Source: Armatimonadota bacterium (GTDB lineage Bacteria; Armatimonadota; SYMT01). Taken from it: DNA of 64,000 nucleotides. Below are positions 1 through 64,000 of the stretch, in pieces. The notes beneath the pieces were generated by a model. That model ran no database searches. It had not been told where the DNA came from and saw nothing but the letters and a program-made list of their open reading frames with translations. The stretch is taken from NCBI GenBank assembly GCA_041690135.1, contig JAWLHY010000003.1, positions 384,001 to 448,000 on the forward strand, read 5' to 3'. Positions within the stretch are counted from its first letter, which is position 1. The number at the start of each line of letters is the position of its first letter. The translations under genes and the position numbers were made by a program.

Positions 1-1186
1 GGCCGCCAGGGTTCTGCAACAGCGGCTTCAGGCTCTTGCCGTCCAGGCCCGCGGGTGCCGGCAGCCCGCAAAGCTCGGCAAGCGTGGGGTGGAGGTCGAT
101 CAACTCCACGGTGCGACCGCTGGCGCGACCGTTCCCCTTCGCCTTCGGGGCATAGATAACCATCGGCACTCGCGCCGAGTTCTCCCACAGGCTCATCTTC
201 TGCCACAAGCCGTGCTCGCCCAGGTGATAACCGTGGTCCGAGTGGAACACCACCACGGTATGGTCCGCCAGCTTGAGGCGTTCCAGCGCGTTCAGCACCC
301 GGCCGACCTGAGCGTCCATGAAGGTGGTGGAGGCGTAGTAGGCCTGGATCGCCTCTCTCCGCTGCTGGTCCGTCATCCGCGCCTGCTCCGGCTTTGCGCT
401 GCCCCAGGCCATGTCCGGTCCGGTCTGGCGCTCTCCTTCCAGCACCTGCGGCAGCCGGATCTTGTCCAGCGGGTACATGTCGAAGTACTTTTTCGGCGCG
501 ACGTACGGCGTGTGCGGGCGATAGAACCCCACCGCCAGGAAGAACGGTTTGTTCCGGTTGGCTTCCAGTAGCTTGATCGCCTCGGTGGCGCCGATGCCGT
601 CGGTTTGCTCCTCGTCCGTGCCTTCCGCCGCCATCCAGCTCAGGGTGCCGCCGAACTGGCCGGGGACCAGGCTGAAGATGCGGTCTTCCTCCGTTTTGTC
701 GCGGCCCTTAGGGTTGACGACTTTCTCCCAAGAGGGGGCATCGTCGAGCCCATCCGACCCGATCTGCCCCGGTACCCCATAGTGGTACAGCTTGCCGACA
801 CGACCCACGAAGTAGCCGGCTTTCCGGAACGTCTGGGGCAGGGTCACCACGTCGGGAACCGCCTCCCGGAAGTGCGTCTGATTCTGGTAGACCTTCGTGT
901 GGTCCGGCCGCAGCCCCGTCAGGAAGGAGGCCCGGCTGGGGTTGCAAAGGGGGTACTGGCAGTAGGCCCGGTCGAAGCGCACCCCTTTGCGTGCCAGGCG
1001 GTCGATGTGCGGCGACCGGACCATCGGGTCGCCATAGCAGCCCAGGCGGTTGTTCAGGTCGTCGGAGACGAGATAGAGTACGTTCAGGCGACTCTGCGCC
1101 TCCGCCGGCCGCAGGCGGCCCGGGATCCCCGCGGCGATCCCCGCCACGCCCAGCAGCGTTACCCACCCCAGCAGCCCCCGTTTCAT
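1..1186 (-). CDS. Sulfatase (iduronate-2-sulfatase/choline-sulfatase-like), secreted; 3' end outside the window
   Basis: Absent from the ORF track (runs off the edge). Manual translation from ATG 1186 (GGAGGA RBS upstream): [20 protein letters not shown]...[20 protein letters not shown]...SPHIDRLA...[15 protein letters not shown]. Has the formylglycine motif CxPSR, GKLYH and a signal peptide. Confidence 0.93.
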
Positions 1187-1272
1187 CGCGTTTTCCTCCG
1201 GCCATCGGCCCGTCCCCGTTGCCAGGTACGAGTTGGCCGTTGGCGGAATGCAATCCTTGTCGGACGGGAGGT

Positions 1273-1533
1273 TGAACCACGAAGGCACGAAGGACACGAA
1301 GAGCGGGAGGAAGGGGAAGTTTCGGCGCGATAGGAGTGGTTATGGGTACATCACCTGGACCGGATACCACGCACTGCAGGAGATGTTACGTATACCCCGC
1401 GAAGCCAGGGCTGCTCCATTTCGCAGTCAATGTATCTGACTCTGTTTGGCCAACTTCCGACCATCGCTTATTCCGCCTTCCTGAAGCCTCTGACCTCTCT
1501 TTCCCTTTGTGTCCTTCGTGTCTCCGTGGTTCA
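1273..1533. repeat. Inverted pair of 29-bp ~9-bp-periodic repeats (CACGAAGGA-type) enclosing ~200 bp
   Basis: 1273-1301 TGAACCACGAAGGCACGAAGGACACGAAG matches the reverse complement of 1505-1533 at 26/29 positions. Confidence 0.9.
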
Positions 1534-1544
1534 TACCCCCGGAT

Positions 1545-2441
1545 TCACCCTATCAGGGAGCGGGCGAGGTCGAAGAGCAGCGCGAGGACCGTGGCCAGCA
1601 CGAGCAGGGCGAAGTAGCCGCGGAGTTGCCGGGCGCCCAGGCGGGCAGTGGTGACGGCGCCGAGCTGGGCGCCGATGCTGGAGCCGACGAGGAGCGGCAG
1701 GGCGATGCCGAGATCGACGTTCCCGGCCAGGGCATGCTTCACGGTCCCAAAGGCCGCCGCAAAGATCAGGACCAGGATCCCCGTGCCGGCCGCCTGGCGA
1801 ATGGGGAAGCCCAACCCGTAAATCAGGGCGGGCATCAGCAGAATGCCCCCGCCGATACCGAGCAGCCCCGAGAGGAATCCCAGCGCGAGGCCGAGGTAGG
1901 CGAGGACCGGCACGGACACGCCGGTAAGTCCTACCTGCTTCAGGTTCACGAAGGGGGGAAGGGCGATGCGCGTAAGAGGTGCATTCGGCACTGCACGGCT
2001 CTCGTCCACTTCACCTTCGGCCGGCGTGCCGCGGCGGGCTTCGGAAAGCATCACCCCAGTGATGGCGAGGAGCGCCAGGGCATAGGTCGGCTGCAGGGCC
2101 AGCTTGACGGCGGGCAGGGCCTTTCCGAACAGGGTCCAGTCGCCCAGGGAGGCCAGGTAATCGAGAAGATCGGCGCCCACGTAGACGCCGCAGAGGCTGC
2201 CGCCCAACATCAGCCAGCCGACGCGCGGCTCACCCTGATTGAGATTCGCGTGGCGAAGATAGGCGGAGGTAGCGGTTCCTACCATCTGGCATAGGCCGCT
2301 GCCCACCGCGATAGGGTAAGGTACCCCCAACACCAGGTTCAGGAGCGGCGTGAGCATGAACCCGCCGCCCACCCCGAACATCCCCGAGACGTAGCCTACG
2401 ACGAACCCGAAGAACCCAAGGGTGACCAGGCTAACTCCCAT
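1545..2441 (-). CDS. Sulfite exporter TauE/SafE (TSUP) family membrane protein
   Basis: Two repeats of the SGxxGxGGG motif (VSGMFGVGGG, LSGLLGIGGG); multiple hydrophobic helices. Confidence 0.9.
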   Translation of the reverse strand: MGVSLVTLGFFGFVVGYVSGMFGVGGGFMLTPLLNLVLGVPYPIAVGSGLCQMVGTATSAYLRHANLNQGEPRVGWLMLGGSLCGVYVGADLLDYLASLGDWTLFGKALPAVKLALQPTYALALLAITGVMLSEARRGTPAEGEVDESRAVPNAPLTRIALPPFVNLKQVGLTGVSVPVLAYLGLALGFLSGLLGIGGGILLMPALIYGLGFPIRQAAGTGILVLIFAAAFGTVKHALAGNVDLGIALPLLVGSSIGAQLGAVTTARLGARQLRGYFALLVLATVLALLFDLARSLIG

Positions 2442-2456
2442 GCGTCTCGCTGTCCA

Positions 2457-2627
2457 TCAGATGTAGTACTCGATCTCCTCGCGGCGCTTGCGGGGGGCGC
2501 CGGCCGGCTCCTCTTTTCGCTTCCGCCGCTCCAACAGCGGTTCCAGCCGGTCGAACAGCCGCGCAACCACCACCCCCCACACCAGCGGGATCAGTACGCA
2601 TGCTGCTGCGTAGACAATCTTCTCCAT
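2457..2627 (-). CDS. Small single-pass membrane protein (56 aa) upstream of TauE
   Basis: Below the ORF-track cutoff. MEKIVYAAACVLIPLVWGVVVARLFDRLEPLLERRKRKEEPAGAPRKRREEIEYYI*; ends 15 bp before the TauE start on the same strand; GC-rich codon third positions. Confidence 0.7.
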   Translation of the reverse strand: MEKIVYAAACVLIPLVWGVVVARLFDRLEPLLERRKRKEEPAGAPRKRREEIEYYI

Positions 2628-2722
2628 GACAAGAGAACTATACCCGCTTGACCGGGGTTCGGGCCTGCGGCGTTCCGGGTAAGAGTGTCACCGGAAAGCG
2701 AGAGCGCGGAAAGGAGTTTGGG

Positions 2723-4162
2723 ATGAAGAAGGGCCTGCTGTTCGGGCTGGGGGCCGTGGCCGGCGCGGCCGCCGCGGGAGCTGCCGTGCTGCAGCAGCGC
2801 CGGAGCGCCGCGGAGTTTGCCGCCCGAGTTTCGCAACTCCAGCGGGTACACGCGGAGCACGGCAAACACATCGTGATTCTGGGAGCCGGGTTCGGCGGGA
2901 TCAACACGGCGCACCAACTGGTCCAGAAGCTGCCGCCGGAGAGTGGATGGCGCATCACGGTGGTCGACCGCCACAACTACTTCCTGTTTACCCCATTGCT
3001 GTACCACGCGGCCACGGGCCTCATCGATCCCAGCGCCGTGCTGTTTCCGGTCCGCTCGCTCACCCGGGCGCGCAACTTCAACTTCCGGGAAGCGACGGTC
3101 CTGGATATCGATATGGACCGGCAGGTCGTGCACCTGGACGACGGTCAGCTTTCTTACGACCACCTGGTGCTTGCGCTCGGCAGCACGACCAACTTCTTTG
3201 GCAAGGAGGCGGATCTGCGGCACGCGATGACGCTCAAGACGGCGGGCGACGCGGTCGCGGTCCGCAACCGGGTGATCGATGCCTTCGAGCGCGCGGACGT
3301 GGCGACGGACCCGGAGGAGCGACGCAAGTGCCTCACCTTCGTGGTGGTCGGCGGCGGCGCGACCGGCGTCGAGCTGGCCGGAGCCATCCGGGGGCTGCTG
3401 AACGGCACGCTCTGCTACCAGTATCCGAACATCCGGCCGGAGGAGAGCCGGCTGCTCTTGCTGGAAGCGATGCCGGAGATTCTCCCCGGTCTCCCGCGGG
3501 AGTTGGCCCAGTACTCCCTGCGGCGCCTGCGAGAGCTGGGCGTCGATGTCCGGTTGGAGACCCCGGTGGAGCGCGTGGATGACGAAGGTCTGCTCACCCG
3601 AAGTGGCGAGTACATTCCCTCGCGCACGGTGGTCTGGGCGGCCGGGGTACAGCCCTCACCCGTGGCGCGACGGCTGAACGTGCCGAAGGTCCGGAACGGG
3701 CGGATCATCGTCGACCCCTGTCTCCGCGTCGAAGGCGCGCCGAACGTCTACGCCCTGGGAGACCTCGCGGCCTTCGAGGATCCCGGCACCGGCAAGCCGC
3801 TCCCGCCGAACGCGGCCGTGGCGGTGCGCCAGGGAAAAGCGCTGGCCAACATCCTCCTCGCCCAACTGGAGGGGCGCGAACCGCAGCCGTTTGTTCCGCA
3901 GCACGTTGGGGAGCTCGTCTCGCTGGGCCGTCACGAAGCGGTCGCGGAGATCAAGGGGGTGCGGTTCACCGGGTTCCCGGCATGGGTGCTCTGGCGGGCG
4001 TTCTACCTCAGCCAGTTGATGGGGTTCAAGAACCAGTTGACCGTGGCCCTGGACTGGAGTTTCGCCTACGTTTACCAGCGAGATACGGTCCGGCTGGAGT
4101 TTCCGTGCCTTCCGGAAGAGGCCGCGGAGCAACAGGATGAGATGCTGACAGGAGTCCGCTAG
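2723..4162 (+). CDS. ndh: Type II NADH:quinone oxidoreductase (NDH-2) with N-terminal hydrophobic anchor
   Basis: IVILGAGFGG, FTPLLY, VVVGGGATGVELAG, VWAAGV, VYALGD, WVLWRAFYL; ATG 2723 follows an AAGGAG RBS. Confidence 0.92.
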   Translation: MKKGLLFGLGAVAGAAAAGAAVLQQRRSAAEFAARVSQLQRVHAEHGKHIVILGAGFGGINTAHQLVQKLPPESGWRITVVDRHNYFLFTPLLYHAATGLIDPSAVLFPVRSLTRARNFNFREATVLDIDMDRQVVHLDDGQLSYDHLVLALGSTTNFFGKEADLRHAMTLKTAGDAVAVRNRVIDAFERADVATDPEERRKCLTFVVVGGGATGVELAGAIRGLLNGTLCYQYPNIRPEESRLLLLEAMPEILPGLPRELAQYSLRRLRELGVDVRLETPVERVDDEGLLTRSGEYIPSRTVVWAAGVQPSPVARRLNVPKVRNGRIIVDPCLRVEGAPNVYALGDLAAFEDPGTGKPLPPNAAVAVRQGKALANILLAQLEGREPQPFVPQHVGELVSLGRHEAVAEIKGVRFTGFPAWVLWRAFYLSQLMGFKNQLTVALDWSFAYVYQRDTVRLEFPCLPEEAAEQQDEMLTGVR

Positions 4163-4165
4163 TCC

Positions 4166-4250
4166 TGGAATGGGAGAAGGGGCGAATGGGTGAGGTAAAC
4201 GGCGGGTCGGGCTCCCCCATTCTCCCATTCTGCGTTTCCCCCATTCGGCC
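4166..4250. repeat. Inverted short-period (~8 bp GAATGGGA / CCCATTCT) intergenic repeat
   Basis: ggaatgggagaaggggcgaatggg followed by cccccattctcccattctgcgtttcccccattc. Confidence 0.7.
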
Positions 4251-4331
4251 CGGTTCGCGGCGGCGGTCCGGACTTCGCTCCTAAAGGCCGCGAGGGCCGG
4301 CTGTCGAAGCGCCTGCTTTCGTGGTAAGATT

Positions 4332-4366
4332 GAGAACTCACGCGGCTTCCCGCGTGAGTTCTCTTT
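4332..4366 (+). terminator. Perfect 14-bp-stem hairpin with short T tract upstream of greA (ndh terminator or greA leader hairpin)
   Basis: GAGAACTCACGCGG-CTTC-CCGCGTGAGTTCTC-TTT. Confidence 0.6.
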
Positions 4367-4455
4367 GCTGAGCCACTCAGGAATCCCGCCCAAAGATGGG
4401 GCGTGGATTCAGGCAGCCGCAGCTACCGGAACTGCCGCGGCCGGGAGTCATTCCG

Positions 4456-4947
4456 TTGGACACGCAAGCGAAAGGCAAGTATCTCGTTACCACCACCGGA
4501 TACGAGAAGCTCCACCAGGAGCTCGAAGACCTGGAAAACAAGCGGGCAGAGGTAGCCAGCAACATCCGCACGGCGAAAGGTTTCGGCGACCTCAGCGAAA
4601 ACTTCGAGTATCACGAAGCGAAACGCGAGCAGGGGTTCGTCGAAGGCCGGATCATGCAGCTGAAGGTGATCCTTCCTTCGCTGCAGATGGTGCGCCCGGA
4701 AGAGGTTTCCACCGAGAAGGTGGGGTTCGGCGCAGTGGTCACTGTTGAAGAAGAAACCGGCGACGAGTGGGAGTTCTTCATCGTGGGGCCGCTCGAGGCG
4801 GATCCGCTGGAGGACCGCATCTCCTACGAATCGCCGCTGGGGGCCGCGCTCCTGGGCAGTAAGGTCGGCGATGAGGTGGAAGCCGACGTACCGGCGGGCA
4901 AGCTGCGGTACACGGTTAAGGAGATTCGCGCCTACACGCCGGAGTAA
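4456..4947 (+). CDS. greA: Transcription elongation factor GreA
   Basis: GDLSENFEYHEAK and ISYESPLGAALLG motifs. TTG 4456 after GGGAG is the preferred start; the ORF is open from 4396. Confidence 0.95.
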   Translation: MDTQAKGKYLVTTTGYEKLHQELEDLENKRAEVASNIRTAKGFGDLSENFEYHEAKREQGFVEGRIMQLKVILPSLQMVRPEEVSTEKVGFGAVVTVEEETGDEWEFFIVGPLEADPLEDRISYESPLGAALLGSKVGDEVEADVPAGKLRYTVKEIRAYTPE

Positions 4948-4968
4948 TTCCAAAGTCGGATAGAGACG

Positions 4969-4984
4969 TGGCACGGTTCTTGCA
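4969..4984 (+). promoter_or_regulatory. Sigma-54 (-24/-12) promoter
   Basis: TGGCACG-GTTC-TTGCA is an exact match to the consensus TGGCACG-N4-TTGCW with correct GG/GC spacing. Confidence 0.8.
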
Positions 4985-4994
4985 ATCTCTATCA

Positions 4995-5053
4995 GTGGCT
5001 CACTGACTGCTGGTATTGCTGGCCCCGTTCTGCGTGAACGGGGTCTTCTTTTT
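4995..5053 (+). ncRNA. Candidate sigma-54-dependent small RNA (~59 nt)
   Basis: Predicted +1 near 4995 from the promoter; no ORF; ends in the intrinsic terminator at 5021-5053. Confidence 0.55.
5021..5053 (+). terminator. Rho-independent terminator
   Basis: GGCCCCGTTC-TGCGT-GAACGGGGTC followed by TTCTTTTT. Confidence 0.85.
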
Positions 5054-5119
5054 GCCTGCCGCTCATAAGCCCGGTTGCCGGAGCGGGCTCTCGGGTAGAA
5101 TAGGCCGTGTCGGCTTCAA

Positions 5120-6379
5120 ATGGAGAGTTGTGTGGCCAGTCCATCCGCGCCGAGCATAGCGGCCCCCCCGCCGGAGCTCCTGGAGGCTCCCTATCAGATC
5201 CGCGCCGCCGGCCCGGAAGACCGTGCTGCCGCCTGGAAGCTGCAGCAATCAGCGTTCTCGCTGCCGGATGAAGGGCCTGGAGAGCATCCGGGCCTGTGGG
5301 ATGAGCTGCGGGTGGTGGCCCACCGGGGGAAGGTCGTCTCCTGCCTCACCCTGATCCACACCGAGATCCGCATCAGCGGCACTCCCCTGGCGATGGGCGG
5401 CATCCGGCACGTGGCCACGGATCCGAACGAGCAGAACCGGGGCTATGCCAGCGCCCTGATGCGGGATACCCTGCGCTACATGCGCCAGCAGGGCGTGGCC
5501 ACTTCCATCCTGTTCCCCTTCTCCTTCCGGTACTATCGAAAGTTCGGTTATGAGCTCGGCGGCAATCACTGCCATTACTGGTGCCGCCCGAACTGTATCC
5601 CCGCCTTCTCGGACCACCGGGCCTGCCGCCCGGCCCAGCCCGAGGACATTCCGGACCTCGCCCAACTGTACGATCGCCGGATGGAAACGGCCGGCTGTTC
5701 CCTCACCCGGACCGAGGCGCGCTGGCAACATCTGCTGGCGGACCCCTCCCTGCAGGTCATGGTCGCCGGATCGCCGGTGGAGGGCTACCTGCTCGCCCAG
5801 GACACGCGTGATACCTACGGCGGGAGGCTGCTGAAGGTGGTGGACCTGCTGGCTTCCGGTCCCGGAGCGTGGCGCTCGCTCCTCGGGTGGCTGGCTCGCT
5901 ACCCGGCCGAGTCGATCGAGTGGTTCGCCAGTTGTACGGACCTGGCGGAAAGTCGCTTGCTGCGCTCCGCCGCCCCGCTCCGGGAAGGGTTCAAGCCGCG
6001 CGGGATCGCCACCGTCCGCCCCATGTTCCAGTTCCGGGTGGTAGACGTCCCCGTCGTGCTCCGCAGCCGTCTGGAGCAGATGCCGGAGGGCAACTACCGC
6101 CTGGGGCTGAAGGTGCGGGACGAGCTCCTTCCGGAAAACTCCGAGCCGGTCACGATTCAGTCCAGCGGCGACCAGCGCACCCTCCGCCCGCTCCGTCCTT
6201 CCGATCCTTACCTCGAACTGGATATCCAGACCTTCTCCCAGTTCTTCTGCGGCTTCCTCAGCCCCACCGAGGCCCTCAGTCAGGGGATGGGCCGCTGCTC
6301 CTCCCCGGCCGCCGCCGACCTCGCCGACCGTCTCTTCGCCACCGGCGAACCGTTCATCTGCGAGATGGATCGGTTTTGA
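5120..6379 (+). CDS. Eis-like GNAT acetyltransferase (GNAT-GNAT-SCP2 architecture)
   Basis: MGGIRHVATDPNEQNRGYASALM acetyl-CoA motif A; SILFPFSFRYYRKFGYE; FRVVDV..L; C-terminal ...DRF; 419 aa. Confidence 0.9.
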   Translation: MESCVASPSAPSIAAPPPELLEAPYQIRAAGPEDRAAAWKLQQSAFSLPDEGPGEHPGLWDELRVVAHRGKVVSCLTLIHTEIRISGTPLAMGGIRHVATDPNEQNRGYASALMRDTLRYMRQQGVATSILFPFSFRYYRKFGYELGGNHCHYWCRPNCIPAFSDHRACRPAQPEDIPDLAQLYDRRMETAGCSLTRTEARWQHLLADPSLQVMVAGSPVEGYLLAQDTRDTYGGRLLKVVDLLASGPGAWRSLLGWLARYPAESIEWFASCTDLAESRLLRSAAPLREGFKPRGIATVRPMFQFRVVDVPVVLRSRLEQMPEGNYRLGLKVRDELLPENSEPVTIQSSGDQRTLRPLRPSDPYLELDIQTFSQFFCGFLSPTEALSQGMGRCSSPAAADLADRLFATGEPFICEMDRF

Positions 6380-6391
6380 AGGGGTTGGAGA

Positions 6392-6556
6392 CGTAATGCG
6401 TAATACGTAATGCGTAAAGCCTTCGTGCGCGGCAACTGCGGTGGCAGGGTTTCGGCCTCGGACGGTGGTGTGATGCGTGATGCGTAATTCGAACCGTCAG
6501 GGGCAGGAGGGAGTACCGATGTCCGCGGGGCGAAATGTTCGGGTGTTCGGGTGTTG
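6392..6556. repeat. Cluster of 7-bp (CGTAATG/CGTGATG) and 8-bp (GGTGTTCG) tandem repeats between convergent genes
   Basis: cgtaatgcgtaatacgtaatgcgtaa, gtgatgcgtgatgcgtaa, tgttcgggtgttcgggtgtt. Confidence 0.8.
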
Positions 6557-6702
6557 ATAGTGAATTGATGTCGCATTGGATGAGGGCACCGTAGGGAATG
6601 TGACGCCGTTCCATTCCGCCGTTCGGGAATTCGATCTCGTCGTGCCACTTGGTGCATCCTTCGATGTTAATCAACAACACCGTTCAGGTTGCAATGGCCG
6701 TA

Positions 6703-7785
6703 TCAATTCCGAACCGATAGCTTGAAGCAGTGCCTTCCCGCCGGGTGGTTCCAGAGGTTGCCGAAGCCGGGCCGAACCACCCGGGTGGCGCTGGTATCCG
6801 TCTCGAAGGTGGCGCAGAGCTCGTAGGACTTCGGTCCCAGCTTGCGGTACTCGTAAAGTTGGCCGGTCCGGACGTCGCGGATCGACTCCAGGTAGACGTC
6901 GGGCTGCTCGCGCAGCTCTTCCAGGGAGTTGGGCAGCCGCTTCTGGGTGGTGTAGAAGGCGTCGACGGCACTGGAAATGGACTGCAGCGCCTGGATGCGG
7001 CGCTCGTCGGCCGCGCGTTCCCGGGCCGCAAAGGGGGATCCGGCCAGCCCCAGCGCCGCCACGAGGATCGCCACCACGGCCACTCCCGCCGACCGGGCAA
7101 TGAGGCCGCGCAACCGCTCCTGCCCCGGACGGAGTCGCTCCCCCGACGGGGTCTCCGTATCGGTCCCCTGGAGGTCCCAGATGTGGCAACCGATTACGGC
7201 CGCCGCCACCCCGCCCACCACCAGCGCCTTGAGCAGGAAGCGCACCGTGATCTCCCCTCCGAGGAGGCTCGTTACCACGCTCATGCCGTCGCCGATGAGC
7301 ACCGCCGCCGCGATGAACAGGGTGATCGCCGTGAGCCACCGCCGCACCGGCGACACCCGGCGCTGCGGGTCGGCCGCGTACTCCCGCCGCAGCTTCCGGA
7401 GCAGCCACAGGTAGATCGGAAAGGCGATGATCACCCCCGCCGCCGACCAGCGGATGGGACCGAACGGGTCGTGGGGGCCGTATGCCATGCTCTCCTGGAC
7501 CGGGTCCGGAAGCAGCAGGTCGACCAGCGCAAACCCCAGCGCCCCCGTGCTGAAGGCGGTGACATACAGCCCGGTGAAGAGGACCAGGTGGAGGAACGCC
7601 TCCCGGGGAGAGGCATAGGCCTTCGGGCGCGGGACCGGCACGGGAAAGGGGAGGTCGGCGAAATGGGAGAGCGCCTGCTCCACCTCGTCGGCCTTCCAGC
7701 CCGCCCGCAGGAGCACCTCTCGCACCTCCTCCCGCGAGTGGCCGCGCGACAGCGCCTCCCGCGTGAACTCGCACAGCTCCGTCAC
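6703..7785 (-). CDS. DUF5671-like membrane protein
   Basis: AGW..EVEQAL..FADLPFPVPVPRP....PREAFLHLVLF N-terminus, 4-5 TM helices, and a pilin-like C-terminal part (ADERR...LP.SL.EL...D..TG..YEY...YELCATF). Confidence 0.8.
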   Translation of the reverse strand: MTELCEFTREALSRGHSREEVREVLLRAGWKADEVEQALSHFADLPFPVPVPRPKAYASPREAFLHLVLFTGLYVTAFSTGALGFALVDLLLPDPVQESMAYGPHDPFGPIRWSAAGVIIAFPIYLWLLRKLRREYAADPQRRVSPVRRWLTAITLFIAAAVLIGDGMSVVTSLLGGEITVRFLLKALVVGGVAAAVIGCHIWDLQGTDTETPSGERLRPGQERLRGLIARSAGVAVVAILVAALGLAGSPFAARERAADERRIQALQSISSAVDAFYTTQKRLPNSLEELREQPDVYLESIRDVRTGQLYEYRKLGPKSYELCATFETDTSATRVVRPGFGNLWNHPAGRHCFKLSVRN

Positions 7786-7922
7786 GTCGCACCTCCCAGG
7801 GGGACCGGAAACCGGAAAGCAGTCCCGATAACTCCACTATACCCTTGCCGAGTACGGTGCTCCTGGGACCGGCGACCCGGTTTGGCCGGGAGGGGGTGCC
7901 CTTTTCAGGCGGGACGGTATGG

Positions 7923-8095
7923 TTTTGACACGGATGTCACAGAAAGGACGGATGGGCACGGATGAGTGTAGTGGGGCGGAGTTCGGTTGGCACGCGCCGG
8001 GAGAGTTTTCGACACAGAGGGACACGGAGGAGGACATGAGGGGACACAGATTGCCGAAACAATTTCGACACGGAGCGTGCGGAACGACGCGGATC
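7923..8095. repeat. ~9-bp periodic repeats (TTT[C]GACAC[A/G]GA family)
   Basis: ttttgacacggatgtcacagaaaggacggatgggcacgga, ttttcgacacagagggacacggagg, tttcgacacggag. Same family as 46107-46281 and, inverted, ~44095-44130. Confidence 0.75.
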
Positions 8096-8358
8096 AGGGA
8101 ATGGGAAACAGAAGGTAGCAGAGGGGCTTGTCCCCGTTGGTCACGGTACGCGCTGGCGGTGCAACTCGTCCACGCTGCGGCACACGGACTGCGCCCGCTA
8201 TGCCTACGGACGTCGCGAACGCGGTAACCCGCTTCCGACACGCACGCGGCGCCGCGGCCTGCACCACACGGACGGTGGTGAGGAACTGGAATCCCTGGCG
8301 AACGAAACCGCTGCTGGAGATGGGGCGTCAGTAGTGTGTGGCTGGAGGGGCTGGAGCA

Positions 8359-9234
8359 GTGAAGATCACCACGGAGCGCACGAGCTTGCCCGTATGGGAG
8401 AACACGGAGAAGGAGGGAGACCCTACGCCGCGAGCGAGTTCAGTGCTTGCCGCTGATGGGCGCTCGCCGGAGCTGGACATGGGCGATCGCGGGGCCCTCC
8501 GGTTGAGTGATGCTGTGGCGCTAGGTGGGGGAGCGCGCCTGGACCAGGGATTGGCGGAGGACCGGGCGTGGCGGGAGGAGCGCCGGCGAACCGTGCGCCG
8601 GAAGCTGGTCCGAGCGCGGCGGGTGCGGGATCTGGGTCGCGGTTGCTGCGTGGCGGCCGGGCTCGCCCTTTCCGGTTACTGGCTCCTCATATGGCTGGCA
8701 GTTATTACCAGAAATGCGATGGACGCTTCCGCCGTCACATCGACGTTCACCACCCTGGCGGCGTTGCTGCTGGTCGCCGGAGTGGGCCTGACGGCCGGCG
8801 CGCGGGGGTATCCACGTTGGCTACGCGCGCGTAGCAATCCCGATGACTTTGAAGCGGCGGCCGATGCGGTGGAGACGGAAGAGCTCCGGCGAGCCGGCCC
8901 GCGGGTCCTCCCGGAGCCCCGGTGCGTGGAACGGGCCGCCCGCCTCGCCGCACTGCGGAGGAAGGAAGCCACTTACAGCAACCTGTGCCTGTTGTTCGGA
9001 GCGGCGGGGCTGCTCTTCGGGGCTTTCAACCTGGCCGATTCTTCATTCCTGGCGTCCCTTGGATTCCAGTACCTGGTCCCCGCTCTCCTGATGTTCTCGA
9101 TGTACATGTGGCTGCCGATCGCCGCCGGCGGCTGGGCGCTGGTAAGAGTGAAGCGGCACCTGCTCTCCTGGAAACTCGCCGCGGAAGAAACTGCTGTACA
9201 GCCGGATGGAAGCCCGGAGCAGATACCGGCCTGA
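8359..9234 (+). CDS. Hypothetical membrane protein (about 4 TM)
   Basis: Long ORF with two pairs of hydrophobic helices; GTG 8359 after GGAG. Confidence 0.6.
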   Translation: MKITTERTSLPVWENTEKEGDPTPRASSVLAADGRSPELDMGDRGALRLSDAVALGGGARLDQGLAEDRAWREERRRTVRRKLVRARRVRDLGRGCCVAAGLALSGYWLLIWLAVITRNAMDASAVTSTFTTLAALLLVAGVGLTAGARGYPRWLRARSNPDDFEAAADAVETEELRRAGPRVLPEPRCVERAARLAALRRKEATYSNLCLLFGAAGLLFGAFNLADSSFLASLGFQYLVPALLMFSMYMWLPIAAGGWALVRVKRHLLSWKLAAEETAVQPDGSPEQIPA

Positions 9235-9261
9235 ATTCAGGCCTATGCCTCCCCGATCCCC

Positions 9262-9567
9262 GTGAGCAAACGGTTACTCTTACCCTGGCGCGACCGTCCT
9301 ATCCGGCCGGTCTCACGCGCCATCGAAACGCCGGCACCTATCACGTCCGAAGCCGTGGTCCGGTTATCCGATGCCGACGTGGATGTTGATCGCGGCTCGA
9401 GGCTGGACGAGGCCCTCGCGTGCGATCGAACCTGGCGGGAATGTCGCCGGGAACAGTTGCAGCAAAGGATTGCCCGTGCTCTGTGGCTGGAGCAGTTTGG
9501 TCGTCGGGGTTGTGTGGCGGTCGGGCTGGCTTCCCCCTTGTTCTGGACCGAGGTTACGAGAGGTTAA
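9262..9567 (+). pseudogene. Truncated paralogue of the preceding membrane-protein gene
   Basis: RLSDA...GSRLDEALACDRTWRECRR...RA...GRRGCVAVGLA..FW aligns with RLSDA...GARLDQGLAEDRAWREERR...RA...GRGCCVAAGLA..YW in 8359-9234, then stops. Confidence 0.65.
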
Positions 9568-9629
9568 ATTCACAGGATGGCAGTGCGGAGTATACCTTGG
9601 GACTTTCGGTGCAGGGTCCTGCCCCATTA

Positions 9630-9780
9630 CGGAGTCCCGCCCTCGGGCGGCCCGTTCGCGACCTTGGGTCGGGAACCCGTGACCGTGTCTCGCGAACTCC
9701 CGTGTTCACCGTTGCAATGGCGATGGAGAGCGGGATCCCGTTTTCGCACTCGCAAGCTACCGTCTGAGGACGGGACTCCG
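9630..9780. repeat. REP/REPIN-like inverted doublet
   Basis: CGGAGTCCCGCCCTCGGGCGG (9630-9650) and CCGTCTGAGGACGGGACTCCG (9760-9780) are inverted copies, 18/21 identical. Confidence 0.8.
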
Positions 9781-9934
9781 CGCCCGTGCCGGACGGTGGC
9801 ACAACCGGGGGCGAGCACCTCGCTCACAGTCCGTTTCTGGACCCCCCTCGTTCTTAGGTACGAAAGAAGAGGCCCTTCACAGTAGTGCGAAAGGTCCCTC
9901 TTTATCGCTATCCGTGTCCTGATCTGCCGAAGGG

Positions 9935-12157
9935 CTACGTGTCGGCGGGAACGGCGGCCGCCGCGGCGGGGGGCACCGTTTCCTTGGGAGCGCCAGCCGG
10001 CACCGTTTCGGGGCCATCCGGCTTTTTCTCCTTCTTCTTGTCGTCGCTCTTCGGCTTGGCCGCGCCCGTGTGTACGGAGCAGCGCGCCGTGGGATGTTCG
10101 CCCAGCATGTACTCCTCGGTGGCCTGGCTCGGGCAGTTATCCGAGGCCAGATCGCCCGTTTCGGAGCAGATGGTCACCCGGATCCGGTTACGGTCGTTCT
10201 CATCCGCGCCCAGGGGCTTTTCCACCGGCTTAGGTCGCGGGCGGCGGCGGCGCTCCCGAGGCTTGGCTTCCAGCGCCTTGGCCATCGGGGTCTTCTTCTT
10301 GGCCGGGTTCAGGACGACGGCCTGCTTCATGAACTCGCGCCAGATCGGCACGCCGATGGTGGAGCCGTAAACCCGCGCCATCTTGGAGTTGTCGCGGTTG
10401 CCGGCCCATACCGCGGTGGCCAGGTCCGGCGTGTAACCCACGAACCAGGCATCGGTGTAGTCCTCGCTGGTGCCGGTCTTCCCATGGGCTTCCGGCACTT
10501 CGCGCGCCTGGGTGCCGGTCCCGCTCTCCACGACCGCCCGGGTCAGCTCGTTCATCTTCTCGACGGTGGCGGGCTTCAGACCGGTGGCCACCAGCTTCGG
10601 CCGGATGTCTTCCAGGATCTCCCCTTCAAAGCTCCGCACCTGGATGATGGAGATCGGCTCGGCGCGCTTGCCGCCGGCGGCGAAGACGCCGTAGGCGTTG
10701 GCCATTTCCAGCGGGTTGGTGTCCGACACGCCGAGAGCGAGTGAGGGGTAGGCATACATCGTGCCCTTCACGCCCAGCCGCTGCGCGACATCCTTCACCT
10801 TCTGCGGCCCCACCTTGACGGCGATGTTCACCGCCGCCCCGTTCAGGGACTTGGCAAAGGCCTGCTTATAGCTCAGCCGGCCGCGGTAACGGCCGTGGTT
10901 CTTCGGCGCGTAGATTTTGCCGTCCGGCATCCGGATCGGGTTCACGGAGGCGTTCACCGAATCATACACGTCATCGCCGGCTTCGAAGGCGGCCGTGTAG
11001 ACGAACAGCTTGAACGACGACCCGGGCTGGCGACGGGCCTGGGTGGCGCAGTTGAACTGGTATTTCTCCCAGGGCTCGTTCACACCGCCGACCATGGCCC
11101 GGATGTAGCCGGTGTGCGGATCGAGGCAGACCAGCGAGGTTTCGGTGACGCGGTGGCTCTTGCGGATCTTCGCCAGCTCCTGGCGGGCGACTTTCTCCGC
11201 GGCCTGCTGCATCTTCCAGTTCAGGCTGGTGACCACGGTGAGGCCGGTCTTGTCGATCACGTCCTGGTCGTAGTTGAACTTGCTGCGAAGCTCGTCCACC
11301 ACATGCTGGACGAAGTACTTCGCCTTGAAATAGCCGATGGCCGGCGGCCGCCGTTTGAGGACCTTGATCGGCTTCTTCTTCGCCGCATCCGCCTCGGCTT
11401 GGGTGATGAACTTGAGGTCCGCCATGCGCTGGAGGACCATATTCCGGCGGCCCTTGGTCCGGTCGTAGTCCCCGTCATCTTCCAGGGCGGCGAACGGCGA
11501 GAGGTCGCTCGGGCGCTGCGGCAGGCCCGCCAGCATCGCAGCCTCTTCCAGGGTGATCTTGTCGATCTTCTTGCCGAAGTAGATCTGGGAGGCGGCGCCC
11601 ACGCCGTAAGCGCCGGCCCCGAAGTAGACCTGGTTCAGGTACGCCTCGAGGATCTTGCTCTTCGACCAGTTCCGCTCGATCTGGACCGCAAGGAGGATCT
11701 CCTTGATCTTTCGGGAGATCTTCTTGCGGGAGCTAAGAAAGATGTTGCGCGCGAGCTGCTGCGTGATGGTGCTGCCGCCCTGCGCCAGTTCGCGGCCGCT
11801 GATGTTGGCCCACACGGCGCGCGTGAGGCCGCGGTAGTCCAGGCCGCGGTGGCTGTAGAAGCGGCTGTCCTCGATGGCGATCATCGCATCCTGCATGTGC
11901 TTCGGGATGCGGTCCAGCTTCACCGGCTCGCGATTCTCCGCGGCCAGCTTGGCGAGCACCACGCCATCGGAGGAAAGTATCTTGGTGCCCACGGGAGCCC
12001 GGTAGTGTTCCAGGGCCGCATCCGCGGGCAGCATTTTGTTCATCTGGTAGAAGGCGCCGAGGACCACCCCCATTCCTGCTCCCAGGATGAGAATAATCAG
12101 GATCTCCGTCCAGAGCAGGAACTTCTTGATCCGTCGCTTGACATTGGGGTTGATCAT
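9935..12157 (-). CDS. Class A penicillin-binding protein (PBP1A; GT51 + transpeptidase)
   Basis: EDSRFYSHRGLD, GGSTITQQLARN, RKIKE, PGSSFK (SxxK), SLN (SxN), GKTGT; N-terminal TM helix. Confidence 0.96.
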   Translation of the reverse strand: MINPNVKRRIKKFLLWTEILIILILGAGMGVVLGAFYQMNKMLPADAALEHYRAPVGTKILSSDGVVLAKLAAENREPVKLDRIPKHMQDAMIAIEDSRFYSHRGLDYRGLTRAVWANISGRELAQGGSTITQQLARNIFLSSRKKISRKIKEILLAVQIERNWSKSKILEAYLNQVYFGAGAYGVGAASQIYFGKKIDKITLEEAAMLAGLPQRPSDLSPFAALEDDGDYDRTKGRRNMVLQRMADLKFITQAEADAAKKKPIKVLKRRPPAIGYFKAKYFVQHVVDELRSKFNYDQDVIDKTGLTVVTSLNWKMQQAAEKVARQELAKIRKSHRVTETSLVCLDPHTGYIRAMVGGVNEPWEKYQFNCATQARRQPGSSFKLFVYTAAFEAGDDVYDSVNASVNPIRMPDGKIYAPKNHGRYRGRLSYKQAFAKSLNGAAVNIAVKVGPQKVKDVAQRLGVKGTMYAYPSLALGVSDTNPLEMANAYGVFAAGGKRAEPISIIQVRSFEGEILEDIRPKLVATGLKPATVEKMNELTRAVVESGTGTQAREVPEAHGKTGTSEDYTDAWFVGYTPDLATAVWAGNRDNSKMARVYGSTIGVPIWREFMKQAVVLNPAKKKTPMAKALEAKPRERRRRPRPKPVEKPLGADENDRNRIRVTICSETGDLASDNCPSQATEEYMLGEHPTARCSVHTGAAKPKSDDKKKEKKPDGPETVPAGAPKETVPPAAAAAVPADT

Positions 12158-12177
12158 CCGCAATTCTCCCGGCCGTC

Positions 12178-12206
12178 ATTATAGGTGGCGCCCATAACAC
12201 CGTCAA
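12178..12206 (-). promoter_or_regulatory. Sigma-70 promoter for the PBP1A gene
   Basis: Minus strand TTGACG-N17-TATAAT, ~20 bp upstream of ATG 12157. Confidence 0.8.
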
Positions 12207-12257
12207 ATTCAGGGGCCCGTCGCGGCTTGCCTGTCAGTCGTCCCGACAGCTTCGGCA

Positions 12258-14477
12258 ATGATTAGTAGTCTCCATCGCCGGTTTAGTTCATTTCCGCGTT
12301 CTCTGGCACGTTCCGCTTCTATTCCCGCGGGACTGCTTGCCCTCACGGGTGTCGTTTTCCTGCTGGCCCCCGCTCCCACGACCCAGGCCCAGGGTCGCGA
12401 GGGCCGGCCTATCGGTCCCGGCGTGCGCCTCATCCAATGGACGAGCCCGGCGGGCCCGCATGCGCTCCACGCCGTCGAGGTGGATACCAGCGACCGGTTC
12501 ATCCGGCTCGGTATAGCCGCGGGCCGTGCGGAGGGGCTGGGTTTGGAACCTCTTTCCCGGCAGGCGGAGCGGCTAACCCTTCCGGACCGCTACCCCATCG
12601 CGGGCGTGAACGGCGACTTCTTCTTCTACCCCGGCACGACTCAACCCGGGATTCCCACCAATGCCCTGGTCCTCGGCGGCGAGCTGATCCGCACGCCGAT
12701 GAGCCGCTCCTGCCTGGTCATCGCACCGGACGGCACCCCCTCCATCCGGATTCTGCGCGCCCGCGGGCGCGTGACGCTCCCCAGCGGCGTGGAAAGAACG
12801 TTGGATGGAGTGAACCAGCCCCGGGGGGGCAACCAGCTTGTGCTCTATACCCCCTGGTTCGGCCAGACTACACGTACCGGTAAAGACGGCACCGAAGTCT
12901 ACCTGACTCCGGAGCAGGGACAGTTCCCGCTGCGGCACGGCGCTCCTCACCGCGCCCGCGTGGAGGCGGTCCAAACGGGGCAGGGCGGCGCGCCGATCGC
13001 CGCGGGCCGGTGGGTGCTTTCCGGGTCCGGCGCGGCCGGCGCCCTGGTGCGCGCGCTGAAGCCGGGCGACACGCTGGAGCTGCGCGTCGACCTGGACCCC
13101 CAGATCGGTCCCGAGGACCAGGTGATGGGCGGCGGCCCGCGCCTGGTGCGGGACGGCAAGGTTTCCGTGGAGAGCGAGGGCGGCACCCTGGGCGACGCCT
13201 TCGCCAAGGCGCGGCACCCCCGCACCGCCATCGGGTTCAACGGGAAGAAGCTGTACCTCTTCGTGGTCGACGGCCGGCAGCCGGGCTACAGCGAGGGGAT
13301 GAGCCTCTACGAGGTGGCCGAGGCGATGGTCGCGCTGGGCTGCACCGAGGCGCTGAACATGGATGGCGGCGGCTCCAGCACGCTGTGGGTGCGCGGGTCC
13401 GTCGCGAACCGGCCGTCGGACGGGCGGGAGCGCTCCGTGGCCAACGGTCTCCTCGTCTTCAGCACCGCGCCGAAGAGCGATCCCGTGCGGCTGATTCCCA
13501 GCACCGACACCCTCTACCTGCTCGCGGGGGCCGAGGCGGAGGTGAAGGTGACCGGGGAAGACCCTTACTACAACCCTGTGGAAGTTCCGGCTAACCAGAT
13601 CCGGTGGCAGGTCGATCCCCGCTTCGGGACCGTGCAGAATGGCCGGTTCACGGCCGCGGCCAGCCTCGCGACCGAGGCGGGCCAGGAGTACCAGGCCGTG
13701 GACCTGGTGGCGGAAGCCGGCTCCCTCCGCGGCACGGTGCCCGTCCGCCTCTACCCCCAGCCGGCCCGCATCGAGATTCTGCCCGGCACGACCCGCCTGG
13801 GGACGCTGGTCCAGAAGCCGTTCCGCATCCGCGCCTACGACCGGGAAGGCCACCTGCTGACCCTCCCCGCCGGCCTCCGCTGGGAAGCCTCGCCCGAGCT
13901 CGGGACCGTGGCCGCCGACGGGACCCTGCTGACGGGCGAGACCGCGGGGCGCGGCACGGTGACGGTCACCGTCAACGGCGTGGCGGCCACCGCGCAGGTG
14001 GAAGTGGCGGCCGGGGTCGCCGCCGCCCTGGAAGACTTCGAGAACACTATGGACTGGAAGGCCCGGCTGCTACCCGCGGGAACGCAGGGGGCGGTGTTTG
14101 TGGCGCAGGGGAAGGCCCGCAGCGGCCGAAAAGCGCTGCGCCTGGACTACGACTTTTCCACGGCGACGGGCACCCGCGCGGTCTACGCCCTTGGGAGCCG
14201 GGTTCTCGGGCAGCCCCTGGCGCTGAAGCTGTGGGTCCACGGCGACGGCCAGGGCGCGTGGCTGCGAGCCCGCATCCGCGACGGAAAGCAGAACAACCAC
14301 CTGCTCGACCTGGTCCGCAAGGTGGACTGGAAGGATAGCTGGCGCGAGCTGCGGCTGCCGATTTCGGAGGACCTGCCGGGACCGATCAGCCTGGAAGCGA
14401 TCTACGTGGTGGAAACGGACCCGAACCTTAAGCCGAAAGGAACGCTGCTCTTCGACGACCTGTCGGTTGAGGAATAG
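12258..14477 (+). CDS. Secreted phosphodiester glycosidase (NAGPA/DUF2233) with Ig-like domains and a C-terminal carbohydrate-binding-like domain
   Basis: AGVNGDFF, GGGPRLV, RHPRTAIG, VVDGRQ, ALNMDGGGSS, NRPSDGRERSV; C-terminal LEDFE...ALRLDYDF...LWVHGDG; signal peptide. Confidence 0.88.
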   Translation: MISSLHRRFSSFPRSLARSASIPAGLLALTGVVFLLAPAPTTQAQGREGRPIGPGVRLIQWTSPAGPHALHAVEVDTSDRFIRLGIAAGRAEGLGLEPLSRQAERLTLPDRYPIAGVNGDFFFYPGTTQPGIPTNALVLGGELIRTPMSRSCLVIAPDGTPSIRILRARGRVTLPSGVERTLDGVNQPRGGNQLVLYTPWFGQTTRTGKDGTEVYLTPEQGQFPLRHGAPHRARVEAVQTGQGGAPIAAGRWVLSGSGAAGALVRALKPGDTLELRVDLDPQIGPEDQVMGGGPRLVRDGKVSVESEGGTLGDAFAKARHPRTAIGFNGKKLYLFVVDGRQPGYSEGMSLYEVAEAMVALGCTEALNMDGGGSSTLWVRGSVANRPSDGRERSVANGLLVFSTAPKSDPVRLIPSTDTLYLLAGAEAEVKVTGEDPYYNPVEVPANQIRWQVDPRFGTVQNGRFTAAASLATEAGQEYQAVDLVAEAGSLRGTVPVRLYPQPARIEILPGTTRLGTLVQKPFRIRAYDREGHLLTLPAGLRWEASPELGTVAADGTLLTGETAGRGTVTVTVNGVAATAQVEVAAGVAAALEDFENTMDWKARLLPAGTQGAVFVAQGKARSGRKALRLDYDFSTATGTRAVYALGSRVLGQPLALKLWVHGDGQGAWLRARIRDGKQNNHLLDLVRKVDWKDSWRELRLPISEDLPGPISLEAIYVVETDPNLKPKGTLLFDDLSVEE

Positions 14478-14485
14478 GAGGACCC

Positions 14486-15775
14486 ATGTCGAACCCCAAC
14501 GCGGCCGTGTTGGAACAGGTGTTGTCGTACCGCACCGCCGAGGAGATGGAGGTCAGCCTGGAGGAGGAGCAGGAAGCCTCCACCCGGTTCGCCAACAACG
14601 CCATCACCCAGAACGTCGCCAAGCGGGACGTGAAGGTGACGGTGAAGGCGGTCTACGGTCAGCGCGTCGGGCGGGCCTCCGTGACGGAGCTAAGCGAGAC
14701 GGCTCTGCGGGCGTGCGTGGCGAGGGCGGAGGCAATCGCGCGCGCCACGGAGCCGGACCCCGAATACCTCCCGCTGCCCGGTCCGCAAGAGTACCCGGAG
14801 ATCTCCAGCCATGACGAGCGCGTAGCGGCGGCCACGCCGGACGAGCGAGCAATCACCATCCGCGAGGCGATCGCGGCGGCGGAAGGGGCGGGGCTGCAGG
14901 CGGCCGGGAGCTTTGCAACCAACGCCTACCGCATGGTACTGGCCAACTCCTCCGGCCTCTACCACGAGCAGCAGCTCACCGATGCCCAGTTCGTGATGAC
15001 CGCCATGGCGGACGACAGCTCCGGCTGGGCGCGGACCTCCGGCTACCGCTGGGACCAGCTCGACCCGCAGACCGCAGCCCGTTCCGCCGTGGAGAAGGCC
15101 CTGGCCGCCCGTGACCCGCGCGACGTGGAGCCGGGCGCCTACACGGTGATCCTAGAGCCCGCGGCCGTCGCGGACTTCTTCGGGTTCCTCGGCTACACGA
15201 TGGACGCCAAAGCCGCCGACGAGGGCCGCAGCGCCTTCACCGGCAAGGAAGGTCGGCGGATCGGCCGGGAAACGGTCACCCTCTCCACCCAGCCGATCCA
15301 TCCGGAAGTCCCCACCCTCCGCACCGCCGACGACGGCCTACCGCGCCCGGCGACCACCTGGATCGAAAACGGGGTGCTGAATACCCTCTCTTACAGCCGC
15401 TTCTGGGCGCAGAAGACCGGCAAGCCGTTTACCGGCCGTCCCTCCAACCTGGTGATGGCCGGAGGAGAGGCCTCTCTGGAGGACCTCATCGCCGGCGTGG
15501 AGCGGGGCCTGCTGGTCACCCGTTTCTGGTACATCCGCTTCGTCGACCCGATGAAGCTGTTGCTGACTGGCATGACCCGCGACGGCCTCTACTGGATCGA
15601 GGATGGGCAGGTGCGGCACGGCTTGCGGAATGTCCGCTTCAACGAGAGCCCCCTCCGCTGCCTGGAGCGGATCGAAGCCCTGGGCCACCCCGCCCGCGCC
15701 GGCCGTTATGGCGGCGCCTACGTGCCCCCACTCCGCATCGAAGGCTTTCAGTTCTCCAGCGGCACCAGCTTTTAG
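14486..15775 (+). CDS. TldD/PmbA family protein (TldE/PmbA-like, lacking HExxxH)
   Basis: TRFANNAITQN, EPGAYTVILEPAAV, GLLVTRFWYIR, LTGMTRDG, RFNES. Confidence 0.9.
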   Translation: MSNPNAAVLEQVLSYRTAEEMEVSLEEEQEASTRFANNAITQNVAKRDVKVTVKAVYGQRVGRASVTELSETALRACVARAEAIARATEPDPEYLPLPGPQEYPEISSHDERVAAATPDERAITIREAIAAAEGAGLQAAGSFATNAYRMVLANSSGLYHEQQLTDAQFVMTAMADDSSGWARTSGYRWDQLDPQTAARSAVEKALAARDPRDVEPGAYTVILEPAAVADFFGFLGYTMDAKAADEGRSAFTGKEGRRIGRETVTLSTQPIHPEVPTLRTADDGLPRPATTWIENGVLNTLSYSRFWAQKTGKPFTGRPSNLVMAGGEASLEDLIAGVERGLLVTRFWYIRFVDPMKLLLTGMTRDGLYWIEDGQVRHGLRNVRFNESPLRCLERIEALGHPARAGRYGGAYVPPLRIEGFQFSSGTSF

Positions 15776-16037
15776 CGCGAAGGGGGCTTTTGGCCCGCGG
15801 AACACGCTGAATTACGCGGAAAAGGGAATGCGTTCGGAAGGTAGCACAGCCGGGGTGCCCTTTGGGCCATGGGCGTCGGTTACGGTGCAAGCCTGTCAGG
15901 TACCGCTCGATCTGGTGATCACGGCCAGCCCGTTATGGGGACGGCCATCTCCCCTGTGGATGTAACCGCCCTCTGGTGGCCCACGAGGTATGCACGAGCC
16001 GCCATCCGATGGGCTTCGGCTGTCTCCGTAGACGTGG

Positions 16038-16437
16038 CAATGGCACGGCATCCCGCCGCGTCCCGTGTCCGCGACCCGCCAGGCGATGGGCCCTCGATGA
16101 CGCCGGCAATGTAACAATGGCGCGTCACCCCGTCGCGTCCCGTTTACGCGACCCGCCAGGCGATGGGCGGCGTGGATGCCGAAGGAGAGACGTTCGCACC
16201 TTTGCAAGCGCGTAATCGCAGCGAGAAGCACGAGCCGTTACAAGCCGCCCTGGTAACCGCCTGCCCTCCCCCGGAGGGTAAACCTACGAATGAGTCACCC
16301 AAGGGGCTCTCGGGTGTTGCTGGTCTGGACTGGAAATCCGCAACTGCGCTGCTATGCTGCAGGCGAACTCGTCGCTGCTCACCTGGTTAGCAAAACCGGG
16401 TCGAGATGGCGTTGACGGGCTTCCATCACCCGGCGGG
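16038..16437. repeat. Nested REP-like composite element, copy 1 (with a ~78-bp tandem duplication)
   Basis: CCGCCAGGCGATGGG at ~16076 and 16153, inverted CCATCACCCGGCGG at 16423. Inner 67-bp block 16243-16309 is 62/67 identical to 20600-20666. Confidence 0.8.
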
Positions 16438-16491
16438 CCAGGTCAAGCAGTAGAGTTCATATATCCGTCGGAGCGGGCCACCGGACCGGGG

Positions 16492-17346
16492 TCAGGCTCT
16501 CTCAATGACCCGGTCGTAAGTCCCCCGCCAGGAACGCAGGATCAGGCGAGATGCCCCCTCGGACCCATCGGATGCCCACCAGTTCTCAGGTGGGTCCTGA
16601 CCGGCCGGCAGATTCCCGCCGCCTGCCGGTTGGTCGTCACGATAGAGGATGGTTACCAGGAGCCGCTCGGAAACCAGGTCGTCTACCATCCGGAAGGCGC
16701 GCTCCAGGTGCTCCGGATCGCCGGGAGCGACGTCCTCCAGGCGATGGAAGTGGTAGTGCCAGCCGTCGAACCAGCTCGGCCGTACCTCTGCGCCGAGGAC
16801 GCGGATGTCCAGCGGCATATCCACCGCCGGGTTCTCCGGAGGGATAGTCGCCACCAGGGCACAGTCCCACTCCAGCCCCTCCGGCCCCTCGTGGATGGCG
16901 GGATCCCCCGCCGGAACCAGACGTACGTGGGGCTCCCACTCGGGGAAGCGGTCCAGCAGCAGCTTCCGGAAGAGCTCCGCATCGCGCTCCGCCCGGCGCC
17001 GGACCTCCTGCTCCCATCCCGCGGCCAGGGCCAGGGCTTCCGGTGTCTCCGCGGCGCGGTTCTGCGCGTCCGAGACTTGCTCCGCCTCCGCCAATGAGTA
17101 CTCCCGGCGGAGGGTCCCGCCGTGCATCCCGCATCCGGGACAGGAAAAGGCGATGCCCCAGGTCTCCCGGAATCCATAGGCGGCGATCCGCTCCCGGATG
17201 CGCTCCCACCGATCCGGGCCATGTTCCTCTTCCTGGATTGCCCGCTGCTGAGTCGGAGTAGCAAGGCTCTCTTTAAAGAGGCTGGGGCGGTATTGCAGGA
17301 CACAGCCACAGTAGCTGCATCGTTCCGGATCGTGAAGTTCAGTCAT
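16492..17346 (-). CDS. Hypothetical protein with N-terminal CxxC...CxxC (possible Zn ribbon)
   Basis: CSYCGC and CPGCG in the first 75 aa; acidic C-terminal domain; codon bias of a real gene. Confidence 0.65.
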   Translation of the reverse strand: MTELHDPERCSYCGCVLQYRPSLFKESLATPTQQRAIQEEEHGPDRWERIRERIAAYGFRETWGIAFSCPGCGMHGGTLRREYSLAEAEQVSDAQNRAAETPEALALAAGWEQEVRRRAERDAELFRKLLLDRFPEWEPHVRLVPAGDPAIHEGPEGLEWDCALVATIPPENPAVDMPLDIRVLGAEVRPSWFDGWHYHFHRLEDVAPGDPEHLERAFRMVDDLVSERLLVTILYRDDQPAGGGNLPAGQDPPENWWASDGSEGASRLILRSWRGTYDRVIERA

Positions 17347-17571
17347 CGGATCACCCGCTCGCTGAGTGTGCTGGTGAGCCACAGATTACGCAGATTGGGA
17401 TCGATTGTCCACTCGAATCCGATGGACTCTTGCCGATCGGCCAGGCTAGTGGAGCCCACGGTCGGAGAAGCCAGGTGCTGATAACGGTGGTGTGGCAGGT
17501 GACACTTGTCCGCACCCCGAACGAATGGGTGTGTGCGGTCCTGTTACTTCGACCGGATACGGAGGTTCACG

Positions 17572-18705
17572 GTGCGCAAGGCCCCCCTCTTTGCAATGGG
17601 ATGCTGTCTTTTACTGCTGGTGGCGCCACTGGCAGGCTCCACGGTGAGGGTCCAGGCCGCTGCGCCAACGGGACCGGAGCGCACGCCGGCGCCCGAAACC
17701 GGAATCCCGCAGAGCCACTGGTGCTACGACGTCATCACGCAGGTGGCGCAGAAAGGCATTCCCACGGGCTATCCGCCCAGCACGTTTTTTGGCAAGCACG
17801 TTCGAACTCGGGGAGAGTTCACTCGAGCCACGTGGAACGCGCTCCTCAACATACATGAGTCGGGGGAATTCGGTCTCAATGCTAGTGCCATTCTGGCCCG
17901 CGAGATCCTCAACAAACTGGTGGCGGAATTCGAACCGGAATTGATCCAACTGGTGACCGAAAAGCGATTGAAGGCCCAGTTAACCGCTATCGACGCACTC
18001 TGTCGCGACCCGAAGCCTCGCGGAGTCTCCAGTCCGCGGCCGTACAAAGCGGCCCCTTGGGGAGGCTGGCTCGAGGACCCGGAAACCCGTGCGGCAGCCC
18101 AGAAGGAAGGCGCTCGCCAGGCGGCGGAGGCATGGGCACGAGGCGAGATCACCCTGCTGACTCCCGACCGCCTGCCGGAGCGATTCCCCCAGCTTTCCGC
18201 CACGCTGCCGGTGCGGTACGTGCCGGACGCCACCGGGAACCCTCGGAAACTGCACTCCATTGCCGGGCACAACCGGGAGATCTGGCGGCGACTGCGGGAA
18301 GAACCGCATCCGTCGGGATCTAGCCTGGGCTGGGTGCGGGAGGTGTTCGACTTGAAGCAGGCCTGGCGCCAACGCCGGAATACGCTGCGGTTGAAGCGGC
18401 TGCCCGACACACTGGTTTCCTGCGACGGTCAGTTTACGTTCACCTTTCCCCCGGTGCACGGGCTTCCATACTTTTGCGTTCCCGTTGTGCGGATGGAGCT
18501 TTCGGGAAGCAAACCGCGGAAGGACGCCTTCCCGTGCCCTATTCCCATTGACTGGGAGCGCAACATCCGCCTGGCGGAGGGGCCCGCCGGATCGGGAGTG
18601 GTGCTCATCCGCTCCGAGCACCCAATCGGCGGAAAGCGGTGGCAAACGCGCATCCGCGCCGTGGACCTGCGGACCGGATGGGTGCTCAATGCAGTGGCGG
18701 ATTGA
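17572..18705 (+). CDS. Secreted protein with one S-layer homology (SLH) domain
   Basis: Signal peptide, then IPQSHWCYDVI..V.QKGIPTGYPPSTFFG...TRGEF...LNKLVAEFEPEL; GTG 17572 after GGAGG. Confidence 0.8.
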   Translation: MRKAPLFAMGCCLLLLVAPLAGSTVRVQAAAPTGPERTPAPETGIPQSHWCYDVITQVAQKGIPTGYPPSTFFGKHVRTRGEFTRATWNALLNIHESGEFGLNASAILAREILNKLVAEFEPELIQLVTEKRLKAQLTAIDALCRDPKPRGVSSPRPYKAAPWGGWLEDPETRAAAQKEGARQAAEAWARGEITLLTPDRLPERFPQLSATLPVRYVPDATGNPRKLHSIAGHNREIWRRLREEPHPSGSSLGWVREVFDLKQAWRQRRNTLRLKRLPDTLVSCDGQFTFTFPPVHGLPYFCVPVVRMELSGSKPRKDAFPCPIPIDWERNIRLAEGPAGSGVVLIRSEHPIGGKRWQTRIRAVDLRTGWVLNAVAD

Positions 18706-18878
18706 GGCCACAGATATCGGTCGCTGGCGGACGCCACGGACGGGCCGAACCGGCGGTGTCCACAGATGGAAAAGATGGGAAAGATGAGGGGGAAGCCGGT
18801 CTCACGCCATTCGGCCACCTCATCTTCTCTTCCGCTCTTCTCCGCATAGTCTCAGCGTCCTCTGTGCCTCTGCGGTTA
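18706..18878. repeat. Periodic CACAGAT / AAAGATG / CTCTGCG-type intergenic repeats
   Basis: ccacagatggaaaagatgggaaagatg and ctcagcgtcctctgtgcctctgcggttaa between convergent genes. Confidence 0.6.
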
Positions 18879-20264
18879 ATTCCCTACTGGGCCTGGGTCC
18901 GCTGCGCCGGCGGCCTCTCGGCGGCGGGCTAGTTCGGCGAGGGTTTGCTCGTGCTGCTCCTTCGTGATGGGGAAGCGGTAGACGAGGTAGATCCCGGCTG
19001 CGAGGATGACGGCGGGGATAGGGCCGATCAGCAGGCGGATGACGAAAAGGGCGCTATCCGGCTGGACGGGGAGCTGAACCTCCGTCGTGGGTTTGATGTA
19101 TCCCGCCGCGCCGAGGAGCTGGCCGATCAGGAAGAGGCCGACGGCAACCGCCAGCTTTTGCAGGAAGACGAAGAAGCCGTAGAAGATCCCCTCCCGGCGT
19201 CTTCCCGTTTCCAGCTCATCCTGCTCGATCACGTCCGGCAGCATCGCCCACGGGACGAGGTACGCGGTGGCCACCCCCACCCCCGCCAGGACGGCGAGCC
19301 CGATGACGGCGATGGACGGCCAGGAGGGCTGGACCGCGAACAGCGCCATCGAGACGCCGATCCAGAAGACCATTCCGCGGTAGTAGACTCCCTTCTTCCC
19401 GACCCGCTTGCTCATGGCGCTCCAGATGAAGAGCCACACCAGCGCGCTCCCCTGTACCCCCAGCAGAACGCTGGCCACGAACCCCGGGTCGGACCGGCGC
19501 AGCCAGTAGTTGATGAAGTAGAGGAGAACGGTAGAGACCGTCTGCACCGCCAGCCAGGAAAGCAAGTAAATGCCGGAGACACAGCGGAAGGCCCGGTTAC
19601 CCATGGCGATCCGCAGTCCCTCGAAGAAACCGACCGGCGCCTCCGCCTCCACCCGGGGCCGCTCGTAGGTGCCCAGGAAGGAGAGGAGGAAGGCCGGCAG
19701 CATCGCGACGCCCCAAACCGCCGCCGAGCGCATATAGCCCTCCGGCGTGGGCGGGCTTCCCACCAGGAAGGGATGCACCACCATCGCCGCCACGCTGGCC
19801 ACGATGGAGAAGGCGAAGCGGAAGGAGTTGAGGCTGGTCCGCTCGTCGTAGTCGTCGGTCAACTCCGGGGTGAGCGCCGTGTAGGGGACGTTCACCACGG
19901 TGTACATCAGCTTGTGGAAGAGCAGGACGACGAGGAAATAGCCCACCCGGGCGTTCCCCTCGAATGGGGGGACGGTCAACAGCAGCACGAACGAAAGCGC
20001 GAACGGCACCGCCCCGAACAGCAGATACGGCCGCCGGCGCCCCCAGCGCGTGCGGGTGCGGTCGGAAAGGGTCCCCACGATCGGGTCGGTGACGGCGTCC
20101 CAGATCGTGCTCACCATCAGCAGCGTGCCAGCCACCTCGGGGGAGAGGCCCGCCACGTCCGTCATGAAGATGAGCAGGAAGAACCCGATGATGCCCGCCA
20201 CCATGGCGGGGCCCACGTCGCCCGCCCCGAAGGCGAGCTTGGTGACGAGCGGAAGGCGCTTCAT
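18876..20264 (-). CDS. MFS glycoside-pentoside-hexuronide:cation symporter (MelB/MFSD2-like)
   Basis: WDAVTDPIVG.LSDRTRTRWGRRRPYLL, VPYTALTPELT.DYDERTSL, WAMLPDVIE.DE..TG.RREG. Confidence 0.93.
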   Translation of the reverse strand: MKRLPLVTKLAFGAGDVGPAMVAGIIGFFLLIFMTDVAGLSPEVAGTLLMVSTIWDAVTDPIVGTLSDRTRTRWGRRRPYLLFGAVPFALSFVLLLTVPPFEGNARVGYFLVVLLFHKLMYTVVNVPYTALTPELTDDYDERTSLNSFRFAFSIVASVAAMVVHPFLVGSPPTPEGYMRSAAVWGVAMLPAFLLSFLGTYERPRVEAEAPVGFFEGLRIAMGNRAFRCVSGIYLLSWLAVQTVSTVLLYFINYWLRRSDPGFVASVLLGVQGSALVWLFIWSAMSKRVGKKGVYYRGMVFWIGVSMALFAVQPSWPSIAVIGLAVLAGVGVATAYLVPWAMLPDVIEQDELETGRRREGIFYGFFVFLQKLAVAVGLFLIGQLLGAAGYIKPTTEVQLPVQPDSALFVIRLLIGPIPAVILAAGIYLVYRFPITKEQHEQTLAELARRREAAGAADPGPVGN

Positions 20265-20464
20265 ATGGATAAGGAGTGGGTGAAGATAAGGATAATGAGG
20301 ATGCTCGCGCTATTGCACCCGGCAATGCAGTATCTGCTGCACGCGCGAATGCTGGAGTTGGGCTGCACGAAGGGCGATTGCGTTGCGTTGTGGGCGTCGG
20401 TGTAAGTTCTCGTCCGCGGGAGTGGTAGACCTCCTCATCCCGTAGCCGGGGGGCGTGTGGCACG

Positions 20465-20908
20465 CCGCCAGGTGATGGGGTGCAGCGGCGGATCTCGTGC
20501 GCATTGTCCGCCAGGCGATGGGCGGCCCAAAGCACGAAAGTACTCCACGCGGATAGTCCGGAGTGCCTTTTCCGAGCGCTGGCAGTCCGAATGCAGGCTA
20601 GCCGCCCTGGTAACCGCCTGCCCTCCCTCGGAGGGTAAACCTACGATTGAGGCGCCCGAGGGGCTCGCGAATGTAACGGGTCATCTGCGTCTTCCGAAGC
20701 GGTGTGTAGCGACGTGTCAACCAATTGTCGCCGGTGAGTGAAACCAGGCCTGCCGCAGGAATCGGAGCGCCCGAAAGGGCACCTTGAACGTAGCCGGGTG
20801 GTTACCAGGAACCCGCGCCGCTGTGAACGGTATCTGTCGCATTCGTATTCCCTGTGATGAGAGCGGGAGGTGCACTGCGCCTGGAGTCGGGCTCCATCAC
20901 CCGGCGGG
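20465..20908. repeat. Nested REP-like composite element, copy 2
   Basis: CCGCCAGG[T/C]GATGGG at 20465 and 20508, inner block 20600-20666, GGGTGGTTACCAGG at 20796 inverted to CCTGGTAACCGCC, and CCATCACCCGGCGG at 20894. Confidence 0.8.
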
Positions 20909-20990
20909 ATAGGGGGCGAGAGCAGGGCTGCGAGCCTTCATCAGGCCCGGCTACACGACAAGTCCGGCGTATTCACTCCTTCGGAGAGAG

Positions 20991-21566
20991 GTGAGTCCCC
21001 CGGCTCCAGCAAACGTAGCCTCGATGATTGTTCTGGGCGCATTGCGAGAGTGGCTGGGCCCTGCCGGCTGGGTGGTCGGTCCCTGTTTGCTGGGCGGCCT
21101 CTGGTTCCGCCTGGGGCTGGGCAGGAGTTGGGTCCTCCTGGTTCTGCTGGACCTGCTGATTTTTCCGTTTATCTGGTGGGCGAGAGTGGGAGTCTCGCCG
21201 GAGAGCCGCTCCATCGTTGCGTGCCGCATCCTCGGGTTGCTGCTGGGCGCCGGGCTCCTGACGTTGGTGGCGCGGGGCGGTAGCCCCCCGACGGGACTGC
21301 TACCGGTGACGGGCCGGTGGACGGGAAGACTGCTGGCCGGAGTCGGACTCCTGGCGTTGATCCAGGCCGGGCCGTGGGTGCAGTTGCTGGAGTTTGCTTT
21401 CGGGCTCATAGATGAATCACGAATGGGCCACGGGGGCTGGTTGCTGTTCATGACCCTTTTATTCGTGTTTGCAGGTGTCGGATTGATCCTCTGGTACACG
21501 CTGGCGGCGCGCTGGGAACACCAGCAGCCGGTAGTGGGAGAAAGGCAGGTTCGACATGGATCCTGA
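20991..21566 (+). CDS. Hypothetical membrane protein
   Basis: About 5 hydrophobic segments; overlaps the start of the next gene. Confidence 0.6.
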   Translation: MSPPAPANVASMIVLGALREWLGPAGWVVGPCLLGGLWFRLGLGRSWVLLVLLDLLIFPFIWWARVGVSPESRSIVACRILGLLLGAGLLTLVARGGSPPTGLLPVTGRWTGRLLAGVGLLALIQAGPWVQLLEFAFGLIDESRMGHGGWLLFMTLLFVFAGVGLILWYTLAARWEHQQPVVGERQVRHGS

Positions 21567-21969
21567 AAAGGCGCAACGGCAGGCAAGGGAATTCGAAGAG
21601 GCGCAGCGGATCGCACGAGATACCGGGAGGGACCCGGGCGAGGTGCTCAAGGAGGAGTTCGGCTGGGACCCCTGGCCGCTGCTGACCGCGCAAGCCTACC
21701 TGCACGCGATGAAGCCGATCGATCTGGAGAGGACCCCACCCACCCCGGAAGCGGTGGACCTGCTCCCGGCGGAGATTGCCCACCGGTACGGCGCGCTTCC
21801 CGTCTGTCGCATGGGAGCGCAACTGATCGTCGCCGTGGCGGAAGCGGCCACGGCGGCGTCCGTATGCGTGCAGTTGGAGGCCGTCTGCGGCATGCCGGTG
21901 CAGGCTGTCCTGGCGAGCCAGGAGACGTGGGTTGCAGCCATGGATCGGTGCTACCCCAGGAGCGACTGA
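21556..21969 (+). CDS. Stand-alone MshEN / T2SSE_N (GspE/PilB N-terminal) domain protein
   Basis: IDL....P.PEAVDLLPAEIAHRYGALPV...G..LIVAVA...LE...GMPV..VLAS......A.DR.Y. Confidence 0.75.
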   Translation: MDPEKAQRQAREFEEAQRIARDTGRDPGEVLKEEFGWDPWPLLTAQAYLHAMKPIDLERTPPTPEAVDLLPAEIAHRYGALPVCRMGAQLIVAVAEAATAASVCVQLEAVCGMPVQAVLASQETWVAAMDRCYPRSD

Positions 21970-22090
21970 ACGCGTTTAAGGTGCAAGGGAGTGGGTGAAT
22001 GCCCGTTAGCCTGCAGATGATCGGACCGGATGAGGTTCTGTGGGGATCAAGAGGACGGTGTTGAACGCAGAAGTAGCGCTGCGCGGGCTA

Positions 22091-22400
22091 ACACGAAAGC
22101 ACGAAAATGCGAAAACGCGAAAAAGAGGGACACTCGGCAGTTTCCTCGCTACCGAAAGCGGGTTCGGCACCGATAAAGTGATGCGGTAACGGCAGCCGGT
22201 TCTCTCGCGGTGGGTTTCAATGCGAGCCAGTCCTCCAGCTTCGGCTTACGGTCTAGCCAATGCAATTGCTGGCGTGAATCAACCAAAGAGAGCGCTCCGA
22301 AATCTCTCCTTTGTCGGCGAAGGAGCACTACCAATTAGTCGAGGAGGGCTTGCGAAAAGAACTTCCTCACCGGATGAGTTTTCTTTCGTGTTTTCGTTCG
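22091..22400. repeat. Inverted pair of periodic CACGAAA / TTTCGTG tracts enclosing ~250 bp
   Basis: aacacgaaagcacgaaaatgcgaaaacgcgaaaaa and ttttctttcgtgttttcgttcg. Confidence 0.6.
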
Positions 22401-22601
22401 AAGGGTTCCCTCTGGGATATTTTGTGTTAGCCCGCGCAGCGCCCGTCCTGGATCCGATCCCTCGAACACCGACGCTCAACCCGGCGCTATTGCCGCGAGC
22501 CTTCACGTCTTACCTTTCACGTTCCGGCACGAGCGCCGATAGTGGGTGAGCCGCCCGCCAGATCTCCACGACCACCCAGCGCCGGCCCATGATCTTCACG
22601 T

Positions 22602-24074
22602 TTACGCCAACAGTTCCTTGACTACCCGGCCGTGGACGTCGGTGAGGCGGAAGTCGCGGCCGGCATAGCGGTAGGTGAGCCGCTCGTGGTCGAAGCCGAG
22701 GAGGTGGAGCAAGGTGGCGTGCAGGTCGTGGACGTGGACCCGGTCCTTCACCGCGTTGAAGCCGAGGTCGTCCGTTTCGCCGAGGGTGATGCCGGGCTTG
22801 ACGCCGCCGCCCGCCAGCCACATGGTGAAGGCGTTGGGGTGATGGTCGCGACCGTCGTTGCCGCCCTGGACCATCGGCGTGCGGCCGAACTCCCCGCCCC
22901 ACACCACCAGGGTGTCTTCCAGCAGGCCGCGCTGCTTCAGATCCCGGATCAGGGCGGCGCAGGCGCGGTCGGTATCGGCGCAGTTCTTCCGGAGGTCCTT
23001 CACCAGGTTGCCGTGCTGGTCCCAGGCCTCGTGGAAGATCTGGACGAAGCGGACCCCGCTCTCCACCATCCGCCGGGCCAGCAGGCAGGTGTTGGCGAAG
23101 GACGCCTTCCCCGGCTCCGCGCCGTACATCTCCAGGATCTGCTTCGGCTCCCGCGAAATATCGACTAGCTCCGGCGCGGCGAGCTGCATGCGGAGCGCCA
23201 TCTCGAAGGAATTGATGCGGGTCGAGATCTCCGGGTCGCCCACCGCTTCCAGGCGGAGGCGGTTGAGGCGGTTGATCGCCCGGAGGGAGGACTCCTGGAC
23301 CCCCTCGTCCACGCCCGGCGGGTTGGAGAGGTAAAGCACCGGGTCGCCGACGGTCCGGAACTGCACGCCCTGGTACGTGGAGGGCAGGAACCCGCTGCCC
23401 CAGTTGGCGCTGCCGGCGCTGGGTCCCTTGGTTCCGGTGCTGAAGACCACGAACCCCGGCAGGTCCCGGCTCTCGCTGCCCAGGCCGTAGGTGACCCATG
23501 ACCCCATGCTCGGGCGGCCGAACTGCTGCGCCCCGGTGCTCATCAGGAGCTGTCCGGGGGCGTGGTTGAAGGCGTCGGTCACCATCGAGCGCACGATGGC
23601 GATGTCGTCCGCCACCGTGGCCAGGTGGGGGAGCAGCTCCGATAGCTCCGCGCCGCTCTGGCCGTGCCTGGCAAACTTGAAGCGCGGACCCAGCAGCTTG
23701 GAGTTGGGGTTAATGAAGGCCGCGCGGTACCCCTTGAGCAGCTCCGGCGGCGGGAGCTGCCCGTCGAACTTCGCGAGCTGCGGCTTGTTATCGAACAGCT
23801 CCACCTGGCTGGGCGCGCCCGCCATGAAGAGGAAGATGACGTTCTTCGCCTTCGGCACGTGATGGGGATGCTGGGGCGCGAACGGTCCCCGGGGGTCGGC
23901 AGCGGTGGTCTTCGCTACTGCCCTGGCCGGTGCGGCGTGTCCCTCCCCGGCGAGGAGGGTCTGGAGGGCGATGGCCCCCAACCCCACGCCGCACTGTTCC
24001 AGGAACCACCGCCGGGCGACGGTCTTCCGGTCCGCGGACGGCAGGCGCCGGTAGAGGGGATCCTGGCAGTTCAT
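22602..24074 (-). CDS. DUF1501 family protein (planctomycete-type, Tat-like signal)
   Basis: [93 protein letters not shown]. Confidence 0.95.
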
Positions 24075-24225
24075 GGGGCGGGCTTCCTGGAGATCAATGG
24101 GCTTGGTGTCGGGCTTGAACCGGTTTCACTATCTGACGGAGAGGGGGCGAATCCCTTCCCCAAAGTTCTGGAGAGGGGTCCCGGCACGGGATGAGTCAGA
24201 CGACATGCAGGCACCTGCGATCGTA

Positions 24226-24254
24226 TTGCACCTTCCACACTCCTGGCTTATAAT
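24226..24254 (+). promoter_or_regulatory. Sigma-70 promoter heading the 24.3-31.1 kb gene array
   Basis: TTGCAC-N17-TATAAT. Confidence 0.65.
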
Positions 24255-24333
24255 CAAGCAAGTGTTCGTCAGGTAGCCGAAGATGCGGTGCCTTTAGCAC
24301 CCGACATGTGCGCATTAATTAACGGAGTCTTGA

Positions 24334-25350
24334 ATGGCCGATTGCTTCATGTCGATTCCACGGCGACGTTGGGCATTAGTGCTCGTAGGCATCACCATCT
24401 CGATTGCTAGTTCTGCGGCAAGTGCGAAGCCCAGCCGAATGCCGCAGCCCCAACGGAAAGTGCAGCACGAGCAGGACCCCGGGGTCGATACGGGGCTGGT
24501 AAAGGCAGCAACCGCCCTGTTCACCGAGCCCAGTGCATCCTCTACCAGGATCAGTGCTCTTCGCAAAGGCGACCTGACGGTTCTGGTTTCGCGCGTGCCG
24601 TCCAGTGGCTGGCTCAAGGTCGTCCAGTTCACGACGGGACGCCAGGGCTGGGTCAAGGCAGATCGGCTGATTGTCCGCTATACGAAGCGCCGGGCTCCGG
24701 GACTGGATTTTCGGCGGGAGCTACTGGGAACGACCGAGTTGCCCTCCGTTCAAATCTCGAATGCCTCCCACAAGGTCCTTTTCGTGCACATCGGCTCACT
24801 CCCGGAGATCCAGATCCAGCCATACACCAGCAAGTCCCTCACCATCGACTCTGGGGCGTATTCCTACAACGCCGCGTCACCTGGTGTAATTCCGGCGTTC
24901 GGTTCCATGGCTTTTGTTACGGGCGGCAAGTACACCTGGACTTTCACCATCGGTAAGACCGGAACTGGGACCCGGCGGAAGGCCGATCCGGCGCTGATTG
25001 CCGAGATGAACAAGCTTCAGGCCGAAGTTGACGCGGCGGCCGCGGAAGTGCGTTTTCAGAAGCAGCAGATCGATGCAGATCAGGCTGCACTCACACAGAA
25101 GCGTGAGGCCGCCAGGCGCCGGTCCGAAGAGATTGAAGCGCAGCGAGAGAAGCTGGACCGGTCGGACGGAGCCGCAGTCGACGCGTTCAACAAGTCGGTG
25201 GATGCCGTGAATGCAGAGCTTGGCAGCATCCGCGAGGCCGAAGAGCGACTGGATGCTTTGATCGAACTCTACAATACCAAGGTCGAAGCTCTGAATGCAT
25301 CAGAACAGCGCCTCGATGCTCTTGCTGACAAGATCAACGGGACACGATGA
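24334..25350 (+). CDS. Secreted protein with SH3b domain and C-terminal coiled coil
   Basis: Signal peptide; LFTEPSASS..ISALRKGD..V......GWLKV.....GRQGWV (SH3b); ~120-aa heptad-rich tail. Confidence 0.75.
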   Translation: MADCFMSIPRRRWALVLVGITISIASSAASAKPSRMPQPQRKVQHEQDPGVDTGLVKAATALFTEPSASSTRISALRKGDLTVLVSRVPSSGWLKVVQFTTGRQGWVKADRLIVRYTKRRAPGLDFRRELLGTTELPSVQISNASHKVLFVHIGSLPEIQIQPYTSKSLTIDSGAYSYNAASPGVIPAFGSMAFVTGGKYTWTFTIGKTGTGTRRKADPALIAEMNKLQAEVDAAAAEVRFQKQQIDADQAALTQKREAARRRSEEIEAQREKLDRSDGAAVDAFNKSVDAVNAELGSIREAEERLDALIELYNTKVEALNASEQRLDALADKINGTR

Positions 25351-25399
25351 GGAGAGCCGACCACCTATCTCCCCACGCATCGCTCGGGAGGGTTACGAA

Positions 25400-25924
25400 A
25401 TGGAACTGAGACAGGCGCTCAAGGAGCAGTACCACGCCGGGCTGGCGATGCTTGCGGAGTGCGTGGAGAAGTGCCCCGAGAGCATGTGGCTCGCGGGCGA
25501 GCACCCGCGCACTTTCTGGCGCATCGCCTTTCACGCCGCTTTCTTTGCGCACCTGTACCTGGGCCAGGGTGAGGAGGTGTTCCAGCCGTGGCCCGGACGC
25601 AGAGAGGGCATCCATTCCAGGCTGTGGGACTCGCCGGCCGAGGTGGAGCCCTATGAGCTGCCAGAGGGAGCCGAAAGCTACCGGAAGCACGAGATCCTCG
25701 ATTACCTTCGGTTCGTGGACTCATTGATTGATCCCACCGTCGACCGTCTCAACCTCGATTCCGGCGAGACGGGCTTCTCGTGGTACCCAAACATGAGCAA
25801 ACTATCCCACCAGCTCATGAACCTGCGCCACCTCCAGGGCCACGTAGGGCAGTTATCCGAACTGTTGATGGCGAAGGGGATCGATACCGACTGGATCGCC
25901 AGGTCCGGTGGGCTACGGCATTAG
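25400..25924 (+). CDS. DinB/YfiT-like family protein
   Basis: L.ECVEKCP..MW, FWRIAFH..FF.HLYL, NLRHLQGHVGQL. Confidence 0.8.
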   Translation: MELRQALKEQYHAGLAMLAECVEKCPESMWLAGEHPRTFWRIAFHAAFFAHLYLGQGEEVFQPWPGRREGIHSRLWDSPAEVEPYELPEGAESYRKHEILDYLRFVDSLIDPTVDRLNLDSGETGFSWYPNMSKLSHQLMNLRHLQGHVGQLSELLMAKGIDTDWIARSGGLRH

Positions 25925-25957
25925 GGGGTTCTACACGATGGGTGGAGGCTTCAGGAG

Positions 25958-26338
25958 ATGGGACTTTTAGAACGCCTCTTTGGCAGGCGGAAGGACAGCG
26001 CGGACGAGCAGTGGCAGGTGCCGATTGTCCAGGAAATCTGCGTGGCCATGTTGCAATTGGTGCCGGAGGGCTGGGAAAGTGCCTACCTGGTGCTCGAGGT
26101 TCCCGCCGAGGGCCTGGGGAAGGGGCTTTCTCACTCCGCCATCACGCGCGACAGACCCGCTCCGGATGGTCGGGTGCGGGCGGGGGAGTTCGTCACGCCG
26201 GACATGGCGGTGATGGCCGCCACCCGCAAGCTGGAGCTGGGCTGGCTGGAGCGACAGAAGACGTTCAAGCGGGTGATTATCTCCGCCACAGATGCGGGGG
26301 ACGGCTGGCAGATCCGGAGCGACTACGAACACCGATGA
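25958..26338 (+). CDS. Hypothetical protein, resembles YezG/DUF600-type immunity proteins
   Basis: I...M..LVPEGWESAYL.LE N-terminus and G.W.I.SDYE C-terminus; AGGAG RBS. Family resemblance is by eye. Confidence 0.6.
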   Translation: MGLLERLFGRRKDSADEQWQVPIVQEICVAMLQLVPEGWESAYLVLEVPAEGLGKGLSHSAITRDRPAPDGRVRAGEFVTPDMAVMAATRKLELGWLERQKTFKRVIISATDAGDGWQIRSDYEHR

Positions 26339-26733
26339 GCGCGGCACTTTACATCATTCCGGAACGGGCGATCGACGGCTTCGACCCGGGGGTGAACGGC
26401 AAGGCATTGGGCCGGTCGACCACCCTGGACCGGCTGGCGAAACAGGCGGGCGTGAAGTCTCTGATGGAGTTCTTCAGCCAGGACCCGGAAGAGGCGGCGG
26501 CGTTCCTGGAAGACCAGGGAGTAGAGTATCCCACCGACGAACTGCCGGCCGAGCAGTGGTTTACGCCCGAGGAAGGGCTGGCGACGGTGCGGGGTCTGCT
26601 CGGTCACCTGGCCGGACAACCGGACTCCATTCGGGAGGCCGCCGCGCTGGCGGACGACCTCCGCGAGTTCGAGGCGGTCCTGTCCCGGCTCGCCGTGGAG
26701 GGTGTGCGGTGGCACCTGGCAGTGGACTTCTGA
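26335..26733 (+). CDS. Acidic hypothetical protein (132 aa)
   Basis: ATGA overlap with the previous gene; MSAALYIIPER...EQWFTPEEGLATVRGLL...VRWHLAVDF. The longer 25780 ORF is an upstream extension artefact. Confidence 0.75.
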   Translation: MSAALYIIPERAIDGFDPGVNGKALGRSTTLDRLAKQAGVKSLMEFFSQDPEEAAAFLEDQGVEYPTDELPAEQWFTPEEGLATVRGLLGHLAGQPDSIREAAALADDLREFEAVLSRLAVEGVRWHLAVDF

Positions 26734-26754
26734 GTTAACAAAGGTGGAACACCT

Positions 26755-27189
26755 ATGCCTGAAGGTCCGCCCGATCGGATCGCCATCAACCGTGACGACT
26801 ACCACGCGGAACACGTTGGCCGCACCTCCGATGGTCGGCAGTTTTTCCTCACCACGCCGTTTGAGCCACTCGGACGTGAGTTCGCCGCACTTTTCCTCTT
26901 CGATTCCGAAGGTCAGTTGCTCGATGCCAGGATTGACGATCTCGGCCCACGCGCAACCATGAATGAAGCGCAACGGCGCGAGGTGTACGCGCAGCGTTTA
27001 CGTGAGTTGGGCAAGGTCCGCTTCGAGCGGATCGAGGTGGCACCTTTCTCCATCGAGCGGTTCGGAATCGAATTCGGTCTGATCGCCTGCGCACCAGAAG
27101 ATGAAGACGACGAGTGGTCGGTCGAACTACATCCCGGCAACTATATGGCGTTCCACGAGCCGTGGGACAGCGGCGACTACGACACCTGA
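26755..27189 (+). CDS. Acidic hypothetical protein (144 aa)
   Basis: Co-oriented and tightly packed; Gly/Pro/aromatic C-terminus PGNYMAFHEPWDSGDYDT. Confidence 0.75.
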   Translation: MPEGPPDRIAINRDDYHAEHVGRTSDGRQFFLTTPFEPLGREFAALFLFDSEGQLLDARIDDLGPRATMNEAQRREVYAQRLRELGKVRFERIEVAPFSIERFGIEFGLIACAPEDEDDEWSVELHPGNYMAFHEPWDSGDYDT

Positions 27190-27239
27190 GTGCATGTCCC
27201 GCGAAAGGTTCAGGTATACGCGCTCATAGTGAGGAAGGC

Positions 27240-27854
27240 ATGGCTACTTCTCTGTTCGACGACACCCTGGCGCGGATCGAACGCAAGCTCGCGGCCGTGC
27301 GTGAGGCCGATCCGGATCTCGTGATCTACGGGGCATCGCGGCACCGGTACCGGCTGAACCCCTGCCTGAATGAAGACGAACTGACCGCGTTCGAGAGCCA
27401 CCTCGGCATTACCCTGCCCCCGGAGTACCGGGCCTTTCTCCAACGGCTCGGTAACGGGGGCGCCGGTCCGGATAACGGTCTCCACCCGCTGAACGTTCGT
27501 CAGCCGGAGGACTACACCTATCTTAGTGAGCCGTTCCCCGTCTCGGCGGAGCTTGCCCGGGAAGTGGTGTCGCGCCCCCAGGACGAGCGGTACCTGGAAG
27601 GGTTTGAGGACGTGGAGTTCGGTGGCTACCTGGAGACCACCGACTCCGGCTGCGGGACCTTTTCGTTCCTCGTGGTTACGGGGGATCAGCGCGGGTTGAT
27701 GTGGGGGAGCGGGGGCGGCTGCGAGTTGATTCCTTGCGTGGACAAGCAGGGCGCGCCGATGGGGTTTCTCGCGTGGTATGAGGACTGGTTCGATTACTGC
27801 CTGCGGCCGGGGATCATCGAGTACTGGGCCGGGCTCGCGAAGAGCCAGAGATAG
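27240..27854 (+). CDS. SMI1/KNR4 (SUKH) family immunity-type protein
   Basis: L.EDEL.AFE..LGITLP.EYRAFL..LGNGGAGP, DSGCG...LVVTG.QRG.MW, FL.WYEDW. Confidence 0.9.
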   Translation: MATSLFDDTLARIERKLAAVREADPDLVIYGASRHRYRLNPCLNEDELTAFESHLGITLPPEYRAFLQRLGNGGAGPDNGLHPLNVRQPEDYTYLSEPFPVSAELAREVVSRPQDERYLEGFEDVEFGGYLETTDSGCGTFSFLVVTGDQRGLMWGSGGGCELIPCVDKQGAPMGFLAWYEDWFDYCLRPGIIEYWAGLAKSQR

Positions 27855-27901
27855 TGGGAAGAGCCTGGTGTCGAGGGGCGATTGCTGGCATCGATAACTC
27901 C

Positions 27902-28234
27902 ATGCGAAGACGAGCGATCATCCAGGTGTGTGTAGTTGGGTTTATGCTCTTCTCGGTCGCAGCCTTGGGGCAGGGGCTTTGGCATCGCTCGCACTTTCCT
28001 CCGGCTTCGCTTCCGATGGTGGGAGCGATCATTGCTACACTTGGTCACCTCCTCTACCTCGCAGGTAACAGTGGTTTCCAGAAGGCACCGAGGGGCCAGG
28101 AAATAGGGCCGCCTGGCGGTTGGCTGCCGCTGCGTGGTCGATGGCAGTGGGCCTTCCTGGCAGCAGGTGGCATTCTGCTGGGGTTCGGCGGCCTGTCTAT
28201 GATGGCAGTCTGGTTCCTGGGGCCGCACTTTTGA
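27902..28234 (+). CDS. Small hypothetical membrane protein (3 TM)
   Basis: Three hydrophobic segments; lower GC at third codon positions. Confidence 0.5.
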   Translation: MRRRAIIQVCVVGFMLFSVAALGQGLWHRSHFPPASLPMVGAIIATLGHLLYLAGNSGFQKAPRGQEIGPPGGWLPLRGRWQWAFLAAGGILLGFGGLSMMAVWFLGPHF

Positions 28235-28460
28235 AGGCACTCTCCGGAGAGTAGTGAGAGCGACGTCACACCTGGTGGGTTCCCGCTCCATCAGCGAGAG
28301 CGGAGTTCCACACGGCGTGACGGGTACGCATCCATCACGAGGCAGGCATCGGAGAGCCTGCCCTACCTTCACCGGTCACCGGTCACCGGTTCGCGAACAT
28401 AGCACGCCCCGTACAACCTGGCAGCAGAGACTTGCGTGACAACTGACCTCGTAGAGGACC

Positions 28461-28825
28461 ATGGACGAACCTCTCGACACATTCGGCCGGCTATTGGTAC
28501 GCAGTTCCGAGATCCGGCAATTAAGTTCTTCGATCAGGCCTGCGAGGGTCGCTGGAAGGCGCCCGGCGTACAGGACCTCCAGGCGGAACTGGCCGCACTC
28601 CCAGCGGAACAGCGAGAAGTGGCGCGGCGGGTGCTGCTCAAGGCTCTGGACGTGGGGCTCCACGACTTCCTCTTCGGCCTGCAGGAGGCGCACGATCTGG
28701 AGCAGGGCATCACGGTTATGGTGGAGGATCAGAACATCGCGGAGTTCTCGGACGGTCTCCACGGAGAACCGTGGTCGGAAGATGGTTGGATCGCAAGGTT
28801 CAGCCAGTATCCCCAATCGGAGTGA
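28461..28825 (+). pseudogene. Hypothetical protein split by an apparent 1-bp frameshift near 28498
   Basis: ATG 28461 (RBS AGAGG) gives MDEPLDTFGRLLV. The coding-like continuation TQFRDPAIKFFDQACEGRWKAP...SDGLHGE...GWIARFSQY lies in a different frame. Confidence 0.6.
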
Positions 28826-28973
28826 GATTTTGAGAGGCGGCGCTCATCATTGGCAAAAAGGATCCCCCCAATTAACTTGACGCTGCCGCCCACTTTGCAT
28901 CATAAAGTCCATCAGACAGGCAACCGCGCCAATCCTGGCGGCACAAGCCTGGTCCGCCGCGGAGGTGCTTGCG

Positions 28974-29714
28974 ATGCGTTGCCGATCTTTACTCGCCACG
29001 GTGGTCGTGCTGCTCCTTTCTCTCGCCGGCCTCCCGTTCGCCTCGGCTGGCGACCCGTCCCCGCCCGTCGCTCTCGGCAAGATCCAGCCGCCGGGAGGCG
29101 TGCCGTTGTTTGCCGGGCGACCCGGAATGAAGATTCCGGTGGAAGGCCTGAACCAGGCCCGCCTCCGCCTGGAGTCGGCTCCGGAGGCGGAACTCACAAA
29201 ATGGGTCGGCGAGTTGGAGCGGATCGCGGGCCAGAAGGTGGAGAACGAGTTGGAAGAGGCCGGATGCCGCACCTACTTCGTGATCCGGATGAGCGTGGCA
29301 TTCGACGGTCTTCAGTGGAACGCGCGGAAGGCGGAGAGTCTGTTCCAACGCGCCCGGACCATGCCGCCGGCAGAAGCCAGGCTCTGGCAGGAAGCGTTCC
29401 AGGCGGTGCTGAAGCGGGAGATCTCCCGCGCCTACATGGTTCCGCTCGTCCTTCTTCCGGTGGAGGCGCTGCACGTGGGACCGCGGTTCAACACCGAGCG
29501 GAGCCACCGGTACCTGGCCCGGTTGAAGCAGTTGACGGCGGAGGACCTGGCGCTCTGGCAAAGCCGGGTGGACCGGTTCGGGGGGACGGACCTGGACGCC
29601 GCCGTGAACATCGTTCTGCTGGAGGAGTTCTTCACCCAGGAGAAATTCCAGCGGGATCGGTTCCGGGCGGCCGTCAAAGCGGGGGACCGGGAAATACGCG
29701 GCAGTGGGAGTTGA
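28974..29714 (+). CDS. Secreted hypothetical protein
   Basis: GGAGGT RBS; signal peptide MRCRSLLATVVVLLLSLAGLPFASA; internally repetitive helical body. Confidence 0.75.
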   Translation: MRCRSLLATVVVLLLSLAGLPFASAGDPSPPVALGKIQPPGGVPLFAGRPGMKIPVEGLNQARLRLESAPEAELTKWVGELERIAGQKVENELEEAGCRTYFVIRMSVAFDGLQWNARKAESLFQRARTMPPAEARLWQEAFQAVLKREISRAYMVPLVLLPVEALHVGPRFNTERSHRYLARLKQLTAEDLALWQSRVDRFGGTDLDAAVNIVLLEEFFTQEKFQRDRFRAAVKAGDREIRGSGS

Positions 29715-29794
29715 TCGCAGGCCGTTAGCAGGCATGCTCACATATAATAAGGGCAGGAGAACTGTCTGCGCATATCCGGATGGCGAGGGAGAGA

Positions 29795-30067
29795 ATGACC
29801 GGGATTCGCCCACGATATAGTAAGGAAGAATTCGCCCAACGCGGTGATGAGATTTTTGAGCGTGACATCTATCCATGCTTGCAGCCGGAAGACACCGGTA
29901 AGTTCGTCGTTATCGACGTTGAAACCGGTGACTACGAGATGGATGCAGAGGAACTCGTCGCTTCCGATCGGCTCCTAGCTCGCCGTCCCGACGCTCAGGT
30001 GTGGCTGCGACGCGTCGGGTCGCGCTACGCGCGTCGATTCGGGCCTCGCCAGCGTACTGCAGTATGA
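29795..30067 (+). CDS. DUF5678-like small protein, partner of the clan AA protease
   Basis: EEFAQRG.EI.E..I...L.PE..GKFVVIDVETGDYE.D...L.A..RL.AR.PDA..W..RVG. Confidence 0.75.
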   Translation: MTGIRPRYSKEEFAQRGDEIFERDIYPCLQPEDTGKFVVIDVETGDYEMDAEELVASDRLLARRPDAQVWLRRVGSRYARRFGPRQRTAV

Positions 30068-30441
30068 TTACCGGGACTGTTAATCCCTTCCGTGAGCCAA
30101 TCATCCGGCTCAAGGTACTTGGACCAGGGGGGCAGGAACAAGAGATCGAGGCTGTGGTCGACACTGGCTTCACTGGATCACTGACGCTCCCCCCTGCAGT
30201 GATCTCCGCACTCAACCTCCCATTTCGCCGGCGCGGCCGCGCACTTCTGGCGGACGGCAGCGAGAGCCTCTTTGATGTTTTCGAGGCTACAGTGGAATGG
30301 GATAGGCAGCCGCGCCGCGTTCCAGTGGACGAGGCGGCTGCGGATCCACTCGTTGGGATGGCTTTGCTATACGGCTTTGAGTTGACGGTCCAAGCCGTGG
30401 ATGGCGGCATAGTAATCATCCAACCTCTGCCGACAACCTGA
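30064..30441 (+). CDS. Clan AA (retropepsin-like) aspartic protease
   Basis: IEAVVDTGFTGSLTLP catalytic DTG, LADGS, PLVGMALL; ATGA overlap with the upstream gene. Confidence 0.88.
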   Translation: MITGTVNPFREPIIRLKVLGPGGQEQEIEAVVDTGFTGSLTLPPAVISALNLPFRRRGRALLADGSESLFDVFEATVEWDRQPRRVPVDEAAADPLVGMALLYGFELTVQAVDGGIVIIQPLPTT

Positions 30442-30645
30442 TTATGCTTTAGTTGACCGAGTGCTGTGGGCTTCCGTTCCACCGTGCACTGACTTCCGAA
30501 TCGATTGAGGGTCCCTTCTGTCTGTACGTTGCCGGGCACCAGAGCATCTGGAGTTTCTCTGCCCGGACGTAGCTTGATCGGAAGTAATGAATGGTCTCAC
30601 CTGATCAGGCAGTGTCCTGGACACTTGACGTTGGAAACCCAGTTT

Positions 30646-31128
30646 ATGAGCGATTCCCTGTACGATGCGGCGGTGTACGGTGACTACGACGGGGTTCGGC
30701 GTATTCTCGCGCAGAACCCCGGAACGGTTCACGAGGTAGATGAGTACGGCTTCACGGCCCTGCATGGGGTGGCCGGCGAGCACCACCCGGAGATGGCCCA
30801 GTTACTCATCGACCACGGCGCCAACGTCAATGCGGCCAACGATGAGGGTGTCACGCCGCTGCACCTTGCGGCCTGGCCCGAAATGGTGGCGGTCCTCCTG
30901 CGCAACGGCGCCGACCTGGAAGCGCGGGACCGGCGTGGGGATACCCCCCTCCTCACCCAGGCGGCGGAACCGGAGAGTGAAGATGTGATGGAGGCGCTCC
31001 TCCAGGCCGGCGCGGATGTAGAGGCGCGCAACGCCGACGGGGAGAGCGCCATGGACCTGGCGCTCGCGCGGGAGGAAGACGAGAAGGTGGACCTACTGGA
31101 GAGCTTTGCAGTCCGGGAGACGGACTGA
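30646..31128 (+). CDS. Ankyrin-repeat protein
   Basis: GFTALH, GANVNAANDEGVTPLHLAA, GADLEARD..G.TPL, GADVEARN..GESAMDLA. Confidence 0.92.
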   Translation: MSDSLYDAAVYGDYDGVRRILAQNPGTVHEVDEYGFTALHGVAGEHHPEMAQLLIDHGANVNAANDEGVTPLHLAAWPEMVAVLLRNGADLEARDRRGDTPLLTQAAEPESEDVMEALLQAGADVEARNADGESAMDLALAREEDEKVDLLESFAVRETD

Positions 31129-31139
31129 TCTCCAAGATC

Positions 31140-32075
31140 TCACCTTTCCGAAAAGGCTTCGCGCAGTAGCTTCAGGCTCTGGGGGATGGCTTTCCGGGGA
31201 TCGTCTTTCCCTTCAAACTCCAGGGAAACGTAGCCGCCGTAGCGGTGCTTGCGCAGCATCGCGGCGATGCGCGGGTAGTCGAGATCCAGGGTGTACCACA
31301 GGCCGCCACCGTAGTAGGTCTTCGCCTGAACCAGAACGGTCTTCGGCGCCAGCTTTTCCAGGCGGTCGTAGGGGTCTTCCAGGAAGTTGCCGGTGTCCAT
31401 TGTCACCTGCAGCCACGGGGAATCGAGTGCTTCCACCACGCGCAGCACCCCCTCCGGCGTGCGGCCGAGACCCCAGTGGTTTTCCAGGCCCAGCAGCACG
31501 CCGCGGCTGGCGGCCACCTCCAGGCACTTGCCCAGGCTATCGATCACCCACTTGAAGCCGTCTTCATCCGTGTAGCCCGGGAGCGGCGGCTCGATGCCCC
31601 GGTTCTTCATCAGCTCGTCGAAATTCTTGCTGGTGCCCCAGGTGCCGGTATTGACCCGGATCGTCGGGATGCCCAGCTGGTAGGCCAGCTCGATGCAGCG
31701 CAGGGTGTGGTCGATGTTGCGCTGCCGGACCTCTGCCTTGGGGGAGAGGAAGCCCTGGTGGGTGGAGAAGCCGCAAACGTCCAGGCCGTTCACGAAAGCC
31801 CGCCGCTTCAGTCGCTGGAGATAGCCGTTGTCCTCGGAGGCCATCTGCCGGTGCAGGATCTCCACGCCGTCGAACCCCATCTCCGCCGCCAGGTCGAAGC
31901 AGGTCTCGATGTCGCGCAGGTCGGCGTGGCGGAACTGCCAGAAGGAGTAGGTGGAGACGGCGATGCGGTTGCCGGGGCGCTTTTTCATTTCTGCTCCCCG
32001 GGCGGCCCCAGGGGTGACTCCGCCCAGGCCAGCGAGGCCGGCGGCAAGCAGTTGGCGGCGGGAAACAGGGAACAT
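31140..32075 (-). CDS. Sugar-phosphate isomerase/epimerase (xylose-isomerase-like TIM barrel) with Tat signal
   Basis: SRRQLL signal; GFDGVEI, LGLENHWG, DTGNF, GYVSLEFEG. Confidence 0.9.
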   Translation of the reverse strand: MFPVSRRQLLAAGLAGLGGVTPGAARGAEMKKRPGNRIAVSTYSFWQFRHADLRDIETCFDLAAEMGFDGVEILHRQMASEDNGYLQRLKRRAFVNGLDVCGFSTHQGFLSPKAEVRQRNIDHTLRCIELAYQLGIPTIRVNTGTWGTSKNFDELMKNRGIEPPLPGYTDEDGFKWVIDSLGKCLEVAASRGVLLGLENHWGLGRTPEGVLRVVEALDSPWLQVTMDTGNFLEDPYDRLEKLAPKTVLVQAKTYYGGGLWYTLDLDYPRIAAMLRKHRYGGYVSLEFEGKDDPRKAIPQSLKLLREAFSER

Positions 32076-32529
32076 GACAGGTCTCCGGACGGGGCGGGGT
32101 AGCGATAATTCTGCGCCTTGAGTTGCGGAATTATCGGCCATCCGACTTGCAGAGGTCCACCGGGATCGCCGCGACCCGCCTCCACTTTCTCCGCTCGATC
32201 TCCCGACCCCACACCCCCTGTGCGATCACCTTGCGTTGACCGTCGGAGGGAGCGTGGATCGGGGTGCGGCGGGGTCGGCATGCGAACATGCAGTAGGCCG
32301 GCTCCGACTCTAATGGTGACTACGGTGTTGCACACACTCATCTCGTTCGTGACAGGGCAACCAGAGCCGATGCCCCTACAGTACGGAATTTCCAAACGGG
32401 TGCTGACCGTCGAGTTGACGCCCAAATCCCTACATCCCCACCCTCATGTCACCCTGCCGAGGACCTTCCGTCTCCGCAGGTGAATATGTGCCTGTCCAGC
32501 GTTCCAGAGAGTGAAGGAGAGTAGACCAG

Positions 32530-33672
32530 GTGCTGACCCCTCAAGGTTGCCGGTTACGACAGGAGCGGTTCCTCGCCCGCCTGGAAGAGGCGGAAATCCC
32601 GGGGGCGTTAGTCTCCGCCTCTCGCGACATCTACTACTTCACCGGAGTGCTCCCGGAGCGGCCCTTCTCCTTCCCCAATCTCCTGTTCCTGGGGCCGGGA
32701 CTGCGCTCGTGGCTGGTGACCGGACTCCCAGAGGGCTCGGCCGCGGAGGCCCCGGTCGACGAGGTGGCCCACTACCCGCTCGACACCCTCTATACGTTGA
32801 ACCCGGACCACCACCGGCGCCTGGCGGAGCGGATGCGAGACTTCGCCTCCCGGACACCGGGCCTGGGGCGAGTGGGGTACCAGCGGGAGGCGCTGCCGCA
32901 TTCCCTGGCGGTGGCTTTTTCGCAAGCGGCCGATCCCCGCGATTGGACCGAAGTGGACGAGATCCTGCAGGACCTGCAGCTCCGGAAAGACCCGGACGAG
33001 GTCGCTTGCATCCAGCGAGCGGTGAACGCCACCCTCGCCGGATACACCCGCGCCCAGCAGGTCATTCGTCCCGGCATCACCGAGCTGGAGGTGATGACGG
33101 AGTGCCAGGCCGCGGCGCAGCGGTTCAGCGGACAGGTCCACTTCTACAACGGCGACTTCCAGTGCGGCACGTTCGGCGGTTTCGCGCGTCCTCGTGCGAT
33201 CGAGGCCGGCGAGCTATACATCATTGATTCATGGAGCGACGTCGGCGGGTACTGGTCGGACCTGTCGCGGACCTGGGTAGTCGGAGGGAGCCCGACGGAC
33301 CTGCAACTCTCGATCTACGAACACCTGGCCGGGGTGCTGCGCGCCGTGCCGGAGATGGCGCGGGTGGGGCGTTCCACCACCGAGTTCTGGCACGAGCTGG
33401 ACGCCCGGATCCGGGAGCACCCGGCCATGGCGGACCGCGGCCTGATCCACCACGGCGGTCACGGGAACGGGCTGCGGGTCCACGAAGGGCCGGACCTCAA
33501 CCGGGACCGCGGCGGCGTGTTCGAGGTGGGCAACACCTTCACCTGCGAGCCTGGCTTCTACAGCGACGAGCTCCGGCAGGGCATCCGGATCGAGAACGAC
33601 TTCTACTTCTCGCCGGAGGGAGTGGTCAACCTGTCCGATTACCCGCTGTCGATCATCGTGGACCCGGAGTAG
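32530..33672 (+). CDS. M24 family Xaa-Pro peptidase-like protein
   Basis: IDS...GGYWSDLSRT, HHGGHGNGL.VHE, TCEPG.Y, GIRIEND metal ligands. Confidence 0.9.
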   Translation: MLTPQGCRLRQERFLARLEEAEIPGALVSASRDIYYFTGVLPERPFSFPNLLFLGPGLRSWLVTGLPEGSAAEAPVDEVAHYPLDTLYTLNPDHHRRLAERMRDFASRTPGLGRVGYQREALPHSLAVAFSQAADPRDWTEVDEILQDLQLRKDPDEVACIQRAVNATLAGYTRAQQVIRPGITELEVMTECQAAAQRFSGQVHFYNGDFQCGTFGGFARPRAIEAGELYIIDSWSDVGGYWSDLSRTWVVGGSPTDLQLSIYEHLAGVLRAVPEMARVGRSTTEFWHELDARIREHPAMADRGLIHHGGHGNGLRVHEGPDLNRDRGGVFEVGNTFTCEPGFYSDELRQGIRIENDFYFSPEGVVNLSDYPLSIIVDPE

Positions 33673-33679
33673 ACACTTT

Positions 33680-33712
33680 TTCACCGCCAAGACGCCAAGA
33701 ACGCCAAGAGAA
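33680..33712. repeat. ~9-bp periodic repeat (CGCCAAGA)x3
   Basis: tttcaccgccaagacgccaagaacgccaagagaa. Confidence 0.75.
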
Positions 33713-34039
33713 AAGGGGAACGGGCGTACAACCCGGCGAAGTTAGGGCAGTCCCTTCCACAAAGCGTAGTGTCGCACCCGTCGGCTAACCGAGCAGCGCC
33801 ATCGGGAGGCGCGCGGCGACGCAAGGTGCACGGCAGGATAAGGACCAACGCCCCGGATCCACTTGTGGTCCGTGACGATGGCGCTCAGTGCAATCCAGGT
33901 GCGGAGGCAAGGTCCTGGTCGGGGACGGCGACCACGACCCTACCGTATGCAGTGCGAGTACCATGGTGCAGTACGGGTGCGAGGGCAAGGTTGTGGCTAC
34001 CCCCTTTCTTTTCAATCTTTTTCATCTGTGGACTCTCCC

Positions 34040-34906
34040 TTGAACCTCCCTCTGCAACTCGGCACCCCCGGTGAAACACTGCTGGGGGATGGCGGTATCG
34101 GGACGATGCTGCAGGCGGCGGGGCTGGCCCTGGGGGAGGCGCCGGAGCGGTGGAACCTGGAGCGGCCGCGGGCGGTGGCACGGGTCCACGCGGCGTATGC
34201 GGAGGCGGGGGCGGGCTGGAGCACCACCAATGCTTTCGGCGGCAACCGGGTACGGCTCGCCGCGGCGGGGCTGGAGCACCGGGTGGTTGAGGTGAACGCG
34301 GCGGCCGTGACGGCGGCACGCGCGGGCGCTCCGGAGCTTCCGGTACTGGGCAGCGTGGGACCCACCACCGCCACCGCCGTGGACGAGTGGGAGTGGGCGT
34401 ACCGGGAGCAGGCGGAAGCCCTTGCCGAAGCGGAAGTGGATGGTTTTCTGGTGGAAACCATCGTTTGCCTGGGAGAGGGAGTAATCGCGGTCCGTGCCTG
34501 CGTATCTGTAGGAGTGGGCCCGGTGGTGGCCGCGTTCACGCCCGGCGCGGAGGGCAACCTCCTGGACGGAACGAGCGCGGAAGTAGCCGCCGAGGCCTTT
34601 TTCCGTGCGGGAGCGGCGGCGGTTGGCGTAAACTGTGGCGGAGGGCCGCAAGCCCTCCTGGCGCCCGCTCGCCGGCTGGTGGCTGCGGACCTGGGTCCGG
34701 TGCTCGCCGCGCCGAACGCCGGCCTGCCGCGGCTGCATGCAGGCCGGATGAGCTACGACCTCCGGCCGGACGGGTTTGCAAGCGCCGCGATACAGTTTCA
34801 GGAATTGGGGGTCCGTTTGTTCGCCGGCTGCTGCGGCACCACTCCCGACCACATTCGCTCGGCCGCCCGTGCGCTCAAGAAATCCAGCTCTAAGGAGAAC
34901 TCATAG
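34040..34906 (+). CDS. Stand-alone homocysteine S-methyltransferase domain protein
   Basis: DGGIGTML, TTNAFG.N, GSVGPT, VGVNCG, PNAGLP, GCCGTTPDHI (Zn-binding Cys). Start uncertain. Confidence 0.88.
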   Translation: MNLPLQLGTPGETLLGDGGIGTMLQAAGLALGEAPERWNLERPRAVARVHAAYAEAGAGWSTTNAFGGNRVRLAAAGLEHRVVEVNAAAVTAARAGAPELPVLGSVGPTTATAVDEWEWAYREQAEALAEAEVDGFLVETIVCLGEGVIAVRACVSVGVGPVVAAFTPGAEGNLLDGTSAEVAAEAFFRAGAAAVGVNCGGGPQALLAPARRLVAADLGPVLAAPNAGLPRLHAGRMSYDLRPDGFASAAIQFQELGVRLFAGCCGTTPDHIRSAARALKKSSSKENS

Positions 34907-36058
34907 GTGATTCGCAAATTGACGGCAGGTGTTGCGGTGGTGGCCGCGGCCTCGGTGCTGGCCGGGTGTCCGCCCTCGGGCGGTGGAGCTTCCGGCGGAG
35001 GAAGCGGGTCGGGCCCAATCCTCGTCGGTTACTATGGTGACCTGACCGGTCCCACGGCCACCTTCGGCACTTCGACCCGGGAAGGGGTCGACCTCGCCGT
35101 GGAGGAGATCAACCAGGATCCGCCCCTGGGTCGTCCGCTGGAGATCCGCGCGGAAGACGACCAGGGCAAGTCCGAGCAGGCTGTGTCCGTGGTGACCAAG
35201 CTGGTGGACCAGGACCAGGTGGTGGCAGTGCTGGGGGAAGTCGCCAGCTCCAACAGCCTGGCCGCCGCGCCGGTGTGCCAGCGCGCGAACGTGCCGATGA
35301 TCACCCCGGCCTCCACGAACCCGCAGGTCACGCAGGTGGGCGACTACATCTTCCGGATCTGTTTCATCGACCCTTTCCAGGGCAGCGTGATGGCCAAGTT
35401 CGCCGCGAACAGCCTGAATGCCAAGCGGGCCGCGATCCTCTGGGACGCAAAGAGCGACTACAGCAAGGGGCTGAGGGACTTCTTCAAGCAGACGTTCCCC
35501 GGCCAGATCGTGGCGGAACCCTCCTACTCAGCGGGCGACACGGACTTCAACGCCCAGCTCAACGCCATCAAGCAGGCGAACCCCGACGTGATCTTCGTCC
35601 CCGGCTACTACACGGAAGTCGGCACCATCGCCCGCCAGGCCCGCGACCAGGGCATCAAGGCCCCGCTGATCGGCGGCGACGGCTGGGACTCGCCGAAGTT
35701 GTTCGAGAGCGCCGGCAAAGCGCTGGATGGCTCGTATTTCAGCAACCACTACTCGGCGGAGAGCACGGACCCGCGCGTCCAGGACTTCATCTCCGCCTAT
35801 AAGAAGAAGTACAACGGCAAGGTGCCGGACGCGATGGCCGCTCTCGGCTACGACGCCGCCAAGATCCTGGCTGACTCGCTCAAGCGGGCGGGCGCCACCG
35901 ACGGCCCGAAGCTGCGGGATGCCATCGCCCAGACGAAAGACTTCGCGGGTGTGACCGGCAACATCTCCCTGGATGCCGACCGCAACGCGACCAAGCCCGC
36001 GGTGGTGCTCCAGATCAGCGGCGACCGGTTCAAGTACGTCGAAACGGTCGAGCCGTAG
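34907..36058 (+). CDS. livK: Branched-chain amino-acid-type ABC substrate-binding lipoprotein
   Basis: Lipobox VLAG-C; LTGPTATFG, EDDQG, GEVASS, FRICFIDPFQG, GGDGW, ALGYDA. Confidence 0.93.
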   Translation: MIRKLTAGVAVVAAASVLAGCPPSGGGASGGGSGSGPILVGYYGDLTGPTATFGTSTREGVDLAVEEINQDPPLGRPLEIRAEDDQGKSEQAVSVVTKLVDQDQVVAVLGEVASSNSLAAAPVCQRANVPMITPASTNPQVTQVGDYIFRICFIDPFQGSVMAKFAANSLNAKRAAILWDAKSDYSKGLRDFFKQTFPGQIVAEPSYSAGDTDFNAQLNAIKQANPDVIFVPGYYTEVGTIARQARDQGIKAPLIGGDGWDSPKLFESAGKALDGSYFSNHYSAESTDPRVQDFISAYKKKYNGKVPDAMAALGYDAAKILADSLKRAGATDGPKLRDAIAQTKDFAGVTGNISLDADRNATKPAVVLQISGDRFKYVETVEP

Positions 36059-36061
36059 TCC

Positions 36062-36979
36062 ATGTGGGCGCTTCTCCAGAACTTCATCATCGGGATCCAG
36101 ACGGGGGCGGTGTACGCGCTGATCGCCGTGGGCTACACCATGGTGTACGGCGTACTCCGCCTCATCAACTTCGCCCATGGTGACGTCTACATGGTGGGCG
36201 CCTTCGTGGGGCTTACCCTGGCCGCGCGGATGGGGTTTGCCACCGCCGCCTCCATACCCGGCTTCACCCTGATCTTCTTTTTCACGCTGGCGATCTGCGC
36301 CGTGCTGGGGGTGGCGATCGAGCGGTTCGCCTACCGACCCCTGCGCCGGGCGCCGCGGATCACGGCCCTCATCACCGCGATCGGCGTCTCCCTGCTGCTG
36401 GAAGCGCTGGCCCAGCTCATCTGGGGCGCGGCGCCACAGTATTTCCCCACGATGGAGCTCTTCCGCCTGCAGCCGGTGCGCATCGGGGCGGTGGAACTGA
36501 ACGCCAAGTACTTCCTCATCCTGTTCCTCTCCCTCTTCCTGATGACCGCGCTCTGGTTCATTGTCACCCGCACCCGGGTCGGCAAGGCCATGCGGGCGGT
36601 GTCGCACGATCATGAGGCCGCAGCGCTGATGGGGATCAACGTCAACCGGATCATCAGCGTCACCTTCGCGCTCGGATCGGCGCTCGCCGCCGCGGCGGGC
36701 CTGCTCGTCTCCGCCGTTACCAATGTGAAGATCGACCCCCTGGTCGGCGTGATGCCGGGACTCAAGGCGTTCGTGGCCGCGGTGCTGGGCGGGATCGGCA
36801 ACATCCCCGGCGCACTGGTGGGTGGGCTGGTAATGGGGGTGGCCGAGGCATTCGTCGCGGGAATGGCGGGCGGGAAGTTCTCCACCTGGCGGGATGCCAT
36901 CGCGTTCATCCTGCTGATCCTGATCCTGATCTTCCGCCCGGCGGGCCTGCTGGGCCGGGCCACGGTGGAGAAGGTCTGA
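36062..36979 (+). CDS. livH: Branched-chain amino-acid ABC permease
   Basis: YALIAVGYTMVYGVLRLINFAHGD, GKAMRAVS, GLKAFVAAVLGGIG, RPAGLLG. Confidence 0.95.
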   Translation: MWALLQNFIIGIQTGAVYALIAVGYTMVYGVLRLINFAHGDVYMVGAFVGLTLAARMGFATAASIPGFTLIFFFTLAICAVLGVAIERFAYRPLRRAPRITALITAIGVSLLLEALAQLIWGAAPQYFPTMELFRLQPVRIGAVELNAKYFLILFLSLFLMTALWFIVTRTRVGKAMRAVSHDHEAAALMGINVNRIISVTFALGSALAAAAGLLVSAVTNVKIDPLVGVMPGLKAFVAAVLGGIGNIPGALVGGLVMGVAEAFVAGMAGGKFSTWRDAIAFILLILILIFRPAGLLGRATVEKV

Positions 36980-36980
36980 G

Positions 36981-38069
36981 ATGGACCCGTTCAAGCTCCT
37001 CCGTTCCTGGCCCGCCCGCATCATCCTCCTGCTGGCCATCGCGGCCGGTCTCTACTTCCTCGGCAACTACCTGGGCAACCGGCAGGCCTTCAACCCCTAC
37101 CACTTCCGAATCGTGATGCTCATCGGCATCGCGATCATCCTGGCCGTCAGCCTGAACCTGGTCAACGGCGTTACCGGGCAGTTCTCCATCGGCCACGCCG
37201 GGTTCATGGCGCTGGGGGCGTACACCGGGGCCGCGCTCACGGTATACGGTCAGTACCGCTTCCTACCCCCTCTCGCCGCGGCCTCGCCGCTGGTGCAGCA
37301 GGGCGCGCTGGTGCTCTCCATGTTGTTGGGTGGGCTGGTGGCCGCGGTGGCGGGATTCGTGGTCGGCCTGCCTTCACTGCGGCTGCGAGGCGATTATCTC
37401 GCCATCGTCACGCTGGGGTTCGGGGAGATCATCCGCGTGTCGATCCTCAACATCGACGCCGTGGGAGGACCCGCGGGTTTCAGCGGCTACAGCAACCCGG
37501 AGCACGGGCGCATCGTGATCCCGCAGTTGACCACCTTCTTCTGGGTCTACCTCACGGTGGTGGCGGTCATCCTCTTCTCGCGCAACCTCTTGCGGAGCAC
37601 GCACGGTCTCACCTTCTTCTCCGTGCGCGAGGATGAGATCGCGGCAGAGGCCATGGGGGTAGGGACCGTCCGGATCAAGGTAACCGCGTTCGTGATGAGC
37701 GCCTTCTTCGCGGGCGTCGCCGGGGCGCTCTACGCGCACTACGACACCTACCTGAAGCCGGACAGCTTCAACTTCCTGCGTTCCATCGAGATCGTCACCA
37801 TGGTGGTGCTCGGCGGCATGGGCAGCATCACCGGGGCCGTGGTCGGGGCGGCCATCCTGGCGGCGGCCCCCGAAGTGCTGCGGGTCTGGCTGGGCGAGTT
37901 GTCGCGGCAGAAGGCGATCCCGTCGCAGCTTTCGCCGGACCTGGTGCGCCAGCTGCTCTATTCGCTGTTGCTGATCGTATTGATGCTGACCCGGCCGCAG
38001 GGGCTGTTCGGGGGACGCGAGGTCTCCCTCAAGGGCCTCTTCCAACGACGCGAACGTATACCCCGGTAG
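36981..38069 (+). CDS. livM: Branched-chain amino-acid ABC permease
   Basis: LNLVNG.TGQFSIGHAGF, LRLRGDYLAIVTLGFGEI, REDEIAA..MG, VVLGGMGS. Confidence 0.95.
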   Translation: MDPFKLLRSWPARIILLLAIAAGLYFLGNYLGNRQAFNPYHFRIVMLIGIAIILAVSLNLVNGVTGQFSIGHAGFMALGAYTGAALTVYGQYRFLPPLAAASPLVQQGALVLSMLLGGLVAAVAGFVVGLPSLRLRGDYLAIVTLGFGEIIRVSILNIDAVGGPAGFSGYSNPEHGRIVIPQLTTFFWVYLTVVAVILFSRNLLRSTHGLTFFSVREDEIAAEAMGVGTVRIKVTAFVMSAFFAGVAGALYAHYDTYLKPDSFNFLRSIEIVTMVVLGGMGSITGAVVGAAILAAAPEVLRVWLGELSRQKAIPSQLSPDLVRQLLYSLLLIVLMLTRPQGLFGGREVSLKGLFQRRERIPR

Positions 38070-38098
38070 GTCGTGGGGCTCATACGGTTTGGCAGCGA

Positions 38099-38363
38099 CG
38101 GGATCTGAGTTGCAAGTTGGCAAGTTGAAGGTTGGGAACTTCTGCTGTCGTCAGCGGGTACGTGTTGGCGAAACGGGATCTGAGTTGCAGCCCCCCTCGG
38201 GGGCTAAAGGTTTAAGGCTCGCTTGGGGGCTAAAGGTTGGAACCCCTGGACGCTGGGGTTGGTACGGTCTGGCGGGAGCGGGATAGAAGATGTCAGGTTG
38301 AAAGTTGCAGGGTGAAGGCTCCCGCTTTCCCTTCCCATCTTCTCAATCTGTGAAATCTGTGGC
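38099..38363. repeat. Cluster of 7-bp (AAGGTTG/AAGTTG) and 9-bp (AATCTGTG) periodic repeats
   Basis: gttgcaagttggcaagttgaaggttgg, caggttgaaagttgcagggtgaagg, catcttctcaatctgtgaaatctgtgg; the direct repeat cgggatctgagttgca occurs twice. Confidence 0.75.
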
Positions 38364-38417
38364 TCTACTTCGACTCGCCCTCTGGTGGCGCTGGCTTGGG
38401 AAGCAGGTGGTAAGCTG

Positions 38418-39842
38418 ATGCAAGTGACACGACGGAAGACTTTGCAGTGGAGCGTGCGGGCGGCGGCGCTGGCCGCGGCGGGAGTGGCCGGGGTGGGCCT
38501 GGTGACCGACCGCGCCGACGCGCAGAAGCCGGCGACGGGGCGGCGGGTCGTGATGATCAGCATCGACGGCCTCGCGGCGGTGAACCTGGACGACCCCAAG
38601 GTCCCGCTTCCGAACATCCGCCAGCTCGCGGCAGAAGGCGCCAGCGCGAAGGCGATGACCGTGGTGACCCCCTCCGTCACCTGGCCGAACCACACCACGC
38701 TGGTTACGGGAGTCACTCCCGGAAAGCACGGAGTGCTGGGGAACGGCAAGATCGAGCCGAGTACCGGGGCCACGCCGATGGTCATTAACCCGCGCCGCTC
38801 CAAGGAAGAGCTTTGCCGGGTGCCCACCTTCTACGACCTGGCGCACGCTGCCGGGATGCAGACCGCCGAGATCAACTGGCCGGTGACCCGCGAGGCGCCG
38901 ACCCTGAACTGGACCTTCCCCGACCACCCGGACCCGATCCGCTACACCACGCCCGCGCTGGTCCAGGAACTGCAGGCGCAGAAGATCCTCACCGGCCCGG
39001 AAGATGCCGATTTCCGCGTCCTGGGGCAGGTCACCCGGGACCAGGTCTGGACGCAGGCGGCGGTCCACCTGATCCGGCGCCATCGCCCGCAGGTGCTGCT
39101 GCTTCACCTCCTGAACACGGACGGCACCCAGCACACGCACGGCCCGCAGACTACGGAGGGTTACACGTCCCTGGCCCTGGCCGATAGCCACGTGGGGCAG
39201 GTGCTCCAGGCGCTCAAAGAGACGGGCCAGCGGGAGAGCACTGCCGTCTTCGTGGTGGCCGACCACGGCTTCTGCAAGATCACCCGCCAGATCAAGCCGA
39301 ACGCGCGGCTCCGGGCGAAAGGGCTGATCCGCCCCGCGAGCGGCGGGAATGCGGGCGCGCTGGAGTACGAGGCGCAGTCGATCGCCGAGGGCGGAGTGGC
39401 GCTGGTCTACGTCCCGAAGAAGCTGTTCCATCCCGAATTGCTGGAGAAGACCCGCGCCGCCCTGCAGGGGATGGAAGGGGTCGAGCGGATCTACACGTCG
39501 CAGGAGCTTCCGGAGCTGGGCCTGGGCCTCCACCCTCGGGACGCGCAGATGCCGGACTTCCTTCTGGCGGCGAAAGACGGCTATTCCTTCAGCAACGACA
39601 CCACGGGGGAGGAAGTGGTGGCCCTCGCGCGGCCTAACGGCACGCACGGGTTCGTCCACACCAATCCCAAGATGGATGCCGCTTTCGTGGCCTCCGGTGC
39701 CGGCATCAAGCGCGGCGTGAAGCTGGAGCGGATGCGGAATGTCGACGTGGCGCCCACGGCCGCCCGCCTGCTCGGCCTGACGATGCGCGATGTGGACGGC
39801 AAGGTGTTGGAGGAGATCCTCGATTCTGGAACGGGGAATTAG
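38418..39842 (+). CDS. Nucleotide pyrophosphatase/phosphodiesterase (alkaline phosphatase superfamily), secreted
   Basis: ISIDG, PSVTWPNHTTLVTG (catalytic Thr), D..QH, ADHG, HGF, VDVAPT; TRRKTL signal. Confidence 0.92.
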   Translation: MQVTRRKTLQWSVRAAALAAAGVAGVGLVTDRADAQKPATGRRVVMISIDGLAAVNLDDPKVPLPNIRQLAAEGASAKAMTVVTPSVTWPNHTTLVTGVTPGKHGVLGNGKIEPSTGATPMVINPRRSKEELCRVPTFYDLAHAAGMQTAEINWPVTREAPTLNWTFPDHPDPIRYTTPALVQELQAQKILTGPEDADFRVLGQVTRDQVWTQAAVHLIRRHRPQVLLLHLLNTDGTQHTHGPQTTEGYTSLALADSHVGQVLQALKETGQRESTAVFVVADHGFCKITRQIKPNARLRAKGLIRPASGGNAGALEYEAQSIAEGGVALVYVPKKLFHPELLEKTRAALQGMEGVERIYTSQELPELGLGLHPRDAQMPDFLLAAKDGYSFSNDTTGEEVVALARPNGTHGFVHTNPKMDAAFVASGAGIKRGVKLERMRNVDVAPTAARLLGLTMRDVDGKVLEEILDSGTGN

Positions 39843-39868
39843 AGCCTACAAGGGCATCGTTTCCCACG

Positions 39869-39954
39869 TTTCGGAATGACTGCGGCTTCGCCGCAGTCAT
39901 TCCGAAAGTATAATTTCTTTCTCTTTTCCCGCGAGCTTCGCTCGCGGGAAAAGA
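39869..39954. repeat. Two adjacent perfect hairpins, both closed by GC-TTC-GC
   Basis: TTTCGGAATGACTGCGGC-TTC-GCCGCAGTCATTCCGAAA (18-bp stem) and TCTTTTCCCGCGAGC-TTC-GCTCGCGGGAAAAGA (15-bp stem). Confidence 0.9.
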
Positions 39955-39994
39955 TGGTTATCACGGCTCGGGCGGTCTGCGGTGTCCCCACCTG

Positions 39995-40807
39995 ATGGAG
40001 TACCGCGTGCGTGGTGAAGAAAGAGCGGTAGTGCCGGTACTGGAGTTACAGAACTGCACCAAGGTCTTCGGAGGGCTGAAGGCGGTCAGCGAGGTCAATT
40101 TGGCACTCGAGCCCCACGCGCTCGTCGGCCTGATCGGCCCAAATGGCGCCGGTAAGACGACGGTCTTCAACCTGATCACCGGCGTCTACGAGCCGACTTC
40201 CGGCGCGATCCGGCTGGAAGGGAAGCCGGTAGGTGGCCGTGCCCCCAGCGAGATCGCGCGGCAGGGGATCGCCCGCACCTTCCAGAACATCCGCCTCTTC
40301 CCCAACCTGTCGGTGTTCGACAACGTCCGCATTGCCTGCCAGCTCCGGGGAGAAGCGAGCCTCTGGGATGCCGTGTGGCGCACCGGCCGCCACTACCGCT
40401 CCGAGGCAGAGATCGAGCGGCGAGCCCATCAACTGCTGGAACTGTTCGGGCTGGAGGAGTTTGCGCGGTGGCAGTCCACCAGCCTCCCCTATGGCGAGCA
40501 GCGGCGCCTGGAGATCGCCCGCGCCCTGGCCACGCATCCGAAGGTCTTGCTCCTCGACGAGCCCGCGGCCGGTATGAACCCGCAGGAGAAAGAGGAGCTG
40601 ATGGGCCTGATCCGCCGGGTGCGCGACGAGTTTGGGGTCACCATCCTGCTCATCGAACACGACATGGCCCTGGTGATGGGAATCTGCGAGAAGATCTACG
40701 TGCTCGACTACGGCGAGATCATCGCCCAGGGCGCCCCGGCCGAGATCCGCCACAACCCCAAGGTCATCGAGGCTTACCTGGGAGAGCCCATGCCTTCGGC
40801 CGATTAG
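39995..40807 (+). CDS. livG: Branched-chain amino-acid ABC ATPase
   Basis: GPNGAGKTT, ARTFQNIRLF, LPYGEQRRLEIARAL, LLDEPAAG, IEHDM, VIEAYLG. Start may be GTG 40031. Confidence 0.95.
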   Translation: MEYRVRGEERAVVPVLELQNCTKVFGGLKAVSEVNLALEPHALVGLIGPNGAGKTTVFNLITGVYEPTSGAIRLEGKPVGGRAPSEIARQGIARTFQNIRLFPNLSVFDNVRIACQLRGEASLWDAVWRTGRHYRSEAEIERRAHQLLELFGLEEFARWQSTSLPYGEQRRLEIARALATHPKVLLLDEPAAGMNPQEKEELMGLIRRVRDEFGVTILLIEHDMALVMGICEKIYVLDYGEIIAQGAPAEIRHNPKVIEAYLGEPMPSAD

Positions 40808-40821
40808 GACGCGCCTGCGGT

Positions 40822-40911
40822 GGATTAAGATGAGGATAAAGATAACGGGGCTCATAGCTGGTGCCCTGACCAGAGGGCGAACGGATTAGGACCCGGATAA
40901 GGATAAAGATT
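40822..40911. repeat. 6-bp periodic (GGATAA/AGATTA) repeats
   Basis: ggattaagatgaggataaagataa and ggattaggacccggataaggataaagatta; a similar tract lies at ~20283-20303. Confidence 0.65.
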
Positions 40912-41192
40912 ACCGGCTCATGACGGGTGCCCTGATCAGGGGGATGGCCACGTCACGGAGTGCAAAGCTGCACTTTCCGAGGCGCCCGCATGGCAGAACG
41001 AGGTGCCAAGGGTGCGGGTCTCTCACGGACAGCCCTGACCAGGGGGCTTGCCGCGTCGCTTACTGGTTCCGGTTCAAGAAGTTGGCGGCTCCGAGTGAAG
41101 GCTCATCCGATTCGGAGAAGTTGGTGCCGGTCTATCGCTCCTCGTAATGACGATCGTGGGCAATGCCTGAACGTTTACCGCCCGAGGGGTGG

Positions 41193-41253
41193 CCGAACAC
41201 CTGAACACCTGAATACCTGAATGCCCGAACACCTGCATACCTGACCACCTGAA
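41193..41253 (+). repeat. ~7.5 tandem copies of an 8-mer (CTGAACAC) abutting the livF start codon
   Basis: ccgaacac ctgaacac ctgaatac ctgaatgc ccgaacac ctgcatac ctgaccac ctgaa ATG. Confidence 0.9.
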
Positions 41254-41964
41254 ATGCCCCTTCTCGAAATCGAAAACCTGCACGTTTATTACGGCGCCAT
41301 CCATGCTCTGAAAGGGGTGAGCCTTTCCGTGGAGGCGGGGGAAGTCGTGACCCTGATCGGCGCTAACGGGGCGGGAAAGAGCACAACCCTCCGCACGATC
41401 TCGGGACTCCTGCGCCCGCGGGAAGGTTCGGTCCGGTTCGAGGGGAAGGAACTCACCCGCCTGGCGCCGGACCAGATCGTCCGGATGGGGATCGCGCACG
41501 TGCCGGAGGGGCGACGGGTCTTCGCCAACCTCACGGTCCGCGAGAACCTGGAAATGGGGGCGTACACTCGCCGCGACCGGGAAGTGGGCAAGGACCTGGA
41601 GCAGGTACTGGAGCGGTTTCCCCGGCTGCGGGAGCGGTTCGGGCAGGCGGCGGGCACCCTTTCCGGTGGAGAACAGCAGATGCTCGCTATCGGCCGCGCC
41701 CTGATGGGCCGCCCCCGGGTGCTCCTGCTCGACGAACCGTCCCTTGGCCTTGCGCCGTTCCTGGTGCAGGAGATCTTCCGCATTATCCGCGATATCAACG
41801 AGCAGGGGACCACCATCCTGCTCGTCGAACAGAATGCGCACATGGCCCTGGCAGCGGCCCGGCGCGGCTACGTGCTCGAGACCGGCGAGGTCGTGCTCTC
41901 CGACACGGGCCAGGCCCTGCTCACCAACGAGGAAGTCCGAAAGGCGTATCTCGGTCAGGACTAG
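41254..41964 (+). CDS. livF: Branched-chain amino-acid ABC ATPase
   Basis: GANGAGKST, VPEGRRVF, LSGGEQQMLA, LDEPSLGLAP, VEQNA, VRKAYLG. Confidence 0.96.
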   Translation: MPLLEIENLHVYYGAIHALKGVSLSVEAGEVVTLIGANGAGKSTTLRTISGLLRPREGSVRFEGKELTRLAPDQIVRMGIAHVPEGRRVFANLTVRENLEMGAYTRRDREVGKDLEQVLERFPRLRERFGQAAGTLSGGEQQMLAIGRALMGRPRVLLLDEPSLGLAPFLVQEIFRIIRDINEQGTTILLVEQNAHMALAAARRGYVLETGEVVLSDTGQALLTNEEVRKAYLGQD

Positions 41965-42041
41965 CGCTGCCGCAGGGCATTCCACACGGGTAACATGCAC
42001 ATGCACATGGCGAACACCGTATACAACCGAGGATGAGATCC

Positions 42042-42752
42042 ATGGCGAGCGCGTTATTCTGGTCGGTAGACGACCGATCACCGTCCGATCCGCTCCCGCC
42101 CCTTGAGCAGGGGCAGCATCTGGATCGGGAGACCTTCCACGAGCGTTACTGCGCGATGCCTCCCGGCACGCATGCGGAGTTGATCCAGGGAAAGGTTTAT
42201 ATGCCCTCGCCGCTGTATAGCCCTCATTCCCTCTCCGACGGAACGCTCGTCGTGTGGTTGGGCCTGTATGTTGCTGCTACGCCGGGAACGCGCCCCCTGC
42301 CAGGCATCTCTACGTGCCTAGGTGAGGATGGGGAAGTGCAGCCAGATCAAACGTTGGTGATTGAGCCGGCGCGAGGTGGGCAGGTACGCGAGGACGAGCG
42401 GAAGCGTCTGGCCGTGCCGCCGGAACTGGTGGTGGAAGTAGCGTCCAGTTCCGAGTCGTACGACCTGCACGAAAAATACGACATGTACGAGCGGAGCCAA
42501 GTCCGAGAGTACCTTGTTGTGCTGGTTCTGGAGAAAGCCGTGCGCTGGTTTACGCGTACGGAAGCCGGCTTTACCGAATTGCAGCCCGAACCTGACGGGC
42601 TCCTGCGCTCCCGTGTCTTTCCCGGCCTGTGGCTCGATCCGGACGCGCTCATCCGGCACGATATCCAATTGATCAAACTGGCGCTCGACCGCGGATTAGC
42701 CTCGGCCGAGCACGAAGAATTCGTGCAGCGGCTACAAGCGGCCGCTCCCTGA
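42042..42752 (+). CDS. Uma2 (DUF820) PD-(D/E)xK-fold protein
   Basis: AELIQG.V.M.SP...H, VQPD, PELVVEVASSS.SYDL.EK...YE...V.EY, S.VFPGLWLD. Confidence 0.92.
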   Translation: MASALFWSVDDRSPSDPLPPLEQGQHLDRETFHERYCAMPPGTHAELIQGKVYMPSPLYSPHSLSDGTLVVWLGLYVAATPGTRPLPGISTCLGEDGEVQPDQTLVIEPARGGQVREDERKRLAVPPELVVEVASSSESYDLHEKYDMYERSQVREYLVVLVLEKAVRWFTRTEAGFTELQPEPDGLLRSRVFPGLWLDPDALIRHDIQLIKLALDRGLASAEHEEFVQRLQAAAP

Positions 42753-42770
42753 CCCCACCCTGGAATCACT

Positions 42771-43154
42771 ATGGCTCATCCCGATAACCTGCGCTACCGC
42801 GAAACGCACGAGTGGGTACGAGTAGACGGCGACCGCGCGACGGTCGGCATTACGGACCACGCCCAGCACGAGTTGGGGGACGTGGTTTACCTGGACCTGC
42901 CGCAGCCCGGCAAGACGTTCAGCCAGGGGGACGTTTTCGGCTCCATCGAGTCGGTCAAGGCCGTCTCCGACCTCTACGCCCCGGTCTCCGGCGAAGTCGT
43001 GGAGGTGAACGACGCCCTGATCTCCGCGCCGGAAGGGGTCAACAGCTCCCCGCACGACGCGGGCTGGATGATCGTACTGCGCCTGAGCAATCCTTCGGAA
43101 GTCGATTCGCTCATGGACGTGCAGGCGTATGAAGCCACTTTCGGCGGCCACTGA
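42771..43154 (+). CDS. gcvH: Glycine cleavage system H protein
   Basis: HEWV, VGITDHAQ.ELGDVVY, IESVKAVSDLYAPVSGEV (lipoyl-Lys), GW. Confidence 0.97.
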   Translation: MAHPDNLRYRETHEWVRVDGDRATVGITDHAQHELGDVVYLDLPQPGKTFSQGDVFGSIESVKAVSDLYAPVSGEVVEVNDALISAPEGVNSSPHDAGWMIVLRLSNPSEVDSLMDVQAYEATFGGH

Positions 43155-43944
43155 TCCCGCCGTGCAGGCCCTGCAGGGACGGCTGACCGGCCGTCCCTGG
43201 CAGGTGCTGCGAACCGGTCCCGCCGACGGGGCCACCAACATGGCGCGCGACCTCGAGCTGCTCGAAGCGGCAGCGGCGGAGCGCCTCCCACCTACCCTGC
43301 GGTTCTACACCTGGTCGCCGCCCGCGGTCTCGCTGGGGCGGTTCCAGCCGGAAGAGGGGATCGATCGCGACTATCGCGCCGCCCGCGGCTGGGACCTCGT
43401 CCGGCGTCCCACGGGCGGGCGGGCCGTGCTGCACCACCTGGAGCTCACTTACAGCCTTGTCCTACCTCCTTCGCTGGTAGCGGGAGCGGGAGTGCGCACC
43501 AGCTACGCCGTGCTGAGCCGAGGTCTCAACGCTGGTCTCGCCACCCTCCTGGGCCGGATCCCGTGTCCCAACGAGGCCGGCGCCTGCGACGTTCCCGTAA
43601 GTACCCAGAAGATCTCCGGCAGTTGCACTGCCGAAGAAACGTTCGTGCGCAGTTGCACTGCGCCTAAAGGCATTACCAACTGCTTCGCCCTGGCCAGCGA
43701 GTGCGACACCCTCGTCCCCGGCGGAAAGCTGGTGGGCAGCGCGCAGGTCCGCCATCACGGGGCGCTGCTCCAGCACGGTAGCATCCTGCTCGACGCCGAG
43801 CCCGAGGCCTGGACTGCCCTTTTCGGTACCGCCGGCCGCCTCGTCACCCTGCGGGAATTGCTGGGTGCGGTTCCCGCCCAGGAGGTGGTGGAACGGGCTG
43901 TTGTCGCAGGTTTCCGGTCGTTGGGCATTCCCTTGGAAAGCTGA
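43129..43944 (+). CDS. Lipoate-protein ligase family protein (LipM-like octanoyltransferase)
   Basis: NMARD..LL, LRFYTW.PP.VSLG.FQ, VRRPTGGRAVLH..ELTYS, CF, KLVGSAQ, LQHGSI; overlaps gcvH. Confidence 0.92.
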   Translation: MKPLSAATDPAVQALQGRLTGRPWQVLRTGPADGATNMARDLELLEAAAAERLPPTLRFYTWSPPAVSLGRFQPEEGIDRDYRAARGWDLVRRPTGGRAVLHHLELTYSLVLPPSLVAGAGVRTSYAVLSRGLNAGLATLLGRIPCPNEAGACDVPVSTQKISGSCTAEETFVRSCTAPKGITNCFALASECDTLVPGGKLVGSAQVRHHGALLQHGSILLDAEPEAWTALFGTAGRLVTLRELLGAVPAQEVVERAVVAGFRSLGIPLES

Positions 43945-44263
43945 TTCAGCCGAAACCTGAACCCACAATCTAGAACTGGTTTCTCGGATGGCTGACGGCT
44001 GCGTATCCAGTCTCTGGGGAAGGGAGCAGCGACCATTCCCCTACAGCCGCCTATATCCAAATCTGCGAAACGAACTCCGAGCTCTGTGCTACTCCATGCC
44101 GATCCGTCCCATCCTTGTCATCCGTGTCTGATACCCAGCAGTTGCGGCAAGAGCCCTCGCCAGCGCAAGAACGTCTCAACGCGGGGAAAAGAGGAATCTC
44201 CCCGTTCCCCTGTGGAACCGCATCCCGGCGGATTCTGATTAGAGACAGACTATTCCCTTAACT

Positions 44264-44506
44264 ATGAAGTGGCTTCTCTCCGGCCTGGTGCTCCTCGTCG
44301 CGGTGGTGCATCAGGACACCTGGTTCTGGACCGACAAGACCCTGGTCTTCGGCTTCCTACCGATCGGGCTGGTTTACCATCTCGGCTACTGCCTGCTGGC
44401 GGCGGCCACGATGGCGGTGCTGGTCAAGTGGGCCTGGCCCAGCGAGCTGGAAGCGGTCGAGAGCATGCACGCCGGCGCCGCTGCCGGGGGTGAGAACCGC
44501 TCATGA
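44264..44506 (+). CDS. Small 2-TM partner of sodium:solute symporter (DUF3311-like)
   Basis: HQD.WFW....LVFGFLP.GL.YH; ATGA overlap with the SSS gene. Confidence 0.85.
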
Positions 44507-46089
44507 TCCCCGCGCTGATCGTTTTCGGCTACCTTGCGGTCGTCCTCTATATCGGCGTCTTCGCGTTCCGCAAGGGAAAGGAATCCGGCGAGGACTTCTT
44601 CCTCGCCAGCCGCGCGCTGGGTCCGGTGGTGTTCCTGCTCTCCCTGTTCGGCACGAACATGACCGCCTTCGCCATCCTCGGCAGCTCCGGTCTCTCCTAC
44701 CGGATCGGGATCGGCGTGTTCGGGCTGATGGCCTCTTCCTCCGCCCTGGTCATCCCGCTTTGCCTATTCTTCATCGGTACCCGCCTCTGGGGCCTGGGGA
44801 AGCGGTTCGGGCACATGACACAGGTCCAGTTCCTGCGCGACCGCTGGGAGTGCGGCGGCATCGGGACCTATCTCTTCGCCATCACCGCCGCGATGCTGGT
44901 GCCGTACATCATCATCGGCGTGATGGGAGGCGGCCAGACCCTGCAGACGATCAGCGCCTACACGGGTCCGGACGGGCAGGTGCGGCACTGGGTGAGCTAC
45001 GAGGCCGGCGGCGCCGTGGTGGCCCTGGTGGTGATGGGCTACGTCTTCTTCGGTGGGATGCGGGGCACCGCCTGGGTGAACACGTTCCAGACCGCCCTCT
45101 TCCTCTGCTTCGGCACGATCGCCTTCCTCCTGATCGCGAAGAACCTGGGCGGGCTCGACGGGATCATGGAAGGGCTGAAGGCGAACCCGAAATCGGCCAC
45201 GCTCTTGAGCCGCGAGAAGATCCCGCCGCGCGAGTTCTTGAGCTACATGTTCATCCCGCTCTCCTCCATCATGTTTCCGCACGTCGCGATCATGTGCATG
45301 ACGGCCGAGAAGGTGAGCCACTTCAAGAAGACCATCATCTTCTACCCGCTCTGCATCGCCGCCATCTGGCTGCCCTCCGTCTTCCTCGGCGTGGTGGGGG
45401 CCGCGCAGTTTCCCGGTCTTCAACCTGGCCAGACGGACAGCATCATCATCCGGCTGCTCACCCAGAACACCGGGGTATTGATCTCCGGAATCCTGGGTGC
45501 GGGGATCATGGCGTGCGTGATGGCTTCGGACAGCCAGATCCTGGCGCTCTGCACCATGTTCACCGAGGACTGCTTCGCCTATTACGGCGGGAAGGAGCGC
45601 TTCGGGGACAAGGCACAGGTCTGGACCGGGCGCATTTTCATCGTGCTGGTGACGACGCTGGCCTACTTGATCGCGCTCTCCCTGAAGGACAAGGCGGGCA
45701 TCTTCGGGCTGGCTATCCGCTTCGCCTTCTCCGGGTTCGCGGCCCTCGCGCCGATCATGCTGGCGGCGCTCTTCTGGAAGCGGAGCACCAAGTGGGGCGC
45801 GCTGGCGGCGGCCCTATGGGTGACGGCCACGGTACTGGGGAGCTGGTACCTCTACGAGATGTCCGCCGGCATCAAGCCGGCGCCGGGATCGGCCCCGGTC
45901 CAGATCTTCCCCGCGCTCGGCGACCTCTTCCTGCGGACCCCCGCCGACGTTACCGTCTACGGTTACCTGCCGGTGATGCCGATGTGCATCGGCTCGGCCC
46001 TCCTGATGGTTGTGGTCTCCCTGGTTACCCCGCCCCCCAGCCAGAAGACCCTCGACAAGTACTTCCCTCCCAAGTCATCGCTCGCTTGA
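44503..46089 (+). CDS. Sodium:solute symporter family transporter
   Basis: [33 protein letters not shown], ~13 TM helices. Confidence 0.93.
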
Positions 46090-46106
46090 TGCATTTCGAC
46101 CGGATT

Positions 46107-46281
46107 CTTTTCGACACGGAGGGACACAGATGATACAGAAGAACACAGAAGAAGAGGCAGCCGGATGAGTGGATGCATAGCCGCGGCCCTCGCTGCGGTG
46201 AAGGCGCCGTGATTGCCGGAATGACACCGGCCGATGCCTTCTGTGTCCTTCCGTGATCTCTGTGTCCCTCCGTGTCAAAAG
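46107..46281. repeat. Inverted pair of ~45-bp ~9-bp-periodic repeats (GACACAGA family)
   Basis: cttttcgacacggagggacacagatgatacagaagaacacagaag (46107-46151) versus the reverse complement of 46238-46281, cttttgacacggagggacacagagatcacggaaggacacagaag. Confidence 0.9.
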
Positions 46282-46326
46282 TGGCTCCCATTCGTGTCGA
46301 AGGCGCTACCTGAGTAAGTTAAAGGC

Positions 46327-47409
46327 ATGTCGAACACTGAACTGAACGAGGCCGCGCGAGCCGCGGCGGATAAGCTGGACGCGCACGTGCGCGAGATCGT
46401 GCAGTGGCACTTCTCTCTGGAGACGGGGTGCCCCTTCTGGCTGAACTGGGCGCAGAAGGCGGGGTGGAACCCGGCCGAAGAGGTGAAGGGGGTGGAGGAC
46501 CTGAAGAAGTTCCCCCACTTCCAGGACGAGTGGCTCCGCGACGAGCAGAATGACGTGTGGGTCCCCCAGGCCTACCGGGGTCGCCCGTATTACATCTTCG
46601 AGACCGGCGGCACCACCGGCATGCCCAAGCAGCGGATCGGCTGGGAAGACCACTTCAAGGACTACGAAGAGTTCTCCGAGACGCTCGATGAGAAGTACTT
46701 CCCGAAAGGCGCCAACTGGCTGATGCTCGGCCCCACCGGTCCCCGGCGGCTCCGCCTCTGCATCGAGCACCTGGCCCACGTGCGCGGCGGCAACTGCTAC
46801 CACGTCGACCTCGACCCGCGCTGGGTGAAGCGCCTCATCGCCGACAAGCAGTTCGACCAGGCCAACAAGTACAAGGAGCACGTGGTCGAGCAGGGCGCCA
46901 CGATCCTCAAGAACCGCAACGTCCAGTGCCTCTTCACCACGCCGAAGCTGCTGGAAGCGCTCGACGAGAAGATCAACGTGCCGGACGCGGGTATCAAGGG
47001 CGTCTTCTGCGGCGGCACCCAGATGACCCCGCAGAACGTGCGCTTCCTGGTGGAAGAAGTGCTCGACAACCGCGCCCAGTTCGTGCCCACCTACGGCAAC
47101 ACCCTGATGGGCCTCGCCTGTAGCCGCCCCCTCACCCGCGAGGATAACTGGAGCATCACCTACTTCGCTCCGCAGCCGCGCGCCTACCTCCGCGTCGTGG
47201 ATCCCAACAACACCGACCGGACCGTGGACTACGGTGAATGGGGAAGGGTCGAGCTCTCCACCCTCACCCGCGAGTTCTTCATGCCGCGGTTCCTGGAACG
47301 CGACGAGGCCGTCCGCCGCGAGCCGTGGGCGCGCTTCCCGTGGGACGGCGTCGGTGAAGTCCGCCCGTTCGGTGCCCTGGAGAAGAAGACGATCGAAGGA
47401 GTCTACTAA
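46327..47409 (+). CDS. Short adenylate-forming protein, GriC/EhpF(LuxE)-like
   Basis: WHFS.ETGCPFW N-terminus, P-loop FETGGTTGMPK, LGPTGP, DLDPRWVK, TYGNTLMG, FLERD; only 360 aa, lacking the small C-terminal ANL subdomain. Confidence 0.78.
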   Translation: MSNTELNEAARAAADKLDAHVREIVQWHFSLETGCPFWLNWAQKAGWNPAEEVKGVEDLKKFPHFQDEWLRDEQNDVWVPQAYRGRPYYIFETGGTTGMPKQRIGWEDHFKDYEEFSETLDEKYFPKGANWLMLGPTGPRRLRLCIEHLAHVRGGNCYHVDLDPRWVKRLIADKQFDQANKYKEHVVEQGATILKNRNVQCLFTTPKLLEALDEKINVPDAGIKGVFCGGTQMTPQNVRFLVEEVLDNRAQFVPTYGNTLMGLACSRPLTREDNWSITYFAPQPRAYLRVVDPNNTDRTVDYGEWGRVELSTLTREFFMPRFLERDEAVRREPWARFPWDGVGEVRPFGALEKKTIEGVY

Positions 47410-47461
47410 AGGCCTCTGCGAAATATTCGGTGGCGTTGCACTCGGGTAGGGTGAACGGACG

Positions 47462-47580
47462 CTCCCCTCTCTCGCAGATTCGGGAGAGGGATAGGGACTT
47501 GTGGGTTGGCCATAGCGCCTGCGGTGGCCAGTGTGACCTCACCCCCCCCGCCCCCTCTCCGACACAGAGAGGGGGAGTCC
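47462..47580. repeat. REP-like CCCCTCTC...GAGAGGGG palindromes
   Basis: ctcccctctctcgcagattcgggagagggat and ccccctctccgacacagagaggggag; related motifs at ~24137-24180. Confidence 0.65.
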
Positions 47581-47761
47581 GTGCACAAGACGGGGTGCCT
47601 CCTGCGCTTCTGACTACCGCTTTCGAGACTAGGTTGCCGTGAGTTAACACACATGGAGGCAGGGGTGAGCGCAACCGTGTGTGTGGAGTACGGGCTTTCG
47701 GGCAGTGCTGCCTCGTCCAACCGTTCTGGTTCCGCTGTCGGCTTTCACTAAGGATAGGGAG

Positions 47762-48010
47762 ATGGATTTCGATATCCACAGTGCACTGCCGCAATGGAAT
47801 GACTTCGAGGCGGCCGCTCGTGAACATGATGAGGATGCGAGGGCTCTCCTCAACGGCTACATCCGCGAGTGTCTGGAAGCCTGGGCGGAGTTAGACCTAC
47901 ATGCGGAGATCGCTCGTGATGTGCAGGTTACAGGCTATCAAGAGGATGATGCGGTCGAGCTAGTTCGGCGCATCCGAGCGGAGCGGAGGGGCCAAGGTGC
48001 CGTCTCCTGA
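47762..48010 (+). CDS. Small acidic protein, antitoxin-like; no adjacent toxin
   Basis: 82 aa, MDFDIHSALPQWNDFEAAA...LLNGYIRECLE.W...EDDAVELVRRIRAE; codon usage differs from the neighbours. Confidence 0.55.
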   Translation: MDFDIHSALPQWNDFEAAAREHDEDARALLNGYIRECLEAWAELDLHAEIARDVQVTGYQEDDAVELVRRIRAERRGQGAVS

Positions 48011-48039
48011 GAATCGGATTTCATACGAGGAGGCCCGTA

Positions 48040-49305
48040 ATGAGATGGATCGCTGTTAGTCTGGTGGCCGGCGGCATCGTGGCCGCCTTGCCGGCCCAGG
48101 CCCAGGAGTGGACCCGGTTCCGCGGCCCGAACGGCACGGGGATCAGCGCGGCCAAGGGCATTCCCGTGCAGTTCACGGAAGCGGACTTCAACTGGAAGGT
48201 CAAGCTCCCCGGCGCCGGGCATTCCTCGCCGGTGATCTGGGGGGACAAGGTCTTCATTACCAGTGCCGAGGAGGACCAGGGGAAGCAGCACCTCCTTTGC
48301 CTCCAAGCGTCGGACGGGAAGCAGCTCTGGTCGGTGACGCGGACCTTCGACAAGTACAACCGGCACAAGTTCAACAGCTACGCCTCGGCTACCGCCGCGG
48401 TGGATAAGGACCTGGTCTACGTCCCCTGGTACACGCCGGCGATGGCCAGCCTCATCGCCTACACCCACGACGGCAAAGAAGTCTGGAAGCGCGACCTGGG
48501 CCAGTGGCACGGACAGCATGGGGGGGCCGCCTCTCCGATCCTGTTCGAGAACCTGGTGATCATCCGCCAGGACTGCGACGACATGGGGCCCGAGTCGTTC
48601 GTTTTGGCCATGGATCGGAAGACGGGGCAAGAGAAGTGGCGCTGCCCACGCATTTCCAAGACGGCCTCCTACTCGACGCCGGTGCTGTTCAAGGGGAAGG
48701 ACGGCGCGTCGCAGCTGGTCTTCAACAGCAACGCGCACGGCTTTACGGGGGTCGATCCGCGGACCGGCAAGGTGCTCTGGGAGGTGCCGAACCTCTTCCA
48801 GCAGCGGTGTGTCAGCACCCCGGCGATTGCCGGTGATGCCGTGATCGGAACCGCCGGCAACGGCGGCGGCGCGCGGCAGGGGGTGGCCGTCCGCCCGGAC
48901 GCCGCGAAGGCCAAAGCGGCAGACGTGGTCGCCTACCAGCTTGACCGGCGCGTGACCCCTTACGTGCCGACCCCGCTGGTCTACGGAGAGCACGTCTTCC
49001 TGTGGGGCGACGGCGGAATCCTGAGCTGCGTGAAGGCGGCGAACGGGGAAACCGTCTGGTCGGAGCGGGTCGGCGGAAACTACTTCAGCTCGCCAGTCTG
49101 CATCGACGGTAAACTGTACGGGGTGAACTCGGCGGGAGAGGTCGTGGTGGTGGAAGCTGGTCCCCAGTTCAAACTGCTCGGCCGCAGCCCGCTCGGCGAT
49201 CCCTGTCACTCCACTCCCGCGGTCTCCGGGGGCGCGCTTTACGTACACACCGAGGGCCACCTCATCTCTATCGGCGGCAAGAAAAAAGTCGCCCAGAACC
49301 CGTAA
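48040..49305 (+). CDS. Secreted PQQ-like/BamB-type beta-propeller protein
   Basis: Signal peptide AQA-QEWTRFRGPNG.G, G.SSPVIWGDKVF, repeated G...W docking motifs, SSPV/STP blades; GGAGG RBS. Confidence 0.92.
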   Translation: MRWIAVSLVAGGIVAALPAQAQEWTRFRGPNGTGISAAKGIPVQFTEADFNWKVKLPGAGHSSPVIWGDKVFITSAEEDQGKQHLLCLQASDGKQLWSVTRTFDKYNRHKFNSYASATAAVDKDLVYVPWYTPAMASLIAYTHDGKEVWKRDLGQWHGQHGGAASPILFENLVIIRQDCDDMGPESFVLAMDRKTGQEKWRCPRISKTASYSTPVLFKGKDGASQLVFNSNAHGFTGVDPRTGKVLWEVPNLFQQRCVSTPAIAGDAVIGTAGNGGGARQGVAVRPDAAKAKAADVVAYQLDRRVTPYVPTPLVYGEHVFLWGDGGILSCVKAANGETVWSERVGGNYFSSPVCIDGKLYGVNSAGEVVVVEAGPQFKLLGRSPLGDPCHSTPAVSGGALYVHTEGHLISIGGKKKVAQNP

Positions 49306-49319
49306 CAGCAGTACATCAG

Positions 49320-50738
49320 ATGTCGTTGCCTCACATTCCCGTCCTGCGCCGCGGCCAGGTATACGAAAGTCTCGACCAGGTCGAGCTCAAGAGCGTCCGC
49401 ACCGGCGAGCCGGTGGCGAGCGTGGGCCAGGCTAACGCCGGCCTCATCCGTCGTGACCTCCGCCGGCAGTCCCGCGATGCCTACCGGGGCTACTCGGTCA
49501 ACGATCTCCTGGGGATCTGTGATCGTGCCGGCCGCCTTTTCATGGAAGCCGAGCTGCCCCTGGGCAATGGGTCCCAGACCCCGGAGCAGTATATCGAGTC
49601 GCTCTCGGCGACCAGCGGCCTGCCGTATGCCCTTTGCCGCCGCAACATGGGGAAGATCCACCAGGTCTTCACCGAGATGCCGCTGATCCTCAAGGGCCTC
49701 ACCCGCGGCATGGACCCTAGCGTGATCGACCAGGGGACGGGCGAGCAGAACGGCGTACCGGTGAGCTACTACGCCACCACGGAATCGCTGGGGGTGGTCC
49801 TGCCCAGCAACTCTCCGGGCGTGAACTCCCTCTGGATGCCGGCGATCCCGCTCAAGGTGCCGGTGGTGCTGAAGCCGGGCCGCGAAGAGCCCTGGACGCC
49901 GTTCCGGATCATCCAGGCGTTCATCGCCGCGGGTGCTCCCGCCGAAGCCTTCAGCTTCTACGGGACAGACCATGAGGGCAGCGGCGCCGTGATGGACGCC
50001 TGCAAGCGGGCGCTGATCTTCGGCGATGAGAGCACCGTCCAGCGTTACGCGGGCAATCCCGGCGTGTCGGTTCACGGCCCCGGTCGCAGCAAGATCCTGA
50101 TCGGGAACGACGAGATCGAGCGGTGGCCGGAGTATGTCGGCCTGATCGCGGATTCCATCGCCCTCAACGGTGGCCGGAGCTGCGTCAACGCCTCCGCCGT
50201 GGTCGTGCCGAAGTACGCCGACGAGATCGCCGATGCTGTGGCCCGCAAGCTGGCCGAGTTGAAGCCGGTCTCCTACACCGACGAGACGGCGGTCCTCTCC
50301 GGGTTCGCCAACCCGAAGATGGCGGAGTACATCGATGCCGCCATCGAACAGGATCTGGACGGTGCGGAGGAGGTGACGGCGAAGTACCGGTCCGGCTCCC
50401 GCAAGGTGCTGCTGGACGGCTGCACCTACCTGCAGCCGACGCTGGTCCGGTGTCCCTCCTTCGAACACCCGCTTGCGAACAAGGAGTTCCTGTTCCCGTA
50501 CGCGAGCGTAGTGGAGGTGCCCCAGGAGCGGATGCTGGAACTGATCGGTCCGTCGCTGGTCGTCAGCGGGATCACCAGGGATCCGGAGTTCATCGAAGCG
50601 TTGATCGCCTCGCCGCTGATCGACCGGTTGAACCTCGGGCCGGTGCCCACTCCCGCCGTGCAGTGGGACCAGCCGCATGAGGGAAACCTCTTCGAATTCC
50701 TCTACCGCCGCCGCGCCATCCATCGCGCCAACTGGTAG
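49320..50738 (+). CDS. Aldehyde dehydrogenase-fold acyl reductase, GriD/EhpG/LuxC-like
   Basis: VLPSNSP, LKPGREEP, IFG, catalytic Cys in NGGRSCVNAS, EFLFP; HGPGRSK replaces the ELGGKS general-base motif. Confidence 0.82.
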   Translation: MSLPHIPVLRRGQVYESLDQVELKSVRTGEPVASVGQANAGLIRRDLRRQSRDAYRGYSVNDLLGICDRAGRLFMEAELPLGNGSQTPEQYIESLSATSGLPYALCRRNMGKIHQVFTEMPLILKGLTRGMDPSVIDQGTGEQNGVPVSYYATTESLGVVLPSNSPGVNSLWMPAIPLKVPVVLKPGREEPWTPFRIIQAFIAAGAPAEAFSFYGTDHEGSGAVMDACKRALIFGDESTVQRYAGNPGVSVHGPGRSKILIGNDEIERWPEYVGLIADSIALNGGRSCVNASAVVVPKYADEIADAVARKLAELKPVSYTDETAVLSGFANPKMAEYIDAAIEQDLDGAEEVTAKYRSGSRKVLLDGCTYLQPTLVRCPSFEHPLANKEFLFPYASVVEVPQERMLELIGPSLVVSGITRDPEFIEALIASPLIDRLNLGPVPTPAVQWDQPHEGNLFEFLYRRRAIHRANW

Positions 50739-50772
50739 AAGGCAACGGGGCCAGGGGCCTCGCGGATCTCGC

Positions 50773-50920
50773 TTAGTGCCGGGGGCGGCGAACGCCGCTG
50801 CAGTTGGGCGAGTGAACTCGCGGCTACAAACAGCGACTGCCCGGAGGGCGCCCGCCTCCGTCGGCTGGGGACCCTACAGCGGTTATACTTTGACGGCTCC
50901 TTAGTGCCGGGGGCGGCGAA
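50773..50920. repeat. 20-bp direct repeat flanking a REP-like palindrome
   Basis: TTAGTGCCGGGGGCGGCGAA at 50773 and 50901; GCGAGTGAACTCGCGGCT between them. Confidence 0.8.
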
Positions 50921-50964
50921 GGCCGTCCCCGTTCTCTGAATACAGTGGTAGCAGCGTTTTGTTG

Positions 50965-52131
50965 ATGATCGGATTCGACTACCAGCCCCGGACCCGACTG
51001 ATCTTCGGCGCCAACTCGGTAGACAGGCTGGGCGAGTTGGCCCGAGAGCTCCCTTCCCGCCGGGTGCTGGTGGTCACCGACCCCGGCATCGCGGCGGCCG
51101 GACATCTCGACCGGGCCCGCCGCGCGCTCGAAGGCGCCGGCCTGGAGGTCGTCGTGTACGACCAGGTGCGGGAGAACCCGACCACCCTGGACGTGGACCG
51201 CTGCCTGGAGGTAGCGCGTGCGGCCGACATCGACGGCATCATCGGCTTCGGGGGCGGCAGCAGCATCGATACCGCCAAGGGCTGTAACTTCCTGCTGACC
51301 AACGGCGGGAGGATGCGGGACTACTGGGGCGTGGGCAAGGCCCCGCACCCCATGCTGCCGCTGATCGCCGTGCCCACCACTTCCGGTACCGGCAGCGAAT
51401 GCCAGTCGTTCGCCCTGATCGCGGACGAGGAGACCCACCAGAAGATGGCCTGCGGCGACCCGAAAGCAGCCGCGCGGGTCGCTCTCCTCGACCCCACCCT
51501 GACGCTTTCCCAGCCGCGCGCCGTAACCGCCTGCACCGGCATCGATGCCATCGCGCACGCGGTCGAGACCGCCGTGACGAAGAAGCGGAATGAACTTTCC
51601 CTGCTCTACTCGCGGGAGGCGTTCCGGCTGACGATCCAAAACTTCACGCGCGTCCTCGAGGCGCCGGACAACCTGGAAGCGCGCTCCGCCATGCTCCTCG
51701 GCGCAGCCTATGCCGGCACCGCCATCGAGAACAGCATGCTGGGCGCGGCCCACTCTGCCGCCAACCCGCTGACCGCCCACTACGGCATCATCCACGGCCA
51801 GGCGGTGGGGATGATGCTCCCGCACGTGGTCCGCTTCAATGCGGCCGAATCGCCCGCCCGCGAGCTGTACCAGGAACTCGCCCTGGCCGCCGGCCTCATA
51901 GCATCGACCGCCCCCCTGGGATCGGGCGCGGAAGCCATCGCGCGGAAACTCGAAGAACTCCTTGCCGCCGCGGGAATGCCCCTCTCGCCCTCCGGTCATG
52001 GCATGACGCCCGCTGCGGTGACGGATCTCGCGCCCGAGGCCGCCGCCCAGTGGACCGCCACCTTCAATCCCCGCCCCATCACCGCGCCCGACTTCGAGCG
52101 CCTCTACGCGTCCGCCCTGGCCGCCGGCTAA
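50965..52131 (+). CDS. Iron-containing (family III) alcohol dehydrogenase
   Basis: VVTD.G, ENP, GGGSSIDTAK, PTTSGTGSE, DAIAHAVE, GAAHS, HGQA. Confidence 0.95.
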   Translation: MIGFDYQPRTRLIFGANSVDRLGELARELPSRRVLVVTDPGIAAAGHLDRARRALEGAGLEVVVYDQVRENPTTLDVDRCLEVARAADIDGIIGFGGGSSIDTAKGCNFLLTNGGRMRDYWGVGKAPHPMLPLIAVPTTSGTGSECQSFALIADEETHQKMACGDPKAAARVALLDPTLTLSQPRAVTACTGIDAIAHAVETAVTKKRNELSLLYSREAFRLTIQNFTRVLEAPDNLEARSAMLLGAAYAGTAIENSMLGAAHSAANPLTAHYGIIHGQAVGMMLPHVVRFNAAESPARELYQELALAAGLIASTAPLGSGAEAIARKLEELLAAAGMPLSPSGHGMTPAAVTDLAPEAAAQWTATFNPRPITAPDFERLYASALAAG

Positions 52132-52426
52132 ACCCCCAATCCCCAACCCCGATCCATCTCCCAACGCAACCACAAAGAACCCTGGCACTTCGTGGGCGTC
52201 ATAAGAAGCGGGCTTTCCTCGCGGGCGACTGCATTTCCGGGTGCCTTCCCGCCTTCGATCTGCGTAGTAGTAAGGGGTGCCGGGTCTGAATTCTCGTTCG
52301 AACGACCTTTTACCCGTAAGAGATATCAGGAAGCAAGTGCGGCACTCGGAGCGGCGCCGAATGGGTAGGGCGGTCGCTCTTACCGCACCCCGCGCATCCC
52401 GTCGCTTCTCTGGCAGGAGATTCGTT

Positions 52427-53560
52427 ATGCCCGCTTACGTGCCACGAGATACCTGGAAGAGGTTCCTTCTCACCGGCCTGGCGCTGACGCTCGGGGCTTC
52501 GGCGGCCAGCGCGTCCTGGCCGACCTTCCGGGGCTCGGCCAAGCAGTTGGGGTTGGCGCCCGGCAAGCTCTCCAGCAGCTTCAAGCTGAACTGGAAGTAC
52601 AAGACGAGCGGCGCGCTGCTCTCCTCGCCGGTGGTTCATCGCAACCGGGCCTATATCGGCGCGGGTGATGGTCACGTCCATGCCGTGGACCTGGCGAACG
52701 GCAAGAGGGTGTGGGCCTACAAGACCGGCGCGGCCATCGAGGCGCCGCCGGCGGTAGTGTCCGGGCTCGTGGTGATCGGCTCGTCGGACGGCATCCTTTA
52801 CGGACTGGACGCTGCCACCGGAAAGCCGCGCTGGAAGTACAAGACGGAAGACAAGATCCTCGGCGCGGCCAATCCCGTCCCGGCGGCGAAGGGGAAGGGC
52901 TGGTGGGTCGTGGTGGGCAGCTACGACAACAAGGTCCACTGCGTCAACGCCGCCACGGGCAAGGCGGTGTGGACCTACACCACGGAGAACTATGTCAACG
53001 GCACCCCCGCCATCGATGCCGGCCGGGTCATCTTCGGCGGCTGCGATGGGATGCTCTACGTTTTGAACCTGGCCGATGGTAAGCTCCTGAAATCGATCGA
53101 GATCCAGGACTACATCGCCGGATCCGCCGCGGTGGACGGAAAGATGGTTTACCTGGGCCACTACGGCAACGAGTTCGTGGCGGCGGACGTGGCGGGCGGC
53201 AAGGTGACCTGGAAGTACCGCGACCGCCAGTTCCCCTACTTCTCTTCCCCCGCGGTGACGGCCGACCGGATCGTGGTCGGCGGCCGGGACAAGCGGGTCC
53301 ACTGCATCGGCCGCGCGGACGGCAAGCCCCTGTGGGACTTCCGCACGCGGGGTAAAGTGGACAGCTCTCCGGTTATCTGTGATGCTAAAGTGGTGGTCGG
53401 CTCGGAAGATGGCCGGCTCTATGTCCTCAACCTGGCCGACGGGAAAGAGATCTGGTCCTACGATCTCGGCGCTCCCGTGATGAGCTCCCCCGCCGTGTCG
53501 GACGGCCGGGTAGTCATCGGCGCGAACGACGGCTACGTCTACGCCTTCACGGCCAAATGA
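52427..53560 (+). CDS. Secreted PQQ-like/BamB-type beta-propeller protein (8 regular blades)
   Basis: Signal peptide ASA-SWPTFRG; repeats SSP.V....V..GS.DG.L...D...GK..W.Y; AGGAGA RBS. Confidence 0.92.
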   Translation: MPAYVPRDTWKRFLLTGLALTLGASAASASWPTFRGSAKQLGLAPGKLSSSFKLNWKYKTSGALLSSPVVHRNRAYIGAGDGHVHAVDLANGKRVWAYKTGAAIEAPPAVVSGLVVIGSSDGILYGLDAATGKPRWKYKTEDKILGAANPVPAAKGKGWWVVVGSYDNKVHCVNAATGKAVWTYTTENYVNGTPAIDAGRVIFGGCDGMLYVLNLADGKLLKSIEIQDYIAGSAAVDGKMVYLGHYGNEFVAADVAGGKVTWKYRDRQFPYFSSPAVTADRIVVGGRDKRVHCIGRADGKPLWDFRTRGKVDSSPVICDAKVVVGSEDGRLYVLNLADGKEIWSYDLGAPVMSSPAVSDGRVVIGANDGYVYAFTAK

Positions 53561-53579
53561 TCCCCGGGAGTAATGATTG

Positions 53580-54914
53580 ATGGCTGGAACGGTCCAACTG
53601 GTACAGCTCGCGAATGAGAGCGAGACGAGGGCAGGCAACTACTTCGTCTCGAACTATCCCCCCTACTCGTTCTGGTCGCCGGATTACGTGGCCGACGCCG
53701 AAGCGGCCCTCAACCGCCCGCCGGCGCCCGGCACCCAGCTCGGGCTGTACATGCACATCCCGTTCTGCCGCCGCCGCTGCCACTTCTGCTACTTCCGGGT
53801 CTACACGGACAAGAACTCCTCGGAGATCCAGCGCTACCTGGACGCGGCCATCGCGGAGCTGGAGCTGTACGTCCGGAAGCCGTTCCTCGGTGGCCGGAAG
53901 CCCCATTTCATCTATTTCGGCGGGGGCACCCCCTCCTATCTCTCGGTCCGGCAGCTCACCTACCTCACGGACGGCATGAAGCGGCTGCTGCCCTGGGATG
54001 AGGCAGAGGAGATCGCCTTCGAGGCGGAGCCCGGCACCCTCACCGAGCCGAAGATGCGGGAGATCCGGAACCTGGGCATCACCCGTCTCAGCCTCGGGGT
54101 GGAGCACTTCGAGGACCGGATACTGAAGCTGAACGGCCGGGCGCACGATGCATCCGCCATCGACCGGGCCTACGGGTTCGCCCGCTCCATCGATTTCCCG
54201 CAGATCAACATCGACCTCATCGCGGGCATGATGGGCGACACCACCGAGGGGTGGCAGGCCTGCGTGCAGAAGACGATCGAGCTGGCTCCCGACAGCGTGA
54301 CCATCTACCAGATGGAGATCCCGTACAACACCACCATCTACCAGGAGATGAAGGCGCAGGGAGCCGAGATCGCGCCGGTGGCGACGTGGGGCACCAAGCG
54401 GGAGTGGGTGCGCTACGCCTTCGAGCAGCTCGAGAAGGCGGGTTACACCGTCACGAGCGCCTACACCGCCGTCAAGGACCCGGCCAGGACCAAGTTCATC
54501 TACCGCGACCAGCTCTGGACGGGGGCGGACCTCATCGGGTTGGGAGTGGCCTCCTTCTCCCACATCGGCGGCACCCACTACCAGAACCAGCACAACTGGG
54601 ACCCCTACATCGAGCGCTTGAGCGCGGGCCAGCTCCCGATCTACCGGGCGCTCACCCCCACGTCCGAAGAGCGGATGATCCGGGAGTTGCTGCTCCAGTT
54701 CAAGCTGGGTCACGTCAATGCCGGCTACTTCCGCGAGAAGTTCGGCGTGGAGCTCACCGACCGGTTCGTCGAAGCGCTGGGGCGCCTGCAAGAGTGGGGT
54801 TACCTGAGCATCGAGGGTGACGAGCTGCGGTTCAACCGCGACGGCCTGCTGCAAGCCGACCGCCTCATCCACGAATTCTTCCTGCCGCAGCACCGGGATA
54901 AGAGGTATGCCTGA
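53580..54914 (+). CDS. HemN-like (class C-type) radical SAM enzyme
   Basis: LYMHIPFCRRRCHFCYF (CxxxCxxC), YFGGGTPS, RLSLGVE, INIDLIAG, LIGLGVASFS, C-terminal HemN_C-like domain; N-terminal GNYFVSNYPP. Confidence 0.92.
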   Translation: MAGTVQLVQLANESETRAGNYFVSNYPPYSFWSPDYVADAEAALNRPPAPGTQLGLYMHIPFCRRRCHFCYFRVYTDKNSSEIQRYLDAAIAELELYVRKPFLGGRKPHFIYFGGGTPSYLSVRQLTYLTDGMKRLLPWDEAEEIAFEAEPGTLTEPKMREIRNLGITRLSLGVEHFEDRILKLNGRAHDASAIDRAYGFARSIDFPQINIDLIAGMMGDTTEGWQACVQKTIELAPDSVTIYQMEIPYNTTIYQEMKAQGAEIAPVATWGTKREWVRYAFEQLEKAGYTVTSAYTAVKDPARTKFIYRDQLWTGADLIGLGVASFSHIGGTHYQNQHNWDPYIERLSAGQLPIYRALTPTSEERMIRELLLQFKLGHVNAGYFREKFGVELTDRFVEALGRLQEWGYLSIEGDELRFNRDGLLQADRLIHEFFLPQHRDKRYA

Positions 54915-55566
54915 TCCGGGTTTGACCGGGCCACAGGGGCTGGGCGATGCCGTGGCCGGGGCGCGCCAGGCGGTGGAGAGTGGGGTCGTTTCCCGGCCCC
55001 CCTTCGATCCGCGCAGCGTGCCGATGGGGCTGGCCATCAGCGACCTGCTCTATCCGCTCGGCGAGTTCTACGCGGAAGCGGGACGTCCCCTGCCGCCGGT
55101 CGTGCAGGTGCCGGGGGAACAGGTGCCGGAGCCTTATCGCCAGCTCCTGGTGCACGCCAGCGACATGACGCCCACGCTGGAGCGGTTCCACGGCGACACG
55201 ATCCACCTGCGGCCGCTGCAGCGGCGCCTGGTGGACGACACCATGTGCCGGCAGGTAGTGCTGACACTGGATGAAAGCCTCCGGCCCGTGGAGTATGGCG
55301 CCATCGCCATCCACTGCCGGCACTTCCCGGAGGAAGCGCGCCAGTTGATCGTCGAGAGCCGCTGCCCGCTCGGCACAATCCTCAACCGTTACCGGATCCC
55401 GCACTTCAGCCGCCCGCGCGCCTTCTTCCGGGTCACCGCCGACGACTTCATGAACGAGGCGCTCGGCTTGACCGGCCGCCAGGAGCTCTACGGCCGCCGC
55501 AATGTTCTGCTCGCCCCTGGGGATGTTGTACTGGCCGACGTACTCGAAATACTCCCTCCCGGATAA
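54907..55566 (+). CDS. Chorismate pyruvate-lyase-like (UbiC/DUF98/UTRA fold) protein
   Basis: LL....MT..LE, R.V.L......V.YG, PLG.IL, YGRR..L......L..V.E pattern of UbiC-fold proteins; 8-bp overlap with the radical SAM stop codon. Confidence 0.65.
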   Translation: MPDPGLTGPQGLGDAVAGARQAVESGVVSRPPFDPRSVPMGLAISDLLYPLGEFYAEAGRPLPPVVQVPGEQVPEPYRQLLVHASDMTPTLERFHGDTIHLRPLQRRLVDDTMCRQVVLTLDESLRPVEYGAIAIHCRHFPEEARQLIVESRCPLGTILNRYRIPHFSRPRAFFRVTADDFMNEALGLTGRQELYGRRNVLLAPGDVVLADVLEILPPG

Positions 55567-55666
55567 GCTGTGCGATAAGGTGCGACGGAATTGGCAAGCT
55601 TCACCGTAGGGCATGCAGGGAAACCAGATCTCCCGGTGTCGGTTCGAGAACGCTATGTTTTCTTTC

Positions 55667-55714
55667 GAGTCCGCGCAGGCGGACTTCGGTTAGTTAGCCG
55701 CGGGTTTTAACCCG
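55667..55714. repeat. REP-like double palindrome
   Basis: GAGTCCGCGCAGGCGGACTT...TAGCCGCGGGTTTTAACCCG; related to the element at ~50807-50865. Confidence 0.7.
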
Positions 55715-55724
55715 AGGACGGCCC

Positions 55725-57053
55725 ATGCGCATCATTCAACTGACTCCCGGCACCGGTAGCTTCTACTGCGGCACCTGCCTGCGCGACAACGCCCTGGTGA
55801 CGGAGCTGCGCCGCCGCGGGCACGATGCGATGATGGTGCCGCTCTACCTGCCGCCCACGCTGGATGAAGCGCCTGCCTCCGCGGAGAGTCCGCTTTTCTA
55901 CGGCGGGATCAACGTCTACCTCCAGCATAAGTCCGGCCTGTTCCGCAAGACGCCGCGGTGGGTGGACCGCCTGCTGGATGCGCCGGGCGTGCTGAAGAAG
56001 GCGGCCGGCCGCGCGGGGATGACGGCCGCGAGCGAGCTTGCCGACCTGACGCTCTCGACACTCCGCGGCGAAGAGGGGAACCAGCTCAAGGAGCTGGACC
56101 GCCTGGCCGAGTGGCTGGCGACAGAGGGCCGGCCGGACGTCGTCTGCCTCTCCAATATCCTCCTGATCGGGCTCGCGCGCCGGATCAAGCAGCTCACCGG
56201 GGCGCGCGTCCTCTGCACGCTCCAGGGCGAGGACTCGTTCATCGACAGCTTTCCGGAGCCGGACCGGCAGGCCTCCTGGGATCTCCTGGCCGAACGCGCG
56301 GCCGACGTCGACCTGTTCGTGGCCGTGAGCCACTACTATGCGGACGTGATGACCCGCCGCGCGCGCCTTCCCGCGGACCGGGTGCACGTGGTGTACAACG
56401 GGATCTCGCTGGACGGCTACAATCCGGCTCCGGCCCCGCCCGACCCGCCGGTGCTGGGCTACCTCTCCCGGATGTTCCACGCGAAGGGTCTGGGCACACT
56501 GGTGGAGGCCTACCTCCTGCTGCGGGCGAGTGGTCGCGTCCCGGGCCTCAAGCTGCGGGTCGCCGGCACGAAGCTTTCCGTGGACGACGCCTACCTCGGA
56601 ATGCTGCGGGCGCGCCTGGCGGAGAAAGGGGCGGAAGGGGACGTGGAGTTCCTGCCCAATATCAGCCGGGAGGAGAAGATCGACTTCCTGCGCGGCCTTT
56701 CCGTCCTCTCCGTGCCGACCACCTACGGCGAGTCGTTCGGCCTTTACCTGGTCGAGGCGTGGGCCGCGGGGGTGCCGGTCGTGCAGCCGCGCCACGCCGC
56801 TTTCCCCGAACTCCTGGAAGCCACCGGTGGGGGATTGCTTTGCGAGCCGGACGACGCGCAGTCGCTGGCGACTTGCCTCGAACAGGTGCTCACCGACCCC
56901 AGGCGGGCACGCGAGATGGGCCTCCGAGCCCGTCGGGTCGTCGAGGAGCGCTTCAGCGTTCAGGCCATGGCCGAGGGCGTGGAACGCGTCCTCACCGGCC
57001 CCCCCTCTGAGGCGCCGCTGTTTGCAGAGCCCGTCACTGCCATGCGAGAATAG
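55725..57053 (+). CDS. Glycosyltransferase family 4 (GT-B) with N-terminal CxxC
   Basis: RRGHD, VVYNGI, SR....KG, ESFGLYLVEA (E-x7-E), GVPVV; N-terminal PGTGSFYCGTCLRDN. Confidence 0.92.
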   Translation: MRIIQLTPGTGSFYCGTCLRDNALVTELRRRGHDAMMVPLYLPPTLDEAPASAESPLFYGGINVYLQHKSGLFRKTPRWVDRLLDAPGVLKKAAGRAGMTAASELADLTLSTLRGEEGNQLKELDRLAEWLATEGRPDVVCLSNILLIGLARRIKQLTGARVLCTLQGEDSFIDSFPEPDRQASWDLLAERAADVDLFVAVSHYYADVMTRRARLPADRVHVVYNGISLDGYNPAPAPPDPPVLGYLSRMFHAKGLGTLVEAYLLLRASGRVPGLKLRVAGTKLSVDDAYLGMLRARLAEKGAEGDVEFLPNISREEKIDFLRGLSVLSVPTTYGESFGLYLVEAWAAGVPVVQPRHAAFPELLEATGGGLLCEPDDAQSLATCLEQVLTDPRRAREMGLRARRVVEERFSVQAMAEGVERVLTGPPSEAPLFAEPVTAMRE

Positions 57054-57070
57054 GCCAAGAGGTCATCAAG

Positions 57071-57319
57071 ATGGAAGTAATCGAGGACTCCAGAGCCCAG
57101 GAAGTCTACGAGCGGCACGTGCGCACGCTCAGCCCCACCGCGCAACTGCGCCTGATGGCTTTAACGGCTCAGGGCCTGGCGGAGAGTGAGGGCGGAGAGG
57201 CACCCCCGCGCCGGAGTATCATGGAGCTTTGCGGTTTAGGATCCGAAATCTGGCGCGGCGTTGATGCTCAACAGTACGTGAACGAGCTTCGAAGCGAGTG
57301 GGACGACCAGCCGCAATGA
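57071..57319 (+). CDS. Antitoxin of a PIN-domain TA pair
   Basis: 82 aa, RSIMEL.GLG.EIW.GVDAQ.YV.ELR.EWD; ATGA overlap with the toxin gene. Confidence 0.85.
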   Translation: MEVIEDSRAQEVYERHVRTLSPTAQLRLMALTAQGLAESEGGEAPPRRSIMELCGLGSEIWRGVDAQQYVNELRSEWDDQPQ

Positions 57320-57762
57320 AGGTCGATGAGGCGCTTCGCGGCGTGTCGAGAATAGCACTGGACACGGCGCCCGTCATCTACTTCATTGAGAGGCACCCAG
57401 CTTACATTACACGGGTCACCGAGGTGTTTCAAGAGATCGATCGGGGGCACCTGGAAGGGTACACTTCTGCTGTCAGCCTGTGCGAGGTTCTGGTTCACCC
57501 GATCCGGCAGGGCAATAACACCCTGGCCCACACCTACCAGGAATTACTCCTCGGCAGTGCAAATTTCGTAACCGCCCCCATTGACTCCCGGGTCGCCGCC
57601 AAAGGTGCTGAACTGCGGGGGCGTTACAACCTACGCACGCCGGACGCCTTACAGATCGCCGTAGCCCTAGAGTTCGGGTGCCAGGCGTTTCTAACGAATG
57701 ACACCGGTTTCCGCAGGGTGGATGACCTAAGGGTGTTGGTGTTGGATGACTTGCAGGTGTAG
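57316..57762 (+). CDS. vapC: VapC-family PIN-domain toxin
   Basis: IALDTAPVIY, S..E.LV.P, LR..Y.LRTPDALQIA.A, FLTND. Confidence 0.92.
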   Translation: MKVDEALRGVSRIALDTAPVIYFIERHPAYITRVTEVFQEIDRGHLEGYTSAVSLCEVLVHPIRQGNNTLAHTYQELLLGSANFVTAPIDSRVAAKGAELRGRYNLRTPDALQIAVALEFGCQAFLTNDTGFRRVDDLRVLVLDDLQV

Positions 57763-57807
57763 TGGATAACTACCAGAACAACCCCTTATCGAGCGCCAAC
57801 CATCGAA

Positions 57808-58263
57808 ATGGCATATGAATACAGAGTAACGATTCGCGTTCAGTTCGCCGACACGGACCTCGCGGGGATCGTTCACTTTTCGAATTTCTTCCGCTACATG
57901 GAGACCGCCGAGCACGCCTTCTTCCGCTCGCTCGGCACCTCGATCCACGCAGAGCATGAGGGCCGCACCATCGGCTGGCCGCGGGTGAAGGCGACTTGCG
58001 AGTACCGGGCCCCGCTCAAGTTCGAGGACGAGGTGGAGGTCCATCTCCTCGTGCGGGAGAAGAAATCCAAGTCGTTGACCTACGACTTCATCTTCCGCAA
58101 GGTCAACGGCGATACTCCGGTGGAAGTCGCGCGGGGTTCGGTCACGGCCGTGTGCGTGACGCTGGACGAGCAGACCCGCCGGATGAAGGCAACCGCTATT
58201 CCCGACGCCATCTATAACCAGATCGAAGTGGCGCCGCACGAATTATTAGAAGGAGCAGCTTGA
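57808..58263 (+). CDS. Hotdog-fold acyl-CoA thioesterase (4HBT/YbgC family)
   Basis: RVQFADTD.AGIVHFSNFFRYME, C.YRAPLKFED. Confidence 0.92.
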   Translation: MAYEYRVTIRVQFADTDLAGIVHFSNFFRYMETAEHAFFRSLGTSIHAEHEGRTIGWPRVKATCEYRAPLKFEDEVEVHLLVREKKSKSLTYDFIFRKVNGDTPVEVARGSVTAVCVTLDEQTRRMKATAIPDAIYNQIEVAPHELLEGAA

Positions 58264-58823
58264 TGGGAGGCGCGCAGCAGCAGTCGGGCATGGCCTGGCT
58301 GGCATTCGCCCTGATGACGGTGGCGTCCTGGGGGGTTTACGGGGTCTTCCTGCACACCGGCCAGATGGCCATGCAGGACCCGGTCAATGGCCGGTACAAG
58401 GCGTTCCTCTTCGTGGGGATCGCCTACTTCCTCACGGCCGTGCTCGCTCCCCTGATCCTGCTGATGATGCGGGGGGCTTCGTGGGATATGCCCGCCCGGG
58501 GGATGACCTGGTCCCTGATCGCCGGGATCGTGGGGGCGATCGGCGCGTTCTGCGTGCTGCTCGCCTTCGGCGCGGGCGGGAAGCCGCCGTACGTAATGTC
58601 GATCGTCTTCGCCGGCGCGCCTATCGTCAACGCCGTCGTCTCCCTGGCGATGCACCCGCCGCACGGAGGCTGGTCGACGATCAAGCCGCAGTTCGTGCTC
58701 GGCATGGTGCTGGCCGCCGTCGGCGGTCTGCTGGTCACCCTCTACAAGCCGGCCGATAAGCCCGCGGCCAAGCCGGGAGCGCCGCCGGCCCACGCCGTGG
58801 TTTCGGAAGGGAAATCTGCGTGA
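58260..58823 (+). CDS. Single-domain EamA/DMT-like membrane protein (5 TM)
   Basis: WLAFALMTVASWGVYG, SLIAG..GAIG, VMSIVF.GAPIVN; coupled to both neighbours. Confidence 0.75.
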   Translation: MMGGAQQQSGMAWLAFALMTVASWGVYGVFLHTGQMAMQDPVNGRYKAFLFVGIAYFLTAVLAPLILLMMRGASWDMPARGMTWSLIAGIVGAIGAFCVLLAFGAGGKPPYVMSIVFAGAPIVNAVVSLAMHPPHGGWSTIKPQFVLGMVLAAVGGLLVTLYKPADKPAAKPGAPPAHAVVSEGKSA

Positions 58824-60115
58824 GTGCTGCGGAGTATCCCGACCGCAGCCGCCTGGAAGCCGAACAGCTCCGGCTGCTGCGTGGGATGATCGCGGAGCTG
58901 GTTCCCGCGAACCGCTTCTACAGCCGTAAATGGGAGGAGGCCGGGATCGCCGGCCTCCCCGCCTCCCTGGAGGAGTTCTCGCGCCTCTATCCGCTGACCC
59001 GGAAAGAAGAACTGGTGGAAGACCAGCGCGCGCAGCCTCCCTACGGTACCAATCTCACCTATCCGCTGGAGCGGTACACCCGCTTCCACCAGACCAGCGG
59101 CACCACCGGGCAGCCCCTGCGGTGGCTCGATACCAACGCCACCTGGAGCTGGATGGTCGATAACTGGGTCGAGGTGTTCCGTGCGTCCGGGGTGACCCAT
59201 CACGACCGGATCTTCTTTGCCTTTTCCTTCGGTCCGTTCCTCGGCTTCTGGACCGCTTTCGAAGCAGGGCTCCGCCTGGAAGCACTCTGTCTTCCCGGTG
59301 GTGGCATGAGCACCCAGGCGCGACTCCGGGCGATCCTCGATAACCAGGTCACCGCCCTGTGCTGCACGCCGACCTACGCGATCCGCCTGGGAGAAGAGGC
59401 GGCCGCGGAGGGCGTCGACCTCGGCCGGAGCATGGTGCGTACCATTGTGGTGGCCGGCGAGCCGGGGGCGGGTATTCCCGCCACGCGCGCCCGGATCGAG
59501 CGTCTCTGGCCGGGAGCGCGGCTGTGCGACCACCACGGCATGACGGAAGTCGGCCCGGTGACCTTCGAGTGTCCCGCCCGGCCCGGCGTGCTCCATGTGA
59601 TCGAGCGGAGCTTCATCGCCGAGGTGATCGATCCGGCGACCGGATCTCCCGTCCTTCCCGGAGAGATCGGCGAGCTCGTGCTGACGAACCTGGGGCGGGT
59701 CGGCTCCCCGTTGGTGCGGTACTGCACCGGCGACCAGGTCCGCCGTTCCATCTCCGAGCCGTGCGCCTGCGGACGCAGTGACTTCGCACTCGATGGCGGG
59801 ATCATGGGCCGGACCGACGACATGGTGGTGATCCGGGGCGTGAACGTTTACCCGACGGCGCTGGAGGCCATCGTGCGGAAATTCGAGCGGATCGCGGAGT
59901 ACCGCGCGGAGATCCATAGCGAGGGACCCATGCCGGAACTGCGAGTTCTGCTGGAACCGGTACCCGACTGTGGAGACGTAACCGCATTGGGAGCCGAAGT
60001 CGAGGCCGCCCTCCGCACGGCATTCAACCTCCGCACGCCGGTGTCCGTGGTTAGCCCGGGGTCGCTGCCCCGGTTCGAGCTCAAGGCCAAACGCTGGGTC
60101 CGCGTCGATCGTTGA
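58820..60115 (+). CDS. Phenylacetate-CoA ligase (PaaK)-like aryl-acid adenylating enzyme
   Basis: TSGTTG.P, TPTYA, AGEPG, HGMTEVG, RY.TGD, GRTDDM..IRGVNVYP, C-terminal KAKR. Confidence 0.92.
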   Translation: MSAAEYPDRSRLEAEQLRLLRGMIAELVPANRFYSRKWEEAGIAGLPASLEEFSRLYPLTRKEELVEDQRAQPPYGTNLTYPLERYTRFHQTSGTTGQPLRWLDTNATWSWMVDNWVEVFRASGVTHHDRIFFAFSFGPFLGFWTAFEAGLRLEALCLPGGGMSTQARLRAILDNQVTALCCTPTYAIRLGEEAAAEGVDLGRSMVRTIVVAGEPGAGIPATRARIERLWPGARLCDHHGMTEVGPVTFECPARPGVLHVIERSFIAEVIDPATGSPVLPGEIGELVLTNLGRVGSPLVRYCTGDQVRRSISEPCACGRSDFALDGGIMGRTDDMVVIRGVNVYPTALEAIVRKFERIAEYRAEIHSEGPMPELRVLLEPVPDCGDVTALGAEVEAALRTAFNLRTPVSVVSPGSLPRFELKAKRWVRVDR

Positions 60116-60121
60116 CGACCG

Positions 60122-60871
60122 GTGCGAGACCCCGAAGGAAACAGGAAAACGATCGTGCCCGAGTCCCTCCACAAACCCCTCCTGCAATTGAGCGGAATCG
60201 GCAAGAGCTACTCCGCCACGGGCGACGCGGCCGAGACGACCGTGCTGCGCGGCCTGGACCTGGAGCTGGCGCCCGGCGAAGCGGTGGTGATCATCGGTCC
60301 TTCCGGCTCCGGTAAGAGCACCCTGCTGAACATCCTGGGCACGCTCGACCGCCCCACCGCGGGGCAGATCCGGCTGGACGGGAAGGACCTCACCGGCCTG
60401 GACGAGAAGGCGCTGGCCGAGCTGCGCAGCCGGGAGATCGGGTTCGTTTTCCAGCTTCACCACCTGCTGCCGCAGTGCACCGTGCTGGAGAATGTGCTGG
60501 TGCCGACCCTCGCCGCCGGCGCGGTCCAGCGGAAGGAAAAGGCGGAAGCGCGGGCGCGACGTCTCCTGGAACGTGTCGGCCTGGGAGAGCGTCTTTCGCA
60601 CCGGCCCGGACAGCTTTCCGGTGGGGAGCGCCAGCGAGTGGCGGTGGTCCGCGCGCTCATCAATGAGCCGAAGCTGGTGCTGGCGGATGAACCCACCGGC
60701 TCTCTCGACCGGGCCTCCGCGGAAGTGCTCGCCGACCTGTTCGTGGCCCTCAACCAGGAGGAGGGGGTCAGCCTGGTGGTGGTGACGCACTCGATGGGCC
60801 TCGCGCGCCGCATGTCCCGCGTGCTCGAACTGCGCGACGGCGCCCTCGTGCCGGCAGAGCTACCGCAATGA
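60122..60871 (+). CDS. LolD/MacB-type ABC ATPase
   Basis: GPSGSGKSTLL, IGFVFQ.HHLL, LSGGERQRVA, LADEPTGSLD, VTH. Start may be GTG 60155. Confidence 0.95.
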   Translation: MRDPEGNRKTIVPESLHKPLLQLSGIGKSYSATGDAAETTVLRGLDLELAPGEAVVIIGPSGSGKSTLLNILGTLDRPTAGQIRLDGKDLTGLDEKALAELRSREIGFVFQLHHLLPQCTVLENVLVPTLAAGAVQRKEKAEARARRLLERVGLGERLSHRPGQLSGGERQRVAVVRALINEPKLVLADEPTGSLDRASAEVLADLFVALNQEEGVSLVVVTHSMGLARRMSRVLELRDGALVPAELPQ

Positions 60872-63800
60872 CTTTCCGCCAGCTCGTTCTCAGCGGTCTG
60901 CGCTTCCACTGGCGCTCCCACCTCGGGGTGCTGCTGGGCGCCATCCTCAGCACGGCCATCCTGGTCGGCGCGCTGGCGGTGGGGGACTCCGTCCGCTACA
61001 GCCTTCGCCGGATGGCGCTCCTGCGCCTGGGCGATACCCACCTGGCCCTCCACACCCAGGGACGGTTCTTCCGCACGCAACTGGCGGACGAGGTCTCCCA
61101 GGAAGTGGGCGCGCCGGTAGCGCCGCTGCTCATTCTGCGGGGCACGGCTTCCACCAACGGGGGCGAAACCCGGGCGAATCGGGTACAGGTGGTCGGCATC
61201 GACGACCGCTTCTGGAAGCTGGGGGCCACTGCGCCCTTGCTGCCCTCGGAAGGGGAGCCGGGCGTGGTGCTGAACCGGCGCCTCGCCGCGAAGCTGGGTG
61301 TGGAGGTCGGCGGCGAGGTGCTGCTGCGGGTCGACAAGCCGAGCCTGATGTCGCGAGACGCGCCGCTCTCCAGCATCGAGGACGCCACCTTTTCCGTTCA
61401 CCTGCCGGTGGCGGCCATCGCCGGCGACGAGCAGTTCGGGCGCTTCGGCCTGGAAGCGAACCAACTCCCCCCGTTCAACGCCTTCGTGCCCGCAAGTCTC
61501 CTGCAGGAGAACACGGACCTGAAGGGGCGGGTGAATGCGCTACTGGTGGGCCAGGACTCCGCCGGAAAGCTCACGCAGGCGGCGGCGAACGGCGCGCTCG
61601 GGAAGCACTGGAAGCTCGCCGACGCCAGTCTGCAGGTCCGGGAGCTGCCGGGCGCCGTGGAACTCCGGACCGACCGGGTTTTCGTCGACGAGGCGACGTC
61701 CAAGGCGGCTCTCTCGGCTCCCGGGGCGCGGGGCGTGCTCACCTATTTCGTGAACGAGCTGCGGCTGGGGTCGCGCGCGGCTCCGTACTCGATCGTGGCC
61801 GCCATGCAGGGCGGTCCCGTACCGGCCGGCCTTCGGGATAACGAGGTTGTCATCAACGACTGGCTCGCGGAGAACCTCGGGGCGAAGGTGGGGGACGAGC
61901 TCACCGTTACCTACTTCGTGGTCGGCGCGATGCGCCGCCTGGAAGAGCGCAAGACCCCCTTCCGGGTCGCGCGCATCGTCCCGATTGCCGGGGCGGCCGC
62001 GGACCGCGAGTTGATGCCGAACTTCCCTGGGGTGGCCGACAGCGAGAACTGCCGCGACTGGCGGCCCGGCATCCCAATCAACCTCAAGAAGATCCGCGAT
62101 GCGGACGAGACCTACTGGGACGCCCATCGCGGCACGCCCAAGGCGTTCATCACGCTGGCCGCCGGCCAGAAGATGTGGAACAACCGGTTCGGCAATCTCA
62201 CGGCCGTCCGCTACGATCCCCCCGCGCAGTCCCGCGCCTCGGTGGAAACGTCCCTCCGGGAGGCGCTCAATCCCGCCTCCATCGGTCTCTTCTTCCAGCC
62301 GGTCCGCAATCAGGCGCTGCAGGCCAGCTCCCAGGCCCTCGATTTCGGCCAGCTCTTCCTCGGCTTCAGCTTCTTCCTGATCGTGGCCGCCCTGCTGCTC
62401 ACGGCGCTCCTGTTCGCCTTCGGGGTAGAGCAGCGCTCGGAAGAGGTCGGCACCCTCCTCGCCGTGGGCTTCCAGCCGCGCCACGTCCAGCGGATGCTGC
62501 TGCTGGAGGGGGCGTCCCTGGCACTGGTGGCCGGGGGCATCGGCGCGTTCCTGGGAGTCTTCTACACCCAGGCCGTCGTGCAGGGCCTCTCCACCGTCTG
62601 GAGCGATGCGGTCGCCCAGTCCGAGCTCCGCTTCCATGCGGAGCCGCTCACCCTGGCGGGCGGGGCGATCGCCGGGTTCCTCGTGGCGCTCTTCTCCATC
62701 TGGCTGGTGGTCCGCAAGCAGGCCCGGGTCTCCGCGCGCGAACTGCTGGCTGCGGGCGCCGAGTCCGAGGCGCGCCTCTTCGGGGGCGGAGTTCCAACTC
62801 GGAAAGGGCTCCCCGGCGTGAAGACCGCGCTGGTCGGCATCCTCGGAGCGGTCGCCCTGAGTATCGCCGGAATCCTGGGCAGTCACGAGCACGCCGCCGG
62901 AATCTTCTTTGGGGCGGGGGGCCTGCTGCTGATCGGCGGCCTGGGCGCTTGCCGGGCGCTGCTCGCCCGCCTCGAACGGGGCGGACTGCGCGGGCCGCTC
63001 ACCCTCTCCGGGCTGGGCATGCGGAACAGCGTGCGCCGCCGCGGACGCAGCCTGGCCGTCATCAGCCTGCTGGCTTCCGGCAGTTTCCTGGTCGTCTCCA
63101 TCGGCGCCAGCCGCCACGATCCGCACGAGGGGGCGCTCAAGCGCTCTTCCGGGACCGGCGGGTTCGCCCTCTATGCCGAAACCACGCTGCCCGTCCATCA
63201 CGACCTGAACAGCACCGAGGGACAGGACGTGTACGGGCTGGATCCCAAAGAGTTGGGGAACGCGCGCATCCTGCCGCTGCGCCTGCGCGAGGGGGATGAG
63301 GCGAGCTGCCTTAACCTGAACCGCGCCCAGACCCCGCGAGTGCTGGGGGTGCAGCCGGCGGTCTTTGCCCAGGCCCACGCCTTCACCTTCACCAGCCTCA
63401 TCGACAAAGACGCCGCGCGCGATCCGTGGAGCGTGCTCACGCGTCCGGACCCCAGCGGCGCCGTGCCCGCGGTGGGGGACATGAACACCGTCGTCTGGGG
63501 CCTGGGGAAGGGAGTCGGCGCGACGCTCCCGATGACCGATGAAAGCGGCCGCCCCTTCGAGATCCGCATCGTCGGCATCCTGGCGAACTCCGTCCTCCAG
63601 GGGAGCCTGCTGATTGCGGAAGACCGCTTCATCGAGCGGTTCCCTTCCCAGAGCGGCTACCAGGTGTTCCTGATCGATCCGCCCGCCGCCGGCAGCAACG
63701 TGGAAGTGAAGGCCGTGGCGGAAGAGCTCTCTCGCAGCCTGGAAGACGCCGGGATGGACGTCACCCCCACGCCGGAGCGCCTGGCGGCCTTCAACTCCGT

Positions 63801-64000
63801 GGAGAACACCTATCTCTCCATCTTCGCGATCCTGGGCGGCCTGGGGATGATCCTCGGCAGCATCGGCCTTGGCGTGGTGGTCCTCCGCCACGTGCTGGAG
63901 CGCCGCGGCGAGTTGGGCCTTCTCCGGGCCGTAGGGTTCCGGTCGCAGGCTCTCCAGTGGCTCGTCTTCAGCGAGCACTCCCTGCTGCTGGTCCTCGGGT
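60868..64000 (+). CDS. Large double-FtsX-domain ABC permease (>1040 aa); 3' end outside the window
   Basis: Absent from the ORF track. ATG 60868 (ATGA overlap): MTFRQLVLSGLRFHWRSHLGVLLG...VGDSVR; EQRSEEVGTLLAVGF; second repeat NTYLSIF...LERRGELGLLRAVGF; no in-frame stop seen. Confidence 0.93.
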   Translation, partial: MTFRQLVLSGLRFHWRSHLGVLLGAILSTAILVGALAVGDSVRYSLRRMALLRLGDTHLALHTQGRFFRTQLADEVSQEVGAPVAPLLILRGTASTNGGETRANRVQVVGIDDRFWKLGATAPLLPSEGEPGVVLNRRLAAKLGVEVGGEVLLRVDKPSLMSRDAPLSSIEDATFSVHLPVAAIAGDEQFGRFGLEANQLPPFNAFVPASLLQENTDLKGRVNALLVGQDSAGKLTQAAANGALGKHWKLADASLQVRELPGAVELRTDRVFVDEATSKAALSAPGARGVLTYFVNELRLGSRAAPYSIVAAMQGGPVPAGLRDNEVVINDWLAENLGAKVGDELTVTYFVVGAMRRLEERKTPFRVARIVPIAGAAADRELMPNFPGVADSENCRDWRPGIPINLKKIRDADETYWDAHRGTPKAFITLAAGQKMWNNRFGNLTAVRYDPPAQSRASVETSLREALNPASIGLFFQPVRNQALQASSQALDFGQLFLGFSFFLIVAALLLTALLFAFGVEQRSEEVGTLLAVGFQPRHVQRMLLLEGASLALVAGGIGAFLGVFYTQAVVQGLSTVWSDAVAQSELRFHAEPLTLAGGAIAGFLVALFSIWLVVRKQARVSARELLAAGAESEARLFGGGVPTRKGLPGVKTALVGILGAVALSIAGILGSHEHAAGIFFGAGGLLLIGGLGACRALLARLERGGLRGPLTLSGLGMRNSVRRRGRSLAVISLLASGSFLVVSIGASRHDPHEGALKRSSGTGGFALYAETTLPVHHDLNSTEGQDVYGLDPKELGNARILPLRLREGDEASCLNLNRAQTPRVLGVQPAVFAQAHAFTFTSLIDKDAARDPWSVLTRPDPSGAVPAVGDMNTVVWGLGKGVGATLPMTDESGRPFEIRIVGILANSVLQGSLLIAEDRFIERFPSQSGYQVFLIDPPAAGSNVEVKAVAEELSRSLEDAGMDVTPTPERLAAFNSVENTYLSIFAILGGLGMILGSIGLGVVVLRHVLERRGELGLLRAVGFRSQALQWLVFSEHSLLLVLG

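Follow-up and report, generated by a model that had tools for sequence, protein, structure and literature searches.

Candidate biosynthesis-and-export locus for a chorismate-derived aromatic compound in an Armatimonadota genome, with three units of unequal conservation

The analyzed stretch of an Armatimonadota contig (the window, 64,000 nucleotides) carries, from position 44264 to its end, 17 open reading frames on the same (+) strand, as judged from the open reading frame listing and a GC3 screen; the last runs past 64000. Do these genes act together, and what might they make? An earlier note described 14 core genes as one pathway built around the reduction of an aromatic acid. We find a real orphan cluster, parts of which are conserved across several bacterial phyla. 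No characterized pathway with this gene set was found in the literature (MIBiG lay outside that scope), as the earlier note had supposed. The gene families and their co-occurrence held up, but the evenly conserved unit and the central acid reduction did not. The reading we prefer, with about even confidence, is that the locus makes and exports a chorismate-derived aromatic compound and is layered, with three units of unequal conservation. Its product is probably a small aromatic compound made from chorismate, modified, and sent to the cell envelope.

The predicted genes are listed in Table 1. All five previously quoted stop/start overlaps are present in the sequence: 44503 (ATGA, 4 nt), 54907 (8 nt), 58260 (TTGA), 58820 (GTGA), and 60868 (ATGA). 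The start at 54907 is itself uncertain; relatives of g09 begin about 40 residues later, and with the in-frame ATG at 55024 as the start the overlap would become a gap of about 110 nt. Tightly coupled genes are separated by -4, -8, -4, -4, 6, and -4 nt, and there are wider intergenic gaps of 237, 630, 220, 289, and 158 nt. No promoter-like or intergenic terminator-like sites were found at the locus, and the genes may belong to one or several transcripts. The + strand also carries unrelated genes at about 32.5-44 kb, and the same-strand run is not peculiar to the cluster. We consider the grouping of the genes not due to chance because of synteny elsewhere, not because of the window itself. The families and their order had been given correctly, with two small genes (g11 and g12) missed between the glycosyltransferase and the thioesterase. 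Every family assignment holds at the family level, as judged from Pfam, NCBIfam, PDB, and Atlas scans taken together. As noted before, no polyketide synthase, nonribosomal peptide synthetase, or carrier protein (phosphopantetheine-binding) domain occurs in the 17 open reading frames and two small intergenic open reading frames scanned.

Table 1. Predicted genes of the locus, with window coordinates and the main evidence for each annotation
Gene	Predicted product	Position	Strand	Evidence
g01	Small membrane protein, DUF3311-like, symporter partner	44264..44506	+	Pfam DUF3311 E 1.1e-6
g02	Sodium:solute symporter family transporter	44503..46089	+	Pfam SSF E 1.7e-38
g03	EhpF-like truncated ANL adenylase, without C-terminal domain	46327..47409	+	PDB EhpF E 1.6e-47
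g04	Secreted PQQ-like/BamB-like beta-propeller 1	48040..49305	+	Pfam PQQ_2 E 2.2e-24
g05	EhpG/GriD-like aldehyde-dehydrogenase-fold reductase	49320..50738	+	Pfam Aldedh E 1.5e-12
g06	Iron-containing alcohol dehydrogenase	50959..52131	+	Pfam Fe-ADH E 4.1e-52 and ADH_Fe_C
g07	Secreted PQQ-like/BamB-like beta-propeller 2	52421..53560 (longest ORF from 52277)	+	Pfam Beta-prop_ACSF4 E 2.3e-91, PQQ_2 E 2.9e-59
g08	HemN-like radical SAM enzyme	53577..54914	+	Pfam Radical_SAM and HemN_C
g09	Chorismate-lyase-like (UbiC/DUF98-fold) protein	54907..55566, alternative start 55024	+	Predicted structure, Foldseek
g10	GT4-family glycosyltransferase	55725..57053	+	Pfam Glycos_transf_1 E 1.6e-25, Glyco_transf_4
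g11	Putative antitoxin	57071..57319	+	No family match; precedes PIN gene
g12	PIN-domain toxin	57298..57762	+	Pfam PIN E 7.7e-17
g13	4HBT/YbgC-type hotdog thioesterase	57808..58263	+	Pfam 4HBT_2 E 8.3e-15
g14	Five-helix DMT-like (EamA-like half) membrane protein	58260..58823	+	Hydropathy, ESM Atlas
g15	PaaK-family acyl/aryl-CoA ligase, full length	58820..60115	+	Pfam AMP-binding and AMP-binding_C_2
g16	LolD/MacB-type ABC ATPase	60122..60871	+	Pfam ABC_tran E 3.2e-37
g17	Duplicated FtsX permease with MacB-like periplasmic domain	60868..64000, 3' end outside window	+	Pfam FtsX (twice) and MacB_PCD

Conservation is layered, with a core (g07-g09), a frequent downstream set, and a rare upstream set. 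The g09 family has 548 matches at E<=1e-3, and we read synteny in the best 80 of the 551 genomic loci that encode a g09 relative, with counts of informative loci that allow for cut contigs. Among these 80 loci, the radical SAM gene adjoins g09 in 68/68 informative loci and propeller 2 lies upstream of the radical SAM gene in 58/62. The GT4 gene is downstream of the core in 35/61 (it is absent from 12 of the 33 loci having the full 10 kb downstream), followed in frequency by the thioesterase (23/50), the DMT-like protein (12/45), the ligase (12/42), the ATPase (7/37), and the permease (5/33). The genes for acid reduction are the least conserved part of the locus (EhpF-like 3/36, EhpG-like 1/42, and Fe-ADH 4/51), and so neither a unit of 14 evenly conserved genes nor a central reduction step agrees with these counts.

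Co-occurrence of the genes in other genomes, set beforehand as a refuting test, was found. A Phycisphaeraceae locus (L046) has 12 of the 15 window genes that remain when the toxin-antitoxin pair is set aside, and they are colinear; among them the symporter gene is followed in turn by those for the EhpF-like protein, Fe-ADH, propeller, radical SAM enzyme, UbiC-like protein, GT4, thioesterase, DMT-like protein, ligase, and ATPase. The closest relative among the loci read (L020, Armatimonadota) has g03-g10 colinear, with g13-g17 absent from its 10 kb downstream, and a Fimbriimonadales locus (L047) has g08-g17 colinear. These colinear blocks fall in three phylum-level clades, and Verrucomicrobiota loci (L025, L027, L050, L054, and L063) also carry them. 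A quick tree of the radical SAM proteins groups mostly by phylum, and places the L046 protein in a different, strongly supported clade from that of the window.

Within the core, g08 is a HemN-like (class C) radical SAM enzyme by its core, motif, HemN_C domain, and fold, with a reaction type that is unreadable from sequence. The translation contains CxxxCxxC and GGGTP motifs, matches HemN (1olt, E 1.2e-35) and the methyltransferase NocN (9p2u, E 3.5e-24) in PDB, and has a predicted structure (pLDDT 86.5) that aligns with 1olt in Foldseek (TM 0.77/0.79, E 8e-29). It belongs to a tightly conserved family, with a mean column identity of 68%. We rejected assignment to a named equivalog, since all scores are under the NCBIfam cut-offs (HemN 179.8 vs 325, HemW 168.9 vs 205, HutW/ChuW 174.6 vs 400, HemZ 148.3 vs 321, and STM4012 173.6 vs 380). 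Fold, domain pair, and both motifs are shared with HemN and with the class C enzymes NocN and C10P, the last as described in the accessible part of its report (PMC6050322); unlike these, g08 falls under every curated cut-off and has a UbiC-like protein as its fixed partner.

That partner, g09, has a UbiC/UTRA alpha-beta fold in its predicted structure (pLDDT 89.7) and is a putative chorismate lyase. It has no Pfam or NCBIfam family match even at E<=1, and the chorismate-lyase models missed it. The best Foldseek match is AF1396 (DUF98; TM 0.76-0.78, E 2e-7), followed by E. coli UbiC 1g1b (TM 0.53, E 3e-4), and UTRA domains also match. In sequence, the sole link is a profile match to AF1396 (E 2.7e-4). 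Alignment with E. coli UbiC by hhalign (E 0.0015, probability only 16.7%) pairs the DMT..E, R-x-V-x-L, PLG, and GRR motifs. We looked for the conserved motifs of UbiC, among them the product-binding arginine and the C-terminal glutamate. R115 and E214 are invariant in 30/30 family members and aligned with R and E of AF1396, with the glutamate lying outside the UbiC alignment. The fold is common to the non-enzymatic, ligand-binding UTRA domains of GntR regulators. The propellers g04 and g07 are BamB-like proteins of about 380 aa; g04 has an N-terminal hydrophobic segment (1-19), and its only orthologue in the best 80 of 551 loci is in L020 (48% identity).

Most relatives also have a gene that is not visible from the window alone. 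A flavin-dependent halogenase is encoded near the g09 relative in 52/66 informative loci among the best 80 of 551, adjacent to it in 47 and elsewhere in 5. These proteins contain GxGxxG, a conserved lysine near residue 80, and GWFWHIP (WxWxIP), and their best NCBIfam match is CmlS (E 5e-63); the family also resembles QhpG and LodB, flavoproteins of quinone-cofactor maturation. The usual product of the relatives is probably halogenated, because the halogenase directly follows g09 in most of them. GDP-mannose dehydratase-type genes, which could provide a sugar, come after the halogenase in 8 of the best 80 loci. No halogenase homologue was found in the visible window by tblastn (best E 1.7). The halogenase follows g17 in L047, and one could likewise lie beyond 64000 here.

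The upstream set begins with g01, called DUF3311 in the earlier note; the match exists, but at 29 bits it is just under the gathering score of 30. This gene overlaps g02 by 4 nt, and in L024 and L046, too, a homologue comes before the symporter gene. g02, a probable carboxylate importer, is under every NCBIfam equivalog cut-off and shares 29% identity (E 2e-44) with the symporter found ahead of an EhpF/EhpG-like pair on Halalkalicoccus plasmid 2. Residues 15-360 of g03 (360 aa) align with 18-366 of PDB EhpF (3l2k/3hgu), and tblastn matches the AMP-binding gene of Pantoea, Burkholderia, and Streptomyces aromatic-acid clusters. The EhpF-like family is large (8000 of 8000 scored candidates at E<=1e-30, hence at least 8000, the best 120 at 70-94% identity). 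For g05, tblastn finds the aldehyde dehydrogenase gene directly after the EhpF gene on Pantoea agglomerans pASB05p2 (27.5%, E 5e-23). Cys288, presumably the thioester cysteine, is invariant in 4/4 sequences, and the canonical position of the lost glutamate, which we take to be the hydrolytic general base of aldehyde dehydrogenases, is occupied by H, H, Q, and R.

g03 and g05 have the short adenylase and Cys-only aldehyde dehydrogenase design of EhpF/EhpG (from the D-alanylgriseoluteic acid phenazine cluster of Pantoea agglomerans) and of GriC/GriD (Streptomyces griseus), though their substrate may not be aromatic. Bera et al. (2010) and Suzuki et al. (2007) reportedly proposed that these pairs convert a carboxylate to an aldehyde via an acyl-adenylate. 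Identity to these proteins is 27-37%, and, in contrast to both pairs, the genes are split; the window and L020 have one propeller gene between g03 and g05, and EhpF/EhpG-like genes adjoin each other in Pantoea, Burkholderia, Streptomyces, and Halalkalicoccus. The window also lacks phenazine genes, and its g03/g05 occur together with symporter and Fe-ADH genes. Neither Phycisphaeraceae locus with an EhpF-like gene (L024 and L046) has an EhpG-like gene. The best NCBIfam match of g06 is ErcA (280 bits vs a cut-off of 550), and the Fe-ADH adjoins propeller 2 in L020, L024, L046, and L057.

In the downstream set, the PDB and NCBIfam matches of g10 are to GT4 enzymes in general and to nothing more specific. 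g11/g12 are a PIN toxin-antitoxin pair inserted between the GT4 and thioesterase genes and outside the pathway; homologues occur in 0/80 related loci, and the gap they fill is 755 nt in the window, against a median of 17 nt over 27 loci. The best PDB chain for g13 (5wh9, E 6.1e-17) is labelled 4-hydroxybenzoyl-CoA thioesterase. g14 has no Pfam match; it has five hydrophobic segments, and the nearest ESM Atlas clusters are labelled DMT superfamily permease (score 0.98). g15 contains both ANL domains and matches 2-hydroxyisobutyryl-CoA synthetase (E 1.9e-53) and PaaK (E 5.1e-49) in PDB. It was rejected as a phenylacetate-CoA ligase equivalog (200 vs 700 and 175.9 vs 646) and placed in the wider PaaK family only. 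The ATPase g16, previously named LolD, is LolD-like but not called LolD (267.8 bits vs 307.75). The pair g16/g17 was likewise rejected as LolCDE or MacB (lolCE 27.9 vs 362, MacB 220.9 vs 966); in terms of domains, the pair has ABC_tran, two stretches of FtsX, and MacB_PCD.

From the gene families, the g08 and g09 folds, and synteny we infer all substrates, the step order, and the product, and the same holds for the 4-hydroxybenzoate, aldehyde, benzyl alcohol, methylation, glycosylation, and envelope delivery steps of the earlier proposal. g09 would release a hydroxybenzoate-type acid from chorismate, and g08 would perform radical chemistry on this acid or its thioester, for which C-methylation is the commonest precedent. 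The PaaK-family ligase may make an aryl-CoA that the 4HBT thioesterase would release or proof-read. The GT4 enzyme may attach a sugar, and the DMT-like protein and the MacB-type ABC/FtsX pump may carry the product across the inner membrane or out of it, and the secreted propellers may receive it there. Genes g01-g06 would be a lineage-specific add-on (symporter, EhpF/EhpG-type two-protein carboxylate reductase, and Fe-ADH) with the predicted ability to convert a carboxylic acid, imported or made, to an aldehyde and then an alcohol.

Alternatively, the locus could comprise two or three independent adjoining systems without a common substrate: uptake and reduction (g01-g06), the core, and envelope glycoconjugate or lipid export (g10-g17). 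We regard this as rather unlikely. The symporter-EhpF-EhpG trio stands alone on the haloarchaeal plasmid, the EhpF-like family exceeds that of g09 by an order of magnitude or more (at least 8000 vs 548), and within the best 80 of 551 loci EhpF-like genes are near g09 in only 3 of 36. Gaps of 220-630 nt part the units, and there are loci with full flanks and no GT4 gene (12/33), as well as L020 with no g13-g17 nearby. However, the order from symporter to ATPase recurs in the Phycisphaeraceae locus whose radical SAM protein belongs to another strongly supported clade, and GT4 follows the core in 35/61 loci, with the thioesterase gene a median of 17 nt behind it.

Improbable, in our judgment, is a core that makes a quinone-type or redox cofactor ring for the membrane or the propellers, and not a secondary metabolite, with 4-hydroxybenzoate from the UbiC-like lyase methylated by the radical SAM enzyme. 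A ubiC-like gene does lie beside a radical SAM methyltransferase in the Leptospirillum methyl-plastoquinone cluster, according to the available portion of that report (10.1101/2024.07.27.605408). The very tight conservation of the core also fits, as does the likeness of the halogenase family to QhpG and LodB, but the flavoprotein of the relatives bears the halogenase motif WxWxIP. The propellers match PQQ-type repeat families, yet they are not dehydrogenases of 550-600 aa, and no UbiA-type prenyltransferase, UbiD/UbiX decarboxylase, or UbiE-type methyltransferase is among the families found in at least 5 of the 80 loci. We know of no quinone pathway to which a GT4, a thioesterase, and a MacB-type pump belong, which also counts against a cofactor. 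Least credible is that the locus degrades or detoxifies imported aromatic acids and alcohols by a route that runs in the oxidative direction through symporter, CoA ligase, thioesterase, ALDH, and ADH. Pairs of PaaK-family ligase and hotdog thioesterase, and of ALDH and ADH, are typical of aromatic catabolism, and a symporter opens the locus. Against such a route, g05 is without the general-base glutamate needed for aldehyde oxidation and pairs with an adenylase, domain scans found no ring-cleavage, ring-reduction, or beta-oxidation genes at the locus, and the glycosyltransferase, the halogenase of relatives, and the exporter point to synthesis.

For the preferred reading, a locus that makes and exports a chorismate-derived aromatic compound, the closest precedent would be baaA/baaB of Planctomycetales strain 10988, itself unverified: these genes were proposed for 3,5-dibromo-p-anisic acid without genetic verification (10.1101/723874). 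As described in the accessible part of that paper, they resemble the relatives analyzed here: the bacterium belongs to the PVC group, and its chorismate-lyase-like and flavin-dependent halogenase genes lie side by side on the same strand (compare 47/66 loci). The likeness to the g09 locus is in gene arrangement by description, with sequence homology to g09 a possibility, and unlike baaAB the window has no visible halogenase. The paper found no methyltransferase at the baa locus, and its accessible text has 0 mentions of "radical", "HemN", or "glycosyl" and no ligase or pump either (10.1101/723874). The start of mycobacterial phenolic glycolipid/p-HBAD synthesis (chorismate pyruvate-lyase Rv2949c and ligase FadD22) follows the same logic in the part of the source available: a DUF98-type lyase gives p-hydroxybenzoate, followed by adenylation, phenol glycosylation, and delivery to the envelope (PMC7205293). 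In contrast to the p-HBAD route as given there, the cluster is without a polyketide synthase or carrier protein, its ligase is PaaK-type and not FadD-type, and it has a radical SAM enzyme and a MacB-type pump.

Like MacB, LolCDE, and DevBCA, g16/g17 combine a LolD-like ATPase with a permease that has the MacB periplasmic core domain and FtsX repeats. For pumps of this kind, the substrates lie at the outer face of the inner membrane; DevBCA is an exporter of glycolipids. In contrast to MacB/DevBCA-type systems, the window shows no gene for a membrane-fusion or outer-membrane partner, and g17, a single chain of about 1100 aa, is duplicated and has two large loops. By hydropathy it has a transmembrane segment at 20-38, a loop of about 460 residues, transmembrane segments within 502-747, a second loop, and a transmembrane segment at 988-1006. 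Orthologues of about 1100 aa are encoded in L025, L027, L047, L050, L054, and L063.

The gene cluster at the right end of the window is real but layered, and its centre is a radical SAM/UbiC-like gene pair (g08 and g09), usually accompanied by a halogenase. Seventeen forward-strand open reading frames (ORFs) run from 44264 to the window end, with third-position GC as high as in real genes; their domain calls come from Pfam and NCBIfam scans. An earlier note on this stretch had read the genes correctly at the family level, as family, PDB and structure comparisons agree. The five start/stop overlaps that it quoted are all real when checked on the sequence, and no polyketide synthase, non-ribosomal peptide synthetase or carrier protein domain occurs in the ORFs scanned, as it had claimed. 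The genes it listed are confirmed, but it overlooked two, the PIN-domain pair g11/g12. Its orphan cluster stands; what does not is a single 14-gene unit centred on acid reduction. A fixed core (g07-g09) is joined by a frequent downstream set (g10, g13-g17) and a rare upstream set (g01-g06).

Genes of the cluster (window coordinates) and the number of informative related loci in which each is present
Gene	Coordinates	Strand	Assignment	Present/informative loci
g01	44264-44506	+	DUF3311-like	
g02	44503-46089	+	sodium:solute symporter	2/32
g03	46327-47409	+	EhpF-like adenylase	3/36
g04	48040-49305	+	secreted propeller (propeller 1)	1/37
g05	49320-50738	+	ALDH-fold protein (EhpG-like)	1/42
g06	50959-52131	+	Fe-ADH	4/51
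g07	52421-53560	+	second propeller (propeller 2)	58/62
g08	53577-54914	+	HemN-like radical SAM	68/68
g09	54907-55566	+	UbiC-like	
g10	55725-57053	+	GT4	35/61
g11/g12	57071-57762	+	small ORF + PIN domain	
g13	57808-58263	+	4HBT thioesterase	23/50
g14	58260-58823	+	five-helix membrane protein (DMT-like)	12/45
g15	58820-60115	+	PaaK-family ligase	12/42
g16	60122-60871	+	ABC ATPase	7/37
g17	60868 onward	+	duplicated FtsX permease, cut by window end	5/33

The left border near 44264 is sound, because it is preceded by genes with no relation to the cluster (a Liv-type ABC importer, a phosphodiesterase, Uma2, GcvH and a lipoate ligase). A scan of 44000-63999 found no promoter-like sites and eight terminator-like sites (9.8 expected), all intragenic or on the opposite strand, and is uninformative on operon structure. 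An Rfam scan of 43000-64000 at E≤0.1 gave zero matches. The 630-nt gap after g03 (47410-48039) contains two ORFs (47430-47642 and 47681-48010) without a match in the Pfam scan. We rejected this gap as a conserved element; a gap of similar length at L020, an Armatimonadota locus, aligns in the flanking genes only.

Among about 185,000 species genomes, 551 encode a relative of g09, and we analyzed the best 80 of these 551 loci with up to 10 kb on either side. Presence was called by tblastn of the window proteins against the loci (identity ≥35%, or 40% for propellers and 50% for the ATPase; coverage ≥0.4; same strand) and counted only where the contig reached far enough. By record title there are 58 Verrucomicrobiota-type, six Armatimonadota-type and five Planctomycetota loci and 11 from other or plainly mislabelled bins, counts that are rough because bins look mislabelled. 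Eight loci (L008, L017, L026, L060, L019, L027, L029 and L063) have titles such as Klebsiella, Chitinophaga pinensis and Akkermansia muciniphila and fall within Verrucomicrobiota clades of the radical SAM tree; their bins look mislabelled.

Co-occurrence of the genes in other genomes is borne out. A Phycisphaeraceae locus (L046) has 12 of the 15 genes outside the g11/g12 pair in the order of the window: DUF3311, symporter, EhpF-like, Fe-ADH, propeller, radical SAM, UbiC-like, GT4, thioesterase, DMT-like, ligase and ATPase. L020 covers g03 to g10, a Fimbriimonadales locus (L047) covers g08 to g17, and six Verrucomicrobiota loci have the run from propeller to FtsX. In a quick tree, 59 radical SAM proteins (from the window and 58 of 67 locus ORFs, omitting nine outside 430-480 aa) group mostly by phylum, and the window falls in an Armatimonadota clade beside L020 (SH-aLRT 99).

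Every informative locus pairs the UbiC-like gene with one uncharacterised radical SAM enzyme. The g09 protein has no match in Pfam and NCBIfam scans. Its predicted structure (pLDDT 89.7) is closest in the PDB to AF1396, a DUF98 protein (TM 0.76-0.78), with UTRA domains and E. coli UbiC ranking next. AF1396 is also matched by a profile built from 30 family members (E 2.7e-4); against E. coli UbiC the score is weak (E 0.0015, probability 16.7%) and the conserved motifs coincide. A 1.8-billion-protein library contains 565 representatives of the family at E≤1e-30, and a search at E≤1e-3 gave 548 matches. There are no fusion forms among proteins of 385-2000 aa, which is weak evidence. The predicted structure of g08 has a HemN fold (TM 0.77/0.79), and the protein falls under the cut-off of all named HemN-type families in NCBIfam. 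A predicted complex of g08 with residues 40-219 of g09 scored 0.01 (mark 0.32), which speaks neither for nor against binding. We rejected a QHNDH-type ribosomal peptide system: conserved small ORFs did not turn up, and g08 is HemN-like, not SPASM-type.

All-against-all clustering of the ORFs of the loci revealed one extra family without a counterpart in the window, a protein of ~428 aa encoded directly after g09. It matches Pfam Trp_halogenase (E 5.5e-35), with the halogenase CmlS as best NCBIfam match (E 5e-63). Conserved across 55 members are GxGxxG, a Lys near residue 80 and GWFWHIP, the marks of flavin-dependent halogenases. Of the 66 loci whose contigs extend 1.5 kb or more downstream, the gene is adjacent to g09 in 47, elsewhere in the locus in five and absent in 14. 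The 64-kb window has no homologue (best tblastn E 1.7). At L047 the halogenase gene (18400-19644, minus strand) lies right after the FtsX permease and not beside the UbiC-like gene; one could likewise follow g17 past base 64000, because the window ends inside the permease. GDP-mannose-dehydratase-type genes follow the halogenase in eight loci, consistent with a connection to sugars. At L071 (11979-13989) and seven further loci these are two GDP-mannose 4,6-dehydratase/epimerase-type genes, with GT4 absent nearby, which points to a possible deoxy-sugar donor.

In the downstream set, the best PDB chain for g13 is named 4-hydroxybenzoyl-CoA thioesterase, g14 resembles a DMT-superfamily half-transporter, and g15 is a full-length PaaK-family ligase. 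An aryl-polyene or flexirubin cluster was rejected, as the match of g15 to FlxY is weak and ketosynthase and carrier protein genes are absent. Between the glycosyltransferase and thioesterase genes lies g11/g12, which looks like a VapBC-type toxin-antitoxin pair: g11 (82 aa, no family match) overlaps the PIN-domain ORF g12 by 22 nt. The pair is an insertion, because it has no homologue in the best 80 of 551 related loci and the gap is 755 nt in the window versus a median of 17 nt in 27 related loci.

The upstream set includes genes for a putative acid reductase. The g03 protein aligns end to end with the sequence of the EhpF crystal structure (E 1.6e-47). PDB matches of g05 are ordinary aldehyde dehydrogenases only, and a tblastn of plasmids matched it to the ALDH gene directly after the EhpF gene in the Pantoea agglomerans phenazine cluster. 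Equivalent EhpF/ALDH gene pairs were found by tblastn in Burkholderia, Streptomyces and a haloarchaeon. When four such ALDH proteins are aligned, the catalytic Cys is the same in all, and H, H, Q or R takes the place of the canonical general-base Glu. By the ALDH mechanism, Cys without Glu fits reduction of an acyl-enzyme rather than aldehyde oxidation. EhpF/EhpG and GriC/GriD, pairs of a short adenylase and an ALDH-fold reductase, are proposed to convert a carboxylate to the aldehyde by way of an acyl-adenylate. The substrate of g03, g05 and g06 need not be aromatic.

The rarity of the EhpF-like and EhpG-like genes (3/36 and 1/42 informative loci) contradicts the earlier placing of acid reduction at the centre of the cluster. 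All 8000 scored candidates of the EhpF-like family have E≤1e-30, with identities of 70-94% for the best 120; because this family is far larger than that of g09 (at least 8000 versus 548/565), most EhpF-like genes cannot adjoin a g09 relative. On Halalkalicoccus jeotgali plasmid 2 (L084, 6508-10566) three consecutive genes encode a symporter (29% identity to g02), an EhpF-like "hypothetical protein" and an ALDH-family protein, near an IclR regulator and without any other cluster gene. The trio, which combines uptake with reduction, appears to be an independent module that spans domains. At L024 and L046 the EhpF-like gene and Fe-ADH occur and the EhpG-like gene is missing. Given the very large family, the free-standing trio and the missing partner, conversion of an aryl acid into a benzyl alcohol is plausibly a local addition and not the theme of the cluster. 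Where the window has the symporter pair, L020 has an IS200-type transposase gene (340-786), immediately upstream of its EhpF-like gene.

The analysis establishes only families, folds and synteny; all substrates and the order of steps are inferred in the chorismate-derived route that, at about even chances, is our most likely working reading. In it, g09 would convert chorismate to a hydroxybenzoate-type acid, g15 would form the CoA ester and g13 would release or edit it. The g08 enzyme may carry out radical chemistry on the ring or side chain, a halogenase in most lineages would add chlorine or bromine, and g10 would attach a sugar. Export by g14 with g16/g17 would place the product on the outer side of the inner membrane, and secreted propellers may receive it there. 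In the lineage of the window, g02 may import, and g03, g05 and g06 may reduce, the same or a related acid.

The main rival, to which we give roughly half the weight of that route, is that the three gene sets are functionally separate. A quinone or cofactor role of the core is unlikely; a Leptospirillum cluster is reported to combine a ubiC-like gene with a radical SAM methyltransferase (10.1101/2024.07.27.605408), but prenyltransferase and decarboxylase families are absent among those in at least five of the 80 loci. We consider a catabolic role very improbable, as it is hard to reconcile with the active site of g05, the glycosyltransferase and the exporter.

We found no description of this gene set in the literature searched, and place the chorismate-derived route among small aromatic pathways from chorismate. 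By its description, the nearest case is baaA/baaB of a marine planctomycete, with a chorismate-lyase-like gene adjoining a flavin-dependent halogenase; it is proposed, unverified, for 3,5-dibromo-p-anisic acid, the required methyltransferase was not found in the locus, and the available part of the paper mentions no radical SAM gene (10.1101/723874). The start of mycobacterial phenolic glycolipids (Rv2949c and FadD22) follows the same logic but proceeds via a polyketide synthase (PMC7205293).

Tentatively, and with the balance of probability against it, we propose a pathway in hundreds of Verrucomicrobiota, Planctomycetota and Armatimonadota species in which an obligate partnership of a HemN-like radical SAM enzyme and a chorismate-lyase-like protein would make a new, usually halogenated aromatic unit that is glycosylated and passed by a MacB-type pump to secreted propellers. 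Rather than an ordinary antibiotic, the product would be an envelope aryl-glycoconjugate or a periplasmic cofactor of a new class. The lineage of the window would have added a carboxylate reductase converting the acid to a benzyl alcohol. These phyla are abundant in soil and water, and their small-molecule chemistry is almost unexplored. Identifying the product would tie a new branch of HemN-like enzymes to a reaction. The pathway might account for a widespread source of natural halogenated phenolics and could supply the methyl-transfer step missing from the one planctomycete pathway put forward to date. As biocatalysts, the two-protein carboxylate reductase and the Cys-only ALDH are also of interest.

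Elsewhere in the window, a gene for a Uma2-family putative restriction endonuclease (42033-42752) lies between Liv-type ABC ATPase genes and gcvH. The region 24000-30000, where GC falls to 0.60-0.63 from about 0.65, contains an SH3-domain ORF (24334-25350), ORFs without a family match and an SMI1/KNR4 (SUKH-1) immunity-type protein (27114-27854); a toxin-immunity islet is one possible reading of this region.

Follow-up and report, generated by a model that had tools for sequence, protein, structure and literature searches.

A probable carrier-free carboxylate reductase of the EhpF/EhpG type, encoded within a conserved gene cluster of an Armatimonadota bacterium

The window analyzed here, a stretch of 64,000 nucleotides from an Armatimonadota bacterium, encodes a short ANL adenylase, an ALDH-fold protein and an iron-containing alcohol dehydrogenase (Fe-ADH), raising the question of whether the three act together to convert a carboxylic acid into an alcohol. 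The initial annotation proposed such a relay, headed by a "split" carboxylic acid reductase, and this reading is supported at the level of comparative sequence evidence. The term "split" is misleading, since two proteins are the native architecture of the EhpF/EhpG family and not a broken form of the fused enzyme. Sequence comparisons and structural models make it probable that the first two proteins constitute a carrier-free, two-protein carboxylate reductase of the EhpF/EhpG (GriC/GriD) type, with the Fe-ADH completing the relay. All genes described below lie on the + strand.

The adenylase gene (46327..47409; product P0001, 360 aa) matches EhpF (PDB 3l2k/3hgu, E 1.6e-47) end to end, with residues 15-360 aligned to 18-366 of 366. 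The alignment stops where the C-terminal domain of ANL enzymes would start, and the AMP-binding N-domain is the sole Pfam domain. The ANL P-loop first noticed in this 360-aa protein is confirmed (ETGGTTGMPK at 92-101, within FETGGTTGMPK at 91-101) and recurs in 25 of 25 orthologues, with E92-G98, P100 and K101 invariant and M99 nearly so. The gene occurs as one copy in its own genome. Canonical ANL enzymes use for adenylation a Lys located in the C-terminal domain, which P0001 lacks, so that its competence in this step is not self-evident.

The ALDH-fold protein (P0002, 472 aa; 49320..50738) shares 27% identity over 437 aa (124 bits, E 2e-35), as well as the motif GPGRSK, with the product of the ALDH-family gene located directly 3' of the EhpF homologue in the Pantoea agglomerans phenazine cluster; its best match to a solved ALDH reaches 38 bits and Pfam Aldedh 47 bits. 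Judged from these scores, P0002 is much nearer the Pantoea EhpG-position protein than any solved ALDH, and the EhpF/EhpG kinship guessed at the outset proves right at family level for both proteins. A table in PMC11278526 gives ehpF (AMP-binding protein) and ehpG (ALDH family protein) as neighbours. The initial annotation had also pointed to an ALDH catalytic Cys in GGRSC and to HGPGRSK in place of the Glu motif, and these correspond to residues 283-288 (NGGRSC) and 252-258. When 22 P0002 orthologues were combined into a profile and this was aligned with KauB (6b4r), a solved ALDH, the Glu of LEAGGKS corresponded to His252, the catalytic Cys to Cys288 and the oxyanion Asn to Asn164; because they derive from this profile alignment, the three residues are true positional equivalents and not chance strings. 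Among 16 EhpG-like proteins compared, the Cys and the Asn are present in 16/16 and the general-base Glu in 0/16, the latter position being occupied by His in the 11 that belong to the window clade and by Gln in Pantoea. Also, Arg188, at the position that discriminates the 2'-phosphate, suggests that NADPH may be the cofactor. The predicted structure (pLDDT 85.2) has an ALDH fold (TM about 0.7); no EhpG-like structure was among the matches in either PDB search, and methylmalonate-semialdehyde dehydrogenase was among the weak matches.

Within 201 genomes of the window's phylum, the EhpF-like gene was found in 14, and exactly these 14 also have the ALDH-like gene. Of 24 evaluable loci, 18 have the start of the ALDH-like gene no more than 1700 bp downstream of the EhpF-like gene, and in the other 6 distances of 2 to 8 kb or contig breaks separate the two; in four further genomes the ALDH-like gene is not beside the EhpF-like gene, being on another contig (4/4). 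In outgroup loci, annotated or scanned, that have an ALDH gene, the P0002 relative neighbours an EhpF homologue in 5/5 (L030, L031, L032, L044, L046). The adenylase and reductase trees are congruent, the window clade forming a branch separate from Pantoea EhpF/EhpG (SH-aLRT 100%), and two haloarchaeal plasmids carry the same triad of symporter, EhpF-like and ALDH-like genes. In the window itself the genes are not adjacent, and between them lie a 630-bp gap and the gene of an exported PQQ_2/BamB-like beta-propeller (48040..49305; Pfam PQQ_2 86.9 bits; signal-peptide-like N-terminus by eye). A propeller gene is present between the reductase genes in L001, L005, L007, L009 and L026, and at that place is absent in all Opitutales loci. 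Neither the non-adjacency nor the beta-propeller insertion was mentioned initially, nor was the much longer conserved cluster described below.

Complex modelling of the pair, a check put forward with the initial annotation, gave a score of 0.72 (runs 0.72, 0.71 and 0.73) against 0.22 for the best of three controls, with at least 55% of contacts agreeing between runs and partner pLDDT of at least 87. Among solved complexes 58 of 80 attain this mark, as do 2 of 110 mismatched pairs, a calibration that is only rough since custom alignments were used. Predicted interface residues are conserved, but conservation extends over most of the two proteins (mean column identity 77% and 67%). This controlled prediction supports, at the level of a model, binding of P0002 by P0001.

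From homology, residue equivalence, strict co-occurrence, synteny and the model-level interface, we infer the chemical steps, cofactor and substrate of the system. The ANL protein without C-terminal domain would spend ATP to form an acyl-adenylate, onto which adenylase the ALDH-fold partner would dock via its N-terminal arm. The acyl group would then be transferred to Cys288 as a thioester, presumably not hydrolysed because the general-base Glu is absent, and NAD(P)H would reduce the thioester to an aldehyde, which the co-inherited Fe-ADH would reduce to the alcohol.

The two-gene architecture resembles that of EhpF/EhpG, from the D-alanylgriseoluteic acid (phenazine) system of P. agglomerans. 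Both systems combine an adenylase of about 360 aa, without the ANL C-terminal domain, with an ALDH-fold partner of about 470 aa that has GPGRSK, the catalytic Cys and no general-base Glu. However, P0001 is only 32% identical to the Pantoea EhpF homologue (27% for the reductase), the window clade stands on its own branch, and the window pair is linked to a symporter, the Fe-ADH and exported beta-propellers instead of phenazine genes. The chemistry proposed for GriC/GriD, which reduce 3-amino-4-hydroxybenzoate in the grixazone pathway of Streptomyces griseus, is also alike, the scheme in PMC10179220 consisting of acyl-AMP formation by an AMP-binding protein followed by reduction by a separate dehydrogenase. 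Kinship with this system is indirect, through Streptomyces plasmid proteins annotated as "arylcarboxylate reductase" (31-35% identity) and not through GriC/GriD sequences, and a 3,4-AHBA synthase context is missing from the window. Type I carboxylic acid reductases (Nocardia/Mycobacterium Car), which combine A-T-R in a single chain and come with a PPTase, carry out the same net reaction, acid, ATP and NADPH yielding aldehyde; in contrast, P0001/P0002 are two polypeptides without PP-binding carrier and SDR-type R domain, and the reductase has the ALDH fold. The 22 window ORFs scanned (39995 to 63999) include neither phenazine, grixazone or lux genes nor any PP-binding carrier or SDR-type R domain, which agrees with the original placement of the pair outside those contexts.

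The Fe-ADH that follows, as first described, is a group-III enzyme (50959..52131) in which both N- and C-terminal domains exceed Pfam cut-offs (Fe-ADH 176.6 bits, ADH_Fe_C 112.7 bits). Among solved structures, those closest to it are methanol dehydrogenase 8zrl (E 7e-55), FucO and 1,3-propanediol oxidoreductase, and the alignment to 8zrl retains GIDAxxHAxE and His-rich stretches, which we take to be the site of the metal ligands (Asp/His). Counted even where it lies on another contig, an orthologue accompanies the pair in 13 of 14 genomes and is found in none of the 187 genomes without the pair; of 20 evaluable loci, 17 have it no more than 1300 bp downstream of the ALDH-like gene. The matches in G036 and G012 have one in-frame stop each. 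An unlikely alternative is that the pair is a carboxylate reductase whose working product is the aldehyde itself, to be condensed, transaminated or otherwise used, the Fe-ADH acting on another substrate or oxidatively and no acid-to-alcohol relay existing. Consistent with this, the Fe-ADH is non-adjacent in three of the 20 loci (L024, L039, L040) and was not found in pair-bearing G091 (93% complete); a distant EhpF-like protein (P0169, 824 aa) is fused to a class-III aminotransferase and not to an ADH; and the pathway as outlined in PMC10179220 uses the grixazone aldehyde further. Against it stand the distribution and gene order of the Fe-ADH, the SDR gene that adjoins the ALDH-like gene in the haloarchaeal triads in place of Fe-ADH, and the fusion of another distant EhpF-like protein to a Zn-ADH (P0224, 725 aa). 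Both fusion partners, Zn-ADH and aminotransferase, are aldehyde-consuming enzymes. The proposed relay from acid through aldehyde to alcohol is backed, by comparison and modelling, by co-occurrence, synteny, complex prediction and Zn-ADH fusions.

The trio is embedded in a cluster of about 20 kb and at least 14 genes, extending from 44503 to beyond 63999, whose order is kept between Armatimonadota-like and Opitutales genomes, that is, in two phyla; the relay as part of this conserved cluster is new here. The first gene of the block encodes a sodium:solute symporter of the SSS family (44503..46089; Pfam SSF 133 bits), an orthologue of which precedes the EhpF-like gene by at most 1400 bp in 22 of 26 evaluable loci. 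A second exported beta-propeller (52277..53560, likely start near 52427; Pfam Beta-prop_ACSF4 307 bits, PQQ_2 201 bits), with a signal-peptide-like stretch after an internal Met, comes after the Fe-ADH, an arrangement seen in 11 of 13 evaluable loci. A HemN-like (class C type) radical-SAM enzyme (53577..54914; Pfam Radical_SAM, HemN_C; NCBIfam HemN/HutW/HemW matches all under cut-off) has orthologues in 10 of the 201 genomes, all 10 among the 14 pair-bearing ones. The neighbouring 180-aa protein (55024..55566; ORF listed from 54817, homologues favouring the Met at 55024) has no Pfam, NCBIfam or PDB profile match and a predicted chorismate-lyase/UTRA fold, DUF98-like. The top Foldseek match of its model (pLDDT 93.7) is AF1396, a DUF98 protein (2nwi, E 1.5e-7, TM 0.66-0.76), with TM 0.51-0.59 to the UbiC structures 1g1b, 1fw9 and 1g81 and similar scores for UTRA ligand-binding domains of regulators; an atlas lead to Chor_lyase/Rv2949c-like comes from 11-19% of the members of neighbouring clusters.

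Further downstream, a GT4 glycosyltransferase (55725..57053; Pfam Glycos_transf_1, Glyco_transf_4) is kept in Opitutales loci and L042. A 4HBT-fold (YbgC/FadM-like) thioesterase (57808..58263; Pfam 4HBT_2) has orthologues adjoining the radical-SAM and DUF98-like genes in G026 (55% identity) and after the GT4 in the Opitutaceae genome G201 (40%). A small polytopic membrane protein (58260..58823), with no Pfam match, scores 0.98 in the atlas to clusters auto-named DMT permease, a lead to a DMT-like half-transporter, and its orthologue in G201, 61% identical, occupies the corresponding position. A PaaK-like aryl/acyl-CoA ligase with C-terminal domain (58820..60115; Pfam AMP-binding, AMP-binding_C_2; NCBIfam PaaK 200 bits, under cut-off) has orthologues in G026 (63%) and G201 (50%). 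The block runs on with the ABC ATPase of a MacB-type exporter (60122..60871; Pfam ABC_tran) and an FtsX/MacB-like permease that continues past the window end (60868..63999; Pfam FtsX, MacB_PCD), for which G201 has orthologues in the same order, 53% identical and 36% identical over 988 aa, respectively. Outside the window, Opitutaceae locus L027 and G026 carry a halogenase-like FAD enzyme (GGGPAG plus WFWNIP or WFWYIP; NCBIfam CmlS 198 bits versus a cut-off of 900, GG-reductase 133 versus 159), two homologues of which occur elsewhere in the window's genome; its WxWxIP motif is presumably a mark of flavin-dependent halogenases.

LuxE/LuxC of bioluminescent bacteria likewise couple ATP activation by one protein to NADPH reduction on the ALDH-fold Cys of another, without a phosphopantetheine arm, and the initial annotation kept as its alternative a fatty-acid to fatty-alcohol route of this type, with a medium- or long-chain aliphatic acid as substrate. 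The outline chemistry, in which an ATP-activated acyl group passes to the Cys of an ALDH-fold reductase, is alike, and the GT4 and the envelope-type MacB exporter would suit a glycolipid. However, Pfam at E<=10 returned no family besides AMP-binding and Aldedh for P0001 and P0002. Specifically related to them are EhpF/EhpG and proteins annotated "arylcarboxylate reductase", from aromatic-metabolite clusters with phenazine, DAHP synthase and PabB genes; neighbours such as the chorismate-lyase-fold protein, the PaaK-like ligase and the 4HBT thioesterase have an aromatic-acid flavour; and SSS transporters take small polar solutes as cargo. Differing from LuxE/LuxC in Pfam matches, context and nearest relatives, the pair is very unlikely to serve such a route. 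A similarly slight chance attaches to the absence of any cooperation, with P0002 acting on its own as an aldehyde-oxidising or CoA-acylating dehydrogenase and P0001 serving as a ligase for an amide, ester or CoA thioester: CoA-acylating ALDHs (e.g. methylmalonate-semialdehyde dehydrogenase) also lack the general-base Glu and the two genes are apart in the window, but the identical presence and absence over 201 genomes, the congruent trees, the complex prediction that beat its controls and the neighbouring EhpF homologues in all five outgroup loci speak against it.

For the two-protein carboxylate reductase and its Fe-ADH, a small aromatic acid of the hydroxybenzoate type is the favoured substrate, the chances of an aromatic substrate being roughly even. 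The acid could enter the cell through the adjacent symporter, or the cluster could produce it by means of its chorismate-lyase-fold protein. Since the pair is present without the radical-SAM/chorismate-lyase module in G012, G036, G079, G091 and the haloarchaeal plasmids, a cluster-made hydroxybenzoate is not the universal substrate. It is conceivable, if doubtful, that the whole block from 44503 to beyond 63999 represents one undescribed cross-phylum pathway from hydroxybenzoate to a glycosylated, exported alcohol. Hydroxybenzoate would be supplied by the chorismate-lyase-fold enzyme, and the PaaK-like ligase and 4HBT thioesterase would bracket tailoring on a CoA thioester, by halogenation wherever there is a WxWxIP flavoenzyme, and by radical-SAM methylation or C-C chemistry. 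The carrier-free reductase and Fe-ADH would convert the acid into a hydroxybenzyl alcohol, to be glycosylated by the GT4 and moved by the small membrane protein and the MacB-type pump to the envelope or the outside, where the exported beta-propellers would act. The symporter-adenylase-reductase core may be an older module, which also occurs alone in haloarchaeal plasmids and some Armatimonadota-like genomes and there presumably takes up an external acid and reduces it. In the Opitutaceae genome and G026, a chorismate-lyase-fold protein and a WxWxIP FAD enzyme are paired, a combination reminiscent of halophenol pathways such as that of the tetrabromobiphenyldiol cluster, described in PMC10579414 as chorismate lyase, halogenase and P450. 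In contrast to that cluster, there is no P450, the halogenase-like gene lies outside the window, and the carboxylate reductase, Fe-ADH, radical-SAM enzyme and GT4 are extra.

Carboxylic acid reductases are sought as biocatalysts, and those in use exceed 1100 aa and need a phosphopantetheinyl transferase. A carrier-free pair of 360 and 472 aa, supplied with its own alcohol dehydrogenase, would ease expression and engineering. Because the clade is very abundant in environmental data (at least 8000 candidates at E<=0.001, the best 120 being 70-94% identical), natural variants are at hand as a panel. Also, the model in which the ALDH-fold protein docks by its N-terminal arm may help to explain the hand-over of a labile acyl-adenylate by an ANL enzyme without C-terminal domain. 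The order of at least 14 genes kept in two phyla, together with the haloarchaeal triad, suggests that poorly studied soil and aquatic bacteria have a small-molecule pathway that has so far gone unrecognised.

All three ORFs that the initial annotation had read as a relay from acid to alcohol are present in the window as described. The first (46327-47409) encodes the 360-aa adenylase P0001, which carries FETGGTTGMPK; the second (49320-50738) encodes P0002, a 472-aa protein of ALDH fold that carries HGPGRSK and NGGRSC; and the third (50959-52131) encodes a clear Fe-ADH, with Pfam scores of 176.6 bits for Fe-ADH and 112.7 bits for ADH_Fe_C. Every gene from 44503 to the end of the window lies on the + strand, and stop and start codons overlap within the cluster at 58260/58263, 58820/58823 and 60868/60871. 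The P0001 and P0002 genes are not adjacent in the window, being separated by a 630-bp gap (47410-48039) and a beta-propeller gene (48040-49305, + strand, Pfam PQQ_2), the product of which has an N-terminus that by eye resembles a signal peptide. The gap holds an ORF (47681-48010) that matches no Pfam or NCBIfam family, and at the nucleotide level nothing in 32 related loci matches the gap, nor does any Rfam family. Over the whole window Rfam returned 0 matches at the gathering threshold, and the ligand is therefore left without a riboswitch hint. A promoter and terminator scan of 43000-61000 was uninformative (0 promoter-like sequences; 7 terminator-like ones versus 9.0 expected).

The match of P0001 to the EhpF crystal structures 3l2k and 3hgu begins at residue 15 and runs to the C-terminus of P0001 (E 1.6e-47), and Pfam recognizes in it the N-terminal AMP-binding domain alone (32.9 bits), with nothing further at E<=10. 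Its short length is therefore the norm of the family rather than a truncation. Close relatives are very numerous, with at least 8000 candidates at E<=0.001, the best 120 being 70-94% identical. Clustered at 50%, the EhpF-like family is small: it comes to 1441 representatives at E<=1e-3, of which 238 reach E<=1e-30. A plasmid search with P0001 recovered 29 records of 31-37% identity, including Pantoea agglomerans, Burkholderia ubonensis, many Streptomyces and two haloarchaea. Two distant EhpF-like proteins from the representative library are natural fusions, P0224 (725 aa) with a Zn-dependent ADH ahead of the EhpF-like domain and P0169 (824 aa) with a class-III aminotransferase, and both fusion partners are aldehyde consumers. 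A third, P0244 (687 aa), has an N-terminal part without assignment. On the Streptomyces angustmyceticus plasmid p1 (L029, 4823-11044) an EhpF-like 'arylcarboxylate reductase' gene has no adjoining ALDH gene and is surrounded by genes of the futalosine pathway (1,4-dihydroxy-6-naphthoate synthase, MqnE, MqnC and a 'menaquinone biosynthesis protein'), and at another locus (L045) a type I PKS lies directly 3' of a similar EhpF-like gene.

P0002 is a marginal ALDH by Pfam (47 bits), and no solved ALDH scores above 38 bits. The match to P0001 in the Pantoea record lies inside a phenazine cluster and is followed immediately by an 'aldehyde dehydrogenase family protein'; a gene pair of this kind is named ehpF and ehpG in a gene table within a published study (PMC11278526). 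Comparison of this Pantoea protein with P0002 (437 residues, 27% identity, 124 bits, E 2e-35) revealed GPGRSK to be common to both, and the kinship with EhpF/EhpG suggested at the outset is thus borne out at family level for each member of the pair. For residue equivalences, 22 orthologues were combined into a profile and aligned to KauB, a solved ALDH. Cys288 and Asn164 of P0002 align with the catalytic Cys and the oxyanion Asn, Lys185 aligns with the cofactor-binding Lys, and His252 takes the place of the general-base Glu. Also, Arg188 aligns with a position at which KauB has Glu, a residue that there usually disfavours NADP. Catalytic Cys and oxyanion Asn are kept in 16/16 EhpG-like proteins and the general-base Glu in 0/16, that position being occupied by His in 11, by Tyr in 2 and by Gln, Leu or Arg in the rest. 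The P0002 model (pLDDT 85.2) has an ALDH fold and superimposes on many ALDHs, 13-17% identical to it, with a TM of about 0.7; a fold search with it returned generic ALDHs, with no reductive subclass singled out and no close solved relative.

Modelling of the two proteins together, as the initial annotation had proposed, gave a score of 0.72 (runs of 0.72, 0.71 and 0.73) with own alignments for each protein, compared to 0.22 for the best of three controls. In the calibration, 58 out of 80 solved complexes scored this high, as did 2 out of 110 mismatched pairs; these figures apply only roughly here because own alignments were used. The runs share at least 55% of their contacts, with a partner pLDDT of at least 87. 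The confident contacts are predicted between an N-terminal arm of P0002 (residues 17-19 and 37-48), which lies outside its Pfam ALDH match, and residues 210-214, 234-245 and 274-275 of P0001. The predictor may be remembering a solved complex of this type; to our knowledge, none has been solved. The prediction supports binding between P0001 and P0002, short of demonstrating it.

A genome scan for relatives yielded 27 loci, of which 10 bear the label of Armatimonadota or of one of its orders (77-84% identity), 14 that of Opitutales or Verrucomicrobiota (64-67%) and 3 some other label. For the gene-order counts regions from five genomes were added, and L042 (same contig as L005) and L041 (zero hits) were excluded. 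In 18 of the 24 evaluable loci the ALDH-like gene starts no more than 1700 bp 3' of the EhpF-like gene, and in 16/28 no more than 200 bp from it. The Fe-ADH follows the ALDH-like gene within 1300 bp in 17/20 (exceptions L024, L039 and L040), a symporter occurs at most 1400 bp upstream of the EhpF-like gene in 22/26, a second propeller comes after the Fe-ADH in 11/13, and a radical-SAM gene after the second propeller in 9/12. At four loci (L002, L003, L004 and L023) the ALDH-like gene is outside the fetched stretch, and an orthologue is present on another contig in 4/4 genomes.

In order to assess co-occurrence, 201 genomes evenly drawn from the window's own phylum were sampled. EhpF-like and ALDH-like genes occur in an identical set of 14/201, and the Fe-ADH orthologue (E<=1e-85) in 13/201, all of them pair-bearing, with none found in pair-bearing G091 (93% complete). 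The radical-SAM orthologue occurs in 10/201, again all within the 14. As related genomes are not independent these counts are no statistic, yet the nesting is clean: adenylase, reductase and this Fe-ADH are strictly co-inherited. Two of the Fe-ADH matches (G036:C1:3771744-3772886 and G012:C39:19651-20697) are each interrupted by a single in-frame stop (TGA and TAG), for which pseudogenization, sequencing errors or the joining of hits may account. A housekeeping role does not fit this patchy presence, the EhpF-like gene being found in only 4/201 genomes of a Verrucomicrobiota sample as well as in the 14/201 here; its overall rarity marks it instead as an accessory gene. The P0001 and P0002 trees are congruent, with Armatimonadota-like and Opitutales sequences forming one clade (SH-aLRT 100) in which each phylum is monophyletic (98-100), and phenazine-type pairs fall apart from it. 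Both trees are quick IQ-TREE searches with SH-aLRT support alone, and leave deep outgroup branching unsettled.

Conservation extends well beyond the relay. In G201, an Opitutaceae genome, a MarR gene and two propellers precede the symporter, the EhpF-like and ALDH-like genes and the Fe-ADH, in that order; next come a propeller, the radical-SAM gene, a protein of 184-198 aa, a FAD enzyme, GT4 and the 4HBT thioesterase, and the row closes with a small membrane protein, the PaaK-like ligase, an ABC ATPase and an FtsX permease. The window follows the same order from its symporter up to the FtsX gene, which crosses the window end, but has an extra propeller 3' of the EhpF-like gene, lacks the FAD enzyme and carries a PIN-domain gene inserted 3' of GT4. 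The latter (57298-57762) lies between the GT4 and thioesterase genes with a small ORF (57071-57319) just upstream, and the two together (57071-57762) resemble a toxin-antitoxin pair that has inserted into the cluster; in G201 (L049) the GT4 and thioesterase genes abut, with the end of GT4 at 2547 and the thioesterase start at 2550. Directly upstream of the symporter the window encodes a Uma2-family endonuclease (42033-42752) and an LplA/LipB-like lipoate-protein ligase (43129-43944), where related loci have propeller genes instead. The cluster looks like two modules, since G026 has the reductase pair on one contig and the second half on another, where it comprises a FAD enzyme, an Na/H exchanger, the radical-SAM gene, the small protein, the thioesterase and the ligase, and in G036 the pair occurs alone; no case of the second module without the first was encountered.

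The small protein of the second module (55024-55566) is predicted to adopt a chorismate-lyase/UTRA fold (pLDDT 93.7), with the DUF98 protein AF1396 as top structural match and a TM of 0.51-0.59 to UbiC. An atlas lead agrees with this direction; the protein has no Pfam match, and a PDB-sequence profile search gave chance-level hits only. The FAD enzymes (L027 14995-16266, Opitutaceae; L047 6345-7652, G026) carry GGGPAG together with WFWNIP or WFWYIP, which we take to be a halogenase-type signature. In G201 and G026 their top NCBIfam match is the halogenase CmlS, well under its cut-off. Two homologues (43-44% identity) are encoded in the window's genome outside the window, at C13:17332-18513 and C3:308914-310110.

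Symporter, EhpF-like and ALDH-like genes also occur in a row, with an SDR alongside, on two haloarchaeal plasmids, one from Halomarina (L031, 1854-11184) and the other plasmid 2 of Halalkalicoccus jeotgali (L046, 5508-10332). Genes for a PQQ_2 propeller, a MarR-like protein and a ThiN-domain protein lie upstream of the Halomarina triad; a role in thiamine salvage, which the last of these brought to mind, was set aside as it concerns a single locus with no other support.

Judged from sequence, homology to EhpF/EhpG and a non-hydrolytic ALDH residue pattern are established, and the adenylase-reductase interface is seen at the level of a model. By analogy with the GriC/GriD scheme, as outlined in part of PMC10179220, and with general ALDH chemistry, P0001 would form an acyl-adenylate at the expense of ATP, Cys288 of the docked P0002 would capture the acyl group, hydride from NAD(P)H would release the aldehyde, and the Fe-ADH would take this on to the alcohol. 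An aromatic acid is favoured as the substrate because of the contexts of the family (phenazine; DAHP synthase and PabB in S. goshikiensis), the protein of predicted chorismate-lyase fold in the cluster, and the PaaK-like ligase with its 4HBT thioesterase. Symporter linkage and the occurrence of the pair without the second module argue that, in at least some hosts, the acid is imported from outside.

The enzyme type is already known and is not a new kind. In the literature covered, which lay mostly outside subscription journals, neither this cluster nor a carrier-free carboxylic acid reductase in these phyla was found to be described. What is new is a distinct clade, abundant and strongly conserved, an order of at least 14 genes common to two phyla, an Fe-ADH dedicated to the reductase pair, and a symporter/propeller linkage that extends to archaea.
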